From the NCBI GenBank assembly GCA_963665295.1, contig OY762209.1, positions 2,560,001 to 2,624,000 on the forward strand: 64,000 nt of DNA. Reading direction: 5' to 3'. The notes below the pieces were generated by a model. It was not told the DNA's origin. It saw only the letters and a list, made by a program, of their open reading frames with translations, and ran no database searches. Position numbers and translations under genes: made by a program. Source of the stretch: Syntrophorhabdaceae bacterium (GTDB taxonomy: Bacteria; Desulfobacterota; Syntrophorhabdia; Syntrophorhabdales; Syntrophorhabdaceae). This document shows, in pieces, positions 1 through 64,000 of this stretch (position 1 is its first letter; every line of letters begins with the position of its first letter).

Positions 1-613
1 AGGTCTGGTTCATGTAGGACAGACCTCCCTGGATATACCATTTATCCTGTTTGCTCCCCAGGTTGGCGTATCCGTAATACCGGTTGCCCGTGCCGTAGCC
101 CGCGCCGGTAGCGGCCTCGAAGGTCTTCACGGGCCGCCTGGATACCATGTTGATCGCGCCTCCCATGGTGTTAGGACCATAAAGGACGGATGTAAACCCC
201 TTTGTCACGATTATCTCCGAAAGGTCGAAGGTGGTGAACCGGTCGAAGTCGAAGTTCCTGTCGTAAGGCAGATAGACGGGAATGCCGTCCATGAATACGG
301 GTACACGGGAGACACTGAATCCCCGTACATACATCCACGTCTCATTCCTGTTTCCTCCCCTGCTCAAGATTACCCCGGGAAGCAGATTGAGGGCGTCGGG
401 CAACCGGTCCAGACTATAGTCCCGCATCTCCTGCGATTCCACCTTGTCGCTCGTCACATATCTGCTTACCTCCCGGTTGTCCCGGATCTCTATTTCTCCC
501 AGGGTGAATACTCCCGTGTCGGCCGCCGGTGCTCCACGGATAACTCCCGGACCGCATGTGAAGCATATTGCCCAGAAGAGAACGCAGATTCGCCTTATCA
601 GATGATTTCCCAT
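1..613 (-). CDS. TonB-dependent receptor, N-terminal part (signal peptide, plug domain, start of barrel); runs off the window
   Basis: Not in the ORF track; translated by hand from ATG at 613 (GAGG upstream): MGNHLIRRICVLFWAICF...FTLGEIEI...LPDALNLLPGV...YVRGF...VPVFMDGIPVY...EIIVTKGFTSVLYGPNTMGGAINMV, which are TBDR plug motifs. Confidence 0.93.
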   Translation of the reverse strand, partial: MGNHLIRRICVLFWAICFTCGPGVIRGAPAADTGVFTLGEIEIRDNREVSRYVTSDKVESQEMRDYSLDRLPDALNLLPGVILSRGGNRNETWMYVRGFSVSRVPVFMDGIPVYLPYDRNFDFDRFTTFDLSEIIVTKGFTSVLYGPNTMGGAINMVSRRPVKTFEAATGAGYGTGNRYYGYANLGSKQDKWYIQGGLSYMNQT

Positions 614-714
614 ATCGACCTCAGTTGGATTGTGACCCCCACCGCCGTACTGAATGGTCGTCCGCCCTTATCCGGCCCATTCCCGGCAATCGTTGCGAGC
701 GCATCCTTGTGATG

Positions 715-749
715 ATCGTTATATATCAAGAAAGATAACGCCATGTCAA
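715..749 (-). promoter_or_regulatory. sigma70-like promoter of the TBDR, overlapped by a ModE-like operator (717-740)
   Basis: ATCGTTATATA-TCAAGA-AAGATAACG matches the ModE consensus CGTTATATA-N6-TATATAACG at 16/18. A perfect TTGACA on the minus strand (749-744) lies just upstream. Confidence 0.7.
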
Positions 750-966
750 TCATTTCCAAAATCTCCCGAACCGGCCGACGGGGCACACGCATGGCGACGA
801 CCCTTTTGATTCAGGTATGTGCAGCGCTATCGACCTTGGATATGGAACATACCGAATGCCCCGATTTCCGGAAAATTTTCTGACGGGATGTATCGCATAA
901 AATACGATAACACCTCAAATAACGCACACATAGGACGCATTTTGGCACTATCCGGCACAAAAATAC

Positions 967-1028
967 TTGACAGCGTTATCGTGAGTAATATACAACGCAG
1001 CTACCGTTGGCTCTTATTATATACAACG
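967..1028 (+). promoter_or_regulatory. sigma70-like promoter of the secreted-protein cluster with two tandem ModE-like boxes (974-997, 1005-1028)
   Basis: TTGACA at 967-972 is followed by CGTTATCGT-GAGTAA-TATACAACG and CGTTGGCTC-TTATTA-TATACAACG, both with the same 24-bp CGTT...AACG geometry as the box at 717-740. Confidence 0.62.
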
Positions 1029-1222
1029 GGAACATGTGACGACCCTAAAGTCCGACCGGAAGGTCCGGGCGGTAGAGTTTCGCCGGACGTGCCTTAGCGA
1101 CCCGTGAACCTGCAGTCTCATACATGGATCCCCCTGACGCGGGACCGACCGGAAGAGAAACCGGCGGTTCTCACCCATGAGGAGGAAGTTGTGGTGTCTC
1201 AAAAGGATAGAAGAGGAAAGGG

Positions 1223-4207
1223 ATGAGGAAGGAATCGGAACACTGCCGAAGAAGACACGTCACCATGGCCATATGGTTTTTCACGACATGCCTTCTCATT
1301 GCATCAATCCCCGTACATGCAAAAACAAAAGACCTTCTTGAGTTCAACTCCGGAAGCCATGTCCTGGGCTTTTCCTCCGGGTCCATGTACATGGCCTCCG
1401 GCACCCATGTGCTGAAGGTAGAGTTCGTGGGAGGGAAGTCGGTAGTCCCCGTCTCCAGGGAGGGACTCTCCTCCGATGGGAAGGCCCCTCCCTGGAGCAA
1501 GGTAACCTATCCGAACATATGGGACGGAGTGGACATCGTCTATGAAGGAGCCAAAGGCTCCATCGTGAAGTCTACCTATACGGTGGCTGCGGGCAAGGCC
1601 CCAGGCTCCATCCGCCTCCGCTATAACAGACCCCTTACCCTCGATAAGAAGGGCAACCTCGTGGTCCGCTACGAAACCGGCACTATCACGGAATCCAAAC
1701 CCATTGCCTGGCAGGTCATAGAAGGAAAGAAGAAACCCGTCATGGTGGCTTACAACCTCTATTCCGAAAAGGAAGTGGGGTTTACGGTAAAGGATTATGA
1801 CACAAGCCTGCCGCTGGTGATAGACCCCTATTTTTCGTGGAACACCTTCCTCGGGGGAAGCGGCACCGATTACGGATACGCCATAGCCGTGGATTCCGGC
1901 GGGAACATCTATGTGGCGGGAGCGAGCAACGCGACGTGGGGGACGAGTCCCGTAAGGGCGTACACCTCGAGCTACGACGCATTTGTCGCAAAACTGACGG
2001 CCGACGGATCACTCGTATGGAACACCTTCCTCGGAGGCGGCAACGCTGATTACAGCCAGGCCTTGACCGTCGATTCGGCGGGCAATGTCTATGTAACGGG
2101 GATCAGCACCGCCACGTGGGGTACGCCGGTAAGGGCTTACTCAGGGCCGGGCTATGACGCCTTCGTCGCGAAACTGACCACCGACGGATCACTCGTGTGG
2201 AACACCTTCCTCGGAGGCGGCAATAATGATTGGGGGAGCGCCATAGCGGTGGACTCGGCGGGCAACGCCTACGTGGCCGGATACGGCGATGACGACTGGG
2301 GTTCGCCGATAAAGGCCTACGCAGGAGGAAAGTATGACGCCTTCGTCGCGAAACTGACCACCGACGGAGCCCTCGCCTGGAACACCTTCCTCGGGGGATA
2401 CGGCGAAGACCACGGGTGCGCCGTTGCTGCCGGTCAGGATGGGAATGTGTATGTAGCGGGTCGCAGCGACGCCTCCTGGGGATCCCCGATAAGGGGTCAC
2501 ACATCAGGCTATGACGCCTTCGTCGCGAAACTGACCACCGACGGAGCCCTCGTGTGGAACACCTTCCTCGGGGGCTACGACAGCGACTGGGCGAACGCAA
2601 TAGCCGTGAGCCTGAAGGATTACGTCTATGTGGCGGGAGACAGCTATGCCTCCTGGGGCTCCCCGATAAGACCCTACACCTATGATCTCGACGCCTTCGC
2701 CGCAAAACTGACAAGTAACGGAGACCTCGTCTGGCACACCTTCCTTGGAGGGAAGGGCGCGGACCGCGGAAAGGGCATAGGCGTGGATTCAAAGGAGAAC
2801 CCCTATATAGTGGGAGACAGCGGCGCCAAATGGGCCTCTCCGATAAGGGCCTATACCGCATCTATCGACGCTTTCGCGGCTGGACTCGACCCGAAGGGCG
2901 CCCTCCTTTGGAACGCGTTCCTTGGAGGAAAGAATACGGACCAGGGGGCCGCAGCGGCCGTCGATTCCATTGGGAACGCATATGTGACCGGCTACAGCGT
3001 TGTCGCATGGGGAGACCCCGTAAGGCCGTACACGGGAAGCAACGACGCCTTCGTCGCGAAGATAGGCTTTTCCGATGCCTTTACCCTTTCCGTCTCCATC
3101 AACGGCGCAGGCTTGGGCTCCGTCATAAGTAATCCCCCAGGCATCGATTGCGGCTCCACCTGCACGGGCTCCTTCTCCCCGGGGGCGTCCGTTACCCTCA
3201 TTGCCACGGCTAACGGCGCCGCCGCTTTTTCCGGGTTCTCCGGGTGTGATTCCACGTCGGGCTCCACCTGTACGGTAGTGATGACTTCGGACAGGGCTGT
3301 GACTGCAGCTTTCAATCTTGGCTGCACCTATACGATCAGCCCGGCCTCCAAGCCCTTCACCTACAAAGGAGGCAGCGCCAATGTCGCGATACAGGCCACC
3401 GGGGCAAGCTGCGCAAGTCCCTTCGTCTATGTGAGTGATACGTGGATCATTCCCGTGATCACTTCATATGCGAATAACAAGGGCGCCATGAAGATCTCCG
3501 TCCTGGCCAACGAGACGGTCACGGAGAGGAGCGGTGCCGTGACCATAGGGGGAAGCACCTTTTACGTTACACAGGCAGGGTCTCCCTGCTCCCTTGCCTC
3601 CATCTCCCCGACGGGCGGCGTCTTTGACCCGGCAGGGGGATCGGGTTCGTTCAACACCACCGCCGTCACCGGTTGTCGATGGAACGTATCGCCATCCGTG
3701 GATTGGCTGATCCCCTTCACCTCGGTAGGGACAGGGATGGACTCCGTTGCCTATACCGTATCGGCGAACAGGACGGGCAAGCAGAGGACCGGGAAGATTA
3801 CCGTATGCCTTGCCGACAACCCGACGAAAAAGAAGGTGTTTACCGTGAAGCAGTCTCCCTGCTCCCTCACTATCGCCCCGACGAGCGACACCTTCACTGC
3901 CGAGGGGGGATCGGACTCGTTTACCGTAACCACTCCCACCGGCTGCCCGTGGAGCGTATCCCCATCGGTGGACTGGCTCACCACTACAACCTCTTCGGGC
4001 AGCGGGCCGGGTTCGGTCTCCTACACGGCCGTGGGGAATACCGGGAAACAGAGAACCGGCAAGATCACCGTCTACCTGAACGACACCCCAACGCAGAAGA
4101 AGGTCTTTACCGTGACGGAAAAGAAAGGAAATAGAGGCGGGCCCATCCCTCCGGGGGACGGGCGCACTTCGAAGATAGATACATTACATGCAAGGAGCGA
4201 GAGATGA
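1223..4207 (+). CDS. Secreted SBBP-repeat (7-blade beta-propeller) protein with N-terminal DUF7948-like domain, InlB-B-repeat-like domain and C-terminal BACON domains
   Basis: Signal peptide (…LLIASIPVHA), seven ~60-aa W(N/H)xFLGG…AIAVD..GN.YV.G…DAFVAKL repeats, a 'GIDCGSTC..SF..G.SVTL.A' domain and 'C.W.VSPSVDWL…RTGKITV' BACON repeats. Start may be a downstream Met. Confidence 0.85.
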   Translation: MRKESEHCRRRHVTMAIWFFTTCLLIASIPVHAKTKDLLEFNSGSHVLGFSSGSMYMASGTHVLKVEFVGGKSVVPVSREGLSSDGKAPPWSKVTYPNIWDGVDIVYEGAKGSIVKSTYTVAAGKAPGSIRLRYNRPLTLDKKGNLVVRYETGTITESKPIAWQVIEGKKKPVMVAYNLYSEKEVGFTVKDYDTSLPLVIDPYFSWNTFLGGSGTDYGYAIAVDSGGNIYVAGASNATWGTSPVRAYTSSYDAFVAKLTADGSLVWNTFLGGGNADYSQALTVDSAGNVYVTGISTATWGTPVRAYSGPGYDAFVAKLTTDGSLVWNTFLGGGNNDWGSAIAVDSAGNAYVAGYGDDDWGSPIKAYAGGKYDAFVAKLTTDGALAWNTFLGGYGEDHGCAVAAGQDGNVYVAGRSDASWGSPIRGHTSGYDAFVAKLTTDGALVWNTFLGGYDSDWANAIAVSLKDYVYVAGDSYASWGSPIRPYTYDLDAFAAKLTSNGDLVWHTFLGGKGADRGKGIGVDSKENPYIVGDSGAKWASPIRAYTASIDAFAAGLDPKGALLWNAFLGGKNTDQGAAAAVDSIGNAYVTGYSVVAWGDPVRPYTGSNDAFVAKIGFSDAFTLSVSINGAGLGSVISNPPGIDCGSTCTGSFSPGASVTLIATANGAAAFSGFSGCDSTSGSTCTVVMTSDRAVTAAFNLGCTYTISPASKPFTYKGGSANVAIQATGASCASPFVYVSDTWIIPVITSYANNKGAMKISVLANETVTERSGAVTIGGSTFYVTQAGSPCSLASISPTGGVFDPAGGSGSFNTTAVTGCRWNVSPSVDWLIPFTSVGTGMDSVAYTVSANRTGKQRTGKITVCLADNPTKKKVFTVKQSPCSLTIAPTSDTFTAEGGSDSFTVTTPTGCPWSVSPSVDWLTTTTSSGSGPGSVSYTAVGNTGKQRTGKITVYLNDTPTQKKVFTVTEKKGNRGGPIPPGDGRTSKIDTLHARSER
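3858..4125 (+). repeat. Near-identical last BACON domain shared with the downstream paralog (~7168-7435)
   Basis: Direct comparison shows only scattered substitutions across ccctgctccctcac…gtctttaccgtgacggaaaagaa. Confidence 0.85.
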
Positions 4208-7200
4208 CAAAAAACCTCAACCATTACCGAAGACGCTTCATGACCCTGTGCTTCTTCATCGTGTGCCTCTGCGCCCTTCTTGCCCCGGCCCATGCGAAGA
4301 CGGCCGACAGGAAGGACCTCTTCCAGTTCACCTCGGGAAACCATGTCCTCGGGTTTCAAAAGGACTCCATGTACCTCGCATCAGGCTCACACATGCTGAA
4401 GGTGGAGTTCGTGGGAGGAAAACCAGCAACTCCCGTCTCGAAGGAAGGACCCTCACCCGACGGGAAGGCCCCGCCCTTGAGCAAGGTAACCTATTCCGAT
4501 ATATGGGACGGGGTGGACATCGTATATGAAAAGGCCAAAGGCTCCATCGTAAAGTCCACCTATATGATAGCCGCGGGAAAAGAGCCCGGCTCTGTCCGGT
4601 TACGCTACAACAGACCTCTTTCGGTCGATAAGAGCGGCAACCTCGTGATCCGCTACGAGACCGGACGCATGACCGAGAGCAAGCCCATTGCCTGGCAGGT
4701 GGTCGAAGGAAAGAAGAAACCCGTCATGGTGGCCTACAACCTCCATTCCGAAAGGGAAGTGGGCTTTACCGCGAGCGATTACGACAAGAACCTCCCGCTG
4801 GTCATCGACCCATCGCTAACCTGGCATACCTTCCTCGGGGGGAGCGGTGACGACAACGGGCAGGGCATTGTCCTGGACTCGAGCGGCAACATCTATGTGA
4901 CGGGTTACAGTACCGCCGCATGGTCGGAGACGCCGGTCAGGGACTACTACGGCTCAGGCACTGATGCCTTTGCCGCCAGGCTGAACCCCGACGGAACCCT
5001 CGCTTGGTACACCTTCCTCGGGGGAAGCAAGACTGACTACGGGTACGTTATAGCCCTGGACTCGAGCGGCCACGTCTATGTGGCGGGGACCAGCTACGGC
5101 ACTTGGGGAGACAACCCGGTCAGGGCCTACACAGGCTCAACCGACATGTACGACGTCTTCGTCGCCAAGCTCAACAGCGACGGCTCCCTTGTCTGGAACA
5201 CCTTCCTCGGGGGAAGCAGCTACGATAGCCCAAACGGCATAACCGTGGATTCGGCCGACAATATCTATGTGGCGGGGAGGAGTATGGCCAAATGGTCGGA
5301 GACCCCGGTCCGGGCCTATACCGCAAGCTACGACGCCTTTGTCGCCAGGCTTAACACCGGTGGTTCCCTCATCTGGCACACCTTTCTCGGAGGAAGCAGC
5401 GTTGATTACGCTTATGGCTTGGTGACGGATTTGGACGGCTACATTTATGTGGTGGGATACGTCAGCGCTGCATGGTCGGAGACTCCGGTCAGGGCCTATA
5501 CCAAAGGCGGGGAAGGCTACGCCGCCAAGCTTAACACCGATGGTTCCCTCATCTGGCACACCTTTCTCGGAGGAAGCGGCACCGATTACGCCTATAACAT
5601 AGCCCTGGATTCGGCCGACAATATCTATGTGACGGGGAGGAGCAACGCCAAATGGTCGGAGACCCCGGTCAGGGCCTATACCAAAGGCTACGACGCCTTT
5701 GTCGCCAGGCTCAACACCGGCGGCTCCCTCGCCTGGTATACTTTTCTCGGAGGAAGCGGTGACGATTACGGATACGGCATAGCAACGGATTTGAGCGGCC
5801 ACATCTATGTGGCAGGACACAGCGCGGCCGGATGGGGGGATCCTGACAGGCCCTATATTTCGGGCATTGACGCCTTTGCCGCCAAGCTCAACTCCAATGG
5901 GTCCATGGTCTGGAACAGCTTTCTCGGGGGGAGCGGCAACGATTATGGGCAGGGGATGGCCCTGGATTCGACCGGCTCCATCTATGTGGTAGGATACAGC
6001 GGGGCCGCATGGCCGGACACCCAGGTCAGGGCCTACTACGGCTCGGGCAACGACGCCTTCGTCGCAATGTTGAACCCTGTAAGTAGTCAGAGTATCTTAG
6101 TCTCCAGGACCGGCACCGGCTCCGGTGCGGTTACGACCGATCCCTCCGGCATCGACTGTGGCTCCACCTGCCTGGCTACATTCCTTGAGGGAACATCCGT
6201 CACCCTCACCGCCAAAGCCGCGACCGGTTCCAACTTCACGGGCTGGAGTGGCGGATGTAGCGGGACCGGCCCCTGCACTGTCACTATGAGTCGGAATATT
6301 ACCGTGTCCGCGGAGTTCACCCTCGAGATCCATACCGTGAACGCAACAGTCGCGAGCGGCCCCGGCACCGTGTCCCCTGCGACGCAAGCGGTGAGCTACG
6401 GATCGTCCGCATCCGTTACGGTGACCCCCAATGAGCATTGCCATATCACCGCGATCACCGACAACGGCCAGCCGGTGACGGGGGCAAGCAAGGGTATGAC
6501 AGCGGGCAGGAAAGGCTCCGCCGCAAAGAAGACGGCCAAGGCAAAGTCAATCGCCTCCGCGGGCCTCACAGGCGCCTTCGTTCCCGGTCCCTACACCTAC
6601 ACGATAGACAGTGTGACCATCGACCATACGGTGGCGGCCACCTTTGATGTCGATACCGAGGCACTGAAGGTCACGAAGACGGGCACGGGAAAAGGCACCC
6701 TTACCGGGACCGCCCTCACCTGCGGGGGCAGCTACTGTTCCTCCGTCTACCTATACGGCGCCACGGTGACCATTACCGCGGCAGCGGATACAGGTTCCAA
6801 ATTCGCGGGCTTCACCGGGTGCGACTCCGTTTCCGGGAACACCTGTACACTCCTCATGACAACGCACAGAGACATCACCGCGAGGTTTACGGGCGATGAC
6901 GACTGCGTCTACACCGTCTCCCCGACGGGCAAGTCCTTCACCTATAAGGGAGGGAGCGTCAGCATCAGCGTCAGGGCCAAGGGAGGGGAGATGTGCGCGA
7001 GCCCCGACGTGTCCGCGAGCGACGCGTGGATAGGGACAAACGTAAGCGCATTCAGGAACAATAAGGGCACACTCAAAATAACGACTCCGGCGAACAATAC
7101 GTCTTCGGAGAGGACCGGGACCGTCACCATTCAAGGTAACCCGTTTGCCGTTGCCCAGGCCGGGGCGCCCTGCTCCCTCACCATCGCCCCGACGGGCGAC

Positions 7201-7443
7201 GCCTTCACCGCCGAGGGGGGATCGGGTTCGTTTACCGTGACCACTCCCACCGGCTGCCCGTGGAGCGTATCCCCATCGGTGGACTGGCTCATCACTACAA
7301 CCTCTTCGGGCAGCGGGCCGGGTTCCGTCTCCTACACGGCCATGGAGAATACAGGGAAACAGAGAACCGGCAAGATCACCGTCTACCTGACCGACACCCC
7401 GACCAAGAAGAAGGTCTTTACCGTGACGGAAAAGAAGAAATAG
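4204..7443 (+). CDS. Second secreted SBBP-repeat beta-propeller protein (DUF7948-like, 7 SBBP repeats, InlB-B-repeat-like, BACON)
   Basis: Paralog of 1223-4207 with a signal peptide (…LLAPAHA), seven WxxFLGG repeats, an AAGGAG SD and an ATGA overlap with the upstream gene. Confidence 0.87.
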   Translation: MTKNLNHYRRRFMTLCFFIVCLCALLAPAHAKTADRKDLFQFTSGNHVLGFQKDSMYLASGSHMLKVEFVGGKPATPVSKEGPSPDGKAPPLSKVTYSDIWDGVDIVYEKAKGSIVKSTYMIAAGKEPGSVRLRYNRPLSVDKSGNLVIRYETGRMTESKPIAWQVVEGKKKPVMVAYNLHSEREVGFTASDYDKNLPLVIDPSLTWHTFLGGSGDDNGQGIVLDSSGNIYVTGYSTAAWSETPVRDYYGSGTDAFAARLNPDGTLAWYTFLGGSKTDYGYVIALDSSGHVYVAGTSYGTWGDNPVRAYTGSTDMYDVFVAKLNSDGSLVWNTFLGGSSYDSPNGITVDSADNIYVAGRSMAKWSETPVRAYTASYDAFVARLNTGGSLIWHTFLGGSSVDYAYGLVTDLDGYIYVVGYVSAAWSETPVRAYTKGGEGYAAKLNTDGSLIWHTFLGGSGTDYAYNIALDSADNIYVTGRSNAKWSETPVRAYTKGYDAFVARLNTGGSLAWYTFLGGSGDDYGYGIATDLSGHIYVAGHSAAGWGDPDRPYISGIDAFAAKLNSNGSMVWNSFLGGSGNDYGQGMALDSTGSIYVVGYSGAAWPDTQVRAYYGSGNDAFVAMLNPVSSQSILVSRTGTGSGAVTTDPSGIDCGSTCLATFLEGTSVTLTAKAATGSNFTGWSGGCSGTGPCTVTMSRNITVSAEFTLEIHTVNATVASGPGTVSPATQAVSYGSSASVTVTPNEHCHITAITDNGQPVTGASKGMTAGRKGSAAKKTAKAKSIASAGLTGAFVPGPYTYTIDSVTIDHTVAATFDVDTEALKVTKTGTGKGTLTGTALTCGGSYCSSVYLYGATVTITAAADTGSKFAGFTGCDSVSGNTCTLLMTTHRDITARFTGDDDCVYTVSPTGKSFTYKGGSVSISVRAKGGEMCASPDVSASDAWIGTNVSAFRNNKGTLKITTPANNTSSERTGTVTIQGNPFAVAQAGAPCSLTIAPTGDAFTAEGGSGSFTVTTPTGCPWSVSPSVDWLITTTSSGSGPGSVSYTAMENTGKQRTGKITVYLTDTPTKKKVFTVTEKKK

Positions 7444-7953
7444 AGACGTGAAGATACGGATAAAGGGGCGGGCCGCGAAGGCCCGCCCCCCTTACACCAT
7501 GAGAAGCGCTCCGGCGCGGAAGGAGGTTATGTGAAGTCCCTACTTGGCCAAGTATTACCTGTGTTGTCTCTCCTCAGCCTGCTCTTTTTTGCCTGTTTCC
7601 CGGCAACCCCTGTCCACGGGGTGGTGAAGATCGATTCAGAGCTTCGAAAGCTCATGAGCGAGGATGAATCGACGGGCTATATCATACACTTCAAATCGAA
7701 GCTCAGCCTCAAGAAGGCATACGCCATGGAATGGAAGGCACGGGGTCGCTTCGTCGCCGACACCCTGAGAGATACGGCAAACGAGTCCCAGGCCGGCGTA
7801 AAAGCGTACCTCAAGGACAGGAACGCCCTGTACAAAAGCTTCTGGGTAGGGAATATGATCGTGGTGGAGGCGTCCGACCTCGCCACTCTCAACGGCCTCG
7901 AGGACTTCCCCGAAATAGACCGGATCGCCCGGCGACCCAGGATAGTTCTCCAC
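7385..7953 (+). repeat. Copy 1 of the S8 5' cassette (end of upstream gene, hairpin, RBS, signal peptide, propeptide)
   Basis: Identical by eye over 569 bp to 13602-14170. 7494-7962 matches 16451-16919 with one mismatch (7938/16895). Confidence 0.95.
7465..7489. terminator. GC-rich hairpin without a + strand U-tract (terminator or mRNA-stabilising stem); duplicated at 13682-13706
   Basis: GGGGCGGGCC-GCGAA-GGCCCGCCCC is a perfect 10-bp stem. Confidence 0.55.
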
Positions 7954-10170
7954 GAGCCCGTGAAAAAGAGGGCCGCAGCCTTGCAAACCTCCAACGTTCA
8001 GACAAACATTTCCCACGTGAAGGCCGACCAGGTGTGGACCACCCTCGGCATCAAGGGGAGCGGGGTAACGGTGGCGAATATCGACACGGGCGTGCGCTAC
8101 ACCCACCAGGCCCTCGTGAACCAGTACCGGGGCAACTCGGGCGGGGCCTATAACCACAACTACAACTGGTGGGACCCCTACGGCGACCATCCCACCGAGC
8201 CGGGTGACGATCACGGCCACGGGAGCCACACCATGGGCATCATGGTGGGCTCCGACGGAGGATCGAACCAGACCGGCATGGCCCCGGAGGCAAGGTGGAT
8301 CGCCTGTCGGGGATTCCAGGCCTCCTCCGGGAGTGACGTGGCCCTTCTTGAATGTGCCCAGTGGGTAATCGCTCCGTGGGATTTGAGCAAGTCCTCTCCT
8401 GATCCGGACTTGAGGCCCCAGGTGGTGAACAACTCGTGGGGTGACTGCAGCCAGACCTACGACGATTGGTTCCAGGCCGCCGTGGACGCCTGGCACGCGG
8501 CCGGCATCTACCCGGTTTTTTCGAACGGCAATGCGGGGAATTGCGCCCGTTTACCGCCCCCGGGATGCAACACCGTAGGCAATCCGGCCCGGTACGGCAA
8601 CGTGACCGGCGTTGGCGCCACAGGGAACAGCGACGGCCAGTATGCGGCCTTCTCGACCTGGGGCGCTACGGATAACCTCGACATGGTGAATCCCGGCGGC
8701 TATCCGTACCTGAAGCCCCAGGTGGTGGCGCCCGGGGATTCCATTACCTCCGCCTATAATGCCGGCGATGACGGATATGTATCCATGTCCGGCACTTCCA
8801 TGGCGGCTCCCCACGTAGGGGGGCTCGTGGGCCTCATGCTCAGCGCGTGTCCCGGCCTGTCGGAAAAGTACGGGGTGGTGGAGACGATCATTCAAAAGAC
8901 TGCCGTCCGCATCCCGTATGCCTCAAATTGTGGAGGCGAGGGACCGGACAACGTGCCGAACAATGCGACTGGCTGGGGCGAGATCGACGCCCTTGGCGCG
9001 GTTCGGTCCGCCGCCGACATATGCATCTCCGGCACCGTCACCGGAACCGTGCGGGACGCCCGCACCCGGAAACCCATCGCGGACGCGAACGTGACTGCGG
9101 ACGGGAGCGCGGCGGTGACCGATGCCTCGGGTGAATTCAAATTGGAGTTTGTCGGTGAAGGCTCGCAGACGGTGAAGGCATCCTCTCACGGTTATTATGA
9201 CCAGGCCACGGTGGCGACCGTCATAAGGGGCGGAGCCACGGCCGTCGACTTCAGCCTCAAGGCCAAGGTCATGACCACGCTTACCGGTAAGGTGACGGAC
9301 GGCTCCGGAGGAAAATGGCCGCTTTACGCGACCCTCGCGGCAACGAACAATAACGCGACAATCACGGCATCCACCAACATTTCTACCGGGGCCTACACGA
9401 TGAAGGTGTATAGGGACACCGATTATGTCTTCCATATCTCCTCCGCCGGGTACGCCGCCTCCGAGACACTCGTTACCACGACGGGCAGATTCAGCCCGAG
9501 GAATTTCAGCCTCATGGCGGGCCCGGACTGCTCCGCCCCGGGATACACGCTGTCCGGGGGCGCGTGCGCTGCTCAGAGCGGCAGTCTTGTCATGGGCTTT
9601 TTAAGGGATGCGAACACGAAGAGTCTGCTCCCCGGTTTCGTGGTGAACTCCATATCCGGCTCGGCAAGGAGTGACGCCGGCGGGAAGTACATCGTTTTCT
9701 CGCCTGCGGGGAAAAACCCCCTTGTCGCCAACCCTTCGGCCCTCTTGAACTACGGCGTCCTCACCAAATGGGTGACCGTAGGGGCGGGCAAGATCGTTGC
9801 CTCTGATCTCTACCTCCCCGCCGCTCTATTGAAAGGACCCAAGAAAGTGAGCGTGACCGTCGCTCAGGGCGCGACGAAGAAGGCTAAGCTCACGTTGCAG
9901 AACACAGGCGGGGTCTCGACGTCCTTCGCCCTCACTGCCGATGCGGCATGGCTTGGCATATCGCCCGCCTCGGGGACCCTGGAAGCGAAGAAGAGCGAGT
10001 CCATGACGCTCACCTTCGACGCCGCCGACATGAGCGCCGGCACCTACGACGCCGTGATAACCGTGAGCGGCGTAACCCCATACAGTTCCCCCTCCATTGC
10101 CGCCACCATGAAGGTGACGGCCGGGAAGGGAGGGACGTCGGGCGAGGAGGTTAACATTGAAAACGAATAG
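7531..10170 (+). CDS. Secreted S8 subtilisin-like serine protease (bacillopeptidase F-like) with carboxypeptidase-regulatory-like and Ig/BACON-like C-terminal domains, copy 1
   Basis: Catalytic triad motifs NIDTGV, HGHGSHTMG and SGTSMAAPHV; signal peptide; AAGGAGG SD before GTG. Confidence 0.93.
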   Translation: MKSLLGQVLPVLSLLSLLFFACFPATPVHGVVKIDSELRKLMSEDESTGYIIHFKSKLSLKKAYAMEWKARGRFVADTLRDTANESQAGVKAYLKDRNALYKSFWVGNMIVVEASDLATLNGLEDFPEIDRIARRPRIVLHEPVKKRAAALQTSNVQTNISHVKADQVWTTLGIKGSGVTVANIDTGVRYTHQALVNQYRGNSGGAYNHNYNWWDPYGDHPTEPGDDHGHGSHTMGIMVGSDGGSNQTGMAPEARWIACRGFQASSGSDVALLECAQWVIAPWDLSKSSPDPDLRPQVVNNSWGDCSQTYDDWFQAAVDAWHAAGIYPVFSNGNAGNCARLPPPGCNTVGNPARYGNVTGVGATGNSDGQYAAFSTWGATDNLDMVNPGGYPYLKPQVVAPGDSITSAYNAGDDGYVSMSGTSMAAPHVGGLVGLMLSACPGLSEKYGVVETIIQKTAVRIPYASNCGGEGPDNVPNNATGWGEIDALGAVRSAADICISGTVTGTVRDARTRKPIADANVTADGSAAVTDASGEFKLEFVGEGSQTVKASSHGYYDQATVATVIRGGATAVDFSLKAKVMTTLTGKVTDGSGGKWPLYATLAATNNNATITASTNISTGAYTMKVYRDTDYVFHISSAGYAASETLVTTTGRFSPRNFSLMAGPDCSAPGYTLSGGACAAQSGSLVMGFLRDANTKSLLPGFVVNSISGSARSDAGGKYIVFSPAGKNPLVANPSALLNYGVLTKWVTVGAGKIVASDLYLPAALLKGPKKVSVTVAQGATKKAKLTLQNTGGVSTSFALTADAAWLGISPASGTLEAKKSESMTLTFDAADMSAGTYDAVITVSGVTPYSSPSIAATMKVTAGKGGTSGEEVNIENE

Positions 10171-10227
10171 CCGTGTGCTGCGCCCCTTATATAGCGGCCG
10201 GAGCGCCGGTCATTCCAAGGAGGTCTT

Positions 10228-10788
10228 ATGAAACGATCACTGGTTTTTGCAGTATTCTTGATGTTGACTGCCGCCACTTTCGCCTGGGCCGCGGCGATTC
10301 AACTCCCCAGGACAGGCCAGACCACGTGCTATGATTCCGGGGGTACGGCAATCGACTGCTGGGGCACCGGCCAGGACGGGGAGTACGAGGCGGGAGCCGC
10401 ATGGCCTTCCGAGCGGTTCGCGGTGTACGGGGACTGTGTGACCGACAACCTCACGGGCCTCATGTGGCCGAAGGCCGCGCAAAACACCGCGTCGAGTTGG
10501 ACCAATGCCCTGGACTACGCAAACAATCTCACCCTCTGCGGCTACTCCGACTGGCGGCTTCCCAACGTCAACGAACTGGAAAGCCTGCTCAATTCGGAAC
10601 GGGCGAGCAGCGCCGACTGGCTCAACAGCCAGGGGTTCAGCGGCGTGCAATCAGTTAATTACTATTGGACGTCGTCGGTCTCGAACTACGACGGCCGCGC
10701 CTGGATCAGACAGCTGGCGAAGGGCGATCTGCGCACCGGCACCAAGCTTAACACCAATTACGTGTGGCCCGTCCGGGATGCGCAATGA
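10228..10788 (+). CDS. Secreted DUF1566 (Lcl C-terminal, C-type-lectin-like) domain protein
   Basis: Motifs VTDNLTGLMW, CGYSDWRLPNVNELESL, YYWTSS and VWPVR; signal peptide; AAGGAGG SD. Confidence 0.9.
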   Translation: MKRSLVFAVFLMLTAATFAWAAAIQLPRTGQTTCYDSGGTAIDCWGTGQDGEYEAGAAWPSERFAVYGDCVTDNLTGLMWPKAAQNTASSWTNALDYANNLTLCGYSDWRLPNVNELESLLNSERASSADWLNSQGFSGVQSVNYYWTSSVSNYDGRAWIRQLAKGDLRTGTKLNTNYVWPVRDAQ

Positions 10789-10802
10789 AGGAGGATATCT
10801 TG

Positions 10803-13607
10803 ATGATAGTGAGAATATGTCTCGCACTGTTGATTACGCTTATGACCTTCTCTTCGGCTCATGCCTGGCCGTCGCCGGTCTGGAAAACGGGTCAGACCCT
10901 GACCCAGTGGGCAGGAGACGACGGGGAACTTCGGAAGGGCGTGGAATGGCCCTCGCCACGCTTCACTGTTGACGGGGAGTGCGTCACCGACAATCTCACC
11001 GGCCTTATGTGGAGTGTGGACGCAAATCCCACGGGCGGCACCAGTTGGCAGGGGGCGTTCGATTACGCGGACAGCCTCACCCTCTGCGGCCACTCCGACT
11101 GGCGGGTCCCCAACAGGAAGGAAATGATGAGCCTCGTGGACCGCTCGCAGTTTACGCCCGCCCTCCCCGCGGACCATCCCTTTACCAACGTCGTGGCGAG
11201 CGGCTATTACTGGACATCGACCACGTGCGCATACTACCCGGGTTACACATGGTATATCCGCATGCAGTCCGGCGAGGAGGAGCGCGGCGCCAAGGGCAAC
11301 TCGTGGCCCGTGTGGCCCGTCCGCGGAGGCGGACCTTTCCGGGTCAAAATAGGCTTGACCCCCTTGTCCGGCGCTGCGGGCACCGTGTTCACACAGAAGG
11401 GTATGGGGTTTACTCCGGGCGGCACCGCGACGCTCCACGTGAGGCAGTCCGATGGGGCCGAATTTCCGACCGTCACGCTCCCCCTCAGCTCACACGGCCG
11501 CTTCGTGGCCACGCGCGCCACGCCCACGGATCTTCCCGCGGGCAACTATACGTGGTGGAGCGTTGACGATGCCACGGGTATGAAGACCGACGAGATGACG
11601 TTCCGCATCGAGCCCCAACAAACCTACCCTCTGACCGTGGTGAAATCGGGCCTGGGCAAAGGGACTGTCACGGGTCCTTCCGCGGGGATCAGTTGCGGCG
11701 ACACGTGCAGCGCTCAGCTTGCGCCGGGGACACAGGTCGTGCTTACGGCTAAAGCCGACGCGGCCCACGAGTTCATCGGCTGGACCGGGGCCTGCTTCGG
11801 CACCGATGACTGCACGGTCACTGTGGACGCCGGCACTACGGTAGGGGCCATGTTTCAGGACCGGACCAAATCGGTGGAACACGTGGTCCTCCTCGTGGTT
11901 GATGGCCTGAGACCTGATTATTTCTACAGTATGCTCGACGAAAACTGGGGGGGCGGTGAATCCAGCGAGTATCCGTTTATGCGCTCCCTCTTCAGGGATG
12001 CGCCGTACTTCAGGATCGACAAGTGCATGAGCACCTTTCCGACGGCAGCTTACTCGGACAATGCTTCCCTCGTCACGGGCAGTTATCCGGCGAAACACGG
12101 CATTCAGGGTGACGCGTGGTGCGACCGCACAACTCAGGTGTGCCGCGATTATGCGGGAAGCGATGAGATCAAGGTCTTCCAGCAGGGGATTGCGACAGCC
12201 GATTTGGACAGCGCGGCAACGACCGTGTATGACCTTCTTGCGGAGAAAGGCCTGAGCAGCCAGATCACCTTTCATATGTATAGCGGGAAAAATACGGCAG
12301 GCAAAATTGTCTGGACGGCGCCCGAGCCGGCGGATAACGCCGAGGTTGTGCGAAACGCGGAAAAGCGCGACAACAACATGATCTATGAAGCATTAACACA
12401 GATAAAGAAGAGGGGGCTCCCGAATCTGCTCACCCTCCATTTTGCGGGCCACGATTATGCCGTTCGGAAGAACGGAAAGGACGACAGTTTTGAATACGTG
12501 CAACAGGCAATCGACCCTCTCCTAGGCATTCTCATCGAAGGCGGAGAGCTTGAGAGGTACGGCTCCACCGTTGCCGAGAGGATGCGCTTCCCCGGATTGA
12601 TAAGCGGATTTGCCGAGCAACTCGCGAAGACGGTGTTCGTGATCACTTCCGGCCACGGCGCGAGCTCGATCGTGGATGACGGGAAACACATGATCCGGGT
12701 ATCCGATATTCGCGAGGCCCTCGAAGGCGCGGGGTTCGACGCGGATAATACCTGGATATCGACAAACGGTGGGATGGCCCACATTTACATTCGCAACAGG
12801 GCCACGGCGAACTGGGCCGATTATCCGCAGTCCAGCGATATAGCCCTTGCCTATGCCGCCCTCTCAAACCAGAGGGAGACCCTCGGAATAGACCGGGTTC
12901 TGGCAAGGGACTCGAAAAAGACGGGCGGCTGGACCGCCTCCTACAAAAGCAATCCCAAGGCCCTCCCGGCAGAGGACGGTAAGAGAGTTTCAAAGCTGGC
13001 ATCCGTCCGAAGCGGAGACATAATCCTCATTCCGGGGGCAGGGTATGAGTTTGGTTCCACCCTCCACAAAAGCGGCCACGGAGGTCTGAGCAAGGAGGAT
13101 TCCCTTGTTCCTCTCGTGTTCTCGGGTACTCCCTTAGGATACAACCAGAAAGTCGTCAAGACCGCCAACATCACGGTTTGTGACGTGGCTCCCACTATCA
13201 GCGCGCTTTTGGGGATACAGATGACGAATGCAGACGGGAAGGCTATTTCGGAGGTGGTGAAAGCCTCTGCCGCAATGGAGGATATCTCCGTCTCACCGAA
13301 GGCCCTCTCCTTCGGGAATGTAGCCCGCACAAAATCCGCAACACGGAAAATTACCATCACCAATAAAGGGAAGAAGAACCTTTCCATAGACAAAGTTGCG
13401 GTAGGCGGAACACATGCGTCCGATTTCGCGGTTCCCGGTGCGACGGACACCTGTACGGGGCAGAGCATTGCGCCCAGGAGGACATGCACGGTTTCGGTGG
13501 TATTCACCCCCGGGGATGAGGGGAAGAGGAGTGCCGCCATAGAGATATCATCGAGCGACCCGGACGCTCCGTCCACGATAGTGTCTGCCGCGGGAACCGG
13601 CACCTGA
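10803..13607 (+). CDS. Secreted multidomain protein: DUF1566, Ig-like, InlB-B-repeat-like, degenerate alkaline-phosphatase-superfamily (NPP/type I phosphodiesterase) domain, C-terminal choice-of-anchor-D/ASH-like domain
   Basis: AAGGAGG SD supports ATG 10803. DUF1566 motifs; VVLLVVDGLRPD…SLVTGSYPAKHGI…VITSGHG…SGHGGLS…VPLVFSG…DVAPTI; tail 'ISVSP..LSFG.V…ITITNKG…L.I…DTC….I.P…CTVSVVFTP'. Confidence 0.85.
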   Translation: MIVRICLALLITLMTFSSAHAWPSPVWKTGQTLTQWAGDDGELRKGVEWPSPRFTVDGECVTDNLTGLMWSVDANPTGGTSWQGAFDYADSLTLCGHSDWRVPNRKEMMSLVDRSQFTPALPADHPFTNVVASGYYWTSTTCAYYPGYTWYIRMQSGEEERGAKGNSWPVWPVRGGGPFRVKIGLTPLSGAAGTVFTQKGMGFTPGGTATLHVRQSDGAEFPTVTLPLSSHGRFVATRATPTDLPAGNYTWWSVDDATGMKTDEMTFRIEPQQTYPLTVVKSGLGKGTVTGPSAGISCGDTCSAQLAPGTQVVLTAKADAAHEFIGWTGACFGTDDCTVTVDAGTTVGAMFQDRTKSVEHVVLLVVDGLRPDYFYSMLDENWGGGESSEYPFMRSLFRDAPYFRIDKCMSTFPTAAYSDNASLVTGSYPAKHGIQGDAWCDRTTQVCRDYAGSDEIKVFQQGIATADLDSAATTVYDLLAEKGLSSQITFHMYSGKNTAGKIVWTAPEPADNAEVVRNAEKRDNNMIYEALTQIKKRGLPNLLTLHFAGHDYAVRKNGKDDSFEYVQQAIDPLLGILIEGGELERYGSTVAERMRFPGLISGFAEQLAKTVFVITSGHGASSIVDDGKHMIRVSDIREALEGAGFDADNTWISTNGGMAHIYIRNRATANWADYPQSSDIALAYAALSNQRETLGIDRVLARDSKKTGGWTASYKSNPKALPAEDGKRVSKLASVRSGDIILIPGAGYEFGSTLHKSGHGGLSKEDSLVPLVFSGTPLGYNQKVVKTANITVCDVAPTISALLGIQMTNADGKAISEVVKASAAMEDISVSPKALSFGNVARTKSATRKITITNKGKKNLSIDKVAVGGTHASDFAVPGATDTCTGQSIAPRRTCTVSVVFTPGDEGKRSAAIEISSSDPDAPSTIVSAAGTGT

Positions 13608-14170
13608 CCGACACCCCGACCAAGAAGAAGGTCTTTACCGTGACGGAAAAGAAGAAATAGAGACGTGAAGATACGGATAAAGGGGCGGGCCGCGAAGGCC
13701 CGCCCCCCTTACACCATGAGAAGCGCTCCGGCGCGGAAGGAGGTTATGTGAAGTCCCTACTTGGCCAAGTATTACCTGTGTTGTCTCTCCTCAGCCTGCT
13801 CTTTTTTGCCTGTTTCCCGGCAACCCCTGTCCACGGGGTGGTGAAGATCGATTCAGAGCTTCGAAAGCTCATGAGCGAGGATGAATCGACGGGCTATATC
13901 ATACACTTCAAATCGAAGCTCAGCCTCAAGAAGGCATACGCCATGGAATGGAAGGCACGGGGTCGCTTCGTCGCCGACACCCTGAGAGATACGGCAAACG
14001 AGTCCCAGGCCGGCGTAAAAGCGTACCTCAAGGACAGGAACGCCCTGTACAAAAGCTTCTGGGTAGGGAATATGATCGTGGTGGAGGCGTCCGACCTCGC
14101 CACTCTCAACGGCCTCGAGGACTTCCCCGAAATAGACCGGATCGCCCGGCGACCCAGGATAGTTCTCCAC
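13602..14170 (+). repeat. Copy 2 of the S8 5' cassette (569 bp, identical to 7385-7953)
   Basis: Direct comparison at offset 6217 bp; the alternative-frame ORFs in the track are also identical here. Confidence 0.95.
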
Positions 14171-16390
14171 AAACCGGTGGAAACGGGGGCAGCATCCCAT
14201 GAAGTCACGGGCGTGGAGCCTAACCTCTCCCACGTGAGGGCCGACCAGGTGTGGACTACCCTCGGCATCAAGGGGAGCGGGGTAACGGTGGCGAATATCG
14301 ACACGGGCGTGCGCTACACCCACCAGGCCCTTGTGAACCAGTACCGGGGAAATTCGGGCGGGGTCTACGACCACAACTACAACTGGTGGGACGCCACGGG
14401 CAGTTACCCCACCTCTCCCGATGATGAGAACGGTCATGGCACTCACACCATGGGCATCATGGTGGGTGACGATGGTGGATCCCGCCGGATCGGCATGGCG
14501 CCGGAGGCGAAGTGGATCGCGTGCCGGGGATGCACGGCGGACTCTTGCATCGACGAGGCCGTTCTTGAATGCGCCCAGTGGATGGTTGCCCCGTGGGACC
14601 TGAGTAAGTCTTCGCCCAATCCTGCCTTGCGGCCCCAGGTGGTGAACAACTCATGGGGCGACTGCAGCCAAAGTTATGACGGCTGGTTTCAGGCCGTCGT
14701 GGACGCCTGGCACGCGGCCGGCATATATCCCGTCTTTTCGGGCGGCAACGCAAGCGACTGCGGATATTCCAGATGGGTGCCGCCGTGCGGGACCGTGGGC
14801 AATCCCGGACGGTACGGGAATGTGACCGCCGTGGGCCCCACGGATAAGTCAAGCGACGGAGTATCGTACACCGCCACCAGGGGCCCCACGGACAGCGCCG
14901 ACACGATAAACCCCGGTGGCTACCCGTACCTGAAACCCCAGGTGATGGCACCGGGCATCTCGATCGTCTCGTCCTACAATACCGGCGATGACGGGTACCA
15001 GTGGATTACCGGCGCTTCGACGGCGGCTCCTCATGTGGCCGGTCTTGTTGCCCTCATACTCAGCGGGTGCCCCAGCCTTTCGGAAAGCTATGGTGAAGTG
15101 GAGACGGCCATTCAGAATTCCGCAGTCCCCATCTCCTGGAGCTCAAGTTGTGGAAACGAGGGACCGGACGCTGTGCCGAACAACGTAACGGGCTGGGGCA
15201 GAATCGATGCCCTCGCAGCCCTCACGCTCACCTCGGGGATCTGCACCACCGGCATTGTCGGCGGGACCGTGCGGGATGCCCGCACGCAAAAACCCATCGA
15301 GGGTGCCAACGTGACGGGGGCAGGCGCCGCGGTGACGAATGCCTCGGGCCAATTCACATTGAAGCCCGTCTCCGAAGGATCGTGGACGGTGAGGGCCTCG
15401 GCCCACGGTTACTACGACCAGTCCGCCACGGCCCGCGTGACCAGGAGCGTCACCACGACCGTCGATATCAGCCTTGTGCCGAAGGGCATGACCACACTGA
15501 CCGGCAAGGTGACGGACGGCTCGGGCGCGAAATGGCCGCTTTACGCGACCCTCGCGGCAACGAACAACAATGTGACGGTGGGAGCCTCCACCAACGCCTC
15601 CACGGGGGCCTACACAATGAAGGTGTACAGGGACACCGATTATGCCTTCAAGGTTTCCTCTCCCGGGTACGCTGCCGCGGAGGCCACCCTTACGACAACG
15701 GGAAAATTCAGCCCGAGGAACTTCAGCCTCATGGTCGGCCCCGATTGCTCCGCCCAGGGATACACGCTTTCCGGGGGCGAGTGCTCTGTCCGGAGCGGGG
15801 GCCTCGTCACCGGCCTCACCAGGGACGGGAACACAAAGAGCCCGCTGCCGGGCATGGTGGTGAGTTCCCTATCAGGGTCGGCAACGAGCGACTCGGGCGG
15901 GAGGTACATCGTGTTCTCGCCTGCGGGAAAAAACTCGTTTACCGCCAACCCGTCGGCCCTCTCGAACTACGGTAGTCTTACGCGACGGGTGACTGCTGCG
16001 GCGGGCAAGACCGTTAGCTCCGATTTTGACCTTCCCGCGCCTGTATTGAAAGGTCCGAAGAGTGTGAGCGTGACCCTCGCCCAGGGCTCGACGAAGAAGA
16101 CGACGGTCAAACTGCAGAACGCCGGGGGGGTTTCGACACCCTTCACCCTTACCTCGACTGAGGCGGCGTGGCTCGGTATATCACCCGTCTCGGATACCCT
16201 GGGAGCGAAGAAGAGCGAGTCCGTCGCGCTCGCCTTCGACGCCGCCGGACTGAGCACCGGTACTTACAACGCCGTGATAACCGTGAGCGGGGCGACCCCG
16301 TACGACTCCTCGTCCATTTTCGTGACCATGAAGGTGACTGCGGGGAAGAAGGGCGGGATATCAGGTGAATCCGACAATGAAGGGGAATAG
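13748..16390 (+). CDS. Secreted S8 serine protease, copy 2 (atypical nucleophile motif GASTAAPH)
   Basis: NIDTGV, NGHGTHTMG and TGASTAAPHV; same architecture as copy 1. Confidence 0.92.
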   Translation: MKSLLGQVLPVLSLLSLLFFACFPATPVHGVVKIDSELRKLMSEDESTGYIIHFKSKLSLKKAYAMEWKARGRFVADTLRDTANESQAGVKAYLKDRNALYKSFWVGNMIVVEASDLATLNGLEDFPEIDRIARRPRIVLHKPVETGAASHEVTGVEPNLSHVRADQVWTTLGIKGSGVTVANIDTGVRYTHQALVNQYRGNSGGVYDHNYNWWDATGSYPTSPDDENGHGTHTMGIMVGDDGGSRRIGMAPEAKWIACRGCTADSCIDEAVLECAQWMVAPWDLSKSSPNPALRPQVVNNSWGDCSQSYDGWFQAVVDAWHAAGIYPVFSGGNASDCGYSRWVPPCGTVGNPGRYGNVTAVGPTDKSSDGVSYTATRGPTDSADTINPGGYPYLKPQVMAPGISIVSSYNTGDDGYQWITGASTAAPHVAGLVALILSGCPSLSESYGEVETAIQNSAVPISWSSSCGNEGPDAVPNNVTGWGRIDALAALTLTSGICTTGIVGGTVRDARTQKPIEGANVTGAGAAVTNASGQFTLKPVSEGSWTVRASAHGYYDQSATARVTRSVTTTVDISLVPKGMTTLTGKVTDGSGAKWPLYATLAATNNNVTVGASTNASTGAYTMKVYRDTDYAFKVSSPGYAAAEATLTTTGKFSPRNFSLMVGPDCSAQGYTLSGGECSVRSGGLVTGLTRDGNTKSPLPGMVVSSLSGSATSDSGGRYIVFSPAGKNSFTANPSALSNYGSLTRRVTAAAGKTVSSDFDLPAPVLKGPKSVSVTLAQGSTKKTTVKLQNAGGVSTPFTLTSTEAAWLGISPVSDTLGAKKSESVALAFDAAGLSTGTYNAVITVSGATPYDSSSIFVTMKVTAGKKGGISGESDNEGE

Positions 16391-16399
16391 ACGCACAAT

Positions 16400-16450
16400 G
16401 CGCCGTTATTCCGAAGGGGTTCTTGTGAAACGATCGTTCATATCTGCAAA
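16400..16450 (+). pseudogene. Relic of the RBS and first codons of a DUF1566-gene paralog
   Basis: gcgccgttattccgaaggggttcttGTGAAACGATCG aligns with gcgccggtcattccaaggaggtcttATGAAACGATCA at 10203-10239 (VKRSFISA vs MKRSLVFA) and sits in the same position after an S8 gene. Confidence 0.6.
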
Positions 16451-16919
16451 ACACCATGAGAAGCGCTCCGGCGCGGAAGGAGGTTATGTGAAGTCCCTAC
16501 TTGGCCAAGTATTACCTGTGTTGTCTCTCCTCAGCCTGCTCTTTTTTGCCTGTTTCCCGGCAACCCCTGTCCACGGGGTGGTGAAGATCGATTCAGAGCT
16601 TCGAAAGCTCATGAGCGAGGATGAATCGACGGGCTATATCATACACTTCAAATCGAAGCTCAGCCTCAAGAAGGCATACGCCATGGAATGGAAGGCACGG
16701 GGTCGCTTCGTCGCCGACACCCTGAGAGATACGGCAAACGAGTCCCAGGCCGGCGTAAAAGCGTACCTCAAGGACAGGAACGCCCTGTACAAAAGCTTCT
16801 GGGTAGGGAATATGATCGTGGTGGAGGCGTCCGACCTCGCCACTCTCAACGGCCTCGAGGACTTCCCCGAAATAGACCGGATCGCCCGGCGACCGAGGAT
16901 AGTTCTCCACGAGCCCGTG
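16451..16919 (+). repeat. Copy 3 of the S8 5' cassette (469 bp, 1 mismatch to 7494-7962)
   Basis: Direct comparison at offset 8957 bp. Confidence 0.95.
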
Positions 16920-19124
16920 GAAATATTTCCTGCCACCCAAAACTCGAGTATAGCGCCGAACCTCTCCCACGTGAGGGTCGACCAGGTGTGGACCACCCTC
17001 GGCATCAAGGGGAGCGGGGTAACGGTGGCGAATATCGACACGGGCGTGCGCTACACCCACCAGGCCCTCGTGAACCAGTACCGGGGCAATTCGGGCGGGG
17101 CCTATAACCACAACTACAACTGGTGGGACCCCTACGGCGACCATCCCGCCGAGCCGGGCGACGATCTCGGCCACGGGAGCCACACCATGGGCGTCATGGT
17201 GGGCTCCGACGGAGGATCGAACCAGACCGGCATGGCACCGGAGGCAAGGTGGATCGCCTGCAGGGCATGCAGCACGAGCTCCTGCAGCGACACGGCCCTC
17301 TTCGAATGCGGCCAGTGGGTGATCGCCCCGTGGGACTTGAACAAGTCTTCTCCCGATCCGGACTTGAGGCCCCAGGTGGTGAACAACTCGTGGAGCGACT
17401 GCAGCCGGAGCTATGAGGACTTTTTTCAGGATGTCATCGATGCCTGGCATGCGGCCGGCATCTACCCTGTCTTTTCAGCCGGTAATGCAGGCAACTGTGG
17501 ATACCCGGAGCCTCCGGGATGCGGGACCATAGGCGGCCCCGGGCGACTCGCCAATGTGACCGCAGTGGGCGCAACAGGCACAAGCGACGGGCAGTATGCG
17601 AGCTTCTCGAACTGGGGCCCCACGGACACCCCCGACACGGTGAACCCCGGCGGCTATCCCTACGTGAAGCCCCAGGTAGTGGCGCCGGGGGCCTCGATCG
17701 TTTCTTCCTATAACTCCGGCGATGGCGGATATGTATCCATGTCCGGTACTTCCATGGCGGCCCCGCACGTGGCGGGCCTCGTAGCGCTTATGCTCAACGC
17801 GTGCCCAAGCCTTTCCCAAATGTATGGAAAAGCGGAGACACTCATTCAGAGGACTGCCGTCCCCATCCCGTATGCGTCGAACTGCGGAGGCGAGGGGCCG
17901 GGCAACGTGCCGAACAATGCAACGGGCTGGGGCGAGATCGACGCCCTCGCAGCGGTTCGGTCCGCCGCAGAGAGCTGCACATGCGGCGCGGTCACCGGGA
18001 CGGTACGGGACGCCCGCACCAAGAATGCGATCGAGGGCGCGAAAGTGACAGGTGCCGCGGGCACGACCACGGATGCATCGGGTCGATTCACCCTGGACTA
18101 TCTCCCGCCGGGGTCGCAGAACCTGAATGCCTCCCGCCAGGGTTATTACGACAGGACCATCACGATGACCATCGCCAAAAACGCCACTACGACCGTCGAT
18201 ATCAGTCTTGAGCCGAAAGCCATGACCACGCTGACCGGCAAGGTGACGGACGGCTCCGGGGCGAAATGGCCGCTTTACGGGACCGTGGCGGCTACGAGCA
18301 ATGACGAGACGGTGAGGGCCTTCACCAACGCCGCTACCGGGGCCTACACAATGAAGTTGTACAAAGACACTGCGTATGCTTTGCGGGTCTCCTCTACCGG
18401 GTATACCACCGCGGAGACCACCTTTACCACGACGGGAAAATTCAGCCCGAGGAATTTCAGCCTCATGGTCGGCCCCGATTGCTCCGCCCAGGGATACGCG
18501 CTTTCCGGGGGCGCGTGCGCTGTCCGGAGCGGGGGTCTCGTCACCGGCCTCACCAGGGACGCGAACACGAAGAGCCTGGTGCCGGGCATTGTGGTGAATT
18601 CCATATTCGGCACGGGAACGAGCGACTCGAGCGGAAGGTATGTCTTTTTCTCACCTGCAGGGAACAGCCCTTTTGTCGGCAACCCCTCGGCCCTCTCGAA
18701 CTACGGCAGCCTTACCCGATGGGTGACCGTCACAGCGGGCAAGATCGTCACCTCCAATTTCGACCTTCCTGCGCCTGTATTGAAGGGGCCGAAGAGTGTG
18801 AGCGTGACCCTTGCTCAAGGCTCGACGAAGAAGGCCACGGTCAAGCTGCAGAACGCCGGGGGGGTCTCGACGCCCTTCACCCTTACCTCGACCGAGGCGG
18901 CGTGGCTCGGTATATCACCCGCCTCGGGCGTCCTGGAGGCAAAGAAGACTCAATCCGTCACGCTCAGCTTCGACGCTGCCGGCATGAGCGCGGGCGTGCA
19001 CAGCGCTCTGATAAATGTGAGCGGCGTGACCCCGTACGACCCTCTGTCCATTCCTGTGACGATGAAGGTAACGGCCGCGAAGAAAGGCGGGACATGGGAT
19101 GAGACCAACTATGGAGATGAATAG
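16488..19124 (+). CDS. Secreted S8 serine protease, copy 3
   Basis: Start set by homology to copies 1 and 2 (GTG after AAGGAGG); NIDTGV, LGHGSHTMG and SGTSMAAPHV. Confidence 0.92.
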   Translation: MKSLLGQVLPVLSLLSLLFFACFPATPVHGVVKIDSELRKLMSEDESTGYIIHFKSKLSLKKAYAMEWKARGRFVADTLRDTANESQAGVKAYLKDRNALYKSFWVGNMIVVEASDLATLNGLEDFPEIDRIARRPRIVLHEPVEIFPATQNSSIAPNLSHVRVDQVWTTLGIKGSGVTVANIDTGVRYTHQALVNQYRGNSGGAYNHNYNWWDPYGDHPAEPGDDLGHGSHTMGVMVGSDGGSNQTGMAPEARWIACRACSTSSCSDTALFECGQWVIAPWDLNKSSPDPDLRPQVVNNSWSDCSRSYEDFFQDVIDAWHAAGIYPVFSAGNAGNCGYPEPPGCGTIGGPGRLANVTAVGATGTSDGQYASFSNWGPTDTPDTVNPGGYPYVKPQVVAPGASIVSSYNSGDGGYVSMSGTSMAAPHVAGLVALMLNACPSLSQMYGKAETLIQRTAVPIPYASNCGGEGPGNVPNNATGWGEIDALAAVRSAAESCTCGAVTGTVRDARTKNAIEGAKVTGAAGTTTDASGRFTLDYLPPGSQNLNASRQGYYDRTITMTIAKNATTTVDISLEPKAMTTLTGKVTDGSGAKWPLYGTVAATSNDETVRAFTNAATGAYTMKLYKDTAYALRVSSTGYTTAETTFTTTGKFSPRNFSLMVGPDCSAQGYALSGGACAVRSGGLVTGLTRDANTKSLVPGIVVNSIFGTGTSDSSGRYVFFSPAGNSPFVGNPSALSNYGSLTRWVTVTAGKIVTSNFDLPAPVLKGPKSVSVTLAQGSTKKATVKLQNAGGVSTPFTLTSTEAAWLGISPASGVLEAKKTQSVTLSFDAAGMSAGVHSALINVSGVTPYDPLSIPVTMKVTAAKKGGTWDETNYGDE

Positions 19125-19150
19125 CCCGTCCGGCGATAAGGAGAGAAGTG

Positions 19151-20269
19151 ATGGATTTCACAAGAAAAAACCTCAGTTTCTTCATAGCCCTTTTATTGTC
19201 GATAGCGCTGTTGGCCGGTTCGGCGAGCGGGCGGCAGAACGAGGAGACCTGGAAATTCGCATTCATCAGCGATACGCAGGGAGACTACAGTAACCCTGCC
19301 GACCATTCCTGTATCAACGGGCCGGTCTTGCGGGCGATCGCCAAAGATATCGCAGAGGAAAGACCCGACTTCGTCCTTGTCGGGGGCGACCTGGTAAACG
19401 GCTGGCACCGGAATGGCGGCACGGATTACGCAACCCAGTTCGCAAACTGGAAATCCGCCATGGAACCTGTATACAAGGAAGGTATCTCTGTTTTTCCCGT
19501 GCGGGGAAACCATGAGAGCGGTCCCGACCGCGTTGCTCTCCCTCCTCTTCCCGCGCACCTCGAACCTCCTCCCGGAGCGCTCACAAAACTGGAGGAGGCG
19601 TTCAAGGACGCCTTTCCGCGGGCATATGGATATATACCGAAGAATGGGCCGAAAGGCGAGGAGGGTCTCACCTTCGGTTTCACGCACAAGAGTGTTTTCG
19701 TTATTGGGATGGACCAGTACGGACCTCATCCGCACCGCGTAAACCAGGAATGGCTCGACCGCGAACTTGCGGCCAACACGAAACCCCACGTATTTCTCTA
19801 TGGTCACGAACCGGCTTTCGGAGTCGGTCACATCGATAACCTCGCCTTCTACCCCGCGGACCGGGACCGCCTTTGGGACAGCTTCGGGAAGGGAGGCGGA
19901 AGGGTTTATTTTTCGGGACACGACCACTTTTATAATAGGGCGGCTATCCCAGACAAGACGGGGAACCGGATCTACCAGGTGATTGCAGGCACGGGAGGAG
20001 GCCGTTTCAGGGCGTGGAGCGGGGCGTACGCCGAAAGAGAGAGGGTGAAGGGAGAATACAGCGATTCCGGCAAGCACGGATACATTCTTGTCACCATTGA
20101 AGGTTCGAGGGCTACGGTTGCCTGGAAGGCGTTGCGCCGGGCAAACGGGGTTGACCTGTGGGAGGTTCGCGATTCCTTCTCATACACCCTTCCCGGCGTA
20201 GTAAACAAGATTCGTGGAGCAGACAGCGGTCTTTCGGCAGGTCCGCCGCTTGCACCGGTTCACCCCTGA
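19151..20269 (+). CDS. Secreted calcineurin-like metallophosphoesterase
   Basis: Motifs ISDTQ, GGDLVNG, RGNHE, GHEP and SGHDHFY; signal peptide; AAGGAG SD. Confidence 0.9.
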   Translation: MDFTRKNLSFFIALLLSIALLAGSASGRQNEETWKFAFISDTQGDYSNPADHSCINGPVLRAIAKDIAEERPDFVLVGGDLVNGWHRNGGTDYATQFANWKSAMEPVYKEGISVFPVRGNHESGPDRVALPPLPAHLEPPPGALTKLEEAFKDAFPRAYGYIPKNGPKGEEGLTFGFTHKSVFVIGMDQYGPHPHRVNQEWLDRELAANTKPHVFLYGHEPAFGVGHIDNLAFYPADRDRLWDSFGKGGGRVYFSGHDHFYNRAAIPDKTGNRIYQVIAGTGGGRFRAWSGAYAERERVKGEYSDSGKHGYILVTIEGSRATVAWKALRRANGVDLWEVRDSFSYTLPGVVNKIRGADSGLSAGPPLAPVHP

Positions 20270-20650
20270 ATCTGTTTTCTCCGTGGTCCTGCTGTGGAGC
20301 GAGGGGGAACGTCAAACTCTCCGTCGCATAGGAGAACCTTCGTGAAGAGTGAACCGGCTCCATCAGAACTGGAACGGATGAATTGTCCGGTTTTCTATGT
20401 TCTTGTACTAATCTCATTCAAAGTAAACCCCGGCTCCACCGGAGGGCCCCCAGGGCACGACGGACGGGATCGTGAGTATCATGTAATGTGAATACCGGTC
20501 TCCGGAAGTCGGGGACGGCGGGTCCTGCTCCACCCCAACCGGCCCGGGCGGGTGCTTGGCGCAGGACATCCACCGGGATGAGGGCTTTCTCCATATCGAA
20601 AAATATAGACAAAACGAATGCCCCTAGTTTATATTATGCCAATATTTAAT

Positions 20651-20688
20651 TTGACTAATCACTTGTGTGCATGATAAAATTCTCACAA
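20651..20688 (+). promoter_or_regulatory. sigma70-like promoter of the hdrA-like operon, possibly overlapped by a Rex-like site
   Basis: TTGACT-N18-TAAAAT with TGn extension. ATGATAAAATTCTCACAA is a partial (10/14) match to TTGTGAA-N4-TTCACAA. Confidence 0.5.
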
Positions 20689-20847
20689 GCTAGTAGTCAC
20701 AAACCGACACAAGGAAGACAAAGTATAGTGCAGAAGAGATTGATTTTTCTATCATTGGTCTGAGAAACGCAGAGGAGGCCCGTCGGGTCTCTCCTGATGA
20801 CCGTGCCCGTCGTTTCTCCGCCCTAACCCACCTTAAAATCTCCTGGG

Positions 20848-20880
20848 AATCCGGCGCAGAAAAGTGCGGCCGGATTTTTT
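20848..20880 (+). terminator. Intrinsic terminator-like hairpin inside the 5' leader (possible attenuator)
   Basis: AATCCGG-CGCA-GAAAAG-TGCG-G-CCGGATT followed by a T-tract. Confidence 0.5.
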
Positions 20881-20898
20881 AATTCACAGGAGGTGTTC

Positions 20899-21078
20899 AT
20901 GCCGGATACCACACGAATGCGGACGGGGTTTGACCCCGAGTCCCGTGACGCGTTCCTCCTCATTACGGAAGAGGCCCATCCGGGCCTGAAAACCCACAAA
21001 AGCAACAGCGCAAGCTGTCCGGGACAGGTGCGGCCTGCTCCGGACGCAAGAGCAAAAATAAGCAGGACGAGTCTATAG
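20899..21078 (+). CDS. Possible 59-aa leader ORF of unknown function
   Basis: Strong SD (CAGGAGGT) before ATG; ends 3 nt before the hdrA-like ORF; no recognisable motif. Confidence 0.3.
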   Translation: MPDTTRMRTGFDPESRDAFLLITEEAHPGLKTHKSNSASCPGQVRPAPDARAKISRTSL

Positions 21079-21081
21079 AAG

Positions 21082-24000
21082 ATGGAGAAGGAACCCATGG
21101 AAAAAGAACTGGACACACAAATAGAACAACTCTGTAAGAGTTTCGGTGAGAGTAATTTCGGAGATGTCATGATTGTCGGCGGAGGGATCAGCGGCATCCA
21201 GGCCGCCCTCGATCTCGGCACCGCGGGTTTCAAGGTCTACCTTGTGGACAAGTCGCCGACCATCGGCGGCCACATGTCCCAACTCGACAAGACCTTTCCC
21301 ACGAATGACTGCTCCATGTGTATCGAGTCCCCCAAGTTTGTGGAATGCAACAGGCATCCCAACATAGAAATCATGTCCTACACGGAAGTGGACAGCGTGG
21401 AGGGGAAGGCGGGAGACTTCAAGGTAACGCTGACGAAAAAGGCGAGATATGTTGATGAGAGCAAGTGCACGGGTTGCACGGTCTGCGTGGAGTACTGCCC
21501 CGTCAAATACCCGGATCAGTTCAACCAGGATATATCCAAGAACAAAGCCGTTCACATATACTTCGCCCAGGCGATTCCACTCAAACCGTACATAGATGAA
21601 AGCTGCCTTTATCTCAGTGAGAAGAAATGCCGGATCTGCGAAGCGGTCTGCAAGACGAAGGCCATAGACCTTAACCAGGCAGCGGAGAAAGTGGACGTGA
21701 AGGTGGGGGCCATAATCCTGTCTCCGGGTTTTGAACCCTTCGACCCCAAACTGAGGGAGGAATACCGCTACGGAGAGTTCGTGAACGTGGTAACCAGTAT
21801 GGACTATGAAAGGTTGTTATGCGCCACCGGTCCATATGAAGGCGAGATACTGCGCGGCTCCGACAAGAAACACCCTCACAACATAGCCTGGATTCACTGT
21901 GTCGGTTCCAGACAGGTTACCGAGGGCGGCAACAGCTACTGTTCCGCCGTATGCTGCACCTATACCCAGAAACAGATCATCTTGACCAAGGACCATGACG
22001 CCGAAGCGAAATGCACCATATTTCATAATGATATCCGTTCCTACGGAAAGGATTTCGAGCGGTTCTACCAGAGAACGGAGAAGCTTCCCGGCATCCGGTT
22101 CCTCAGAAGCTACACGTCCATAGTGCGGGAGGACCCGGTAACCAGGAACGTGACCATCCGGTACTCCACTCCCGACGATGGGGTGAAAGAGGAGGAGTTC
22201 GACATGGTGGTATTGTCCGTGGGACTGACCCCTCCTTTTGATTCCAAGGGTCTGGCAAACAGGTTCGGCATCGAGCTTAACAGCCATGGATTCTGTGCGG
22301 TCAATCCCTTTAATCCCATGGAAACCTCGCGGCCGGGGATTTTCATCAGCGGTGCGTTCCGGGGCCCCGTCGATATCCCCGAGTCGGTGGTGACGGCCAG
22401 CGGCGCGGGTTCCCAGTGCGGTGAACTTCTTGACTACCGAAGAGGGAAGCTGTCCAAGAAAAGGGTGTATCCCCCGGAAAAGGACGTGTCGCAAGAGGAG
22501 CCCAGGGTAGGTGTGTATGTGTGCCACTGCGGAGCCAATATCGGAAGGATTGTAAATGTCCCTTCCACGGTTGAGTATGCCTTGTCCCTGCCCAATGTCG
22601 CCCACGCCGAGGAGAGCCTTTTCATATGCTCCACCGAATCCGCCGCCATGCTCGCGAAGGACATCCGGGAAAGGGGGCTCAACCGCGTGATCGTCGCCGC
22701 CTGCACCCCGAGGACCCATGAACCGTTATTCCGTGACACCCTCCGTGAGGCGGGGATCAACCAGTACTACTACGACATGGCGAATATCCGGGAGCATTGC
22801 TCCTGGGTGCATTCCAAAGAACAGGAAGGGGCCACGGAAAAGGCCAAAGACATTATCCGCATGTCCGTAGCCCGGGCGTGCCATTTGGAGCCCCTCCAGG
22901 AATTCGACTTGCCCGTCAACAAGACGGCATTGGTCGTGGGAGGCGGTGTCGCCGGTATGACCAGCGCTCTCTCCATAGCGGCGCAGGGACACGAGGTCCA
23001 TCTCGTGGAAAAGGAGGCCGACCTTGGAGGAATCGCCCGAAGAATCTACTCCACTCTGGAAGGTCTTGATGTCCAGGCCTATGTAAGCGACCTGGTGCGC
23101 AAGGTCTACGAGCACCCCCGGATACATGTGTATACAGGTGCGACCATCCCGGATGCGAGCGGGTTCGTGGGCAACTTCGTGACGAAGATAAAGTCCGACA
23201 GGGGAGTAACCGAAGTGAAACACGGGGCAACCATCATCGCCACCGGTGCTGAAGTATACACGCCCACCGAATACCTCTATGGCGAAGACGACAGGGTAAT
23301 GACCCACCTGGAACTTGAGGAGCGGATGGCCAAGGGTGAAGAACAGGTGGTAAACGCCCGGAGCGTGGTCATGATCCAGTGCGTGGGCTGCAGAAACGAA
23401 GAGAGAAACTATTGCAGCCGCATATGCTGCAGCGAGTCGGTGAAGAACGCCCTGAGGTTGAAAGAGATGAACCCCGAAATGGAGGTCTCCATTCTCTTCC
23501 GGGACATCAGGACATATGGGTTCATGGAAGACTATTACAGGGAGGCCGCAGGCAAGGAGGTAAGGTTCATCCGTTACGAGCAGGATGACAAGCCCGTGGT
23601 GGCGCCCGGAGAGTCCGAGGAAGGGAGGCCTGTACTCAAGGTGACGGCCACGGATTTCGTCCTCGGGAAGAAGCTTGAACTTGACGCCGACGTGGTTGTC
23701 CTGGCCGCGGCTGTGATCCCCTCGGCGGACAGGAAGGAAATAGCCGGGCTATTCAAGGTATCCCTCGGACCGGACGAGTTCTTCCAGGAAGCCCACGTGA
23801 AACTGAGGCCCGTCGATTTCGGGGCTGAAGGCGTCTACCTTTGTGGAATAGCCCATTATCCCAAGCTCATATCGGAAACGGTGAGCCAGGCTTACGGGGC
23901 CGCCGGCCGGGCCTTGACCCTCCTCTCGAACGCCACGGTCACCGCTTCGGGTTCCGTGTGCGGCGTGGACGAGGATAAGTGTCTTTCCTGCGGGGCGTGT

Positions 24001-24231
24001 ATCGTGGCATGCACCTATGACGCTATAGACTTCTATGAGACACCCCGGGGCAGGAAGGCCAGGGTAAACCCGGTCCTCTGCAAAGGAGACGGTCTCTGCA
24101 ATGCAAAATGTCCTACAGGAGCTATTTCACTGAAGCACTATACCGACGATGAGCTTTTCAGCCAGATCAGCGCCGCGATTCCCGAAGAAGAGGGTGGGAA
24201 ACAGGCGGATGCCGCGGCGGGAGGTCTCTAA
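21082..24231 (+). CDS. hdrA: HdrA-family FAD/Fe-S protein with two FAD-binding modules (BamE-like)
   Basis: Motifs VGGGISGIQAAL, QLDKTFPTNDCSMC, HCVGSR…YCSAVCC, VCHCGANI, ACTPRTHEPLF, NIREHCSWVH, a second VGGGVAGM, QCVGCR…YCSRICC and a C-terminal ferredoxin. Start may be 21097. Confidence 0.92.
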   Translation: MEKEPMEKELDTQIEQLCKSFGESNFGDVMIVGGGISGIQAALDLGTAGFKVYLVDKSPTIGGHMSQLDKTFPTNDCSMCIESPKFVECNRHPNIEIMSYTEVDSVEGKAGDFKVTLTKKARYVDESKCTGCTVCVEYCPVKYPDQFNQDISKNKAVHIYFAQAIPLKPYIDESCLYLSEKKCRICEAVCKTKAIDLNQAAEKVDVKVGAIILSPGFEPFDPKLREEYRYGEFVNVVTSMDYERLLCATGPYEGEILRGSDKKHPHNIAWIHCVGSRQVTEGGNSYCSAVCCTYTQKQIILTKDHDAEAKCTIFHNDIRSYGKDFERFYQRTEKLPGIRFLRSYTSIVREDPVTRNVTIRYSTPDDGVKEEEFDMVVLSVGLTPPFDSKGLANRFGIELNSHGFCAVNPFNPMETSRPGIFISGAFRGPVDIPESVVTASGAGSQCGELLDYRRGKLSKKRVYPPEKDVSQEEPRVGVYVCHCGANIGRIVNVPSTVEYALSLPNVAHAEESLFICSTESAAMLAKDIRERGLNRVIVAACTPRTHEPLFRDTLREAGINQYYYDMANIREHCSWVHSKEQEGATEKAKDIIRMSVARACHLEPLQEFDLPVNKTALVVGGGVAGMTSALSIAAQGHEVHLVEKEADLGGIARRIYSTLEGLDVQAYVSDLVRKVYEHPRIHVYTGATIPDASGFVGNFVTKIKSDRGVTEVKHGATIIATGAEVYTPTEYLYGEDDRVMTHLELEERMAKGEEQVVNARSVVMIQCVGCRNEERNYCSRICCSESVKNALRLKEMNPEMEVSILFRDIRTYGFMEDYYREAAGKEVRFIRYEQDDKPVVAPGESEEGRPVLKVTATDFVLGKKLELDADVVVLAAAVIPSADRKEIAGLFKVSLGPDEFFQEAHVKLRPVDFGAEGVYLCGIAHYPKLISETVSQAYGAAGRALTLLSNATVTASGSVCGVDEDKCLSCGACIVACTYDAIDFYETPRGRKARVNPVLCKGDGLCNAKCPTGAISLKHYTDDELFSQISAAIPEEEGGKQADAAAGGL

Positions 24232-24282
24232 AGCTATGAATTTGAACAGATCAGGTATTTACGGTAAAGGAGGCGAGACCAA

Positions 24283-25062
24283 ATGAGTTCAGGACGTAAA
24301 CCGAGGATGTTAGGTATTATATGCAATTGGTGCTGCTACGGAGGCGCGGACCTCTGCGGTGTCTCCCGGTTTCAGTATCCCCCTTATATAAGGCTTATAA
24401 GGGTGATGTGTTCGGCCAGGGTCGATTTGGCCCACATACTGCTGGCCTTCTCGAAGGGGCAGGACGCGGTGTTCGTGGGCGGCTGTCATCTTGACGACTG
24501 CCACTATATAACCAACGGAAACTACGACGCCTTAAGCAATGTGCTTCTGTGCAAGAAGCTGTTGGAGCACATAGGGATGAACCCCGAAAGGCTCAGGCTT
24601 GAATGGGTGTCCGCCGGCGAAGGAATCCGTTTTGCCAATATCATGAATGATTTTGGGCGGAAGACGGAGGAACTGGGGCCACTCGGCGCAGACGAAGGGA
24701 TAGGGGAGGAGATTCTGAAGTCCAGGCTCGAAGCCCTGGCGAGACTTGTCCCCTATATTAAGATGGTGCAGACGGAGAGGCTGAGAGTGCCTCTGAAGCT
24801 TCGCGTATCGGGAGAATCGGAAGAAAACTATATGAAATACTTCCGGAGCGACGCGGTAAACAAGATAGTGAAGGACACCATTTTGGATAAGCTTGCCATG
24901 AGCGAGATTCTCCTGCTCCTCAAGGAGAAACCCCTCTCCACAGGCATGATGGCAGAAAAGCTGGGCCTGACCCCCTCCGAGGTATCACGGCACATGAACA
25001 CCTCTTCACGACACGGACTGGTCAGGTATGATGTAAACGAGAAGTGCTATACCCTTGCATAA
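24283..25062 (+). CDS. mvhD: MvhD-family [2Fe-2S] subunit with C-terminal winged-HTH-like extension (BamF-like)
   Basis: Motifs CNWCCYGGADLCG, RVMCSARVD, GGCHLDDCHY and ERLRLEWVSAGEG; tail LSTGMMAEKLGLTPSEVSRHM…GLV. Confidence 0.88.
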   Translation: MSSGRKPRMLGIICNWCCYGGADLCGVSRFQYPPYIRLIRVMCSARVDLAHILLAFSKGQDAVFVGGCHLDDCHYITNGNYDALSNVLLCKKLLEHIGMNPERLRLEWVSAGEGIRFANIMNDFGRKTEELGPLGADEGIGEEILKSRLEALARLVPYIKMVQTERLRVPLKLRVSGESEENYMKYFRSDAVNKIVKDTILDKLAMSEILLLLKEKPLSTGMMAEKLGLTPSEVSRHMNTSSRHGLVRYDVNEKCYTLA

Positions 25063-25072
25063 GGAAGATTAT

Positions 25073-25525
25073 ATGGATAACGAGAGAATCGATCAGATCA
25101 TTGAAAAGCATCACGGAGAGGCGAGCTCCCTCATTCAGGTACTCCTTGAGATCCAAAGCGAGAACCACTGGCTCCCCAAAGAGGCCCTGGAGAGGGTAGC
25201 CCAAAAGCTTGAGGTCCCCCTGACCCGGGTTCAGCACATCGCCACCTTTTACAAAGCCTTCAGCCTGGTTCCCAAGGGACGCCACGAGATCCACGTGTGT
25301 GTGGGCACCGCCTGCCACGTCCGCGGAGCGACCCGCGTCCTCGACGCGCTTCAGGACCTGACGGGGATCAAGCCGGGAGAGACGGACCTGGATCTGAAGT
25401 TCAGCCTCCAGACCGTGAACTGCCTCGGTTGTTGTGCTCTGGGACCCGTGATGGAAGTGGATGGAAAGACTCACGGTAAGATGGCGCCATCCAAGACAGC
25501 AGAGATACTAAAAAACTACGAGTAG
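25073..25525 (+). CDS. NuoE/HydC-like [2Fe-2S] subunit (BamG-like)
   Basis: Motifs IATFYKAFSL, VCVGTACHVRGA and VNCLGCCALGP. Confidence 0.92.
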   Translation: MDNERIDQIIEKHHGEASSLIQVLLEIQSENHWLPKEALERVAQKLEVPLTRVQHIATFYKAFSLVPKGRHEIHVCVGTACHVRGATRVLDALQDLTGIKPGETDLDLKFSLQTVNCLGCCALGPVMEVDGKTHGKMAPSKTAEILKNYE

Positions 25526-25534
25526 GATAAAACT

Positions 25535-27463
25535 ATGCCGCGTATAAATACACCCGCTGAATTGGAAGAATTCAGAAAAGACATTCTGTCGAAGAGAGAC
25601 CCGAACAAACCCTGCATCACCCTCTGTTCGGGGTCCGCGTGTAACGCCTCCGGAAGCGGAGAGGTTGCCGTTGCTATTGAAGAGGAGATCGAAAAACAGG
25701 GCCTCGCCGGTCAGGTGGACATTAGAAGGACCGGTTGCCACGGCTTCTGCGAGAGGGGTCCCATCGTGGTCATCCACCCCGAGGAGATATGTTACTTCAA
25801 CATAGAAGCCAAGGACATCCCCGAGATCATCTCCGAGACCATAAAAGAGAAGAAGGTGGTGGAGAGGCTGCTCTATATCGATCCCGTCACCAACGAGAAG
25901 ATCATCCACGAGTCGGATATCCCCTTCTACAAGTACCAGGAGAGGATCGTCTTCGGCTCCAACAGCAGCATCGACCCCAAGAGCATCGAGGACTACCTCG
26001 CCATCGGCGGGTATGCAGCCCTCGCCAAGTCCCTGACAGGGATGAGCTCCGACGAGGTCTTAAGTGAAGTCAAAAAGGCGAACCTCCGCGGACGTGGAGG
26101 CGGCGGCTTCCCCGCAGGCGTCAAGTGGGAAGGGTCCCGCAATGCCCCGGGGGATATCAAGTACGTCATCGTCAATGCCGATGAAGGCGACCCCGGCGCC
26201 TATATGGACAGGAGCTTGCTCGAAGGGAACCCCCATGCGGTCCTCGAAGGACTCACCATAGGGGCCTACGCAGTAGGCGCCCATGAAGGCTACATCTATG
26301 TCCGTCAGGAATACCCCCTTGCCGTGGAGAACGTCTTTACCGCCATTAAACAGGCGGAGGACCTGGGCCTCCTCGGGAAGAACATCCTTGGCTCCGGCTT
26401 TGACTTCGTGGTCAAGGTCCACCAGGGAGCAGGCGCTTTTGTCTGCGGTGAATCGACCGCCCTCATGACCGCCCTCGAAGGCCGGGCCGGCGAGCCGAGG
26501 CCCAAGTACATCCGCTCCAACGTGGTAGGTCTCTGGGGCAGGCCGAGCGTGCTCAACAATGTGGAAACCTGGGCCAATGTGCCCCTTATCATCAATAAAG
26601 GCGCCGACTGGTTCACCAAGATCGGCACCGAGAGCAGCAAGGGCACGAAGATCTTCTCCCTCGTGGGCAAGATCACCAACACGGGCCTCGTGGAAGTGCC
26701 CATGGGAACGCCGCTACGCGACATCATCTTCAAGATAGGCGGCGGCATCCCCGGAGGCAAGAAGTTCAAGGCGGTCCAGACCGGCGGGCCTTCCGGAGGG
26801 TGTATCCCCGAGGAGATGCTCGATCTGCCCGTGGGTTTTGACGAACTCACGAAGGCGGGCTCCATGATGGGCTCGGGCGGTATGATCGTCATGGACGAAG
26901 ATACATGCATGGTCGATGTGGCGAGGTACTTCCTCGACTTCCTCACCGACGAGTCCTGCGGCAAGTGCGTCCCCTGCCGTGAAGGCATGAGACAGATGCT
27001 GAAGCTCTTGACCGACATTACCGAGGGCAAGGGAAAAGAGGGAGACATCGAGCTTCTCGAACAGTTATCCGAAACCGCCATAGAAGCGGCGCTCTGCGCC
27101 CTGGGCAAAAGCTCGCCCAACCCCTTCTTAAGCACCTTGAAGTACTTCAGGGACGAGTACGAGGCGCATGTGAAAGAGAAGAGGTGCCCCGCCCTCTCCT
27201 GTAAAGAGCTGATCGCGTACTACATCGACCCGGCCAAGTGCCAGGCCTGTATGACGTGCCTTAAGAAATGCCCTGCCAATGCGATTGTGGGCGGCAAAAA
27301 CCAGATCCATGTGGTTGACCAGGAGAAATGCACGAAGTGTGGAACCTGCTTTGAGGTCTGCCCCCCGCGCTTCCGTTCGGTGACGAAGATCTCCGGCGAG
27401 CCTGTTCCGCCTCCTCTCCCTATGGAAGAAAGAACGATAATCAGAAAGGGCAAAGAAAAATGA
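25535..27463 (+). CDS. NuoF/HydB-like FMN/NAD(P)H-binding subunit with extra Fe-S domains (BamH-like)
   Basis: Motifs GCHGFCERGP, LRGRGGGGFP, NADEGDPGAYMDR, GAGAFVCGESTAL, GGPSGGC, ESCGKCVPCREG and two C-terminal 4Fe-4S motifs. Confidence 0.93.
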   Translation: MPRINTPAELEEFRKDILSKRDPNKPCITLCSGSACNASGSGEVAVAIEEEIEKQGLAGQVDIRRTGCHGFCERGPIVVIHPEEICYFNIEAKDIPEIISETIKEKKVVERLLYIDPVTNEKIIHESDIPFYKYQERIVFGSNSSIDPKSIEDYLAIGGYAALAKSLTGMSSDEVLSEVKKANLRGRGGGGFPAGVKWEGSRNAPGDIKYVIVNADEGDPGAYMDRSLLEGNPHAVLEGLTIGAYAVGAHEGYIYVRQEYPLAVENVFTAIKQAEDLGLLGKNILGSGFDFVVKVHQGAGAFVCGESTALMTALEGRAGEPRPKYIRSNVVGLWGRPSVLNNVETWANVPLIINKGADWFTKIGTESSKGTKIFSLVGKITNTGLVEVPMGTPLRDIIFKIGGGIPGGKKFKAVQTGGPSGGCIPEEMLDLPVGFDELTKAGSMMGSGGMIVMDEDTCMVDVARYFLDFLTDESCGKCVPCREGMRQMLKLLTDITEGKGKEGDIELLEQLSETAIEAALCALGKSSPNPFLSTLKYFRDEYEAHVKEKRCPALSCKELIAYYIDPAKCQACMTCLKKCPANAIVGGKNQIHVVDQEKCTKCGTCFEVCPPRFRSVTKISGEPVPPPLPMEERTIIRKGKEK

Positions 27464-28050
27464 TAAACTTACAGATCGACGGGAAAGAAATATCTGCCCC
27501 GGAGGGGATGACCCTCCTCGAGGCAGCGGAGAAAGAAGGGATCAAGATCCCGACCCTTTGTTACCATAAGGAATTGGAACCCTTCGGGGGATGCCGGCTC
27601 TGCACGGTGGAGGTGGAAAGCCGGGGCTCCTCCCGGCTGGTCGTCTCCTGTGTCTATCCGGTGGAGAAGAACCTCATAGTCCGTACCCGCTCGGAGAAGG
27701 TGGACAGGATACGCAAGATGATCCTCCAGCTCCTCCTTGCCCATGCGCCCGATGCCTTTGACCTTAAGGACCTTGCGGAAGAGTACGGGGCGGACAGGAA
27801 CTGCTTTGAGAAGGAACCTTCCTTCTGCATCCACTGCGGCCTCTGCGTACGGTACTGTGCCGAGGTGAAGAAGAAGAACGCCATCGGCTTCGTGGACAGG
27901 GGTATACGGAAGGAGATAAGCTTTATTCCGGAGATCGCGGCAAAGGAGTGCTGGAACTGCAAGGAATGCTTCCCTCTGTGTCCCACGGAAGCGCTCCAGG
28001 CGGCCTACGTGCTCACCAGGGCCCTCGCCTTCCCGGAAGTGAAGGAGTAG
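27460..28050 (+). CDS. Short NuoG-N-terminus/HydA-like Fe-S protein without catalytic domain (BamI-like)
   Basis: Motifs IPTLCYH…GGCRLCTVE…SC, CIHCGLCVRYC and CWNCKECFPLCP; only 196 aa. Confidence 0.88.
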   Translation: MINLQIDGKEISAPEGMTLLEAAEKEGIKIPTLCYHKELEPFGGCRLCTVEVESRGSSRLVVSCVYPVEKNLIVRTRSEKVDRIRKMILQLLLAHAPDAFDLKDLAEEYGADRNCFEKEPSFCIHCGLCVRYCAEVKKKNAIGFVDRGIRKEISFIPEIAAKECWNCKECFPLCPTEALQAAYVLTRALAFPEVKE

Positions 28051-28065
28051 GAAGAATAGGTTGTT

Positions 28066-28104
28066 CTTCGCACTTCCGGCCGAAAAAGGGGCGGAAGTGC
28101 GAAG
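28066..28104. terminator. Hairpin between convergent operons
   Basis: CTTCGCACTTCCG…CGGAAGTGCGAAG is a perfect 13-bp inverted repeat. Confidence 0.7.
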
Positions 28105-28116
28105 TCCCCATGTTGA

Positions 28117-28623
28117 TTAGACCGCTTCCGAGAATTCTCCCTCTTCCGCCTCTTTTGTGGTTTCCAACTCTTTCACTGAAAATACCTTGTTAATGTCGAG
28201 GATAATGACGAACCGGTCGTCCCTTTTCCCGAGGCCCCTGATGAAAGCGGCCTCCAGGCCCGTGCCGATCCTCGGAGCAGGCTCTATCTGATCCGGCTCC
28301 AGTTCGAAGACCTCCTGCACGGAGTCGACGAGGGCGCCAAGGGCGGTGGTTTCCCCGTGCAGATCGACTTCCACTACCACGATGCATGTGTTGACTGTTT
28401 TTTCCGTGGCAGAGAGGTTGAACTTTACCCGCATGTCCATGACGGGTACCACGCCTCCTCTCAGGTTGATGACTCCCCGCATGAATTCAGGGGTGCGAGG
28501 CACCCTGGTGAGGCTCGTGAATTCGAGGATTTCCCTTACGTGGGCCACGTCTATGGCGAAGGACTCCTCTCCCAGGTTGAAGGCCAGGTACTGTCTTGTG
28601 GTGGTAATTTCCTGAACGCTCAT
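28117..28623 (-). CDS. cheW: Chemotaxis coupling protein CheW
   Basis: YLAFNLGEESFAIDVAHVREI…TRVPRTPEFMRGVINLRGGVVPV; AAGGAGG SD before ATG 28623. Confidence 0.95.
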   Translation of the reverse strand: MSVQEITTTRQYLAFNLGEESFAIDVAHVREILEFTSLTRVPRTPEFMRGVINLRGGVVPVMDMRVKFNLSATEKTVNTCIVVVEVDLHGETTALGALVDSVQEVFELEPDQIEPAPRIGTGLEAAFIRGLGKRDDRFVIILDINKVFSVKELETTKEAEEGEFSEAV

Positions 28624-28639
28624 GGCATACCCTCCTTTA

Positions 28640-31090
28640 TTAGAACCTCTCGAACTCATCGTCCAGGGAGTCGTTCGCACTGTCGAGCTTGAGGGTAACG
28701 CCGCGGGCCTTTGTTCCATTGCCGTCTCTGTGGGCGGTCATAACGGGTTTGCCGACCGGGATGGAGACTGCGGGCCTGGGCGTCAATCTGGCGGAAAAGG
28801 CCGCTCTCTCGTCTCCCGCCTTAAAGAAGGAGATTGTATCCTGCAGTTGGGCCGCCTGACTTGCAAGTTCCTCCGCGGTGGAGGCGATCTGTTCGGTCCC
28901 CGAGGCGTTTTGCTGGATTACCTGATCGAGTTGCTGGATGGCCTTGTTGATCTGCTCCGCGCCGGTGTTCTGCTCGTTGCTTGCGGCGCTGATCTCCTGG
29001 ACGAGTTCCGCGGTCTTCTGTATGTCGGGAACGATCCTGGTGAGCATCTCGCCCGCCTTCTCCGCCACCTCCACACTCCGTGACGAGAGGGTGCTTATCT
29101 CGCCCGCCGCGTGCTGGCTTCTCTCCGCGAGCTTCCTTACTTCCGTGGCGACTACCGCGAACCCCTTCCCGTGCTCGCCGGCCCGGGCTGCTTCAATGGC
29201 GGCGTTCAAGGCAAGAAGGTTCGTCTGACGGGCTATTTCTTCGATGATGGAGATCTTGCTCGCAATCTCTTTCATGGCGCCCACTGTCTCGATCACCGCC
29301 TTTCCGCCCCCTTCCGCATCCTGGGCGGACTTGAGGGCGATCCTCTCCGTCTGCTGCGCATTGTCCGCGTTCTGCCGTATGTTGGAGACCATCTGCTCCA
29401 TGGAGGACGAGACCTCTTCCGCGGAGGCCGCCTGTTCCGTTGCCCCCTGGGACATCTGCTGGGCGCTCGCGGAGGTCTGGGCGCTCCCCGAGGCCACATT
29501 GTCCGCGGCGATCTTCACATCGTGGACCACTTCAGTGAGCTTCTTCACCATGGAGGCGAGGCTCCTCATGAGTTCGTCCTGACCGGAACGCTCCTTCACC
29601 TCCACCCTGAGGTTTCCGTCCGCGATATCACGGGCGAGGCGCGTCACGTCGTTCATGGAGTCTATGAGCATATTGAGGTTGTTTTTGATCTCGTTGAAAT
29701 CCCCGTTGTACGTATCGGTTATCCTGCCGGGGATGTCGCCCTTGGAAATGCGGTCGATATAGAGGGCCGTCACCTTGATGGGCTTCACAAGCGCTTCTAT
29801 GAGGTCGTTGACGCCCTTCAGGAGTTCGGCCCAATCGCCTGAAAAGGCGCTCACCTTGCCCCTGGTGTCGAGCTTGCCGTCCAGGGTGGCCCAGATCAGG
29901 GATTTCGTCTCTTCCATGATATTGAGGAGGTTGTTCCGCAGGAGATCCACTTTTTCGTTGGCAATCACCTGTTTGCCCGGCAGCTTTTCGAGGATATGGG
30001 AAAAGTCGCCTTCCGCGTAGGAACTTATGGCCCCGAGGATTTTCAGAACGTTGGTTACATGGATCTGAACGGCGTCGTTCATACCCGTCGCCACCTGCCG
30101 GTACGCGCCCGAGAACCGGTCGGCCTGAATGAAGTATTCTATATCCCCTGCCTTTTGCTGTGTGTTCATCTTATCCATTTCACCTATCACGTCTTTCAGG
30201 ACAGTGACCATGGTATTCAGGTTTTTGCCGAGGAGGTCGTTTTCCGACCGTATGGATATCTCCACGTCAAGGTCGCCCCTCGCGACCTTTTCGGCCGCCC
30301 TGGCCGATGAGTGGATATTCTCCACCATGCCCATGAAGGACTGGGACAGGACGCCGATCTCGTCCTTTGCCCCGGTCTCGACCTTGACGTTCACATCTCC
30401 CAGGGCCAGTCTGTTCGTGGCTTCCACGAGTTCCTGGAGGGGACGCCTGATCGAGCGGGTCAGGAGAAGGGCAATAACCACACCGACGACGAGGGCAAGA
30501 GCAGCGATGAGGAGAAGCAGGTTGCGCGCGTTGGCATAGGCGCTTACCGCCTCCCGGTAACGGGCGCCGTTGGCTTCTTCCTCATATTTATTAAGGTCCA
30601 GCGCGGCCTCCCGGACCTTGTTGCCCATGGGCCGCGCTTCGTTTGTATACACGGAGAGGGCCTCCGCCATCTTGTTCGCCAAACTCAGTTCCATCATCCT
30701 GCTGTTCGAGGTCCTTGCGGATGCGAGGGCCCCTTTGATCTTGTCGATAAGGCCCTTTTCCTTGTCTGAGTCGGCCAGTTTTTCGAGATTATCAAGGCCT
30801 GACTTGTAATCACCCCTTGCCTTGTCGATCTTGGCCTTTACTTCCGATTTCTTCGTGCTGTCCTTTGCTGTGGCCATTTCCGGCATATTCATGATAATGT
30901 CGTCGATGGCGAGGGCGACATTGTTGGTCTGCCGTATGCGCTCGTTGTTCGAGTTCACGATCCGGTCCAGCTTGCCCCGCATGGTCTGCAGGCCGGCAAT
31001 GCCCATTACGGTCAAGACGATCATTAGAAATACCACGCCGCCGAATCCCATCCCAAGCCTTGTACCGATCTTTGCATCTCTCAGGTTCAT
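28640..31090 (-). CDS. Methyl-accepting chemotaxis protein (4HB sensor, multiple HAMP domains, C-terminal pentapeptide EFERF)
   Basis: Two TM helices and [37 protein letters not shown]. Confidence 0.95.
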
Positions 31091-31244
31091 TTATGACCTC
31101 CCGTCATCAGTCTTTCGCCCCGAGGAGCGGTTCTATACGGCCCCACGCCCATACACCTGCCAACGGCCCCAATGCGGCCCATCAGGCAAGGGCGGGACTT
31201 ATCCGTCTTGAATCGTATCGGGATTGAAGGGAAATGTATAAAGA

Positions 31245-31284
31245 GGTAAATGACCGTTTCTGGTGAGGGTAAATTACCTACACA
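31245..31284. promoter_or_regulatory. Paired palindromic operator-like sites (GGTAAATGACC and GGTAAATTACC, 23 bp apart) upstream of mcp-cheW
   Basis: The same motif recurs at 35375, 35398 (degenerate) and 35525. Confidence 0.5.
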
Positions 31285-31312
31285 TGGGAAAAGAGCGCCG
31301 GTACGGGGTCGA

Positions 31313-31963
31313 TCACTCTATGAGGTTGTTTTCCAGGGCATAGCGGACCAGTTCCGCGTTGGTCTTCATATTCATCTTATCGAGTATCCTCATGCGGTAC
31401 GAATTCACTGTCTTTACGCTAAGGCAGACCTTCTCCGCAATCGCCTTCGGGGCAAGGCCCGACGCAATCATACGCATAACCTGAAGCTCGCGGTCCGAAA
31501 GGGTCTCGTGGGGCGCTTTTTCCGCCAGGGTCCTGTCGATCTTCAAGGCCATCCTTTCCGCAAAGAGAGGGCTCACATATTTTCCCCCTGACGCAATTCT
31601 GGTCACCGCGGTGATCAACTCGGTGGGAGCGCTTTCCTTCGTCAGATAGCCGGAAGCCCCTGCGCGGAATGCCTTCATGGCGTAAAGGTCCTCCTTGTGA
31701 ATGCTCAGGATGAGAATGCCGAACCGATGTTTTTCCCGTCTCAGTTGCTCGAGTATTTCCAGCCCGTTCCTGTCGGGCATGGTAATATCAAGGACGAGGA
31801 CATCACACCCCCCGGTCCGGACAAATTCCATCACTTCCCGGCCGTTGGCCGCCTCTCCCACTACTTCGATCCCGGGGTCTTTCGAGAGTATCTTTTCGAG
31901 TCCGCTCCGTACAACGGGGTGGTCGTCTGCAATCAGCACCCTGATCATGATTTCCTTTTTCAC
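31313..31963 (-). CDS. NarL/LuxR-family response regulator
   Basis: IADDHPVVR, LVLDITMP, GASGYLTK and LSDRELQV…LSVKTVNSYR. Start may be 31948. Confidence 0.95.
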   Translation of the reverse strand: MKKEIMIRVLIADDHPVVRSGLEKILSKDPGIEVVGEAANGREVMEFVRTGGCDVLVLDITMPDRNGLEILEQLRREKHRFGILILSIHKEDLYAMKAFRAGASGYLTKESAPTELITAVTRIASGGKYVSPLFAERMALKIDRTLAEKAPHETLSDRELQVMRMIASGLAPKAIAEKVCLSVKTVNSYRMRILDKMNMKTNAELVRYALENNLIE

Positions 31964-34677
31964 TCCTTTCCCTGTTTGTTGTCGCCTGTCAGAGGTATTT
32001 CCATCGTTATAGTGGTCCCTTTTCCCGGTCGTCCTGTAATTACCGTTGTACCGCCGAGAAGGGAGACCCGTTCCCTCATGCCCAGTATTCCGAATGACGT
32101 GGGGCTCGCCGCCTCTCTTTCCTTGATGCCCTTTCCGTTATCTTTTACGCTGAGAATAAGCGAGCCTTTTTTCTCCGCCAGTGTTATTCGGACTTTATCG
32201 GCCCCTGAATGGCGCGCCACGTTGGTGAGGCTCTCCTGGATAATCCTGAAAGCCGCAGTTGCTATGTCTTCGCCGATTCGCGTGGCACCGGGGGCTTTCA
32301 ACTCGCACTTGATCCCGGTCCTGTTCCGGAAATCCTGCAAAAGCCATTGCACGGCAGCGGGAAGCCCCAGGTCATCAAGAATGCTCGGTCGAAGTTCAGC
32401 CGCTATCCTTCGCACTATATCGATGGTGCCGTCCACCAATTCCAGGAGGCTTTCGGTTTTTGACAACACCCTGTCCCTGTTGGGCGGGGCCGGATCGAAT
32501 TCCTCCCTGATTTCGGAAAGGTCTATCTTTACGCAGGTGAGGGCTTGGCCGAGTTCGTCGTGGATCTCCCTGGCGATCCTCGTCCGCTCTTCCTCTCTCA
32601 CCGACTGCATGTGGGCGGCGAGGGTGCGCAGCTCCTCCCTCGATTTGCGTAGTTCCTCGTTTGCCCGTATCCTTTCGGTCATGTCCCGGAACATGGTGAC
32701 TGATTTCCCGTCGGACAGGGTGAATGTCCTGAACTCCAGTTCTTTCTCGGACCCGTCTTTGCAGCGCACGGTGTATGCCCTGTCGATGCTCCTTTTTGAG
32801 ACATCCTTCTTCCAGACATCGATTATCCCTTGCCGGTACCAGGAATCAGGATATGCTTTGAGAAACCACTCTCTCCCGGTGGGTATGTCTTCCATCTCAT
32901 ATCCTGTGATGCTCAAAGCCTCGGAGTTGAGGAACAGGCACCTGCCCGACGGGTCATGGAGGAATATGCCGTAGGGCGCATTATGGAGTATGGAATAGAA
33001 GGTCTCCCTTTCTTTGTGCAACTGGTCCTCAGCCCTTTTACGGTCCGTAATATCGTGAACGGTGCCCTCATAGTAGAGGGTCTTGCCGTCTGTGTCCTTG
33101 ATGGCGCGTCCATTGATGGAGATCCAAACCCTGGCGCCTCTCTTGTTGTAGAACTCCGTGTCAAACCCCTCATCGAAATTGCGGGTGTCGAAAAGGGCAA
33201 GAAGCCTCTTCCTGTCTTCGGGGTTTACATATTGTTCAATCCCGATGTCGGTAATGAGGTCGATCATCTCTTCAGGCGATTCGTAGCCAAGGATTCTCGC
33301 GAGAGACGTATTGGCGCTCAGGTAACGGCCCTCCGGCAATGTCTGAAAGATCCCTTCCACGGAGTTTTCATAGATTGTGCGGTATTTCTGCTCTGCCTGC
33401 CTCAGGGATTCTTCCGCCCTTTTCCGCTCCCTGATATCCCTCCACACGGTGTACATGATCTGTTTTCCGCGAATGGGGATTTTCGTGAGGGAAACATCCA
33501 CCCAGAATTCCTCTCCCCCAAGGGTGCGGTGTACCCATTCGAAATGATTTACCCCGTTTTCGAGAGCGACCTTTACGTGTCGCTCTTCCTCTTCGGACGA
33601 GAGACGCCCGTCGGGCTGTCTTTCGGGGGAGATATGGGATGGACGCAGTCCGATTATGCCACGCTTGTCGGAGCAATTCATAAGCTTCACAGCAGCTTCG
33701 TTGCAATCTACGAAGGTGTTTTCGTCGAGAAGCAGTATGGGGTCACCCGATTTTTCAAAGAGAAGGCGGAATTTTGCCTCGCTTTCCTGTAGGGTCCTCT
33801 CCGCCTCTTTACGGGCCGAAATATCCTTTATGAACAACCTCATTTCCATGGGGTTGCCTTCTTCATCCCTGAAGAAGCTGACCCTTGTTTCCGCCGGAAA
33901 AAGGGTGCCGTCCTTTCTTATGAATTCCTTTTCATAGATGTCGGAATAACCCCTTACCCGCGCCTGTTCACTTATAATCCGGGCCTCAAGAGGACGCCAT
34001 TTGGCGGGGGTTATCTCGTGGTAGGATATTCCAAGGAGTTCCTCTCCGGTGTACCCCGTCATCTTCTGCAGGGCCGGGTTTGTTTCGATAATCCTCCCGT
34101 CCATTTCCACGGAGGCAAATCCGTCGGGCAAAACCTCGAACAGGCCGCGGTACCTGTTCTCGGACCTTCTCAGGGTTTCTTCCGCCCTTTCAAGGGCCCC
34201 CACATCCCTCACCGTCACAAGGGCCCGGTCCTCGCCTCCGAGTCGTGCCCGGCGCACATGCACTTCCACCGGGAAAGAGCGGCCGTTCTTATGCCTCCCG
34301 TGCCCCTTGAAGGATTGAAACGCTGCGTCCTTGGTTTTGCGGAGCAGGTCCACGATGTTCTGTTTCTCCGGGACTGTCGCAACGGTGATGAGGGCCGCAG
34401 GCGAGAGATTGAAGGCCTCATTGCGGGTATACCCGAACATCCCGCACATCCCCTGGTTTACATTGAGGATTGCGCCGGTCTCGGGATCATGGAAAAGGAT
34501 TGCGTCGTTAACGGAATCGAAAATGGCGTTGAAAAGGTCATCACTCGTCTGCGATTCAGGGAGGCGGGCCTTGTCTTTGCCCGGTCCGCCGGGACCCTCG
34601 TGTGGTCCGGTCCATTCAATCGCACACTTCTCTGTCGTTTCTTTCTTTCGTCTCACCGTCTGTACCCCGAAGACCAC
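31960..34677 (-). CDS. Multi-PAS sensor histidine kinase (HisKA_3 type); start uncertain
   Basis: Five PAS-like repeats, ERTRIAREIHDELGQ, QESLTNVARHS, DNGKG and GILGMRER. Confidence 0.9.
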   Translation of the reverse strand: MVFGVQTVRRKKETTEKCAIEWTGPHEGPGGPGKDKARLPESQTSDDLFNAIFDSVNDAILFHDPETGAILNVNQGMCGMFGYTRNEAFNLSPAALITVATVPEKQNIVDLLRKTKDAAFQSFKGHGRHKNGRSFPVEVHVRRARLGGEDRALVTVRDVGALERAEETLRRSENRYRGLFEVLPDGFASVEMDGRIIETNPALQKMTGYTGEELLGISYHEITPAKWRPLEARIISEQARVRGYSDIYEKEFIRKDGTLFPAETRVSFFRDEEGNPMEMRLFIKDISARKEAERTLQESEAKFRLLFEKSGDPILLLDENTFVDCNEAAVKLMNCSDKRGIIGLRPSHISPERQPDGRLSSEEEERHVKVALENGVNHFEWVHRTLGGEEFWVDVSLTKIPIRGKQIMYTVWRDIRERKRAEESLRQAEQKYRTIYENSVEGIFQTLPEGRYLSANTSLARILGYESPEEMIDLITDIGIEQYVNPEDRKRLLALFDTRNFDEGFDTEFYNKRGARVWISINGRAIKDTDGKTLYYEGTVHDITDRKRAEDQLHKERETFYSILHNAPYGIFLHDPSGRCLFLNSEALSITGYEMEDIPTGREWFLKAYPDSWYRQGIIDVWKKDVSKRSIDRAYTVRCKDGSEKELEFRTFTLSDGKSVTMFRDMTERIRANEELRKSREELRTLAAHMQSVREEERTRIAREIHDELGQALTCVKIDLSEIREEFDPAPPNRDRVLSKTESLLELVDGTIDIVRRIAAELRPSILDDLGLPAAVQWLLQDFRNRTGIKCELKAPGATRIGEDIATAAFRIIQESLTNVARHSGADKVRITLAEKKGSLILSVKDNGKGIKEREAASPTSFGILGMRERVSLLGGTTVITGRPGKGTTITMEIPLTGDNKQGKE

Positions 34678-34692
34678 CGGTCGGAATACACA

Positions 34693-35520
34693 CTATACTA
34701 TAACTCGGAGAATATTGTCTCTAGTGATTGCAGGGGGATGTTCCGGGGCGGTATCCTGCTTCAATGTCCTTTCCGCAAATTGTCGATCGGTTATTTCACT
34801 GAGCGACTCTATCGAGCCCAGTCGTTTACCCTTGGCGTCCATGAGCGGCGACGCAATGCCCGAGAGCCGGCAGCCTTTGCCGCCGTATAGAGACGGTACG
34901 AACCCTTCGGCATAGACCGAATCGCCTCTTCTTTCGGTAAGCTCATAGGTGGGCAACGATTGGCCGTCTTTCAGGTTGACGAAATCTATGAGTATCGGCC
35001 TTCGCCCGCTGTAGAAAGGGATGGCGTACACATAGTCCCCCCGGCCGATGATCTTCTTTCCCGGTACGCCCGTCAATCTTTCCATGGCCCGGTTCCAGGC
35101 AATGACCCTCCCATGCAAATCTATGGCAAAGGTCGCCTCGGATAGGGAATCGATCAGCGCAACAAAGGTCGAAATGTTGCGCCCCCGGCCCGTCGTCTTT
35201 GATCGGTGATTTTGAGTGATTTTCGACGTCTCCGATGCAGGACACAGGGGGTAGTAGTCCTCGGGTGAAATATGATCTTCCGGACCGTCTTCGATTATCG
35301 GAGCCAATATCAGCCTCTGGGCGAGAGAAAATAGCCAGACTATCTTACACAGGATTGGGGATGCCTTGACAAGTGGTGAATTACCTATTCTTGTGTAGGT
35401 AATATGCTTACATTTGAAATTGCTACAGGGCAGGCTCCCTCGCGGCATATTTTTGACGAAATCCGGAAAGGCCTTATCACGGGAAGCGGGGAAGAAGGGT
35501 CCGGGGGCGGGTGACGTCAA
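34693..35520 (-). CDS. Single-PAS-domain ORF; true start uncertain (PAS only in the 3' half), possibly a fragment
   Basis: LIDSLSEATFAIDLHGRVIAWNRAMERLTG…RRPILID…ASPLMD..G..LGSIESL.EITD; the N-terminal ~115 codons look non-conserved. Confidence 0.55.
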   Translation of the reverse strand: MTSPAPGPFFPASRDKAFPDFVKNMPRGSLPCSNFKCKHITYTRIGNSPLVKASPILCKIVWLFSLAQRLILAPIIEDGPEDHISPEDYYPLCPASETSKITQNHRSKTTGRGRNISTFVALIDSLSEATFAIDLHGRVIAWNRAMERLTGVPGKKIIGRGDYVYAIPFYSGRRPILIDFVNLKDGQSLPTYELTERRGDSVYAEGFVPSLYGGKGCRLSGIASPLMDAKGKRLGSIESLSEITDRQFAERTLKQDTAPEHPPAITRDNILRVIV

Positions 35521-35541
35521 TTGCGGTAAATGACCGTTTCT
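35375..35541. promoter_or_regulatory. GGTAA-W-TTACC-like sites between the divergent kinase genes
   Basis: GGTGAATTACC at 35375; TGTGTAGGTAAT at 35392-35403 is the reverse complement of 31273-31284; GGTAAATGACCGTTTCT at 35525-35541 is identical to 31245-31261. Confidence 0.5.
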
Positions 35542-35841
35542 TCTGTCCGTTACTTCCTTACGCCCGGTGCGGTGAAGGGTGGGGAAAGACGGCTCGTCCT
35601 TTAGATGCCAGTCACTTCCGAAGGCCTTCCGGAAACGGGTCTGTCACAGGCAACCGTGTGAGAGAACAAAACTATTTCAGTTTTGTAGTGAAAAACTCCC
35701 CTGCGCCGTTATACAATTTGTCTTCATGGAAAACACAAACGTTCAGGGATTTGGTATATGGGAAGACTATTTTGCATAATCCGGCGTAGCAGTCCGGTTT
35801 CTATCTTTTACTAAATCCACAAAAGTCATGAAGGATGAGTA

Positions 35842-38800
35842 ATGGAAATAAGGGACCCAGTTTCCGGCCGCATTCGCGCACCCGGCGATAGAGGCGTGGT
35901 TTTAGGACAAGAGGAAGAGACAGGGCTTCAGGAATTGGTGCGGCTTCAGGCGGCCGAACTCGACAGGGTCAAGGAACAGTTGAATTCCGAGATCGCCCAA
36001 CGGGCCTACATGGCCCGGGAATTGGTCAGGAGCAACAGGGCCCTCAAGGTTTTGAGCGAATGCAATCAGGCGCTGGTTCGTGCAAAGAAAGAGACGCAGC
36101 TCTTTGAGCATATCTGCGACATCGTGGTGAGCGTGGGCGGTTACCACGCGGCGGCCGTCCTGTTCTCGGAACATGACGAGGGGAAGACCGTAAATCCGGT
36201 CGCCCAGATCGGGTTCGGGCCGGGCTACCTGGAATCTCTGAGGATTTCTTGGGGGGATAACGAGCGCGGGCAAGGGTCCATGGGCAGGGCCATTCGTACG
36301 GGTGAACCGGTCGTCATGAGGAATATCCTCGATGACCCCTCGTACAAGCCCTGGCGCAGTCAGGCTTTGGGACATGGTTATGGGTCTATCGCAGCCTTTC
36401 CGCTGGGCGTGGACGGCGGGGTGATCGGGGTCCTTTCCATAACCGCGGAGGAGGCCGACGCTTTCGATGACGGAGAAGTGGATATTCTGGCCGAGCTTGC
36501 CGAGGATATGGCATACGGCATCATATCCATACGCACGACAGCGAGGCACGAGTCCGCCGTGAAAGCCCTCGAAGAGAGCGAGAAGAAATTCAGGCTTCTC
36601 TTCGAGAAATCGGCGGACGCCATAGTCCTGTCGGACGGGGGCAGGATCGTGGACTGCAATGAGGCGGCGGTGCGGCTCATGGGATGTGCGGGCAAGGACC
36701 CGATGATAGGGTTGAGTGCGTCGGATATGTCGCCTGAGAGGCAACCCGATGGGAGGCCCTCTTCGGACAAGGCGAAAGAAATGATCGATATCGCCCTCAA
36801 GGAGGGCTCCAACCGGTTCGAATGGCTGCGGCGCTCCTTTGACGGCCAGGAATTCTGGATGGATATCTCACTGACGGCAATCCCCTTTCAAGGGAAACAG
36901 ATCCTCTACAGCGTGTGGAGGGACATTCAGGACCGGAAGACCTCGGAAGCCAGACTCAGGGCTTCGGAGGAGAAGCTCCGCATCGCCTTCGATCAGACAT
37001 TCCAGTTTACAGGCCTGTTAAGGCCCGACGGGGTGCTGGTTGCGGCAAACAAGACGGCCCTTCAGGCAATCGGCGTCGCCGAGGCCGATGTGACGGGGAG
37101 GTTCTTTCCCGACACATCCTGGTGGACTCATTCAAAGTCCGAACAGGACAAGTTGAAGGAGGCCATAGAAAAGGCCCGTTCCGGGGAGGTAGTAAGGTTT
37201 GAAACGAGCCATCGCACGGCAAACGGCGTGATCCGCTATTTTGATTTCTCCCTGAGGCCGGTAAAAGACTTTGAGAACAACGTCATATACCTGAACGCAG
37301 AAGGTCGTGATGTCACGAGGCTGAGGGAAGCGGAGGAGGCCCTTCGTGCGAGCGAGCGGAAATACCGGTCCATATTCGACTACTCTGTCCTTGGCGTGTT
37401 CCAGAGCACTCCGGAGGGCCGGTTCATCACCGTGAACCCCGCCTTTGCCCAAATGACCGGGTTTGCATCCCCTGAAGAAATGATGGAATTCGTCACCGAT
37501 ATTCCGAACCAGCTTTACGCAAGCCCCGGAGACCGGGAGGAATTCAAGAGCGCCTTTGGGAACCATGGCCTGGTAAGACAGTTTGAAACCCTGTTCAGGC
37601 GGAAAGACGGGAGTCTCTTCTGGGTCCTGATGAATGTCCGGGCTATACGTGGTGACGACGGCAGGGTGCTTTACTATGAGGGTTCCGCCGAGGATGTGAC
37701 GGACCGGAAGAGGGCGAAGGACGCGCTGAAGGAGAGCGAGGAGCGCTACCGCACCGCAATAGAGAGTTCGAACGACGGGGTAGCGATCATAAAAGGAGAC
37801 GAGCACCTTTACGTGAACAGGAAATTTGTGGAGATCTTCGGATACGACAGCGTGGAAGAACTCGCGGGGAAACCCCAGTCCATCACCGTCCATCCCGACG
37901 ACTTCCCTATGGTCGCGAGGTACAACGAAAAGAGGCAGAAAGGCGAGGCAGTCCCTTCCCGGTATGAGTTCAAAGGCATAAGGAAGGACGGCGCCCCTGT
38001 CCACGTGGAGGTCTCCGCAACGCGCACCACCCATCTGGGCGAACCTGTTTCCCTGGCCTACCTCAGAGATGTTACGGAACGGAAGATCCTTGAGTCGCGG
38101 CTCCGTCAGTCTCAGAAGATGGAAGCGGTGGGCGCCCTTGCGGGCGGCATCGCCCACGACTTCAACAATATCCTTACAGTCATAACGGGGTACGGGGCCC
38201 TCCTCAGGATGGGGATGGAGAAACAGGGTCAAATGAGGATTTACGTGGACCAGATCCTGGAGGCCTCCCAAAAGGCGGCGGACCTCACCAAAGGCCTCCT
38301 CACCTTCAGCAGGCAGCAGGCGATTGAACTCTCTCCTCTCGATATCAATGATATAGTCAGGGGAACGGAGAAGCTTCTGAAACGGCTCCTTACCGAGGAT
38401 ATTTCCCTGAAGGCCAGACTCGCTCCCCGGAAGATCATGGTGATGGCCGATGCAACGCAGATCGACCAGATATTGTTCAACCTTGCCGCAAACGCCAGGG
38501 ACGCGATGAAGAAAGGCGGGACCCTCATCATAGAAACGAAGGTCGTGGAGTTGGACGGACCCTTTGTTAAGGCCCACGGTTTCGGCGAGCCGGGAAGGTA
38601 TGCCGTCCTGTCTTTCTCCGACACGGGCGCGGGGATGGACAGCCTGACAAAGGAGAAGATCTTTGAGCCTTTTTTTACCACCAAGGAGTCGGGAAAGGGG
38701 ACGGGTCTCGGCCTTGCCACCGTGTACGGCATTGTAAAAACGCACAACGGATATATCAATGTATATAGCGAGCCCGGCATAGGCACGACCTTTCGTATCT

Positions 38801-39240
38801 ATATCCCCGAAGCCGAAGCGCTTCAGAAAGGGATGAGAGAAGCGCCGCCCCCTCCGCGGGGAGGAAAGGAGACGATCCTTATCGCCGAGGACCATTCAGA
38901 GGTGAGGGGCCTCATGAAGGAAGTGCTTTGCAGCCGTGGATACACCGTCATCGAGGCCACGGATGGGGAGGACGCGGTAAAGCGGTTCAAAGAGCATGGA
39001 GGGATCGACCTCCTGGTTTTCGATTCGGTAATGCCCCGCAAGAGCGGAAGGGAGGCGTACGAGGCCATCAGAAAAACGGACCCCCGCGTACGAGTGATCT
39101 TCACGAGCGGCTATACGAAAGATATCATTCTCGACAAGGGCATTCAGGACGGCGAATTCGACTTCATCAAAAAACCCATCGGACCGAACGAGATGCTTGA
39201 GAAGGTAAGAGAGGTGCTCGACAGGAAGGACTCTCCTTAA
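35842..39240 (+). CDS. Hybrid GAF-PAS sensor histidine kinase with C-terminal receiver domain
   Basis: GAF domain, four PAS domains, LAGGIAHDFNNIL, NLAANARDAM, FEPFFTTK…GTGLGL and a receiver (IAED…DSVMP…FIKKP). Confidence 0.94.
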   Translation: MEIRDPVSGRIRAPGDRGVVLGQEEETGLQELVRLQAAELDRVKEQLNSEIAQRAYMARELVRSNRALKVLSECNQALVRAKKETQLFEHICDIVVSVGGYHAAAVLFSEHDEGKTVNPVAQIGFGPGYLESLRISWGDNERGQGSMGRAIRTGEPVVMRNILDDPSYKPWRSQALGHGYGSIAAFPLGVDGGVIGVLSITAEEADAFDDGEVDILAELAEDMAYGIISIRTTARHESAVKALEESEKKFRLLFEKSADAIVLSDGGRIVDCNEAAVRLMGCAGKDPMIGLSASDMSPERQPDGRPSSDKAKEMIDIALKEGSNRFEWLRRSFDGQEFWMDISLTAIPFQGKQILYSVWRDIQDRKTSEARLRASEEKLRIAFDQTFQFTGLLRPDGVLVAANKTALQAIGVAEADVTGRFFPDTSWWTHSKSEQDKLKEAIEKARSGEVVRFETSHRTANGVIRYFDFSLRPVKDFENNVIYLNAEGRDVTRLREAEEALRASERKYRSIFDYSVLGVFQSTPEGRFITVNPAFAQMTGFASPEEMMEFVTDIPNQLYASPGDREEFKSAFGNHGLVRQFETLFRRKDGSLFWVLMNVRAIRGDDGRVLYYEGSAEDVTDRKRAKDALKESEERYRTAIESSNDGVAIIKGDEHLYVNRKFVEIFGYDSVEELAGKPQSITVHPDDFPMVARYNEKRQKGEAVPSRYEFKGIRKDGAPVHVEVSATRTTHLGEPVSLAYLRDVTERKILESRLRQSQKMEAVGALAGGIAHDFNNILTVITGYGALLRMGMEKQGQMRIYVDQILEASQKAADLTKGLLTFSRQQAIELSPLDINDIVRGTEKLLKRLLTEDISLKARLAPRKIMVMADATQIDQILFNLAANARDAMKKGGTLIIETKVVELDGPFVKAHGFGEPGRYAVLSFSDTGAGMDSLTKEKIFEPFFTTKESGKGTGLGLATVYGIVKTHNGYINVYSEPGIGTTFRIYIPEAEALQKGMREAPPPPRGGKETILIAEDHSEVRGLMKEVLCSRGYTVIEATDGEDAVKRFKEHGGIDLLVFDSVMPRKSGREAYEAIRKTDPRVRVIFTSGYTKDIILDKGIQDGEFDFIKKPIGPNEMLEKVREVLDRKDSP

Positions 39241-39426
39241 CCGGGGATAGCCGTCAACAGCTACGAATCATCGCCAATACCGGTCCGTTTCCGTCGATCC
39301 CTGATTGTGGTCCCGGGCATGGGGCTATCCCGGCCCCCTTCCTTTTCTATCGACGGAACATATACCCGGCCGAATGCTCGGCCTTCGGTCCGGCCGACGT
39401 TCGTTGCCCCGGCATCCCATCCCCTC

Positions 39427-40707
39427 CTACTGCCCCGTAATCGTGTACGTCCGGGTGCTTACCGGCTCACTGTTTCCCGCACTATCCTTCGCAAAGAACT
39501 TGAGGGTCGTGGTGGCGGAAATATTGATGGGCGACGAGTAGACGGAGGATGCGGTGGTGGGCGTCGTACCGTTGGTGGTGTAGTAAATGGTAGCGCACCC
39601 CGAGCCTGCCCCGTCACTGCACGAGAGAGTGACGGACTGGGCCGTGGTGAAGGTCCCTCCCGCCGGTGAGGCGGTAGTGACAGGAAGGGTACTGTCAAGA
39701 AGCACTGTGGCGTTGTAAACAGGGGACCAGTTGGCTGCGTTATCCCTGAACTTCACATATATGGTCTTGCTCCCGTCGCCTGTGGGTACGGTCCATATCC
39801 TTGAGCGCGCGAAATACTCAGGAGGGGCGTACGTCACGTTGTCGTTGGAGAGGGCCATCCTCATGCAGGAGTTGTCGGGACACGTAAGTTCCAGGCAGAC
39901 TCTTGTGGTTCCGGTTGTCGTGGCAGCCGAACAGATGGCGATACTACCCGTGGGAGGGACTGTATCGAGATAGATAAAACCGGTGCTACAGGCGCCCGAC
40001 CAGTTGCCTGCGGCGTCCCGGAATTTGGCATAGACGAGTTTGCCTCCGTCCCCCGTTGTAAGGGTCCATGTCTTTGCCGCGGCGTAGGGCTCGGGAGTGG
40101 AGTATACCATCCCGGGGTAATTGACGAACTGCATTTGGGAGCAGCCGTTCAGGTCATTGCAGGTAAGAGTCAGGGTGACATCAGGGTTATTTGCATAGGA
40201 TGGCCCTGAAACGGCGCCCGTGGGAGGGGTCGTATCGATGGTGTATACCTGCGTTTTTGTTGTCTCGCTATTGCCCACGCGGTCTTGCGCGAAATACTTG
40301 AGGGTCGTGGTGGCGGAAATATTGATGGGCGACGAGTAGACGGAGGACGCGGTGGTGGGCGTGGCGCCGTTGGTCGTAAGATATATCCTGTCGCATCCTG
40401 ATCCCGAGCCGTCGTCACAGGCTAAGGTAACCGTCCGGGAAGTGTTATAGAGCCCTCCCCCGGGCGAGGCCGTCGTCGTGGGAGCGACGATGTCGGGCGA
40501 CTGAACCTGCAGCCGGTTGCCCGCCCCGTCATAGACATACTCTGCAGCGGCGCCCCCGTCACACTCCACCCGCTTCAACCGGTTCAATTCATCATATATG
40601 TAATTGACCGTCTCGGCGTAAGAAGCTGCCACGAAAGCGAGAAGAAAGGTGATTACCGCCAAACCGGTTAACCGTCCGTGATGTGTGCCTGGTGTCATGT
40701 TCAACAT
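39427..40707 (-). CDS. Secreted protein with one N-terminal YD/RHS repeat pair, two chitobiase-C-terminal/FN3-associated-like domains and two Ig-like repeats
   Basis: GGAGG SD; signal peptide …AASYA; YIYDELNRL…YVYDGAGNR; duplicated IY.TTNG.TPTTASSVYSSPINISATTTLK (52 bp identical at 39498-39549 and 40296-40347). Confidence 0.82.
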   Translation of the reverse strand: MLNMTPGTHHGRLTGLAVITFLLAFVAASYAETVNYIYDELNRLKRVECDGGAAAEYVYDGAGNRLQVQSPDIVAPTTTASPGGGLYNTSRTVTLACDDGSGSGCDRIYLTTNGATPTTASSVYSSPINISATTTLKYFAQDRVGNSETTKTQVYTIDTTPPTGAVSGPSYANNPDVTLTLTCNDLNGCSQMQFVNYPGMVYSTPEPYAAAKTWTLTTGDGGKLVYAKFRDAAGNWSGACSTGFIYLDTVPPTGSIAICSAATTTGTTRVCLELTCPDNSCMRMALSNDNVTYAPPEYFARSRIWTVPTGDGSKTIYVKFRDNAANWSPVYNATVLLDSTLPVTTASPAGGTFTTAQSVTLSCSDGAGSGCATIYYTTNGTTPTTASSVYSSPINISATTTLKFFAKDSAGNSEPVSTRTYTITGQ

Positions 40708-40952
40708 AACCTCCAAATCAGACTGCGCTGGTGTTAAGAAATTCGCTGTTTATTTCCTTAAGTTTCATCACCCTCACGCAGAGATGGGCCGGGCGTCCGA
40801 CGGTTAGCCCCCATCTTTTTGATGGGGCTTGGAACATGAGGTAACCACCGGATTGCAGTATTGGTTTTACCACGAGGAAGGGGGGGACGGCTATCCTTTC
40901 TCTCAGGCTTGTCAACTCTGTCATCTGTGTCTCCGATCGTCCTTCTATTAGT

Positions 40953-41516
40953 TCAGGCATGCTTTTGAAAGTGCTTCGAATATCCCAAGGCTTCTTCGTA
41001 AGCAGATCCTAATTCCGAATCTTTGCGCCAATCAATGAAATATTTCGCGATTGTTTTGTCTTCGAACAAATGCTCCAATGTAGCCGTTATGATACATTTT
41101 CTAATTTCTTCGGTTCCACCTTTGTACAAGTCGGCGATCCATCTCTTGATCTCCGCAAGGATTTTTCTGGAGACATTTGAATCTCTCCACAGATGATTAA
41201 ACCAAGCTACAAGACCCCATCCCGCGGAATATCTTGAATCAGCCCATTCACTTTCAGGATTTTCGCGAAAACACCGTCCGTAATAGTGTTTTACAAAAGC
41301 CACGTATTCATGAACATTCAAGGGTGGCTGAATGCGCTTGTAACAACTCTTATCCATAATCAATCTATACACCGCGCCTAGTACTTCAATATCCTCACTT
41401 TGCATCCAGATATTGAGCCCGTTTCTAGAGATTGGCTCCCTTTTTATATCTCCGGCTTCTTTAGAGAACTGCGACACGACATCCTTCAGTGCCGAATCGT
41501 TCGGATAATTCAACAT
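40953..41516 (-). CDS. Hypothetical protein, putative orphan immunity protein
   Basis: 187-aa lower-GC ORF with AGGAG SD, directly after a toxin-tail-like remnant in the Rhs array. Confidence 0.7.
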   Translation of the reverse strand: MLNYPNDSALKDVVSQFSKEAGDIKREPISRNGLNIWMQSEDIEVLGAVYRLIMDKSCYKRIQPPLNVHEYVAFVKHYYGRCFRENPESEWADSRYSAGWGLVAWFNHLWRDSNVSRKILAEIKRWIADLYKGGTEEIRKCIITATLEHLFEDKTIAKYFIDWRKDSELGSAYEEALGYSKHFQKHA

Positions 41517-41547
41517 GGTTTCTTGCTCCTAATCAAATTCATTCCAA

Positions 41548-41631
41548 TCAACCGCCCAAAAGCCCAAGTATCATCATAATAATCAAGGATATGGACAGCG
41601 CTGTCGCAGCAGCATTTTGCCCGGGGTTTGG
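41548..41631 (-). pseudogene. Putative Rhs toxin C-terminal tail remnant (hydrophobic helix)
   Basis: Startless frame PNPGQNAAATALSISLIIMMILGLLGG* fills the gap between two immunity-like genes. Confidence 0.5.
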
Positions 41632-41632
41632 G

Positions 41633-42001
41633 TTAAGTACAAGGTTCCTCAGGCAACATTTTGCTTTCTCTATATTCCCTGAGTTTATCGAGATCACCTT
41701 GTTCCACGGCCATAAATGTTACTTCGAACTCGCATTCATCCGGTTGGTGTTGAAAAGTTGACGCCGTCTCCTCGTCGTACAAAACCCAAACGCGAGGTGG
41801 CTCTTCTCCGACTTTAGACTCATAGCTGTTGAAGTTCCATAACAGGTGGCATTCAAAGTGCTCCTTTGGATCAGAATCTGCGATCCACGATAACCATCTT
41901 GACAGGGAGCGAAAGGCCGCCCTATTGCCGTAGAGCGTGACCCCGTCCCTTCTCACTGCAACGCATATTTCTGTCTCTCTTGTCACATCAGGATACGACA
42001 T
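41633..42001 (-). CDS. Putative immunity protein, Imm32-like
   Basis: GGGAGG SD before ATG 42001; VTLYGNRAAFRSLSRWLSWIA…EHFECHL resembles the Imm32 pattern (recalled, not searched). Confidence 0.65.
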   Translation of the reverse strand: MSYPDVTRETEICVAVRRDGVTLYGNRAAFRSLSRWLSWIADSDPKEHFECHLLWNFNSYESKVGEEPPRVWVLYDEETASTFQHQPDECEFEVTFMAVEQGDLDKLREYRESKMLPEEPCT

Positions 42002-42012
42002 CCAGAACCTCC

Positions 42013-42504
42013 CTAAATAGACTTCCTCGTTGTCGCTATCTTGCCGGTATCGGTACCACAGCAAAACAGCATTCCGGGCAAAAGATGCATACGGTAACGA
42101 CTCCCGCTCCAATGGCAACTGGTGCCACCCACCCCGGAACGGTAATTGGGTCTCGCTCTAAATTTGGATCGTTTAACAGCCATTGGCCATAGTTGTTCAA
42201 TCTGTTCTTGATCTGCTCGTCTTACGACAAACCACGTTCCATCTTCGTGCCGTTCGGTAAAAAATGGCAGACCAGCTTGCATAAGAACTTTCCTAAAGCG
42301 GATGGATTCTTCCTGGGTTTTCCACTTTAGGAAGTACCACGGGAACTGCGCATCACGAACTCTATGTGCCGCATCGATGATACATTCGGCGTTTATGTCA
42401 TCAAAGGCAACTGCGCCACTGTCATCCAAGTCGTAAGAAATGTCGGCACTTTTCAATTCAGAAATAAAAGCGTTCTGGAGATCGGCATTCTCGAATCGGA
42501 TCAT
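42013..42504 (-). CDS. Second copy of the 45498-45863 gene with a read-through C-terminus
   Basis: 42164-42517 matches 45508-45861 with one substitution. The first ATG is shifted out of frame by an extra C (42518); the second ATG is intact. Confidence 0.6.
   Translation of the reverse strand: MIRFENADLQNAFISELKSADISYDLDDSGAVAFDDINAECIIDAAHRVRDAQFPWYFLKWKTQEESIRFRKVLMQAGLPFFTERHEDGTWFVVRRADQEQIEQLWPMAVKRSKFRARPNYRSGVGGTSCHWSGSRYRMHLLPGMLFCCGTDTGKIATTRKSI
42036..42163 (-). pseudogene. Putative Rhs toxin C-terminal tail remnant
   Basis: Startless frame LERDPITVPGWVAPVAIGAGVVTVCIFCPECCFAVVPIPAR* begins at the duplication breakpoint and ends just before the Imm32-like gene. Confidence 0.55.
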
Positions 42505-42517
42505 ATATATTAAATTC
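42164..42517. repeat. 354-bp direct repeat with 45508-45861
   Basis: Direct comparison at offset 3344 bp; one SNP (FFTER vs FFNER). Confidence 0.92.
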
Positions 42518-42805
42518 CATGTATTTTTTCCTCTCTCCTGTTCTTCATATGGATATGTCTCTCCATTCCTCGCCAAGGTCCCTTCCTCCTGGCTACGGTA
42601 TTGCCTGCTTCTTACTCGGCTGGTTCCTGCCCTGCAAGCCAAAAAGGTTACGGGGCTTAGGAATGTCCCTCAGCGCCCCGTTCTTTTTGATAAACGATAA
42701 AGGCCCGCTTCAGCTAACAACTGAAAATACCCATAACGCGAATCTTCCAGCAGTTCGTTATAAAGTCCGGTAGCTTCCTCTGTTTGACCATTGAATTCTG
42801 CAGCG

Positions 42806-43888
42806 CTAGTGTAGTGTCTCAGTAACGCCTTTACAGCGATTCACTTTTTCAAGTATCTCCTCGGCCTTCCTGGTCCATACGAAGGGTTTGGGGTCTTCGT
42901 TGTTGCAGCGAATATATTCTTCGATGGCGGTCACCAGTTCCTGAACGCTTTTGAAGATGCCGCGACGAATTCTCTTTCGTGTGATCTCCCCGAACCAGCG
43001 CTCCACCAGGTTAAGCCACGACGAGCTTGTGGGTGTAAAGTGGGGAACGAAACGGGGGTGTTTTTCGAGCCATGCTTTCACATTGGGGTGGGTATGAGTT
43101 CCGTAGTTGTCGAGAATCATATGGACATCGAGGCCCTTTGGCACCTGACGGTCTATGGTACGCAGGAACTTAAGAAATTCGGTATTTCTGTGGCGGGGAT
43201 AGCAGGAGCCTATGACTTTTCCTTCCAGAACATTGAGGGCGGCAAAAAGACAGGTAGTGCCGTTCCTTTTGTAGTCGTGGGTCATCGTGCCGCAGCGCCC
43301 CTTCTTCATCGGTAATCCCGGCTGGGTCCGGTCCAGGGCCTGCACCTGGCTTTTCTCATCCACACAGAGTACCACCGCTTTGTCGGGAGGATTGAGATAG
43401 ACGCCCACCACATCGGTCAGTTTCTCCACGAACTTCTTGTCTCTGGACAGCTTGAAAGTTTCTACCCGATGGGGCTGTAGTCCATGGGCATCCCAGATGC
43501 GCTGCACGGTGGCATGGCTCACGCCCTTCTCCTTTGCCATGGTGCGGGTGGACCACTGAGTAGCATCTTTGGGAGTTGTATGGAGCGTGGCTTCCACGAT
43601 GGTGCGCACTATCTCCGGGTTAAGGCGCCTTGAACTCGGCCCATGGGGTGCGTCCTCCGATAAGCCCGAGGGGCCCTGTTCTCTGAAGCGGCCTACCCAC
43701 AATATCACCGTAGGGCGGGAGGTATTGAGCCTCTTCGCTATGGCGTTATGGGACATCCCTTCTGCCGCGAGCAGGCAGATGCGGGAGCGTAGAACCACCC
43801 TTTGGGGAGTCTTCTTTGCTTTGACCCATGTTTCCAATGTCTTTCTCTGCTCTTCCGTCATGTCTAGCGTACTGGCTGGATTCCACAT
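42806..43888 (-). CDS. IS630-family transposase
   Basis: HTH N-terminus; CVDEKSQ, ILDNY and SSWLNLVERWF DDE motifs; the stop codon is supplied by the target site. Confidence 0.95.
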   Translation of the reverse strand: MWNPASTLDMTEEQRKTLETWVKAKKTPQRVVLRSRICLLAAEGMSHNAIAKRLNTSRPTVILWVGRFREQGPSGLSEDAPHGPSSRRLNPEIVRTIVEATLHTTPKDATQWSTRTMAKEKGVSHATVQRIWDAHGLQPHRVETFKLSRDKKFVEKLTDVVGVYLNPPDKAVVLCVDEKSQVQALDRTQPGLPMKKGRCGTMTHDYKRNGTTCLFAALNVLEGKVIGSCYPRHRNTEFLKFLRTIDRQVPKGLDVHMILDNYGTHTHPNVKAWLEKHPRFVPHFTPTSSSWLNLVERWFGEITRKRIRRGIFKSVQELVTAIEEYIRCNNEDPKPFVWTRKAEEILEKVNRCKGVTETLH

Positions 43889-43942
43889 GCACTATGATAG
43901 CATAGCCAAGGGTAATTGTAAAGCTATTAGTGAGACAGTACA
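42810..43942 (-). mobile_element. IS630-family insertion sequence (~1.13 kb)
   Basis: TIRs TGTAGTGTCTCAGTAA and TTAGTGAGACAGTACA (14/16), flanked by duplicated CTAG at 42806-42809 and 43943-43946 (equivalent to a TA duplication). Confidence 0.93.
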
Positions 43943-44229
43943 CTAGCTTTCAGATTGATCTCATTCAAGTCTTCCCATCTTCTTTCGTCTTGTTCAATCT
44001 CTCTGACAAAGTCTCTCTTCAGTTCGGGTTTAAGTTTGTGCAGTATCTCGTCCCTTATTCCCCACAATTGACCAATAGCGTTCCCCATATAGAAGAGTGC
44101 CTTTTCGCCATCGGGGTCATGAAGCCCCAACTCACGGACTTCACGGGCAGCCTCATCGATGCATTCCAATGCCTCCCCAAGTAGTAAATCTAAGTGTTCG
44201 AAAGAAGCCATATCCGATACCTCCATTTC

Positions 44230-44514
44230 TTACCGACCAACCGGAGAATTAGGGGATGGATACCCGAAGTCTCTGGTAGCATCAAACGCGGCTGCAGTCA
44301 TCGGATAGGTGACTGTCGCCGCGCAATACTTGCCATTCTTTATGTTGACCATAACCGTGATAGGCTCGATTTCGTCAGATTTGTTTTCCATGAGAACCTT
44401 AATGCTGCTGGAGGTATCCTGTTCAAAAATCTCAGGATTGAACAATTGGATGTCCTTTGCGCAAACTGACGAACATACGAAAAGGAGAAAAAGAATCGCA
44501 CTCACCGCTCTCAT
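44230..44514 (-). CDS. Small signal-peptide protein, possibly a truncated or chimeric immunity gene
   Basis: MRAVSAILFLLFVCSSVCA signal peptide; 94 aa; lies in the orphan array. Confidence 0.5.
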   Translation of the reverse strand: MRAVSAILFLLFVCSSVCAKDIQLFNPEIFEQDTSSSIKVLMENKSDEIEPITVMVNIKNGKYCAATVTYPMTAAAFDATRDFGYPSPNSPVGR

Positions 44515-44605
44515 CGTGCTCGTGCCGGCTTTCGAGGAAGATTGAATCCCGCCGTCAGCCTCATGGTGGAATGGTGTTTTGCTTTGGTTGTCGATTCAGA
44601 TAATC

Positions 44606-44983
44606 TCAAGACCGCCGCTCCTTCTTCCGCTGCCGAATTCGCTTGACAAGCCACACTCCAAGGGGAAACGAAGCTACAAGAGAAATAACCGTAAGGATTC
44701 CCTTAATCCCAAAACCGCCAATGATTATACTAAACGTTTCGGCGGCACTTCGCGTAGAGCCCAAACCGATTGCAACAAGGATGAGGAACAGCAACCCACA
44801 ATAAGATAGCCCACAAAGCAAACCATGGAATACGCTCCACTCCTTAAGGAAGATTCCTATTAGTATGCCGCCGATCAAGCCACCAACAGGTAGCCCTCTC
44901 ACTTTCTGAATTTCCATGTCAACCAAAACTACTACTACCGCCGTTGCGATCAAGATGGCTGAACTTCTTATCGCTCGATGCAT
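44606..44983 (-). CDS. Four-TM membrane protein, putative immunity partner of the orphan tip
   Basis: GGAGG SD; four hydrophobic segments and a basic tail; starts 20 nt after the orphan tip stop. Confidence 0.7.
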   Translation of the reverse strand: MHRAIRSSAILIATAVVVVLVDMEIQKVRGLPVGGLIGGILIGIFLKEWSVFHGLLCGLSYCGLLFLILVAIGLGSTRSAAETFSIIIGGFGIKGILTVISLVASFPLGVWLVKRIRQRKKERRS

Positions 44984-45003
44984 AGGTCCTCCATCACCGC
45001 ATA

Positions 45004-45465
45004 TCACTTAACTCCGCCGGGACCTCCCGAGCCTATGCATTGAGTGTACTCAAGAGCACAGCGGGCGAGAGTCTGTTCCAATGTCTCACCCTCACGAGGA
45101 TTGTTGTTACACGATGCCCTCTCGAACTCGCAGCAAAATCCGCAAAAAATCCCGCAAACATAATCCGTCACTTTCTTGCATCCAGGCGCTTTGTGATCTC
45201 TGTATGTACACCAGGTGTATCTATCCAGTCCTTTTGGGTCTATATATCTCACCGGGTTATTTTCGACGTATACGAACAGATTTATCCCGCCTTTGAGTCC
45301 TATCGGATCGGCGGTAATATATCTCCCCGTCTTGCGATATGGTTTATTCAGCCACTCATTAAAATCCTGCCAAGTATCCGCAAGTTGCTCGGCAATATTT
45401 CTTTTCTCACAGTCGCTCGTAGAATCATTGCACGAACAACTCGGGGTCCGTCTTTCCATTGCCAA
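45004..45465 (-). CDS. Orphan Rhs module: end of the Rhs core plus a 73-aa Cys-rich tip, fused behind an unrelated fragment
   Basis: TGRYITADPIGLKGGINLFVYVENNPVRYIDPKGL; 29 bp (45299-45327) identical to the main rhs gene at 46805-46833. Confidence 0.85.
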   Translation of the reverse strand: MAMERRTPSCSCNDSTSDCEKRNIAEQLADTWQDFNEWLNKPYRKTGRYITADPIGLKGGINLFVYVENNPVRYIDPKGLDRYTWCTYRDHKAPGCKKVTDYVCGIFCGFCCEFERASCNNNPREGETLEQTLARCALEYTQCIGSGGPGGVK

Positions 45466-45497
45466 ATCGCAAGGCCACTTCTCCAGCGTTCCCGGTA

Positions 45498-45863
45498 CTA
45501 ATTCTTATTGGATCGTTTAACAGCCATTGGCCATAGTTGTTCAATCTGTTCTTGATCTGCTCGTCTTACGACAAACCACGTTCCATCTTCGTGCCGTTCG
45601 TTAAAAAATGGCAGACCAGCTTGCATAAGAACTTTCCTAAAGCGGATGGATTCTTCCTGGGTTTTCCACTTTAGGAAGTACCACGGGAACTGCGCATCAC
45701 GAACTCTATGTGCCGCATCGATGATACATTCGGCGTTTATGTCATCAAAGGCAACTGCGCCACTGTCATCCAAGTCGTAAGAAATGTCGGCACTTTTCAA
45801 TTCAGAAATAAAAGCGTTCTGGAGATCGGCATTCTCGAATCGGATCATATATATTAAATTCAT
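45498..45863 (-). CDS. Hypothetical 121-aa protein (immunity-like), duplicated in the array
   Basis: Open frame with two similar halves; second copy at 42164-42517. Confidence 0.7.
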   Translation of the reverse strand: MNLIYMIRFENADLQNAFISELKSADISYDLDDSGAVAFDDINAECIIDAAHRVRDAQFPWYFLKWKTQEESIRFRKVLMQAGLPFFNERHEDGTWFVVRRADQEQIEQLWPMAVKRSNKN

Positions 45864-45980
45864 GTATTTCTTCTTTTACCGGGGGAAAGGAGAAGAAACA
45901 AGACGCCCGATCGTTGCCTGCCCCTTACTTTTATTCTGATTCCTTCCCGGTGCCTCCTTCCATATTCACGCCTTTTGATC

Positions 45981-46331
45981 TTAATGGGCGTCGTTCCTTC
46001 CGGAACCCTTCGAAGTCTCTTTCACCTCTATGTAATATTCCGATTCCCCTTTTTGCACGCTGAATTCTTCTTCGAATTGTTTGATCTTTATCTTGTGAGT
46101 TCCGTGAGGAAGCCATTTCGAGAAGTACGAGCCATCGCCAAATTTCTCCATTTTGCCGACAAAGGTACCATCAATATAGACGGATGCTCCGATCATGTCC
46201 TTGCCGCCAAAAATCTTCAGGCTGAATTCCGTTCCTCTGCCCGAGCAAGAATATGAAGCGCAGATCAGTGCTCCCACTAGCAAGATGGCGCATACAACAT
46301 ATCTTTTCATGCGGTTCTTTGTCCTCGTCAT
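45981..46331 (-). CDS. Exported/lipoprotein-like PEGA-type protein, putative cognate immunity of the Rhs toxin
   Basis: Starts 10 nt after the rhs stop; MKRYVVCAILLVGALICASYSC signal; GASVYIDGTFVGK…LPHGTHKIKI is PEGA-like. Confidence 0.68.
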   Translation of the reverse strand: MTRTKNRMKRYVVCAILLVGALICASYSCSGRGTEFSLKIFGGKDMIGASVYIDGTFVGKMEKFGDGSYFSKWLPHGTHKIKIKQFEEEFSVQKGESEYYIEVKETSKGSGRNDAH

Positions 46332-46341
46332 GGGAGTCTTC

Positions 46342-49300
46342 CTACCACCAGCCGCTTCCACCGTGGCCTTTAAGATATACCAGACCCCCGGTACTTAATT
46401 TATCCCGACAGCATTGGTCACATGTCTTGTTGTTCTTGCATCCTTTGTTACCCGCGCAGTCTCTTCCCTCCGCATTGTTGTGTAAATCCATTATGGACGA
46501 CGAAGGCACATCATAAATTGGAATTTTGCTGTTATCGTATATTTCGTGACCTGTGCCGGCCATGAAAGCTGTTGTCCAACCGCATTGTTTGACCATTTCA
46601 CAATTCCACATGCAGTGCAAATAAGCATTCCATGGGGTATTATCTCTGCGAACACCGGGAATTCCAGAAGATAGAGACTGTCTGAACACTGCCCCCGCCA
46701 CCCTTTTGGCGCAATCCCCGTCCCATACTGCCAGTCCCTTCGGGTCAATCTTGTTCACCGGATTGTTCTCCACGTACACGAACAAATTAATCCCCCCATC
46801 CAACCCTATCGGATCGGCGGTAATATATCTCCCTGTCTCCGGCTTGTAGTACCGGTAGTAATTATAGCTCAGTCCGGTCTCACTGTCATAGTACTGGCCG
46901 GGAAAGCGGAAATTGTTCTCCACCGTTGCCGTTGACACCTGTGCCTTGCCGAAGGCGGTGTAGAATGCCTTCCATGCCACATTGCCGCTGGAGTCAGTAA
47001 GCGCCTGGGGGGTGTCCAAATGGTCGTTGTGATAATAATAAACCGCCTCAGCCGGCCTTATCATGGCAAGAGGCTGATCGCCGAGATAGATATATTCGGC
47101 GAGCATCCGACCCGCTCCGTCCGTCTCGGCGATGATGTGACCTTTGGAATCATAGTGAAAGATCCACGTACCGCTTGAAGTTACCTTTTTGACCCTCTGC
47201 CCGACTCCATTGAACGTATACTGAGCGATCTGAGCAGCCCCGTCCCATACGCCGGTCAACTGGTTGAGGACGTCGTAGACATAGGTCCGGGTGTTCTCCG
47301 TGATGGTATTGCCGTTGGCGTCCGTAGTGAAGAGGGTCCCGTCTACTTGGGTAAGCACATTCGACCCGGTTTCATAGGCGTAGGTTGCGGCCGGGTCGAC
47401 GGGGGTGCTCCCCGGCGGGTTGATCTGGTCGGCCACGGAGGTAATGTTCCCGTTCGCGTCGTACCCGTAGATGCGGTGAAGAACCGACCCTGCCATGAGG
47501 GAGGATACCCTGTACCGGTTATCATACCCCTGGCTTAAGGAGAGGCCGTTTCCGTAGACAAGACCGGTTATCCCGCCAAAGGGAAGGTAGCTGACGGATG
47601 AGGCGAGGGTTTTCGGGCTTCCGTTCACGGTGGTGTCCACCTGAACGGTACGCTGCGCCCCGTCCAGCATATATACCACCGTCCTCCCTGTGGGATAGGT
47701 GACGGAAGTGAGGACATCATTCTTGTTATAGCCGTAAAGGGTAGTATAAAGGACGCCGCTTACGGTCTTGTCTTCCCTTACCATATTGCCCTGCGCATCG
47801 TAATGGAAAACATAGGCGCCGCTCGGATCAACCCTGCCCGTAAGCCTTCCCATTCCGTAACCGACGGAGGGGGAGTCATAGGTATTGGTGATATCCTGGG
47901 ACGGGTCGGCGGGGAAATGGACGGAGGCAAGGCGGTTCTGCGCGTCATAGGCATAGACGATGGTCTGACCGCCGGCGTCGGTGGTCCCTGTAAGGTTGCC
48001 TGCTCCATCATAGGAGTGCATCGTCGTACCCGTGTCAGGGGAGACGGTCCGGCATTTCTTTCCGAAATCGTCAAACTGGTAGGCGGTGGCGTTGCCCAGA
48101 GGGTCGGATATTGACGCGGGATTGTCCTGCGTGTCATATCCATAGGAAATCTGGGCGGTAAACGGCGGGGTCATCTCTGTTTTCCGGTTCAGGGCGTCGT
48201 AACCAAAAGTTGTGGTGTGACTTCTTGGGTCCGTTATGGCGGTAACGTTTCCCCTCCCGTCATAGCCATACCCTGTCGATGTATTATCCGGATTGACGAC
48301 GTCGGTCAGCCGGTTGTAGGAATCATGGGCAAAATCGAGATATGTCCTTACCGCGCCCTGGGGGTCTATTATATCCTGAGAGGTGCGGTTTCCCTGATCG
48401 TCGTACCCGTATTGCATCCTGTTTCCCGGACCGTCCCTTATCTCGGTTAACCTGTCTGCCGGGTTATAGGTAAAGTCGATCCTGTTTCCTTCGGGGAATA
48501 CGACATACGCAGTGTTGCCATGACCGTCGTAGCCGTATTGGGTCACCGCGTTTGCGATCTGGTTGGTGACGGACAGTATCCTGTTCCGCTGGTCGTAGGT
48601 CCGCCGGGTGATGACCCCGTTCGGATCGGTGACGGCGCCTACGTTGCCGTTTGCGTCATATTCCCCGAAGAGGGTTATCTGTCCCAGGGCGTTGCTGATG
48701 GAGCGGAGTCTGCCCTGGTTGTTCCCCTGAGACGGCGTGTTGGGGTAATAGTCGAAGGTGGTGATATCGGAGACGTCTGTCCTCGGATCGTCGATCCGCG
48801 TAAGCTGACCCGAGCCGTTATACTCGTAGGAGGTGGCGCCGGAAACAAGGGTCGCTGTACCGTCAATATAAGCGTATCCCGTTTCCGTTTTCGAGGTGAT
48901 ATTCCCCCCGGCATCATAGACGGCGGTAATCACCTTGCTTTGAGAGGGGTTGACCACACTCGCCTTGGTCTCGGTGCTTTGGGTGAGAAGAAAAGGGTCG
49001 TCCGTTCGGTGGGTATAGGTGTAACTCGTGGTCCGCTCTCCCGGGAGACCCTGAGCCTCCGTCTTCTGGACGATCTCACCTATCCGCGTCCACCAATTGT
49101 CGGGAGCGTCATAGGCATATCGGGTGGTATAGGACTGCCCTCCCGACACCACCGTCACTGACGCGAGGTCAAGGCCGGGAGCATAGGTGAAGACCTTGGT
49201 GATGCCCCCGCAGGTCGAACAGTTGTCGATCTCTGTGATAACCCGTATACCGTTACTGATAGCCGTCTTATACGTAGTGGCCCCGGTGGACCTTGTGACG

Positions 49301-50568
49301 GTGACGGGTTGATCCGCTGAAGAGCGGTCGTAGGTGAAGGCGGTCTGCTCCTGATACGCGCCGTTATCCACGTACCGGTAATAATTGGACACCCTCCCGT
49401 TCGCGTCGTAATCCCAGTGGCCGATGAGGTAGTTCGAGGAGTCGTACTTGTCGGTCATATTATGGTTGGAATAGGCGTAGGCCGACGAGCGCCCGTCGGG
49501 GTAGCTCACTCCCGTCAGGTCGGAGCCGGTATAGGCGTAGGTGACTGACTGCCCCTTAGGGTCGGTGATGGAAGAAACGCGCCCTCCTGAATACTGGAAC
49601 GTGAGGGAGTTTCCGAAGTTATTGGAGACCTGGGCAAGAAGACCTCCCGAGTATGTCAGGGTGAGGGTGTTCCCGTTGGGGTCGGATATCTGAAGGAGCG
49701 TCCCGTCGGAGCCGAACAGATAGGTGAGGTTGGCGCCCTTCGTGCGAAGCACGTACCGGCCGGTGGAGGTTATCCGGGTAAGCCTGTCTTTGACCCCTGA
49801 CTCCCCGTAAAAATCCGTCTCGCCCGCATTGGAGTGATAAAGCTCGGTGAAGTAAAGACCGCGGCCATCCGCGGAGCGGACCTTCACTCGTGTGAAGGGG
49901 GTTGTGTGAACGACCTGAAGGCTGAGGCCAAAGCTGTGGGTCCATCCATGGCCCAGGGGTCCGTCGGAAGCGGTAAGACTGTTATAGTGTCTCACGAATT
50001 GGAGCGGTATCCCCGGCGCCGATAGGGAGATATCGACGGCCCTCTCATATTTGTTGCCTGTCGCCACCTTGACAGGATTACAGACATAATCGTCGCATGG
50101 GGTTTGTCCCGGCCCTCCGGCGTCACCCGTGGAGCCTGCGCCACCCAGATTCTTGTCGTCGGCCTCGACGTTGGGGTCAGGCATCTCGACGGGGATGGGG
50201 GTGTTGCACCCGGCCCGCGGGTACCAGTAATCCCTCCTGTAGGAGATGGACGGGTCACCTCTGCGACAGGCGTAGGCGCCGAACCCGCAGCCCGAGTCGC
50301 CCGCGTCCGAACAGCCGAGTGTGGACCCGCAGTCCGAGCATGTCCAGGGCCAGTAATAACCCGACGTACCGGCGCAATCGGCCTCGGCCGTCGCTTGGGC
50401 GGAAGCCGCGTCGGCAAATATGTCAACCGGGATGGGTGCCGAAGCGAGACATTGAGCGAGGGACGTATCCGGTTGAAACCCCCAGTAAGCTGCGATACTC
50501 GGGTGAGGCAGGAATAATGTGAGCAGTGCTGCCGGGATCAGCCATCTGATATGAACCATCCTCTTCAT
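46342..50568 (-). CDS. Rhs/YD-repeat polymorphic toxin with Sec signal peptide, Cys-rich N-terminus, DUF6531-like domain and Wnt-like (DUF6973-type) C-terminal tip
   Basis: MKRMVHIRWLIPAALLTLFLPHPSIA signal; NPVKVATGN…RHYNS…GHGWTHSF; many YD repeats; RFPGQYYDSETGL.YNYYRYY…DPIGL…NP…DPKGL core; tip NAYLHC…HE…MDLHNNAEGR. Confidence 0.93.
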   Translation of the reverse strand: MKRMVHIRWLIPAALLTLFLPHPSIAAYWGFQPDTSLAQCLASAPIPVDIFADAASAQATAEADCAGTSGYYWPWTCSDCGSTLGCSDAGDSGCGFGAYACRRGDPSISYRRDYWYPRAGCNTPIPVEMPDPNVEADDKNLGGAGSTGDAGGPGQTPCDDYVCNPVKVATGNKYERAVDISLSAPGIPLQFVRHYNSLTASDGPLGHGWTHSFGLSLQVVHTTPFTRVKVRSADGRGLYFTELYHSNAGETDFYGESGVKDRLTRITSTGRYVLRTKGANLTYLFGSDGTLLQISDPNGNTLTLTYSGGLLAQVSNNFGNSLTFQYSGGRVSSITDPKGQSVTYAYTGSDLTGVSYPDGRSSAYAYSNHNMTDKYDSSNYLIGHWDYDANGRVSNYYRYVDNGAYQEQTAFTYDRSSADQPVTVTRSTGATTYKTAISNGIRVITEIDNCSTCGGITKVFTYAPGLDLASVTVVSGGQSYTTRYAYDAPDNWWTRIGEIVQKTEAQGLPGERTTSYTYTHRTDDPFLLTQSTETKASVVNPSQSKVITAVYDAGGNITSKTETGYAYIDGTATLVSGATSYEYNGSGQLTRIDDPRTDVSDITTFDYYPNTPSQGNNQGRLRSISNALGQITLFGEYDANGNVGAVTDPNGVITRRTYDQRNRILSVTNQIANAVTQYGYDGHGNTAYVVFPEGNRIDFTYNPADRLTEIRDGPGNRMQYGYDDQGNRTSQDIIDPQGAVRTYLDFAHDSYNRLTDVVNPDNTSTGYGYDGRGNVTAITDPRSHTTTFGYDALNRKTEMTPPFTAQISYGYDTQDNPASISDPLGNATAYQFDDFGKKCRTVSPDTGTTMHSYDGAGNLTGTTDAGGQTIVYAYDAQNRLASVHFPADPSQDITNTYDSPSVGYGMGRLTGRVDPSGAYVFHYDAQGNMVREDKTVSGVLYTTLYGYNKNDVLTSVTYPTGRTVVYMLDGAQRTVQVDTTVNGSPKTLASSVSYLPFGGITGLVYGNGLSLSQGYDNRYRVSSLMAGSVLHRIYGYDANGNITSVADQINPPGSTPVDPAATYAYETGSNVLTQVDGTLFTTDANGNTITENTRTYVYDVLNQLTGVWDGAAQIAQYTFNGVGQRVKKVTSSGTWIFHYDSKGHIIAETDGAGRMLAEYIYLGDQPLAMIRPAEAVYYYHNDHLDTPQALTDSSGNVAWKAFYTAFGKAQVSTATVENNFRFPGQYYDSETGLSYNYYRYYKPETGRYITADPIGLDGGINLFVYVENNPVNKIDPKGLAVWDGDCAKRVAGAVFRQSLSSGIPGVRRDNTPWNAYLHCMWNCEMVKQCGWTTAFMAGTGHEIYDNSKIPIYDVPSSSIMDLHNNAEGRDCAGNKGCKNNKTCDQCCRDKLSTGGLVYLKGHGGSGWW

Positions 50569-50912
50569 AAAATTCTTCCCGAGCGGCAATTGCACCACGG
50601 TACTATGACAGGCCTTGCAGGCCCCGCCGCGTTTCCGGGCTCGCGGTGTCCTCATGCGGGTCTGATGATATTTCGTAAGGTGTTTTGGATGTATATAACT
50701 TTCTTTCGACCACCGTATGTGCGGTGGGTCACATTTCTCCGAAAAAGACGTGTCCTGCCGGCGAAAAAAAGCGGCAGGCAGGGAGGAGCACCGGCATTTG
50801 CCGTGACTTTTGGGTATCATTGACCCTTCTCTGTGCGGGAATGATGATTATACTATAAGAAGCCCGGTGAACATAGGGGCGCCAATCGCACTAAACATAG
50901 AGGAGGTAGATC

Positions 50913-51299
50913 GTGAAACTGAGTGAATACTTTGAAAATGCAACAGGCCGGGGCGTACTCGCCACGTCGGGGACCGGAGGCACGGTGGATGTGGCCGTTT
51001 ACTCGCGTCCCCATTTTGTTGACGAAGATACGATTGCCTATATCATGACGGACCGGCTTACCCACATGAACCTTCAGTCAAACCCGCATGCGGCGTATCT
51101 ATTTATCGAATCGGGGGAGCACTATGAAGGGAAGAGGCTTTATCTCACAAAAACGGGGGAGGAGACCGACCCTGAAGCGATCGCCAAGATGAGGTGGAGG
51201 TCGACATATACGATCCCCGAGAACCAGAAGAATGAAAAAAGGTTTCTGGTTTTCTTCAAGATCGACAGAGTGCTTCCCCTTATAGGGGAAAAGATGTAG
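50913..51299 (+). CDS. Pyridoxamine 5'-phosphate oxidase-family (FMN-binding split barrel) protein
   Basis: AGGAGG SD; GVLAT…VDVAVYSRPH…THMNLQSNPHAAYLF…GKRLYL. Confidence 0.85.
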   Translation: MKLSEYFENATGRGVLATSGTGGTVDVAVYSRPHFVDEDTIAYIMTDRLTHMNLQSNPHAAYLFIESGEHYEGKRLYLTKTGEETDPEAIAKMRWRSTYTIPENQKNEKRFLVFFKIDRVLPLIGEKM

Positions 51300-51304
51300 T
51301 AGCC

Positions 51305-51475
51305 GTGCACGATCACCCTCACCCACACAAGCGGCCGGGCATAGGCATGTTTCTCACCAACCTTCACGCGGACATGCCTCTTTCGAGGAAGATATGGCTC
51401 ATCTTCAGGAACAACATGAAGAAGATCCTGACCCTGAGCAGTTGCTGCGGACACCACGGCGAACCGGGTTGCTGA
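51305..51475 (+). CDS. 56-aa His/Cys-rich small protein ending CCGHHGEPGC (below the ORF-track cutoff)
   Basis: Hand translation MHDHPHPHKRPGIGMFLTNLHADMPLSRKIWLIFRNNMKKILTLSSCCGHHGEPGC; GTG start 5 nt after the upstream stop. Confidence 0.65.
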   Translation: MHDHPHPHKRPGIGMFLTNLHADMPLSRKIWLIFRNNMKKILTLSSCCGHHGEPGC

Positions 51476-51548
51476 CAGACGGATGACGGGCCCACCGGTC
51501 GGTGAGCCAAATACGGCGGTCTTTAGGGGCTGAGGCGCGAGGGGAGGG

Positions 51549-52091
51549 TCAGGAACGGTCCTTCCCGGCCTCCGCCACCTTTTCTCTATAAATGCGATGG
51601 ATCAGTTCCCTGTCGAAGACCTGCTCCTCGGCAAGCATGGCCTCCAACTCATTCGGCGCCAGGTATGACATGGAGGGCAGGAAGAAGTGCCTGTCTTCCT
51701 TTTCCATGTGTTTCGGGTAGAATTCGACGAAGAACCGCAGGTGGTCCAGGATGACCCGGGACTGGTCTTTTTCGCCCCGGAGGTACCTTTCCTTGGCGGT
51801 CACGAGTTGGGCCACATTCTCCCGTCCCTTCCGGTGGTCCCCGACCAGTTCCTCCATCATGAGCCTGTCATAGAAGGAGAGCGCCTTTTTGCCGAGTTCC
51901 CTGAAGAGGATATCCTCCTCTTTGCCGTGATGGCACCGGTCCGCGTAGACGCGTATAAAATCAACCGCTTCGTCGATGAATCCCGGGTCGATGGGCCCGC
52001 CGCTTTCGACCCTTTCGATCTCTTTTCTTATTGCGGAGATCATCTTCTCTATGAGTCTGTGTTCAATCATGAGAGGAGCTATGGGCAGCAT
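51549..52091 (-). CDS. Hemerythrin HHE-domain protein
   Basis: EHRLI, DRCHHGKEEDILF, DH and HMEKED motifs; GGGAGG SD. Confidence 0.9.
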   Translation of the reverse strand: MLPIAPLMIEHRLIEKMISAIRKEIERVESGGPIDPGFIDEAVDFIRVYADRCHHGKEEDILFRELGKKALSFYDRLMMEELVGDHRKGRENVAQLVTAKERYLRGEKDQSRVILDHLRFFVEFYPKHMEKEDRHFFLPSMSYLAPNELEAMLAEEQVFDRELIHRIYREKVAEAGKDRS

Positions 52092-52230
52092 GATCGGTTA
52101 CCTCCCGTATGTGTCTTGGTGGCGGATATCCCGTGCGGCTTCCGCCGCTTTTTCATCTTCAGGGCCTGTCCGTTCCAGGCTGAAAAGCCTTGGGGGCGGC
52201 CTTTGGGCACGCCCCCGGAGACTCAGTTGA

Positions 52231-53853
52231 TCATCCCAGTATGGCCTTTATGTCCTCATCCGGCGTGGTTATGGGCTTGATGTCGTAATTCTTCACCAGC
52301 ACGTTGAGAACGTTCGGGGTGAGGAATGCGGGAAGGGTGGGTCCAAGCCGCATGTTCTTGATCCCCAGGTAGAGCAGGGTGAGCAGTATGGCCACCGCCT
52401 TTTGTTCGTACCAGGAGAGGATCAGTGACAGGGGTAGCTCGTTTACGCCGACGCCGAAGGCGTTCGCAAGGGCTACGGCGACCTGTATGGCGGAATAAGC
52501 GTCATTGCACTGTCCCACGTCGAGGAGGCGCGGGATACCGCCTATGTCGCCAAGCTTTTTGTCGAAGAAACGGAACTTGCCGCACGCGAGGGTGAGCACT
52601 ATCGTATCCTGAGGGAGTTTTTCCACAAATTCCGTGTAGTAGTTCCTCCCCGGTTTTGCGCCGTCGCAACCGGCGACAAGGAAGAAATGCCGTATCTGTT
52701 TGCTCTTCACTGCCTCGATTACCTTCCCCGCAACACCGAGGATGGCGTCTCTCGCGAACCCCACCATGACCGAGCCCCGGTCGGTGTCTTCCGGAAAACC
52801 GGGGAGAGACAGGGCCTTTTCAATGACGGCCGTGAAGTCGTACCCTGTGAGATGACGGATACCCGGAAAACCGACGGTCCCCGTGGTAAAGACGTTTTCC
52901 TTATATGACTCCTGAGGTCTCATGAGACAGTTGGTGGTCATGAGGATCGATCCGGGGAATTCCGAGAATTCCCTGTGCTGGTTCTGCCATGCGGTGCCGT
53001 AATGCCCGTAGAAGTGGGGATATTTCTTAAGCCCCGGATAGCCGTGGGTGGGCAGCATCTCTCCATGGGTATAGACAGAGATGCCTTTTCCCGCGGTCTG
53101 TTTGAGAAGTTCGTCGAGGTCCTTGAGGTCATGACCGGAGACAAGGATCGCCTTGCCCTTCTTCGCTCCCAGGGGCACTTCCGTGGGGACAGGATGGCCG
53201 TAGACTCCGGTATTGGCTGCATCGAGGAGTTCCATGGCCCTCAGGTTGATCTCGCCGCATTTGAGCACCAGGGAGAGCCACGCGGAAAGGTCAAGCCTGT
53301 TTTGCCTCAGCTCCGCCAGCACCTCATGGACGAAAGCGTACACGGCATTGTCTTCCTGGCCAAGTATCTGGGCGTGAAACGCGTAGGCGGCAATGCCTTT
53401 TATGCCGAAAAGGGCGGTGTGCCGGAGGGAGAGGATGTCAGGATCGATATCCGGATTGGACTTGAGTCCCACCGATTCGCCCTGGGCGATCATGGCCTCC
53501 AGGGTCGCCCCCGGTTTGAAGGGCGGCTTCTTGAAGTCCACCTTACCTCCCCGAGCCTCAACCTTTGCCACGAAAGTGTCTCTCAGTTCGACACCGTGTT
53601 TGATGAGGTCCACAAACCTGAGGGGGTCGAAGTCCACGTTCGTGAGGGTCGAAAAAAGGGCTTCAACAGCGAACACATCTACTCCGCCGTCGATTACACC
53701 GACTTTCCTTCCTTCCACTGCGCACAGTGCCAGGTCCTCAAGGGTGTAACAGAGAAGGTCCTGTAGGGCTGCCACATCCGGCTGCTTGCCGCAGACCCCT
53801 ATCTTCGTGCATCCCTCGCCTTTTGCTGTTTGCTCGCATTGATAACAAAACAT
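52231..53853 (-). CDS. hcp: Hybrid cluster protein (hydroxylamine/NO reductase)
   Basis: MFCYQCEQTA…GCTKIGVCGK, SGHDL, YTHGEMLP, TTNC, AGCDG, GQCNDAY and SWYEQKA; AAGGAGG SD. Confidence 0.97.
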   Translation of the reverse strand: MFCYQCEQTAKGEGCTKIGVCGKQPDVAALQDLLCYTLEDLALCAVEGRKVGVIDGGVDVFAVEALFSTLTNVDFDPLRFVDLIKHGVELRDTFVAKVEARGGKVDFKKPPFKPGATLEAMIAQGESVGLKSNPDIDPDILSLRHTALFGIKGIAAYAFHAQILGQEDNAVYAFVHEVLAELRQNRLDLSAWLSLVLKCGEINLRAMELLDAANTGVYGHPVPTEVPLGAKKGKAILVSGHDLKDLDELLKQTAGKGISVYTHGEMLPTHGYPGLKKYPHFYGHYGTAWQNQHREFSEFPGSILMTTNCLMRPQESYKENVFTTGTVGFPGIRHLTGYDFTAVIEKALSLPGFPEDTDRGSVMVGFARDAILGVAGKVIEAVKSKQIRHFFLVAGCDGAKPGRNYYTEFVEKLPQDTIVLTLACGKFRFFDKKLGDIGGIPRLLDVGQCNDAYSAIQVAVALANAFGVGVNELPLSLILSWYEQKAVAILLTLLYLGIKNMRLGPTLPAFLTPNVLNVLVKNYDIKPITTPDEDIKAILG

Positions 53854-53893
53854 GGTTTCCTCCTTATGGTCTTGAGTTATTGTCGCTGAAATA

Positions 53894-53935
53894 AGTATAA
53901 GCACTCCCGGACGGCGAGTCCTTGACTTAGATCAA
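53894..53935 (-). promoter_or_regulatory. Class II CRP/FNR-family (HcpR-like) promoter of hcp
   Basis: TTGAT-CTAA-GTCAA (53935-53922) and -10 TATACT (53899-53894); the box centre falls at about -41.5. Confidence 0.75.
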
Positions 53936-54077
53936 AAAGATGGGAGATCGACAGGGTCCGTGTTTCCGTATACATCCGCAGTCTCCTCCGCCACCCTTTC
54001 CCGTGGAGGGGCCGCGCGGTTGGTTCTCCGGTTGACAGTGTCTCGAAGGGTTCCTATATATAACCCATGGAGTTGTC

Positions 54078-55643
54078 ATGAACCGCTTCCGTCTCTTCGC
54101 AATTGTTCTCCTTCTGTCGGGTTGTGTCAAGGTGGGGCCCGACTTTGTCCGACCGGAGGCGCAGGTGTCGGCCGACTGGCTCGAAGCGGCCGACAACAGG
54201 GTGACCAGCCGGCAGGCGGATTCACACGAGTGGTGGCGGGTATTCGATGACCCTGTTCTGAACAGGCTTATCGACACCGCCTATCGCGAGAACCTATCCC
54301 TTCGGATAGCCGGGGTGAGGGTGCTCGAAGCCCGGGCCCAGCTTGGCGTTGCCGTGGGGCAACTCTACCCTCAGAAGCAACAACTGGGCGGTAATTTGCA
54401 GTACTATCGCGTGAGCGAACACTCCCTTCTGTTCGGCGGCCTTTTCAGGACCCCCAATTACAATCAGGCCGACAGTACGATTACCGCCAACTGGGAGATC
54501 GACTTCTGGGGGAGATTCAGGCGTTCCATAGAATCCGCCGATGCGGGCTGGATCGCGACGGTGGCCGACTACGATAACGCCCTCGTGAGTCTTACTGCCG
54601 ATGTGGCGACCAACTATATCCTTATCAGGACCCTGGAGAAGCGGATCGAGATCGCCCTCCAGAACGTGGAAACCCAGAAGGAGAGCTTGAGGATCGCGGA
54701 AGCGCGATTTCAGATAGGTACCACTTCCGAGAGAGACGTGGAACAGGCAAGAACGGTCCTCAACGACACCCTCGCGACTGTGCCCACTCTTCAAAGCCAG
54801 TTGAGACAAACCCAGAACGCCCTTAGCGTCCTCCTTGGTTCGCCCCCGGGCAATCTGAAGGAAATGCTCGCCGGTTCGCGGGGTATTCCCGGACCACCCC
54901 TCACGGTGGCGGTGGGCATTCCCGCCGACCTGCTTCGCCGAAGGCCTGATATCCGAAGCGCCGAATACCGGGCGGCGGCCCAGTGCGCTGAAATCGGTGT
55001 GGCCAAGGCGGACCTCTTCCCCGTGTTTTCCCTCAACGGGATGTACGGCTATCTTTCAACCAATATGGGAAGGAACTCCCTGGGAGACATTAATCATGCG
55101 AGCAGCCGTCAATATACGGTAGGTCCGGGCATAACGTGGAATGTCCTCAGCTACGGGCGGATTACGAATAATGTGAGGGTGCAGGACGCACGGTTCCAGC
55201 AATTGATCATTTCGTACCAGAGCACGGTGCTCAAGGCCCAGCAGGAAGTGGAGGATGGCCTGACCGCTTTCCTTCGTGCCCAGGAAAGGGCGGAATTCCT
55301 GACCAGGAGCGTGGAGGCGGCCAGAAGGTCCCTTGGACTCGCCATGGCTCAGTACCGGGAAGGTGTGATGGACTATACTACGGTGCTCACGACCGAACAG
55401 GCCCTTCTCACGGAGCAGGACAATCTCGCGAACACGCTGGGAAGTATAGCGGGCAACCTCGTGGCCACCTACAGGGCTCTGGGCGGGGGCTGGGAGATCA
55501 GGACCGGCAAAGAACTCGTGCCGGGTGATATCAAGGAGGCCATGGCAAAGCGCACCAACTGGGGTTCGCTCCTCGAACCTGCGGTCTATATCCCGGGACC
55601 TTCCGAGACGGAGCGGTCCCTTGTCCGCCTTCCCGATTGGTAG
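54078..55643 (+). CDS. RND efflux outer-membrane lipoprotein (NodT/TolC family)
   Basis: Lipobox LLLSGC, WWRVFDDPVL, WEIDFWGR, PADLLRRRPDI and YRALGGGW. Confidence 0.94.
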   Translation: MNRFRLFAIVLLLSGCVKVGPDFVRPEAQVSADWLEAADNRVTSRQADSHEWWRVFDDPVLNRLIDTAYRENLSLRIAGVRVLEARAQLGVAVGQLYPQKQQLGGNLQYYRVSEHSLLFGGLFRTPNYNQADSTITANWEIDFWGRFRRSIESADAGWIATVADYDNALVSLTADVATNYILIRTLEKRIEIALQNVETQKESLRIAEARFQIGTTSERDVEQARTVLNDTLATVPTLQSQLRQTQNALSVLLGSPPGNLKEMLAGSRGIPGPPLTVAVGIPADLLRRRPDIRSAEYRAAAQCAEIGVAKADLFPVFSLNGMYGYLSTNMGRNSLGDINHASSRQYTVGPGITWNVLSYGRITNNVRVQDARFQQLIISYQSTVLKAQQEVEDGLTAFLRAQERAEFLTRSVEAARRSLGLAMAQYREGVMDYTTVLTTEQALLTEQDNLANTLGSIAGNLVATYRALGGGWEIRTGKELVPGDIKEAMAKRTNWGSLLEPAVYIPGPSETERSLVRLPDW

Positions 55644-55706
55644 GAAGACAGGCGCACGGGTCTTAAGGTGTCCGCGCCATAACCCCGGATATGAAGGAAC
55701 CATACC

Positions 55707-56882
55707 ATGAATAATAGAAACAATGGGTCGATGCAAAGGGGACGGGGGATCGTCATAGGAATCCTCGCGTGCCTCCTTATCTTATCTTTAGCCCCCGCGT
55801 GCCGGAAAAGGGCAAAGGAGGGGCCTCCCCCTCCCCCCGCTGTTACAGTGGCCGAGCCCGCTCAGCGCCGGATAATGGATTATCTGGATCTCACGGGCAG
55901 CACCCAGGCGATCAGGACGGTGCAGCTCCAGGCCCGGGTCGCGGGCTTTCTGGAGAAAGTGCTCTTCCAGGACGGACAGTTCGTAAAGAAGGACCAACTT
56001 CTCTTCGTGATCCAACAGAACACTTATCAGGCCAACCTTCAACAGGCGGAGGGCGCAATCCTGCAACTGGACGCACAGTTGAAGTACGCCGAAAGTCAAC
56101 TGGCGCGCTATTCAAGGCTCCTCTCCGAAAGGGGCGCCTCCCAGTCGGATGTGGACAACTGGCGTTATCAACGGGATTCGGCGGCAGCCGGCCTCGTGAC
56201 CGCAAGGGCGAAGAGAGACCTTGCCGTTCTCGATCTCGGATATACGGAAGTCAGGGCGCCCTTTGACGGGCGCATCGACCGTAGACTCAAGGACCCGGGG
56301 AACCTGGTGGGCTCCGGAGAAAATACGGTCCTTGTGTCGATCAATCAGGTAGACCCGATCTACGTCTACTTCAACATCAGCGATCAGGACCTGTCCCGTC
56401 TCATCGCGGAAAGCCGATGGGTCCCGGGCAGGCTGCCCGCGAAGGTATGGCCCATGTACCTGGGGTTCCACGCCGAAGAAAGTTACCCCCACAAGGGCTA
56501 CCTTGATTTTGCCTCCATCAGCCTTACTCCCACCACCGGCACCCTCCTTTTGAGGGGCATTTTCCGGAATCAGGACGGCAAGATAGCGCCGGGACTCTAC
56601 GGGAGGGTTCGCGTACCCGTAAAGGAAAGAGAAGCCCTCCTCGTGCCGGATGAAGCCATAGGTCATGACCAGCAGGGCCCCTATGTACTCGCGGTGAACG
56701 GCAAGAATACGGTGGTGCGGATTGGCGTGAAGACCGGCGCCCTCGTGGATAATTGCCGCGTCATCGAACAGGGACTGAGCGGAAAAGAACGGATCGTCGT
56801 AAAGGGCACGCAGAAGGCTATCCCCGGCAGGCCGGTAACCCCGGAAAGATCGGTGTTACCCGGAAAGAAGGCGGCGTCGTGA
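55707..56882 (+). CDS. RND efflux periplasmic adaptor (membrane fusion protein)
   Basis: ARVAGFL…GQFVKKDQLLF, LGYTEVRAPFDGRI and DPIYVYFN. Confidence 0.94.
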   Translation: MNNRNNGSMQRGRGIVIGILACLLILSLAPACRKRAKEGPPPPPAVTVAEPAQRRIMDYLDLTGSTQAIRTVQLQARVAGFLEKVLFQDGQFVKKDQLLFVIQQNTYQANLQQAEGAILQLDAQLKYAESQLARYSRLLSERGASQSDVDNWRYQRDSAAAGLVTARAKRDLAVLDLGYTEVRAPFDGRIDRRLKDPGNLVGSGENTVLVSINQVDPIYVYFNISDQDLSRLIAESRWVPGRLPAKVWPMYLGFHAEESYPHKGYLDFASISLTPTTGTLLLRGIFRNQDGKIAPGLYGRVRVPVKEREALLVPDEAIGHDQQGPYVLAVNGKNTVVRIGVKTGALVDNCRVIEQGLSGKERIVVKGTQKAIPGRPVTPERSVLPGKKAAS

Positions 56883-59800
56883 TCTCCAAATTTTTTATCG
56901 AGCGGCCTATACTTGCCAACGTTCTCGCCATCATCACAATCATTGTGGGCCTGGTGAGCTACTACTACCTTGCCGTAGAAGAATACCCGCCCATCGTGCC
57001 CCCCACTATCCAGATTACCGCGCGCTACCCGGGGGCGAGCGCCTCGGTGGTGGCAGACACCATAGGAGTGCCCCTGGAACAGGCGGTGAACGGCGTGGAG
57101 CGGGCAATCTACATGTCCTCCACGAGCGGGAGTGACGGCTCCTACGCCCTGACGATTACCTTTGACGTGGGCACCGACCTCGACAAATCTCTCACCCTCG
57201 TTCAGAATCTTGTCAATTCGGCAACGGCCCTGCTTCCCGGAGACGTGAACCAGCAGGGGGTAACCGTGAAGAAAGTGTCCACCAACATCCTGCTGGTGGT
57301 CAGCCTTTACGGGGATGGCAACCACTTTGATGAAGCCTTTCTCTCGAATTACGGCATTATCAACATGCAATATCCCTTGTCCCGCCTCCCGGGTGTGGGA
57401 CAGGTGAGGGTGTTCGGCGCGGGCCCTTACAGCATGAGGGTCTGGCTGGACCCCAACAGGCTCAAACAGTTTAATCTCACTGCTTCGGACGTGCTCGCCG
57501 TCATCAGGGAACAGAATTTCCAGGTCGCGACAGGGCAGCTGGGCGCTCCGCCCGTACCCAGGGACCAGGCCTTCCAGTTCACCATGAACAGCCTGGGGCG
57601 ACTCTCGGATGTGAACCAGTTTGAAGACATCATCGTGAGGAGCGCTCCCGGTCCGGCAGCGCAACTCGTGAGGCTGCGCGATATCGCCCGTATTGAATTG
57701 GGCCAGCAATCCTTCTCCAACTTCGCGAGCACGGGCGGACTCAACTCCGCCCAGGTGGTGGTCTTTACGCTCCCCGATGCGAACGCCATCTCTGTTGCGG
57801 ACAGTGTTTACAAAGCCGTGGGCGAGATGAGTAAGGACTTTCCGGAGCACCTGAAGTATACGATCCGCTACGACACCACGAAGTTTGTCCGGGGGGCCAT
57901 ATCGGCCGTGTATTGGACCCTCTTCATCGCGGGAATCCTGGTCCTCATCGTGGTTATGGTGTTTCTCCAGAGCGTGAGAGCGCTCCTCGTTCCCGCCACC
58001 ACAGTACCCGTCACCATCATCGGAGCCTTCGGGGCAATGGTGGCCCTCGGATTTACCGTGAACCTCATGACTTTGTTTGCCCTTGTTCTCTCCGTGGGCA
58101 TAGTGGTGGACGACGCCATCGTCATTGTGGAGAATACTGCCTATTTCATCGACAAGGGACTTACGCCGAGAGAGGCGGCCATCAAGGCCATGAGCGAACT
58201 GACAGGCCCGGTTATGGGGATCACCATGGCCCTGGTGTCGGTATTCCTGCCCGCTGCATTCCTTCCCGGCATCACGGGCCAGATATTCCGTCAATTTGCC
58301 CTGGTCATTGCTGCCACTTCCATAATAAGCGCCATCAACGCCCTTACCCTGAAACCGGCACAGTGCGCCCTGTGGCTCAGGCCACGGAAGGAGAAGAAAG
58401 AGAACCGGTTTTACCGCGGATTCAACAAGGCTTATGAGGCCATGAAAGCGCCCTATATGAGACTGGTCGGGTGGATGGTAAAGAGGACGGCCCCTATGAT
58501 AGTGATCTTCTTTGTGGTCATAGCCGTTACCGGATGGGTGTTTGTGCACCGGCCCTCCGGTTTTCTCCCTACCGAGGACCAGGGTTATGCGGTGCTTTTT
58601 GCCCGTCTGCCTGACGGCGCGTCTCAACCGAGGTCCCGGGAGGTATCCGAAAAGATAGGGACCATACTCAAAGATGCCCCCGGTATCGAGAGCTGGGTAA
58701 CTATAGGTGGATACTCCTTCCTGGACGGCGCGAATGTGGCGGCCGTCAGCAGCACTTTCGTCATCTACAAAGACTGGAGCGAACGGGGCAACGCCCTGAC
58801 TCAGGACAAGATAATCGCCAGGCTCAACCGGGACCTTTCAGTGATCAAAGAGGCCAGTATATACGTGGTGGTCCCACCCCCGATCCGTGGACTCGGCCAG
58901 GCGGGTGGATTCCAGATGATGGTGGAAGACCGGGGAAGCCTGGGGTTGGAGGAGCTTCAAAAGACCGTGGATAACCTTGTTCACAAAGGTAACTCCGAGC
59001 CGGGCCTCGTGGGGCTGGCCACCACTTTCGACACAAGGAGTCCCCAACTCTATCTGGATATCGACAGGACCAAGGCCCAATCTTTTCAGGTCCCGATTGC
59101 AGGTATCTTCGAGACGCTCCGGGGTTATCTCGGTTCCTCCTTTGCGAATCTTTTCAACAAGTTCAACCAGGTATACCAGGTATACATCCAGGCGAACGAC
59201 CTTCATCGCGTGAAGCCCGAGGACGTGGGAAACCTTTATACACGTAATATCCAGGGGGAGATGGTGCCCCTGGGCAGTTTCACCAAGGTGAAGCGTACTC
59301 AGGGATCGGAGTTGATCACCCGGTACAACCTTTACCCTGCGGCCGCGGTCTTCGGCTCCGCTTCTCCGGGGTTCAGTTCGGGAGAAGCCTTGAGTCGTAT
59401 GGAGCGCACGGCGGCAGAAATCCTGCCTAAAGGAATCGGTTATGATTGGACGGCCACGAGTTATCAGGAAAAGCGGGTAGGCTACCAGGCATATCTCATC
59501 TACGCTCTCTCGGTGACCCTCGTTTTCATGGTCCTCGCCGCCCTTTACGAAAGCTGGACGTCTCCTGCGGCGGTCATCCTGGTGGTGCCCATGGCACTGG
59601 TCGGCGTTCTTCTCGCCCTCATGATCAGAGGTTTTGACAGCAATCTCTATACTCAGATCGGGCTCGTGCTCATGATTGCCCTGGCGAGCAAGAACTCGAT
59701 CCTTATCGTGGAGTTTGCCCGACGCCTTCAGAAGGATGGCGCGTCCGCTGAGGAGGCTGCAATCGAGGCGACGAGCCGCCGTTTCCGTCCCATCGTAATG

Positions 59801-60004
59801 ACCTCTTTCGCTTTCATTCTGGGGGTTGTTCCCCTGCTCGTGGCCTCCGGAGCTGGAGCGGCAAGCCAGCAGGCCATCGGTACCGTGGTGTTTGGGGGCA
59901 TGTTGGCTTCCACCTTACTCGCTATGCCCTTTGTGGCGGTTTTCTATGTTGCGGTAGAGCGGTTGGGAGCGAAATGGCTGAAGAGAAAAGCACCTGCAGC
60001 CTGA
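56879..60004 (+). CDS. RND efflux permease (HAE1/AcrB-like)
   Basis: ISKFFIERPILA, GIVVDDAIVIVEN, KNSILIVEFA and RFRPIVMTSFAF; GTG start overlaps the MFP stop. Confidence 0.95.
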   Translation: MISKFFIERPILANVLAIITIIVGLVSYYYLAVEEYPPIVPPTIQITARYPGASASVVADTIGVPLEQAVNGVERAIYMSSTSGSDGSYALTITFDVGTDLDKSLTLVQNLVNSATALLPGDVNQQGVTVKKVSTNILLVVSLYGDGNHFDEAFLSNYGIINMQYPLSRLPGVGQVRVFGAGPYSMRVWLDPNRLKQFNLTASDVLAVIREQNFQVATGQLGAPPVPRDQAFQFTMNSLGRLSDVNQFEDIIVRSAPGPAAQLVRLRDIARIELGQQSFSNFASTGGLNSAQVVVFTLPDANAISVADSVYKAVGEMSKDFPEHLKYTIRYDTTKFVRGAISAVYWTLFIAGILVLIVVMVFLQSVRALLVPATTVPVTIIGAFGAMVALGFTVNLMTLFALVLSVGIVVDDAIVIVENTAYFIDKGLTPREAAIKAMSELTGPVMGITMALVSVFLPAAFLPGITGQIFRQFALVIAATSIISAINALTLKPAQCALWLRPRKEKKENRFYRGFNKAYEAMKAPYMRLVGWMVKRTAPMIVIFFVVIAVTGWVFVHRPSGFLPTEDQGYAVLFARLPDGASQPRSREVSEKIGTILKDAPGIESWVTIGGYSFLDGANVAAVSSTFVIYKDWSERGNALTQDKIIARLNRDLSVIKEASIYVVVPPPIRGLGQAGGFQMMVEDRGSLGLEELQKTVDNLVHKGNSEPGLVGLATTFDTRSPQLYLDIDRTKAQSFQVPIAGIFETLRGYLGSSFANLFNKFNQVYQVYIQANDLHRVKPEDVGNLYTRNIQGEMVPLGSFTKVKRTQGSELITRYNLYPAAAVFGSASPGFSSGEALSRMERTAAEILPKGIGYDWTATSYQEKRVGYQAYLIYALSVTLVFMVLAALYESWTSPAAVILVVPMALVGVLLALMIRGFDSNLYTQIGLVLMIALASKNSILIVEFARRLQKDGASAEEAAIEATSRRFRPIVMTSFAFILGVVPLLVASGAGAASQQAIGTVVFGGMLASTLLAMPFVAVFYVAVERLGAKWLKRKAPAA

Positions 60005-60077
60005 TCCTTCAGGCGGAGTCGGGTGCGTAGCGCGTCCTGATCAGTTCGATTGTAGAATGAAGATTTTACTCTGAAAC

Positions 60078-61190
60078 CTAGGCGGGGGACATGCCGGCAA
60101 GTTCCTGCATAAGTTCCTTTACCGTGGTCCTCTTATCTACTTTCCAGACAATCTCGCCTGCAGTGTAAAGGGGCTCTTCGAAACCCGTGTTGTATCCTCC
60201 GGAGGAAAGGAGGCCATTGCAGATGCAGAAGGAAACCTCGTTATTTTCCTTTGCAAGGCACTGGTTGTACACGCCGTTCGCGTCTTTGAGAAGCAGATAC
60301 CCCTTGTCGCACTTGGGTTTCCGGAGCCTTGCCAGGGAGGAGACAAACATGGGCGACTGTTTTATGACCCTGAACGGCAAGCCGCAGGGAGATCCCGGCC
60401 GGTGCGCGACGAGTATATCGTTGCGTGTGGCCTGAATGACCGCCTGTTTGTAATCTTCGGTGGCGCTGCTCTCGTCCGTGATAAGGAATCTGGTTCCCAT
60501 CTGGACCCCGTCGGCGCCCATGCGGAGGAATTTGAGTATGTCCTCGTGACTGTAAATGCCGCCCGCCACGATAACGGGAAAATCGCCGTGCTTCATTGCC
60601 GCATCTTTGACTGCAGGAAGAAGATTCTCGAGTTTGTTTGCTTCGAGGTCGATCTGGTCCATTTTGAAACCGAGGTGACCGCCGGCGAGAGGACCTTCCA
60701 GAACAACCGCATCGGGCCGGTAGGACGCTTTTTCCCATTTCCTGCATATGAGTTCCAAAGCCCTTGCCGATGAGACTATGGGTATGAGGGCTGTCGTGTC
60801 CGGGTGTTGAATGGCGGGAAGGTTCATGGGCAGGCCGCCTCCTGAGATAATCACGTCAACCTGTGCGTCGATGGCCCCTTTCACGGTGTCGTCGTAGTCT
60901 TTTGCGATGGCAACCATGATGTTGATGCCCGTGACGCCGCCATCCGCCTTGGAAAGGGTCACCTCTTCGCGCACCGCCTCATAGGTGTTGAGCTTTTTCC
61001 CATTCCTTTTAGAGACAATACGGTCAAGGCACGCGCTCGATATGACGCCGATGCCGCCCTCCCTGGCAACTGCTTTGGCGAGGGGGTGAAGTGATATACC
61101 GATACCCATGCCTCCCTGGATGATAGGGAGGTTAATTCGTTTCCCCTTAATGATGAGAGGTGGTAATACAGATTTCGACTCTGACAGCAG
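60078..61190 (-). CDS. Nitronate monooxygenase/FabK-FabX-family flavoprotein; apparent CTG start
   Basis: PIIQGGMGIG, VLEGPLAGGHLG, VAGGI and GADGVQMGTRF. The conserved N-terminus lies upstream of the first ATG (61109). Confidence 0.85.
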   Translation of the reverse strand: MLSESKSVLPPLIIKGKRINLPIIQGGMGIGISLHPLAKAVAREGGIGVISSACLDRIVSKRNGKKLNTYEAVREEVTLSKADGGVTGINIMVAIAKDYDDTVKGAIDAQVDVIISGGGLPMNLPAIQHPDTTALIPIVSSARALELICRKWEKASYRPDAVVLEGPLAGGHLGFKMDQIDLEANKLENLLPAVKDAAMKHGDFPVIVAGGIYSHEDILKFLRMGADGVQMGTRFLITDESSATEDYKQAVIQATRNDILVAHRPGSPCGLPFRVIKQSPMFVSSLARLRKPKCDKGYLLLKDANGVYNQCLAKENNEVSFCICNGLLSSGGYNTGFEEPLYTAGEIVWKVDKRTTVKELMQELAGMSPA

Positions 61191-61393
61191 AACAGCTCCT
61201 TAGTATGACTTTATGATAAAGTGATCAGCAACGCCAAAACCCCTGACCAGTTTTATTAGAATAGTCTTATTTAGATACACTACATTATCCTTCATGTGAG
61301 GTTCTTTTTCAATAAAAATATTTCGCACCCTGAACCAAAGCTTGCCGGTACTGGAACGACGGGTGCGTCATCCGGAAAACCGGGTTGTTTGGA

Positions 61394-61633
61394 TCACGGT
61401 GTAAAGTTGGAAAGCTGGTAAGGTATCTCTTTCTTTTCGAGGGATTCTTTCTTCTCGAAATAGACGGCATGCTCCGCAATCTCTCTCAAGGCGGTGACTA
61501 TTTCCTTATTTGAGGACCTTACAAGCGGTGTTGCGCCTTTCAGGAGTTGTTTTGCCCTTCTCGCCGACAGGTGGACCAGTTCGAAACGGTTTTCAACCGT
61601 TTCCATGCAGTCTTCAACCGTTATCCTTGCCAT
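61394..61633 (-). CDS. rpoZ: RNA polymerase omega subunit
   Basis: MARITVEDC…NRFELV…RRAKQL…ALREIA. Confidence 0.97.
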
Positions 61634-62208
61634 TATGTCCTCCTCATGGTTTCCACAATATGCCTGAAATCTCCGAAGGCCCTGTCAAGCGTATCATTCA
61701 CTATAGTATACTGAAAGAAATCCTTTCTTGCAAGTTCTTCTTCGACCCTCTTCATCCTGAGGTCGAGATCCTGTTCGCCCCTCAAAGACAGTCTCTTTAC
61801 GAGGTCTTCCTTGGAGGGGGGAAGAACGAACACAAGGCACGCTTCCGGGCATTTCTCCTTTACCTTGAGGGCGCCCTTTACGTCGATATCGAGGATCATG
61901 TCGAAGCCTTTGGTGAGGGCCTCGCCCATTTCCTTCCTCGGGGTGCCGTAGGAGTGGTGGTGAACGCTTTCCCACTCAAGGAACCGGTCCTGCTCCACCA
62001 TCTGCTGAAAGGTGCGGTCATCGACAAAATAGTAGTCTTTACCGTCTCTCTCCTGGGGTCTCTTCTTTCGCGTGGTGTAGGAAATTGAAAAGAGGGTGGA
62101 GCGGTCTTCCTTCAGGAATCGCTCGATAATGGACGACTTCCCGACACCGGACGGACCGGAGACTACGAAGAGACGGCCCTTCTTTTTGACATGGTCGCTC
62201 TGTTCCAT
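61633..62208 (-). CDS. gmk: Guanylate kinase
   Basis: [27 protein letters not shown] and LDIDVKGA. Confidence 0.97.
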
Positions 62209-62280
62209 ATGCTTTAAGCCCCCGTTGCCGCAGAGGATGACGTCCGGAATCCGGGCTCCTCTCTGAGGGCGTTTTTCCCT

Positions 62281-63150
62281 TTACTCCACATTCTGGGCCT
62301 GTTCCCTTATCTTTTCTATTTCCACCTTGATCCGGATGACCCGTTCGTTTATGAAGAGGTCGTTCGATTTGCTCCCGATGGTGTTGGCTTCTCTCACCAT
62401 CTCCTGGATGATGAAGTCCAGCTTCCGCCCGATGGAGTCTTCAGCCTCGATGGTGTCCTTGAAGTTTTCCAGGTGGCCGCTCAGTCTTACAGTTTCCTCG
62501 GATATGTCAAGACGTTCCATGTAAATGGCCAGTTCCTGGAGTATCCTTGCTTCGTCTACCGGGGTCGCTTTTGTCGCCTCGACGATCCTCTCCCTCAGCT
62601 TCTCTTCATGGGCCGCGATGTGGGAAGGCCATCTCTCCTCAATCTCCCGGAGGTAACCGGCTACATCCCCCAGCCGTTTGAGCATGTCTTTGCGTATGAT
62701 GGTCCCTTCTTTTGCCTTCTCCTCGTTCAGCTTCGTAAGGAGGCTGTCGAGGGCCGGGAAAAGGATTTCTTCCGGAATGCCGTTGGTTTCTTCATAGGTG
62801 ATGATGTCCCTGAGATTGAAGACGGTCTCTACCGTAAGATCGCCCGTCACGCCATACTCGCCTTTAAGGGCGCGGGCCATCTCCACATACTGTTTTACCA
62901 CCACATCGTTTATCTTGAAAGGCGCTGCCTGGGCTGCGGACCTCTCCCATTTGATCACGATATCGAGCTTGCCCCGCTTCACAATCTGCTTGGCCAGTTC
63001 CCTCAGTTTCTGTTCATGGGGATAGTCCGTCCTCGAAAGCTTTACGCTTACTTCGAGGTACCGGCTGTTCAACGACCTCGCCTCCCCGTAAAGTTTCCCT
63101 TCCGGGCTTTCGATCTCCACTTTGGCAAAACCTGTCATACTCCTCAGCAT
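62281..63150 (-). CDS. yicC: YicC/YloC-family endoribonuclease
   Basis: SMTGF, RSLNSRYLE, DISEE..RL..H, GRKLDFIIQEMVREANTIGSKS and REQAQNVE. Confidence 0.95.
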   Translation of the reverse strand: MLRSMTGFAKVEIESPEGKLYGEARSLNSRYLEVSVKLSRTDYPHEQKLRELAKQIVKRGKLDIVIKWERSAAQAAPFKINDVVVKQYVEMARALKGEYGVTGDLTVETVFNLRDIITYEETNGIPEEILFPALDSLLTKLNEEKAKEGTIIRKDMLKRLGDVAGYLREIEERWPSHIAAHEEKLRERIVEATKATPVDEARILQELAIYMERLDISEETVRLSGHLENFKDTIEAEDSIGRKLDFIIQEMVREANTIGSKSNDLFINERVIRIKVEIEKIREQAQNVE

Positions 63151-63668
63151 TTTAGCATCCCCTTATAAAGGTCTCTCCATTTGTTCATTATAAAGATGGT
63201 TTCGTTTTCCCGGTAGTCAGGATACGTCCAGTCAAGGGCCCTGTAGGTTCCGTTCTGATACATGAGCGTCAGGTCGGCGTATATCCCCTTGCCCAGGTAG
63301 ACCCTGTGCGAATAACCCTTTGTGGTGGCAAGTATAACATGTTCAAGGGCGATATATCCAGGATCAATATTCACGGTCCGCTTGCCGTTCAGCGAAAGGA
63401 GGCGTTCTATCTCATTGGTTTTCAACTTTATTTCCGGGAGAAGCTCCCTGTGGAGCAGGGGTTCGAAGAGGAGAAAAACGCGGAGCAGGTTCTCGCCCAT
63501 TTCCTTGTCGTAGTAATTGCTGTGAATGAAAGGGATGAGCCCGGTAGTCTCCTGGATCTTCCCTATATAGCTCGAAAGCTCGCCCTGGGCTTCCTGAAGA
63601 GACACTTCGCTCCCGAATATCAGGCTTGCGAAATACTTGACGGATTTTGGTACGTGCGGATTTCCCAT
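63144..63668 (-). CDS. DUF4416-family protein
   Basis: YYDKEMG, RTVNIDPGY…LATTK.YSHRVYL..GIYA and WTYPDY. Confidence 0.85.
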   Translation of the reverse strand: MGNPHVPKSVKYFASLIFGSEVSLQEAQGELSSYIGKIQETTGLIPFIHSNYYDKEMGENLLRVFLLFEPLLHRELLPEIKLKTNEIERLLSLNGKRTVNIDPGYIALEHVILATTKGYSHRVYLGKGIYADLTLMYQNGTYRALDWTYPDYRENETIFIMNKWRDLYKGMLKC

Positions 63669-64000
63669 AGTATGAAATATTCCCTGTTTTTCCTTTCTCT
63701 TTCCCTGGGCACTTCCACTACTTTCGTGGCGTGTATCCCGAGGGTTTCGCCGAATGCCTTCATTTCTTCCATGACGCGGTCGATCAATTCCTGATCCTTC
63801 ACGATGCCGCCTTTCCCGACCTCAAAGCGCCCCACCTCGAACTGGGGCTTAAAAAGAGACATAATACACCCCCCCGCGTTCACCAAGGGCACTGCCGCAG
63901 GCAGTATCTTCTTCAATGATATGAAAGAGACGTCGATGGTAATTGCGTCGAGCAATTCTCCCACGTCGTCCATGGTCATTTGCCGGGCGTTGAAATTCTC
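63620..64000 (-). CDS. tlyA: TlyA-family rRNA methyltransferase, C-terminal part
   Basis: NAR…IDVSFISL…FKPQFEVG…GKGGIV…NREYF; runs off the window. Confidence 0.9.
   Translation of the reverse strand, partial: ENFNARQMTMDDVGELLDAITIDVSFISLKKILPAAVPLVNAGGCIMSLFKPQFEVGRFEVGKGGIVKDQELIDRVMEEMKAFGETLGIHATKVVEVPRERERKNREYFILWEIRTYQNPSSISQA

Follow-up and report, generated by a model that had tools for sequence, protein, structure and literature searches.

Why should a TonB-dependent receptor and a long array of genes for secreted surface proteins stand back to back around what appear to be operators of the ModE type? This question is raised by the first 20,269 positions of a 64,000-nucleotide stretch of DNA (hereafter, the window) from a Syntrophorhabdaceae bacterium (assembly GCA_963665295.1, contig OY762209.1, positions 2,560,001 to 2,624,000). 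We consider it slightly better than an even bet that the locus is a satellite of the molybdenum/tungsten (Mo/W) TonB-uptake island of the same genome, with a receptor and a phosphoesterase that serve import, and with seven captured surface-protein genes that have come under the same ModE-type control.

Layout of the locus

The receptor gene runs leftward out of the window, which contains its 5' part (1..613, minus strand); the whole gene (G000:C1:2558496-2560613) encodes 705 amino acids and is monocistronic. On the other side, eight open reading frames follow each other on the plus strand from 1223 to 20269 with intergenic gaps of at most 140 nt. Each of the eight proteins has a signal-type hydrophobic segment at its N-terminus; beyond it, none contains a hydrophobic stretch of membrane length. 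The array begins with two secreted DUF7948/SBBP beta-propeller proteins with InlB-repeat/BACON domains (1223..4207, 994 amino acids; 4204..7443, 1079 amino acids), the propeller fold being assigned by Pfam match. These are followed by a secreted S8 subtilase with carboxypeptidase-regulatory and Ig-like domains (7531..10170), a secreted Lcl C-terminal-domain protein of 186 amino acids (10228..10788), a secreted fusion of Lcl, alkaline-phosphatase-superfamily (AlkP) and Ig-like domains (10785..13607), and a second (13748..16390) and a third (16488..19124) secreted S8 subtilase, whose genes share 81% and 82% DNA identity, respectively, with that of the first. An exported metallophosphoesterase with the PhoD/purple-acid-phosphatase fold (19151..20269) ends the array; its gene, which lacks a separate box, starts about 25 nt 3' of the third subtilase gene. 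A 10-bp GC hairpin without a U tract precedes the first subtilase gene (7465..7489, plus strand), and a second copy of it lies at 13682-13706 within the tandem duplication.

A re-check of the sequence confirmed the boxes, the divergent promoter geometry and the genes listed in the initial annotation, including a receptor (recognizable by its Plug domain) on one side and eight co-oriented signal-peptide proteins on the other; two starts had to be corrected, namely those of the third subtilase gene (now 16488) and of the Lcl-AlkP gene (now about 10785-10803). To the left of the window, where the initial annotation had advised a look beyond the receptor, the locus extends by about 22 kb as a duplicated array.

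The divergent promoters and their operators

Three boxes lie between the divergent genes. Box 1 (717..740) covers the predicted -10 element of the receptor promoter (725-720), whose TTGACA -35 hexamer (744..749, minus strand) is located 3 nt before the box and fits the composite pattern found elsewhere in the regulon. The -35 hexamer of the array promoter (TTGACA, 967..972, plus strand) stands 1 nt before box 2 (974..997), which covers the predicted -10 element (989-994), and box 3 (1005..1028) follows as the second member of a tandem. When 5.5 million genome positions were ranked with a matrix derived solely from the boxes of 138 ModE promoters of relatives, box 1 was the strongest site of the genome (score 27.7, rank 1), box 2 a moderate one (16.2, rank 16) and box 3 a weak one (12.5, rank 23); an alternative matrix built from the transport sites of the genome itself placed box 2 at rank 18 (score 17.2). 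Box 2 falls below the 5th percentile of the first boxes of the relatives (16.2 versus 22.7, the latter an in-sample value). Its 1-nt gap to the -35 hexamer recurs in 23 of these 138 promoters. The weakness of box 3 resembles that of other second boxes in the same genome, in which tandem pairs also precede the island receptor, exbBD and the MoeA operon.

The bare CGTT-N16-AACG pattern is unspecific, with 57 matches genome-wide; in the window it matches these three boxes only (chance mean 0.83; three matches were reached in four of 100 shuffles). The composite of -35 hexamer plus box is specific: it occurs at 12 sites in this genome, versus 0, 0, 0, 2, 0, 0, 1 and 0 sites in eight shuffled genomes. 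A generic sigma-70 scan detected neither of the two divergent promoters. All three boxes have the operator form CGnTATATA-N6-TATATAnCG, and their 24-bp form agrees with the consensus given for ModE in PMC2700814 and PMC545781. The sequence evidence hence supports the view that the boxes are ModE-type operators in a repressor geometry, as had been proposed from the three 24-bp boxes and their 1 to 3 nt distance to the TTGACA hexamers.

Additional boxes are found in this genome 5' of the modABC island, a second ModA-family ABC operon, exbBD and a receptor-FecCD-MoeA operon. The proposed check for the box before modABC or tupABC was positive for both modABC-type operons and negative for the tupA upstream region, which has no such box. 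Across the order, 151 composite sites were detected in 69 of 96 genomes (control: 4), mostly 5' of modA, TonB receptors and modE; modA, modE, moeA and mop genes are the recurrent targets of the motif, and this target set agrees with the assignment to ModE. A conserved candidate for a ModE-repressed small RNA was also predicted.

A short ModE as the presumptive regulator

A modE gene, whose presence had been named as a check, exists in the genome. It encodes a protein of 112 amino acids that comprises the DNA-binding domain only (TIGR00637, E 8e-21; 73.9 bits, below the cut-off of 98.5), and its orthologues adjoin boxes in relatives. No TOBE match, and hence no molybdate-binding Mop/TOBE domain, was detected at the modE locus; a separate, stand-alone Mop gene lies in the Mo/W island at 181522. 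The region upstream of modE in this genome contains no box. How such Mop-less ModE proteins sense molybdenum is called unclear in PMC545781.

Could the motif belong to a different regulator, either NikR or a TunR/TaoR-like protein, and respond to a signal other than Mo/W? The genome does contain nikR; the consensus for NikR in PMC545781 has the same GTTA...TAAC core spacing, and a delta-proteobacterial NikR site is similarly spaced. However, the receptor gene that adjoins nikR carries a distinct NikR-type repeat (a 13-nt spacer when read by eye; matrix score -4.2), the targets of the motif across the order are modA, modE, moeA and mop, and tupA lacks the box. NikR itself was rejected, as the boxes of the window end in CGTT...AACG and not in GTGTTAC-N13/14-GTAACAC. 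We regard regulation by a protein other than ModE as highly improbable.

The two ends of the unit: receptor and phosphoesterase

The receptor is 69% identical to that of the main Mo/W island of this genome, and the homology of the two copies extends into the upstream DNA and the ribosome-binding site. Orthologues are present in 18 of 68 genomes of the family; boxes precede them at 19 of the 19 loci listed, at eight of which a short modE gene is divergently oriented. The proposed tie of the receptor to metal uptake thus holds, in the sense that it belongs to a Mo/W uptake family. Since no solved structural relative was found at 1e-10, the ligand is deduced from gene context. It would be a pterin-bound cofactor or a chelate and not the bare oxyanion, because modABC and tupABC exist separately.

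Of 11 genomes with an orthologue of the terminal phosphoesterase of at least 52% identity, 10 (G291 included) carry it within a Mo/W island, and seven of the orthologues have a co-oriented box beside them within the neighbouring DNA examined. The main Mo/W island of the present genome lacks the gene; the copy in the window is the only one. Judged from these gene neighbourhoods, the phosphoesterase is a conserved member of Mo/W islands and a new member of the ModE regulon, and this part of the Mo/W-linked system envisaged in the initial annotation is supported. No description of the family in such a role was found in the literature searched. The structural model of the protein resembles 2yeq, 7ov8 and 6ofd (Z 25.5, 25.4 and 24.7; rmsd 3.0-3.4 over 268-293 residues). 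It shares with PhoD/purple-acid-phosphatase enzymes the predicted fold and the dimetal motifs (invariant in 45 homologues), but differs from them in sequence (15-17% identity), in its first motif (D-T-Q) and in its location in Mo/W islands instead of a phosphate-starvation context. The ESM Atlas annotates it as 'metallophosphoesterase' and nothing more, and a plasmid search with it gave no match. Because the gene lies 18 kb from the array promoter, behind two GC hairpins, its co-transcription with the array, and with it a single 19-kb transcript, is assumed.

The surface-protein genes between them

None of the 138 ModE promoters of relatives (94 of which have at least 3 kb of downstream sequence) is followed by SBBP, S8, Lcl, AlkP or the shared C-terminal module of these proteins, and nine SBBP and nine S8 loci in relatives lack a ModE promoter (best upstream site 13.6, without the -35 geometry). 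Searches of 95 relatives found neither the AlkP domain (at 1e-15) nor the array promoter with its leader. The notion of a conserved eight-gene scavenging system is therefore not supported: receptor and phosphoesterase occur with boxes in relatives, and no such arrangement was found for SBBP, S8, Lcl and AlkP genes among the relatives searched. In this genome the same surface domains are encoded by 53 genes elsewhere, a single one of which has an upstream site scoring at least 15, with its -35 hexamer pointing away. The seven genes for propellers, subtilases and Lcl proteins belong to a general surface secretome, and they probably are surface-protein genes that were recently captured and expanded in tandem. 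The array, which adjoins a tRNA-Arg attachment site, has a GC content of 60% (versus 54.7%). When the SBBP N-terminal domain was compared with the genome collection, 13 distant loci emerged (25-39% identity), mostly from Bacteroidota. Metagenome scans with alignment A1 and with the array promoter pattern gave no match, which is no evidence of absence.

The receptor-promoter-array unit has been duplicated 23 kb leftward, and the 94% identity of the copies marks this as a recent event. Immediately next to the left promoter copy, which drives five propellers and one subtilase, and no phosphoesterase, lies a 3' remnant of the receptor gene (98% identity). Box 2 has kept both arms in the left copy, all three changes lying in the spacer; box 3 has decayed there (score 3.3). 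Four paralogues of the left array have N-terminal domains that are 99-100% identical and propellers that are only 53-65% identical. Contigs of four runs show both promoter copies; no single piece spans the stretch.

Are the seven genes then passengers, or have they been selected for capture, digestion and import? In the latter case, which is close to the view of the initial annotation, Mo/W starvation would lead the cell to display diversified propeller and Lcl binders together with subtilases; these would free cofactor from organic matter or from Mo/W enzymes outside the cell, after which the phosphoesterase would trim it and the receptor import it. The genes at either end of the unit belong to Mo/W islands, the whole unit was duplicated with the box 2 arms surviving, and the constant N-terminal domains with divergent propellers are reminiscent of diversifying binder arrays. 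The Asp-His-Ser triad is intact in all four subtilases (three in the window and one in the left copy), and the genome has four AFOR-family and 11 molybdopterin-oxidoreductase matches. Moreover, ModE promoters of relatives drive TpsA/TpsB genes (five promoters in four relatives) and exported Oxidored_molyb-like proteins (genomes G079, G086, G090 and G093). Because other large secreted proteins are thus under ModE promoters, we give this dedicated role a low but appreciable probability. Against it stand the missing conservation of a ModE-driven array, the 53 genes with the same domains elsewhere, the decay of box 3 in the left copy, and the failure to find a metal- or pterin-binding feature in the array proteins. 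The AlkP domain adds to this list: the Lcl-AlkP fusion has Ala at the position aligned to what we take to be the Ser/Thr nucleophile of PafA, and it is therefore predicted to be inactive as a phosphoesterase.

Two further candidates for ModE-driven secreted proteins were discarded. A papain-family BACON gene (G000:1262207) has a box scoring 26.4, but was left uncounted because the -35 hexamer faces an RHS-like remnant on the other side; the gene after TpsA in G005 and G073 showed no similarity that would make it a secreted ModA.

At the opposite extreme, only the receptor would be controlled by ModE, the right-hand operators would be decaying, and the array would be read from a strong sigma-70 promoter or internal promoters, largely independently of Mo/W. 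Indeed, neither box 2 nor box 3 attains the strength of a typical first box, little remains of box 3 in the left copy, ModE has no sensor domain, and little selection is needed to explain box retention because the duplication is so recent. On the other hand, box 2 ranks 16th in the genome and has the -35 geometry of the regulon and a tandem partner, and the phosphoesterase, a regulon member elsewhere, has no box of its own. We judge this alternative unlikely.

We suggest instead that the locus is a satellite of the Mo/W island. Both back-to-back promoters would be released from their ModE-type operators under Mo/W shortage; the receptor would take up a complex that carries Mo/W, which the phosphatase-fold protein would likely process or hold outside the cytoplasm; and the seven surface genes, probably captured, would be switched on alongside. 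The short ModE, with neither a Mop domain nor a box before its own gene, the comparatively weak box 2 and the 18-kb distance of the phosphoesterase count against this proposal. The idea that the seven genes are pure passengers, for its part, has to contend with the retained box 2 arms in a left copy that lacks the phosphoesterase, and with ModE promoters that, in several relatives, drive genes for two-partner secretion and for other exported proteins.

Metal demand and the neighbouring Bam-like module

Syntrophs that degrade aromatic compounds rely on enzymes of tungsten and molybdenum, and the Mo/W demand of this genome is real. The initial annotation had seen a motive in the adjacent HdrA-, MvhD- and NuoEFG-like genes (21082-28050), to which we presumptively apply the BamBCDEFGHI family names. 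This module shares these genes with the class II benzoyl-CoA reductase complex, but has no adjoining BamB, Cys instead of Sec, and no ModE box, and it was rejected both as motive and as part of the locus. Of the four AFOR_N genes (3.81, 3.98, 4.71 and 5.39 Mb), two adjoin the other copies of the module. The window holds the cysteine copy, and adjacency provides no motive because the tungsten enzyme sits with the two selenocysteine copies elsewhere.

Relation to known systems and significance

In Fur-controlled TonB systems that include secreted partners (HxuCBA haemophore uptake, for instance), a metal-starvation repressor governs a receptor and its secreted proteins. The ModE-driven TpsA/TpsB loci of relatives have a similar layout; the metal here would be Mo/W, and the secreted proteins of the window are propellers and subtilases with at most putative ligands. 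The known ModE regulons (E. coli; Geobacter sulfurreducens modDABC; Methanosarcina acetivorans, PMC12327845) have the same 24-bp operator form and spacing over molybdate ABC promoters, and a ModE DNA-binding domain is encoded here as well. In the present genome, however, ModE consists of that domain only, with the Mop gene separate in the island, and TonB receptors, an exported phosphoesterase and a surface-protein array are part of the predicted regulon, whereas the targets named in the available portions of the literature are transport, Moco, nitrogenase, hydrogenase and dehydrogenase genes. According to the accessible parts of PMC10482370 and PMC11734730, Pseudomonas aeruginosa captures molybdate anaerobically by an H2-T6SS-secreted ModA and the outer-membrane protein IcmP under Anr control. 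This secreted capture route, which lends some plausibility to a selected role of the array, resembles the locus in pairing an extracellular protein with an outer-membrane receptor; as far as those parts go, it differs from the ModE-type control, signal-peptide export and TonB-dependent receptor seen here, and no secreted protein of the locus resembles ModA.

A broader reading, which we advance as speculative and rather improbable, is a Mo/W-starvation programme of the Syntrophorhabdales, in which a sensor-less ModE would release receptors, the phosphatase-fold protein and lineage-specific surface arsenals that strip Mo/W cofactor from enzymes outside the cell and bring it in, while a ModE-repressed small RNA would spare the metals inside. 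The arsenals would be two-partner adhesins in some genomes and diversified propellers and subtilases here. If true, this would amount to a cofactor-piracy system for molybdenum and tungsten.

The locus supplies testable parts in any case: a receptor family under ModE boxes and a phosphoesterase family that tracks Mo/W islands. A metal regulon appears to have taken in a 19-kb surface-protein array, and to have done so twice by way of duplication. If the array is a passenger, this is a clear case of regulon capture; if it functions in scavenging, haemophore-like piracy would extend to molybdenum and tungsten.

Operators and regulator

The window corresponds to G000:C1:2560001-2624000 of the single-contig, 5.5-Mb genome under study (G000), whose homologues bear names of Syntrophorhabdaceae/Syntrophales relatives. 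Re-inspection bore out the three boxes of the initial annotation (box 1, 717-740; box 2, 974-997; box 3, 1005-1028), the two TTGACA hexamers and the genes listed; box 1 lies before a TonB-dependent receptor gene, and boxes 2 and 3 before an array of eight genes, all of which (8/8) encode a signal-type N-terminus. Since the bare CGTT-N16-AACG pattern has 57 matches genome-wide, a composite of the -35 hexamer followed by a matrix-scored box within 1-3 nt was used as the test. Twelve composite sites, including both window promoters, were observed in G000, versus 0-2 per shuffle (8 shuffles). Across the order, 151 matches occur in 69 of 96 genomes (control: 4), and they mostly precede modA, receptors, binding proteins, porins and modE. 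Six of the 12 sites in G000 had seeded the ModE-site scoring matrix, while the window sites had not; with a second matrix, built solely from the boxes of 138 promoters of relatives, box 1 scores 27.7 (rank 1 in the genome), box 2 16.2 (rank 16) and box 3 12.5 (rank 23).

The length and arms of the boxes fit the ModE consensus in the accessible parts of PMC2700814 and PMC545781, in agreement with the identity originally proposed. The same box was sought before modABC and is present at a receptor-to-mop-modABC island (169673/169703), hereafter the main island, and at a second ModA-family ABC operon (2675971). It also precedes exbBD (184369), a methyltransferase-binding protein-receptor-MoeA operon (2914654), a DUF364-like gene and a binding-protein gene; several of these gene names were assigned by reading the sequences. 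For other strong boxes, at G000:C1:1121790, 168012, 1264097 and 3321625, no transport target is evident: they precede a 65-aa Cys-motif ORF, short ORFs or an RHS-like remnant, or lie inside a mobile element beside an IS. At G000:C1:855867-860390 (L004), a ModE box is followed by genes for a binding protein, a radical SAM protein and a co-oriented secreted RCC1-repeat protein.

G000 does possess the expected modE gene, a single one of 112 aa without Mop domains (G000:C1:197683-198021; L001:1444-1782), and the main island carries a stand-alone Mop gene (G000:C1:181522-181722); a split sensor, consisting of a Mop-less ModE and a separate Mop protein, is possible. Mop-less ModE proteins are common in the order. 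The accessible text of PMC545781 calls molybdenum sensing by such short ModE proteins unclear, and that of PMC12327845 describes Mo-independent binding in vitro by a ModE with one Mop domain. Because the sole ModE is short and Mop-less, the Mo/W response is inferred from the motif targets. Ownership of the boxes by another regulator is very improbable; nikR is present in the genome, but the NikR site is of a distinct type.

Receptor

The window receptor (705 aa) is monocistronic and 69% identical to its main-island paralogue; homology to that copy extends into the upstream DNA and the ribosome-binding site. Among 68 genomes of the family, 18 encode an orthologue; among the loci listed, boxes lie upstream of the receptor in 19/19 and a short modE is divergent from it in 8/19. 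The presence of separate modABC and tupABC-like genes makes a complexed form of Mo/W a likelier ligand than the bare oxyanion.

Terminal phosphoesterase

The last array gene encodes a protein of the PhoD/purple-acid-phosphatase fold (model pLDDT 83; Z 25.5 and 25.4), whose dimetal motifs are invariant in 45 homologues. It is the sole copy in G000, and the main island is devoid of this gene. A search of 95 relatives within the order yielded orthologues of at least 52% identity in 10, and 250 genomes sampled across the phylum contributed one more (G291). Ten of these 11 have a Mo/W-island location: between moeA and modA in G073; inside receptor-FecCD-radical SAM operons in G077, G076, G015, G063 and G291, the last with tupA-like and ABC genes next after the operon; adjoining an island gene in G064; and with a box at most 0.7 kb away in G005, G092 and G093. 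The orthologue of G010 has no island context. Within the DNA examined, a co-oriented box is present at seven orthologue loci and was not found in G063, G064 and G291. No island neighbours were found for seven remoter homologues (37-41% identity), one of which is preceded, at about 545 nt, by a site scoring 16.8. Since the related genomes are non-independent, island membership should be read as an argument from context that carries no statistical weight.

Molybdate and tungstate are ligands of purple acid phosphatases, and molybdopterin bears a phosphate. These two properties suggest either the holding of oxyanions or the trimming of cofactor as candidate roles. No metallophosphoesterase tied to Mo/W uptake was found in the accessible parts of the mainly open-access literature searched.

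Array genes and their history

The seven propeller, subtilase and Lcl genes between promoter and phosphoesterase belong to a large surface secretome: 67 G000 proteins carry array domains, 14 in two arrays and 53 elsewhere, and a strong site lies upstream of only one of these 53 genes, with its -35 hexamer facing away. The initial annotation had envisaged a scavenging cluster under the boxes and proposed to look for its conservation in relatives; in these, nine SBBP and nine S8 loci are without the promoter (best upstream site 13.6, no -35 geometry). Neither the AlkP domain nor the array promoter with its leader was found in 95 genomes. SBBP, S8, Lcl, AlkP and the shared C-terminal module are downstream of 0/138 distinct ModE promoters of relatives (at least 1 kb of downstream DNA examined for 133, at least 3 kb for 94); within 3 kb downstream, the receptor follows 17 of these 138 and the phosphoesterase 2. 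The array subtilases are tandem duplicates (81-82% DNA identity) with intact triads; in the AlkP domain, Ala occupies the place of the nucleophile. A same-genus genome holds a truncated SBBP-subfamily gene (L061:1662-2066 in G001:C46; 59% identity) without an upstream ModE box.

A second array promoter, 94% identical, lies 23.3 kb leftward and drives five propeller (SBBP) genes and one 1149-aa subtilase gene (G000:C1:2537138-2557852; L011, L012). A receptor 3' remnant of 98% identity is joined to it, which shows that the unit of receptor, promoter and array was duplicated, with loss of the front part of the left receptor. Both promoter versions are present in contigs of public runs, and the left unit converges on the tail of the window receptor. 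Four left paralogues have N-terminal domains of 99-100% identity and propellers of 53-65%. Box 2 of the window (16.2) falls under the in-sample 5th percentile (22.7) of the relatives' first boxes, and the left copy of box 3 has decayed; in the left copy of box 2, all three changes are in the spacer. Decay of the right-hand operators, on which these observations bear, strikes us as improbable.

The arrays have 60% GC versus 54.7%, and a distance of about 200 nt separates their start from a 43-bp attachment repeat of tRNA-Arg, beside an integrase. An element of about 64 kb (G000:C1:2472640-2536930), integrated at tRNA-Arg(CCG), bounded by a 43-bp repeat and containing an integrase, stops about 200 nt short of the left receptor remnant. 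Window positions 39427-50820 hold YD/RHS-type genes (429 and 1492 aa) with an IS630-like transposase gene between them.

The HdrA-MvhD-NuoEFG module at 21082-28050, described by the initial annotation as BamEFGHI-like and as a motive for the locus, lacks a ModE box (score 0.3) and is set aside. It is the third copy in the genome; its NuoE/F/G proteins are 100% identical across all three, the two others are separated from AFOR-family genes by about 3-4 kb, and the window copy has Cys where they have TGA (selenocysteine).

Exported proteins behind ModE promoters in relatives

Selection of the array as a digest-and-import system is an unlikely reading, although a weightier one than operator decay. 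The distribution of the array domains described above speaks against it; in its favour, the genome has a real need for Mo/W (4 AFOR-family and 11 molybdopterin-oxidoreductase matches in G000), and in relatives genes for other exported proteins recur under ModE promoters. TpsA/TpsB genes lie behind five such promoters in four relatives, G005, G073 (two), G036 and G090 (L281:12777-16100, L279:15482-17265, L278:5999-7777, L282:10070-14021, L289:1-6171), in a layout like that of haemophore systems; in the exported protein encoded after TpsA in G005 and G073, no ModA likeness is detectable. Exported Oxidored_molyb-like proteins of 320-345 aa, with Pfam matches near or below cut-off, follow boxes in G079, G086, G090 and G093 (L289:7747-10279, L288:6917-7882, L291:834-1868, L287:14565-15599) and are possible cofactor carriers. 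G073 additionally has a lipoprotein-lipase array behind a ModE promoter. These loci imply that on several occasions varied surface proteins were brought under ModE boxes, possibly through selection, possibly through mere island mobility.

In the accessible parts of the literature searched, mainly open-access and with "ModE" confounded with the word "mode", no ModE-controlled secreted protease/adhesin array was found. The nearest precedent is the T6SS-secreted ModA of Pseudomonas with IcmP, as presented in the accessible parts of PMC10482370 and PMC11734730.

A candidate small RNA

An orphan tandem-box promoter outside the window (G000:3156219-3156281) is followed by no ORF, but by a pyrimidine-rich seed and then a hairpin. 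This candidate ModE-repressed small RNA (G000:C1:3156219-3156380; L009:6220-6412) combines the box promoter with an anti-Shine-Dalgarno-like seed and a covarying hairpin; further loci are L048, L124, L127, L160, L165, L166, L169-L171, L174, L200, L202, L256 and L257. The seed occurs within 260 nt after 20 of the 138 ModE promoters of relatives; an alignment of 16 selected sequences shows it to be conserved and, in the hairpin, reveals a two-sided change at 7 of 12 pairs. Five loci searched gave no Rfam match, and the same literature, with the same confounding of "ModE", yielded no ModE-repressed small RNA in its accessible parts. When 3105 start regions are ordered by duplex energy, a gene that we named Mo-hydroxylase FAD-subunit-like from reading its sequence comes third as a predicted target. 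By analogy with RyhB, the candidate is possibly a Mo/W-sparing RNA.

A model for the locus

When metal is sufficient, ModE would cover both -10 elements. Under Mo/W limitation, the cell would make the receptor together with a long transcript whose last gene is the phosphoesterase; the receptor would import a Mo/W complex, the phosphoesterase would process or hold the complex, and the ABC systems of the main island would provide inner-membrane uptake in trans. We lean, by a modest degree, towards this reading as a whole, in which the locus would equip the bacterium with ModE-released uptake through receptor and phosphoesterase, and the remaining array would be co-expressed as captured cargo.
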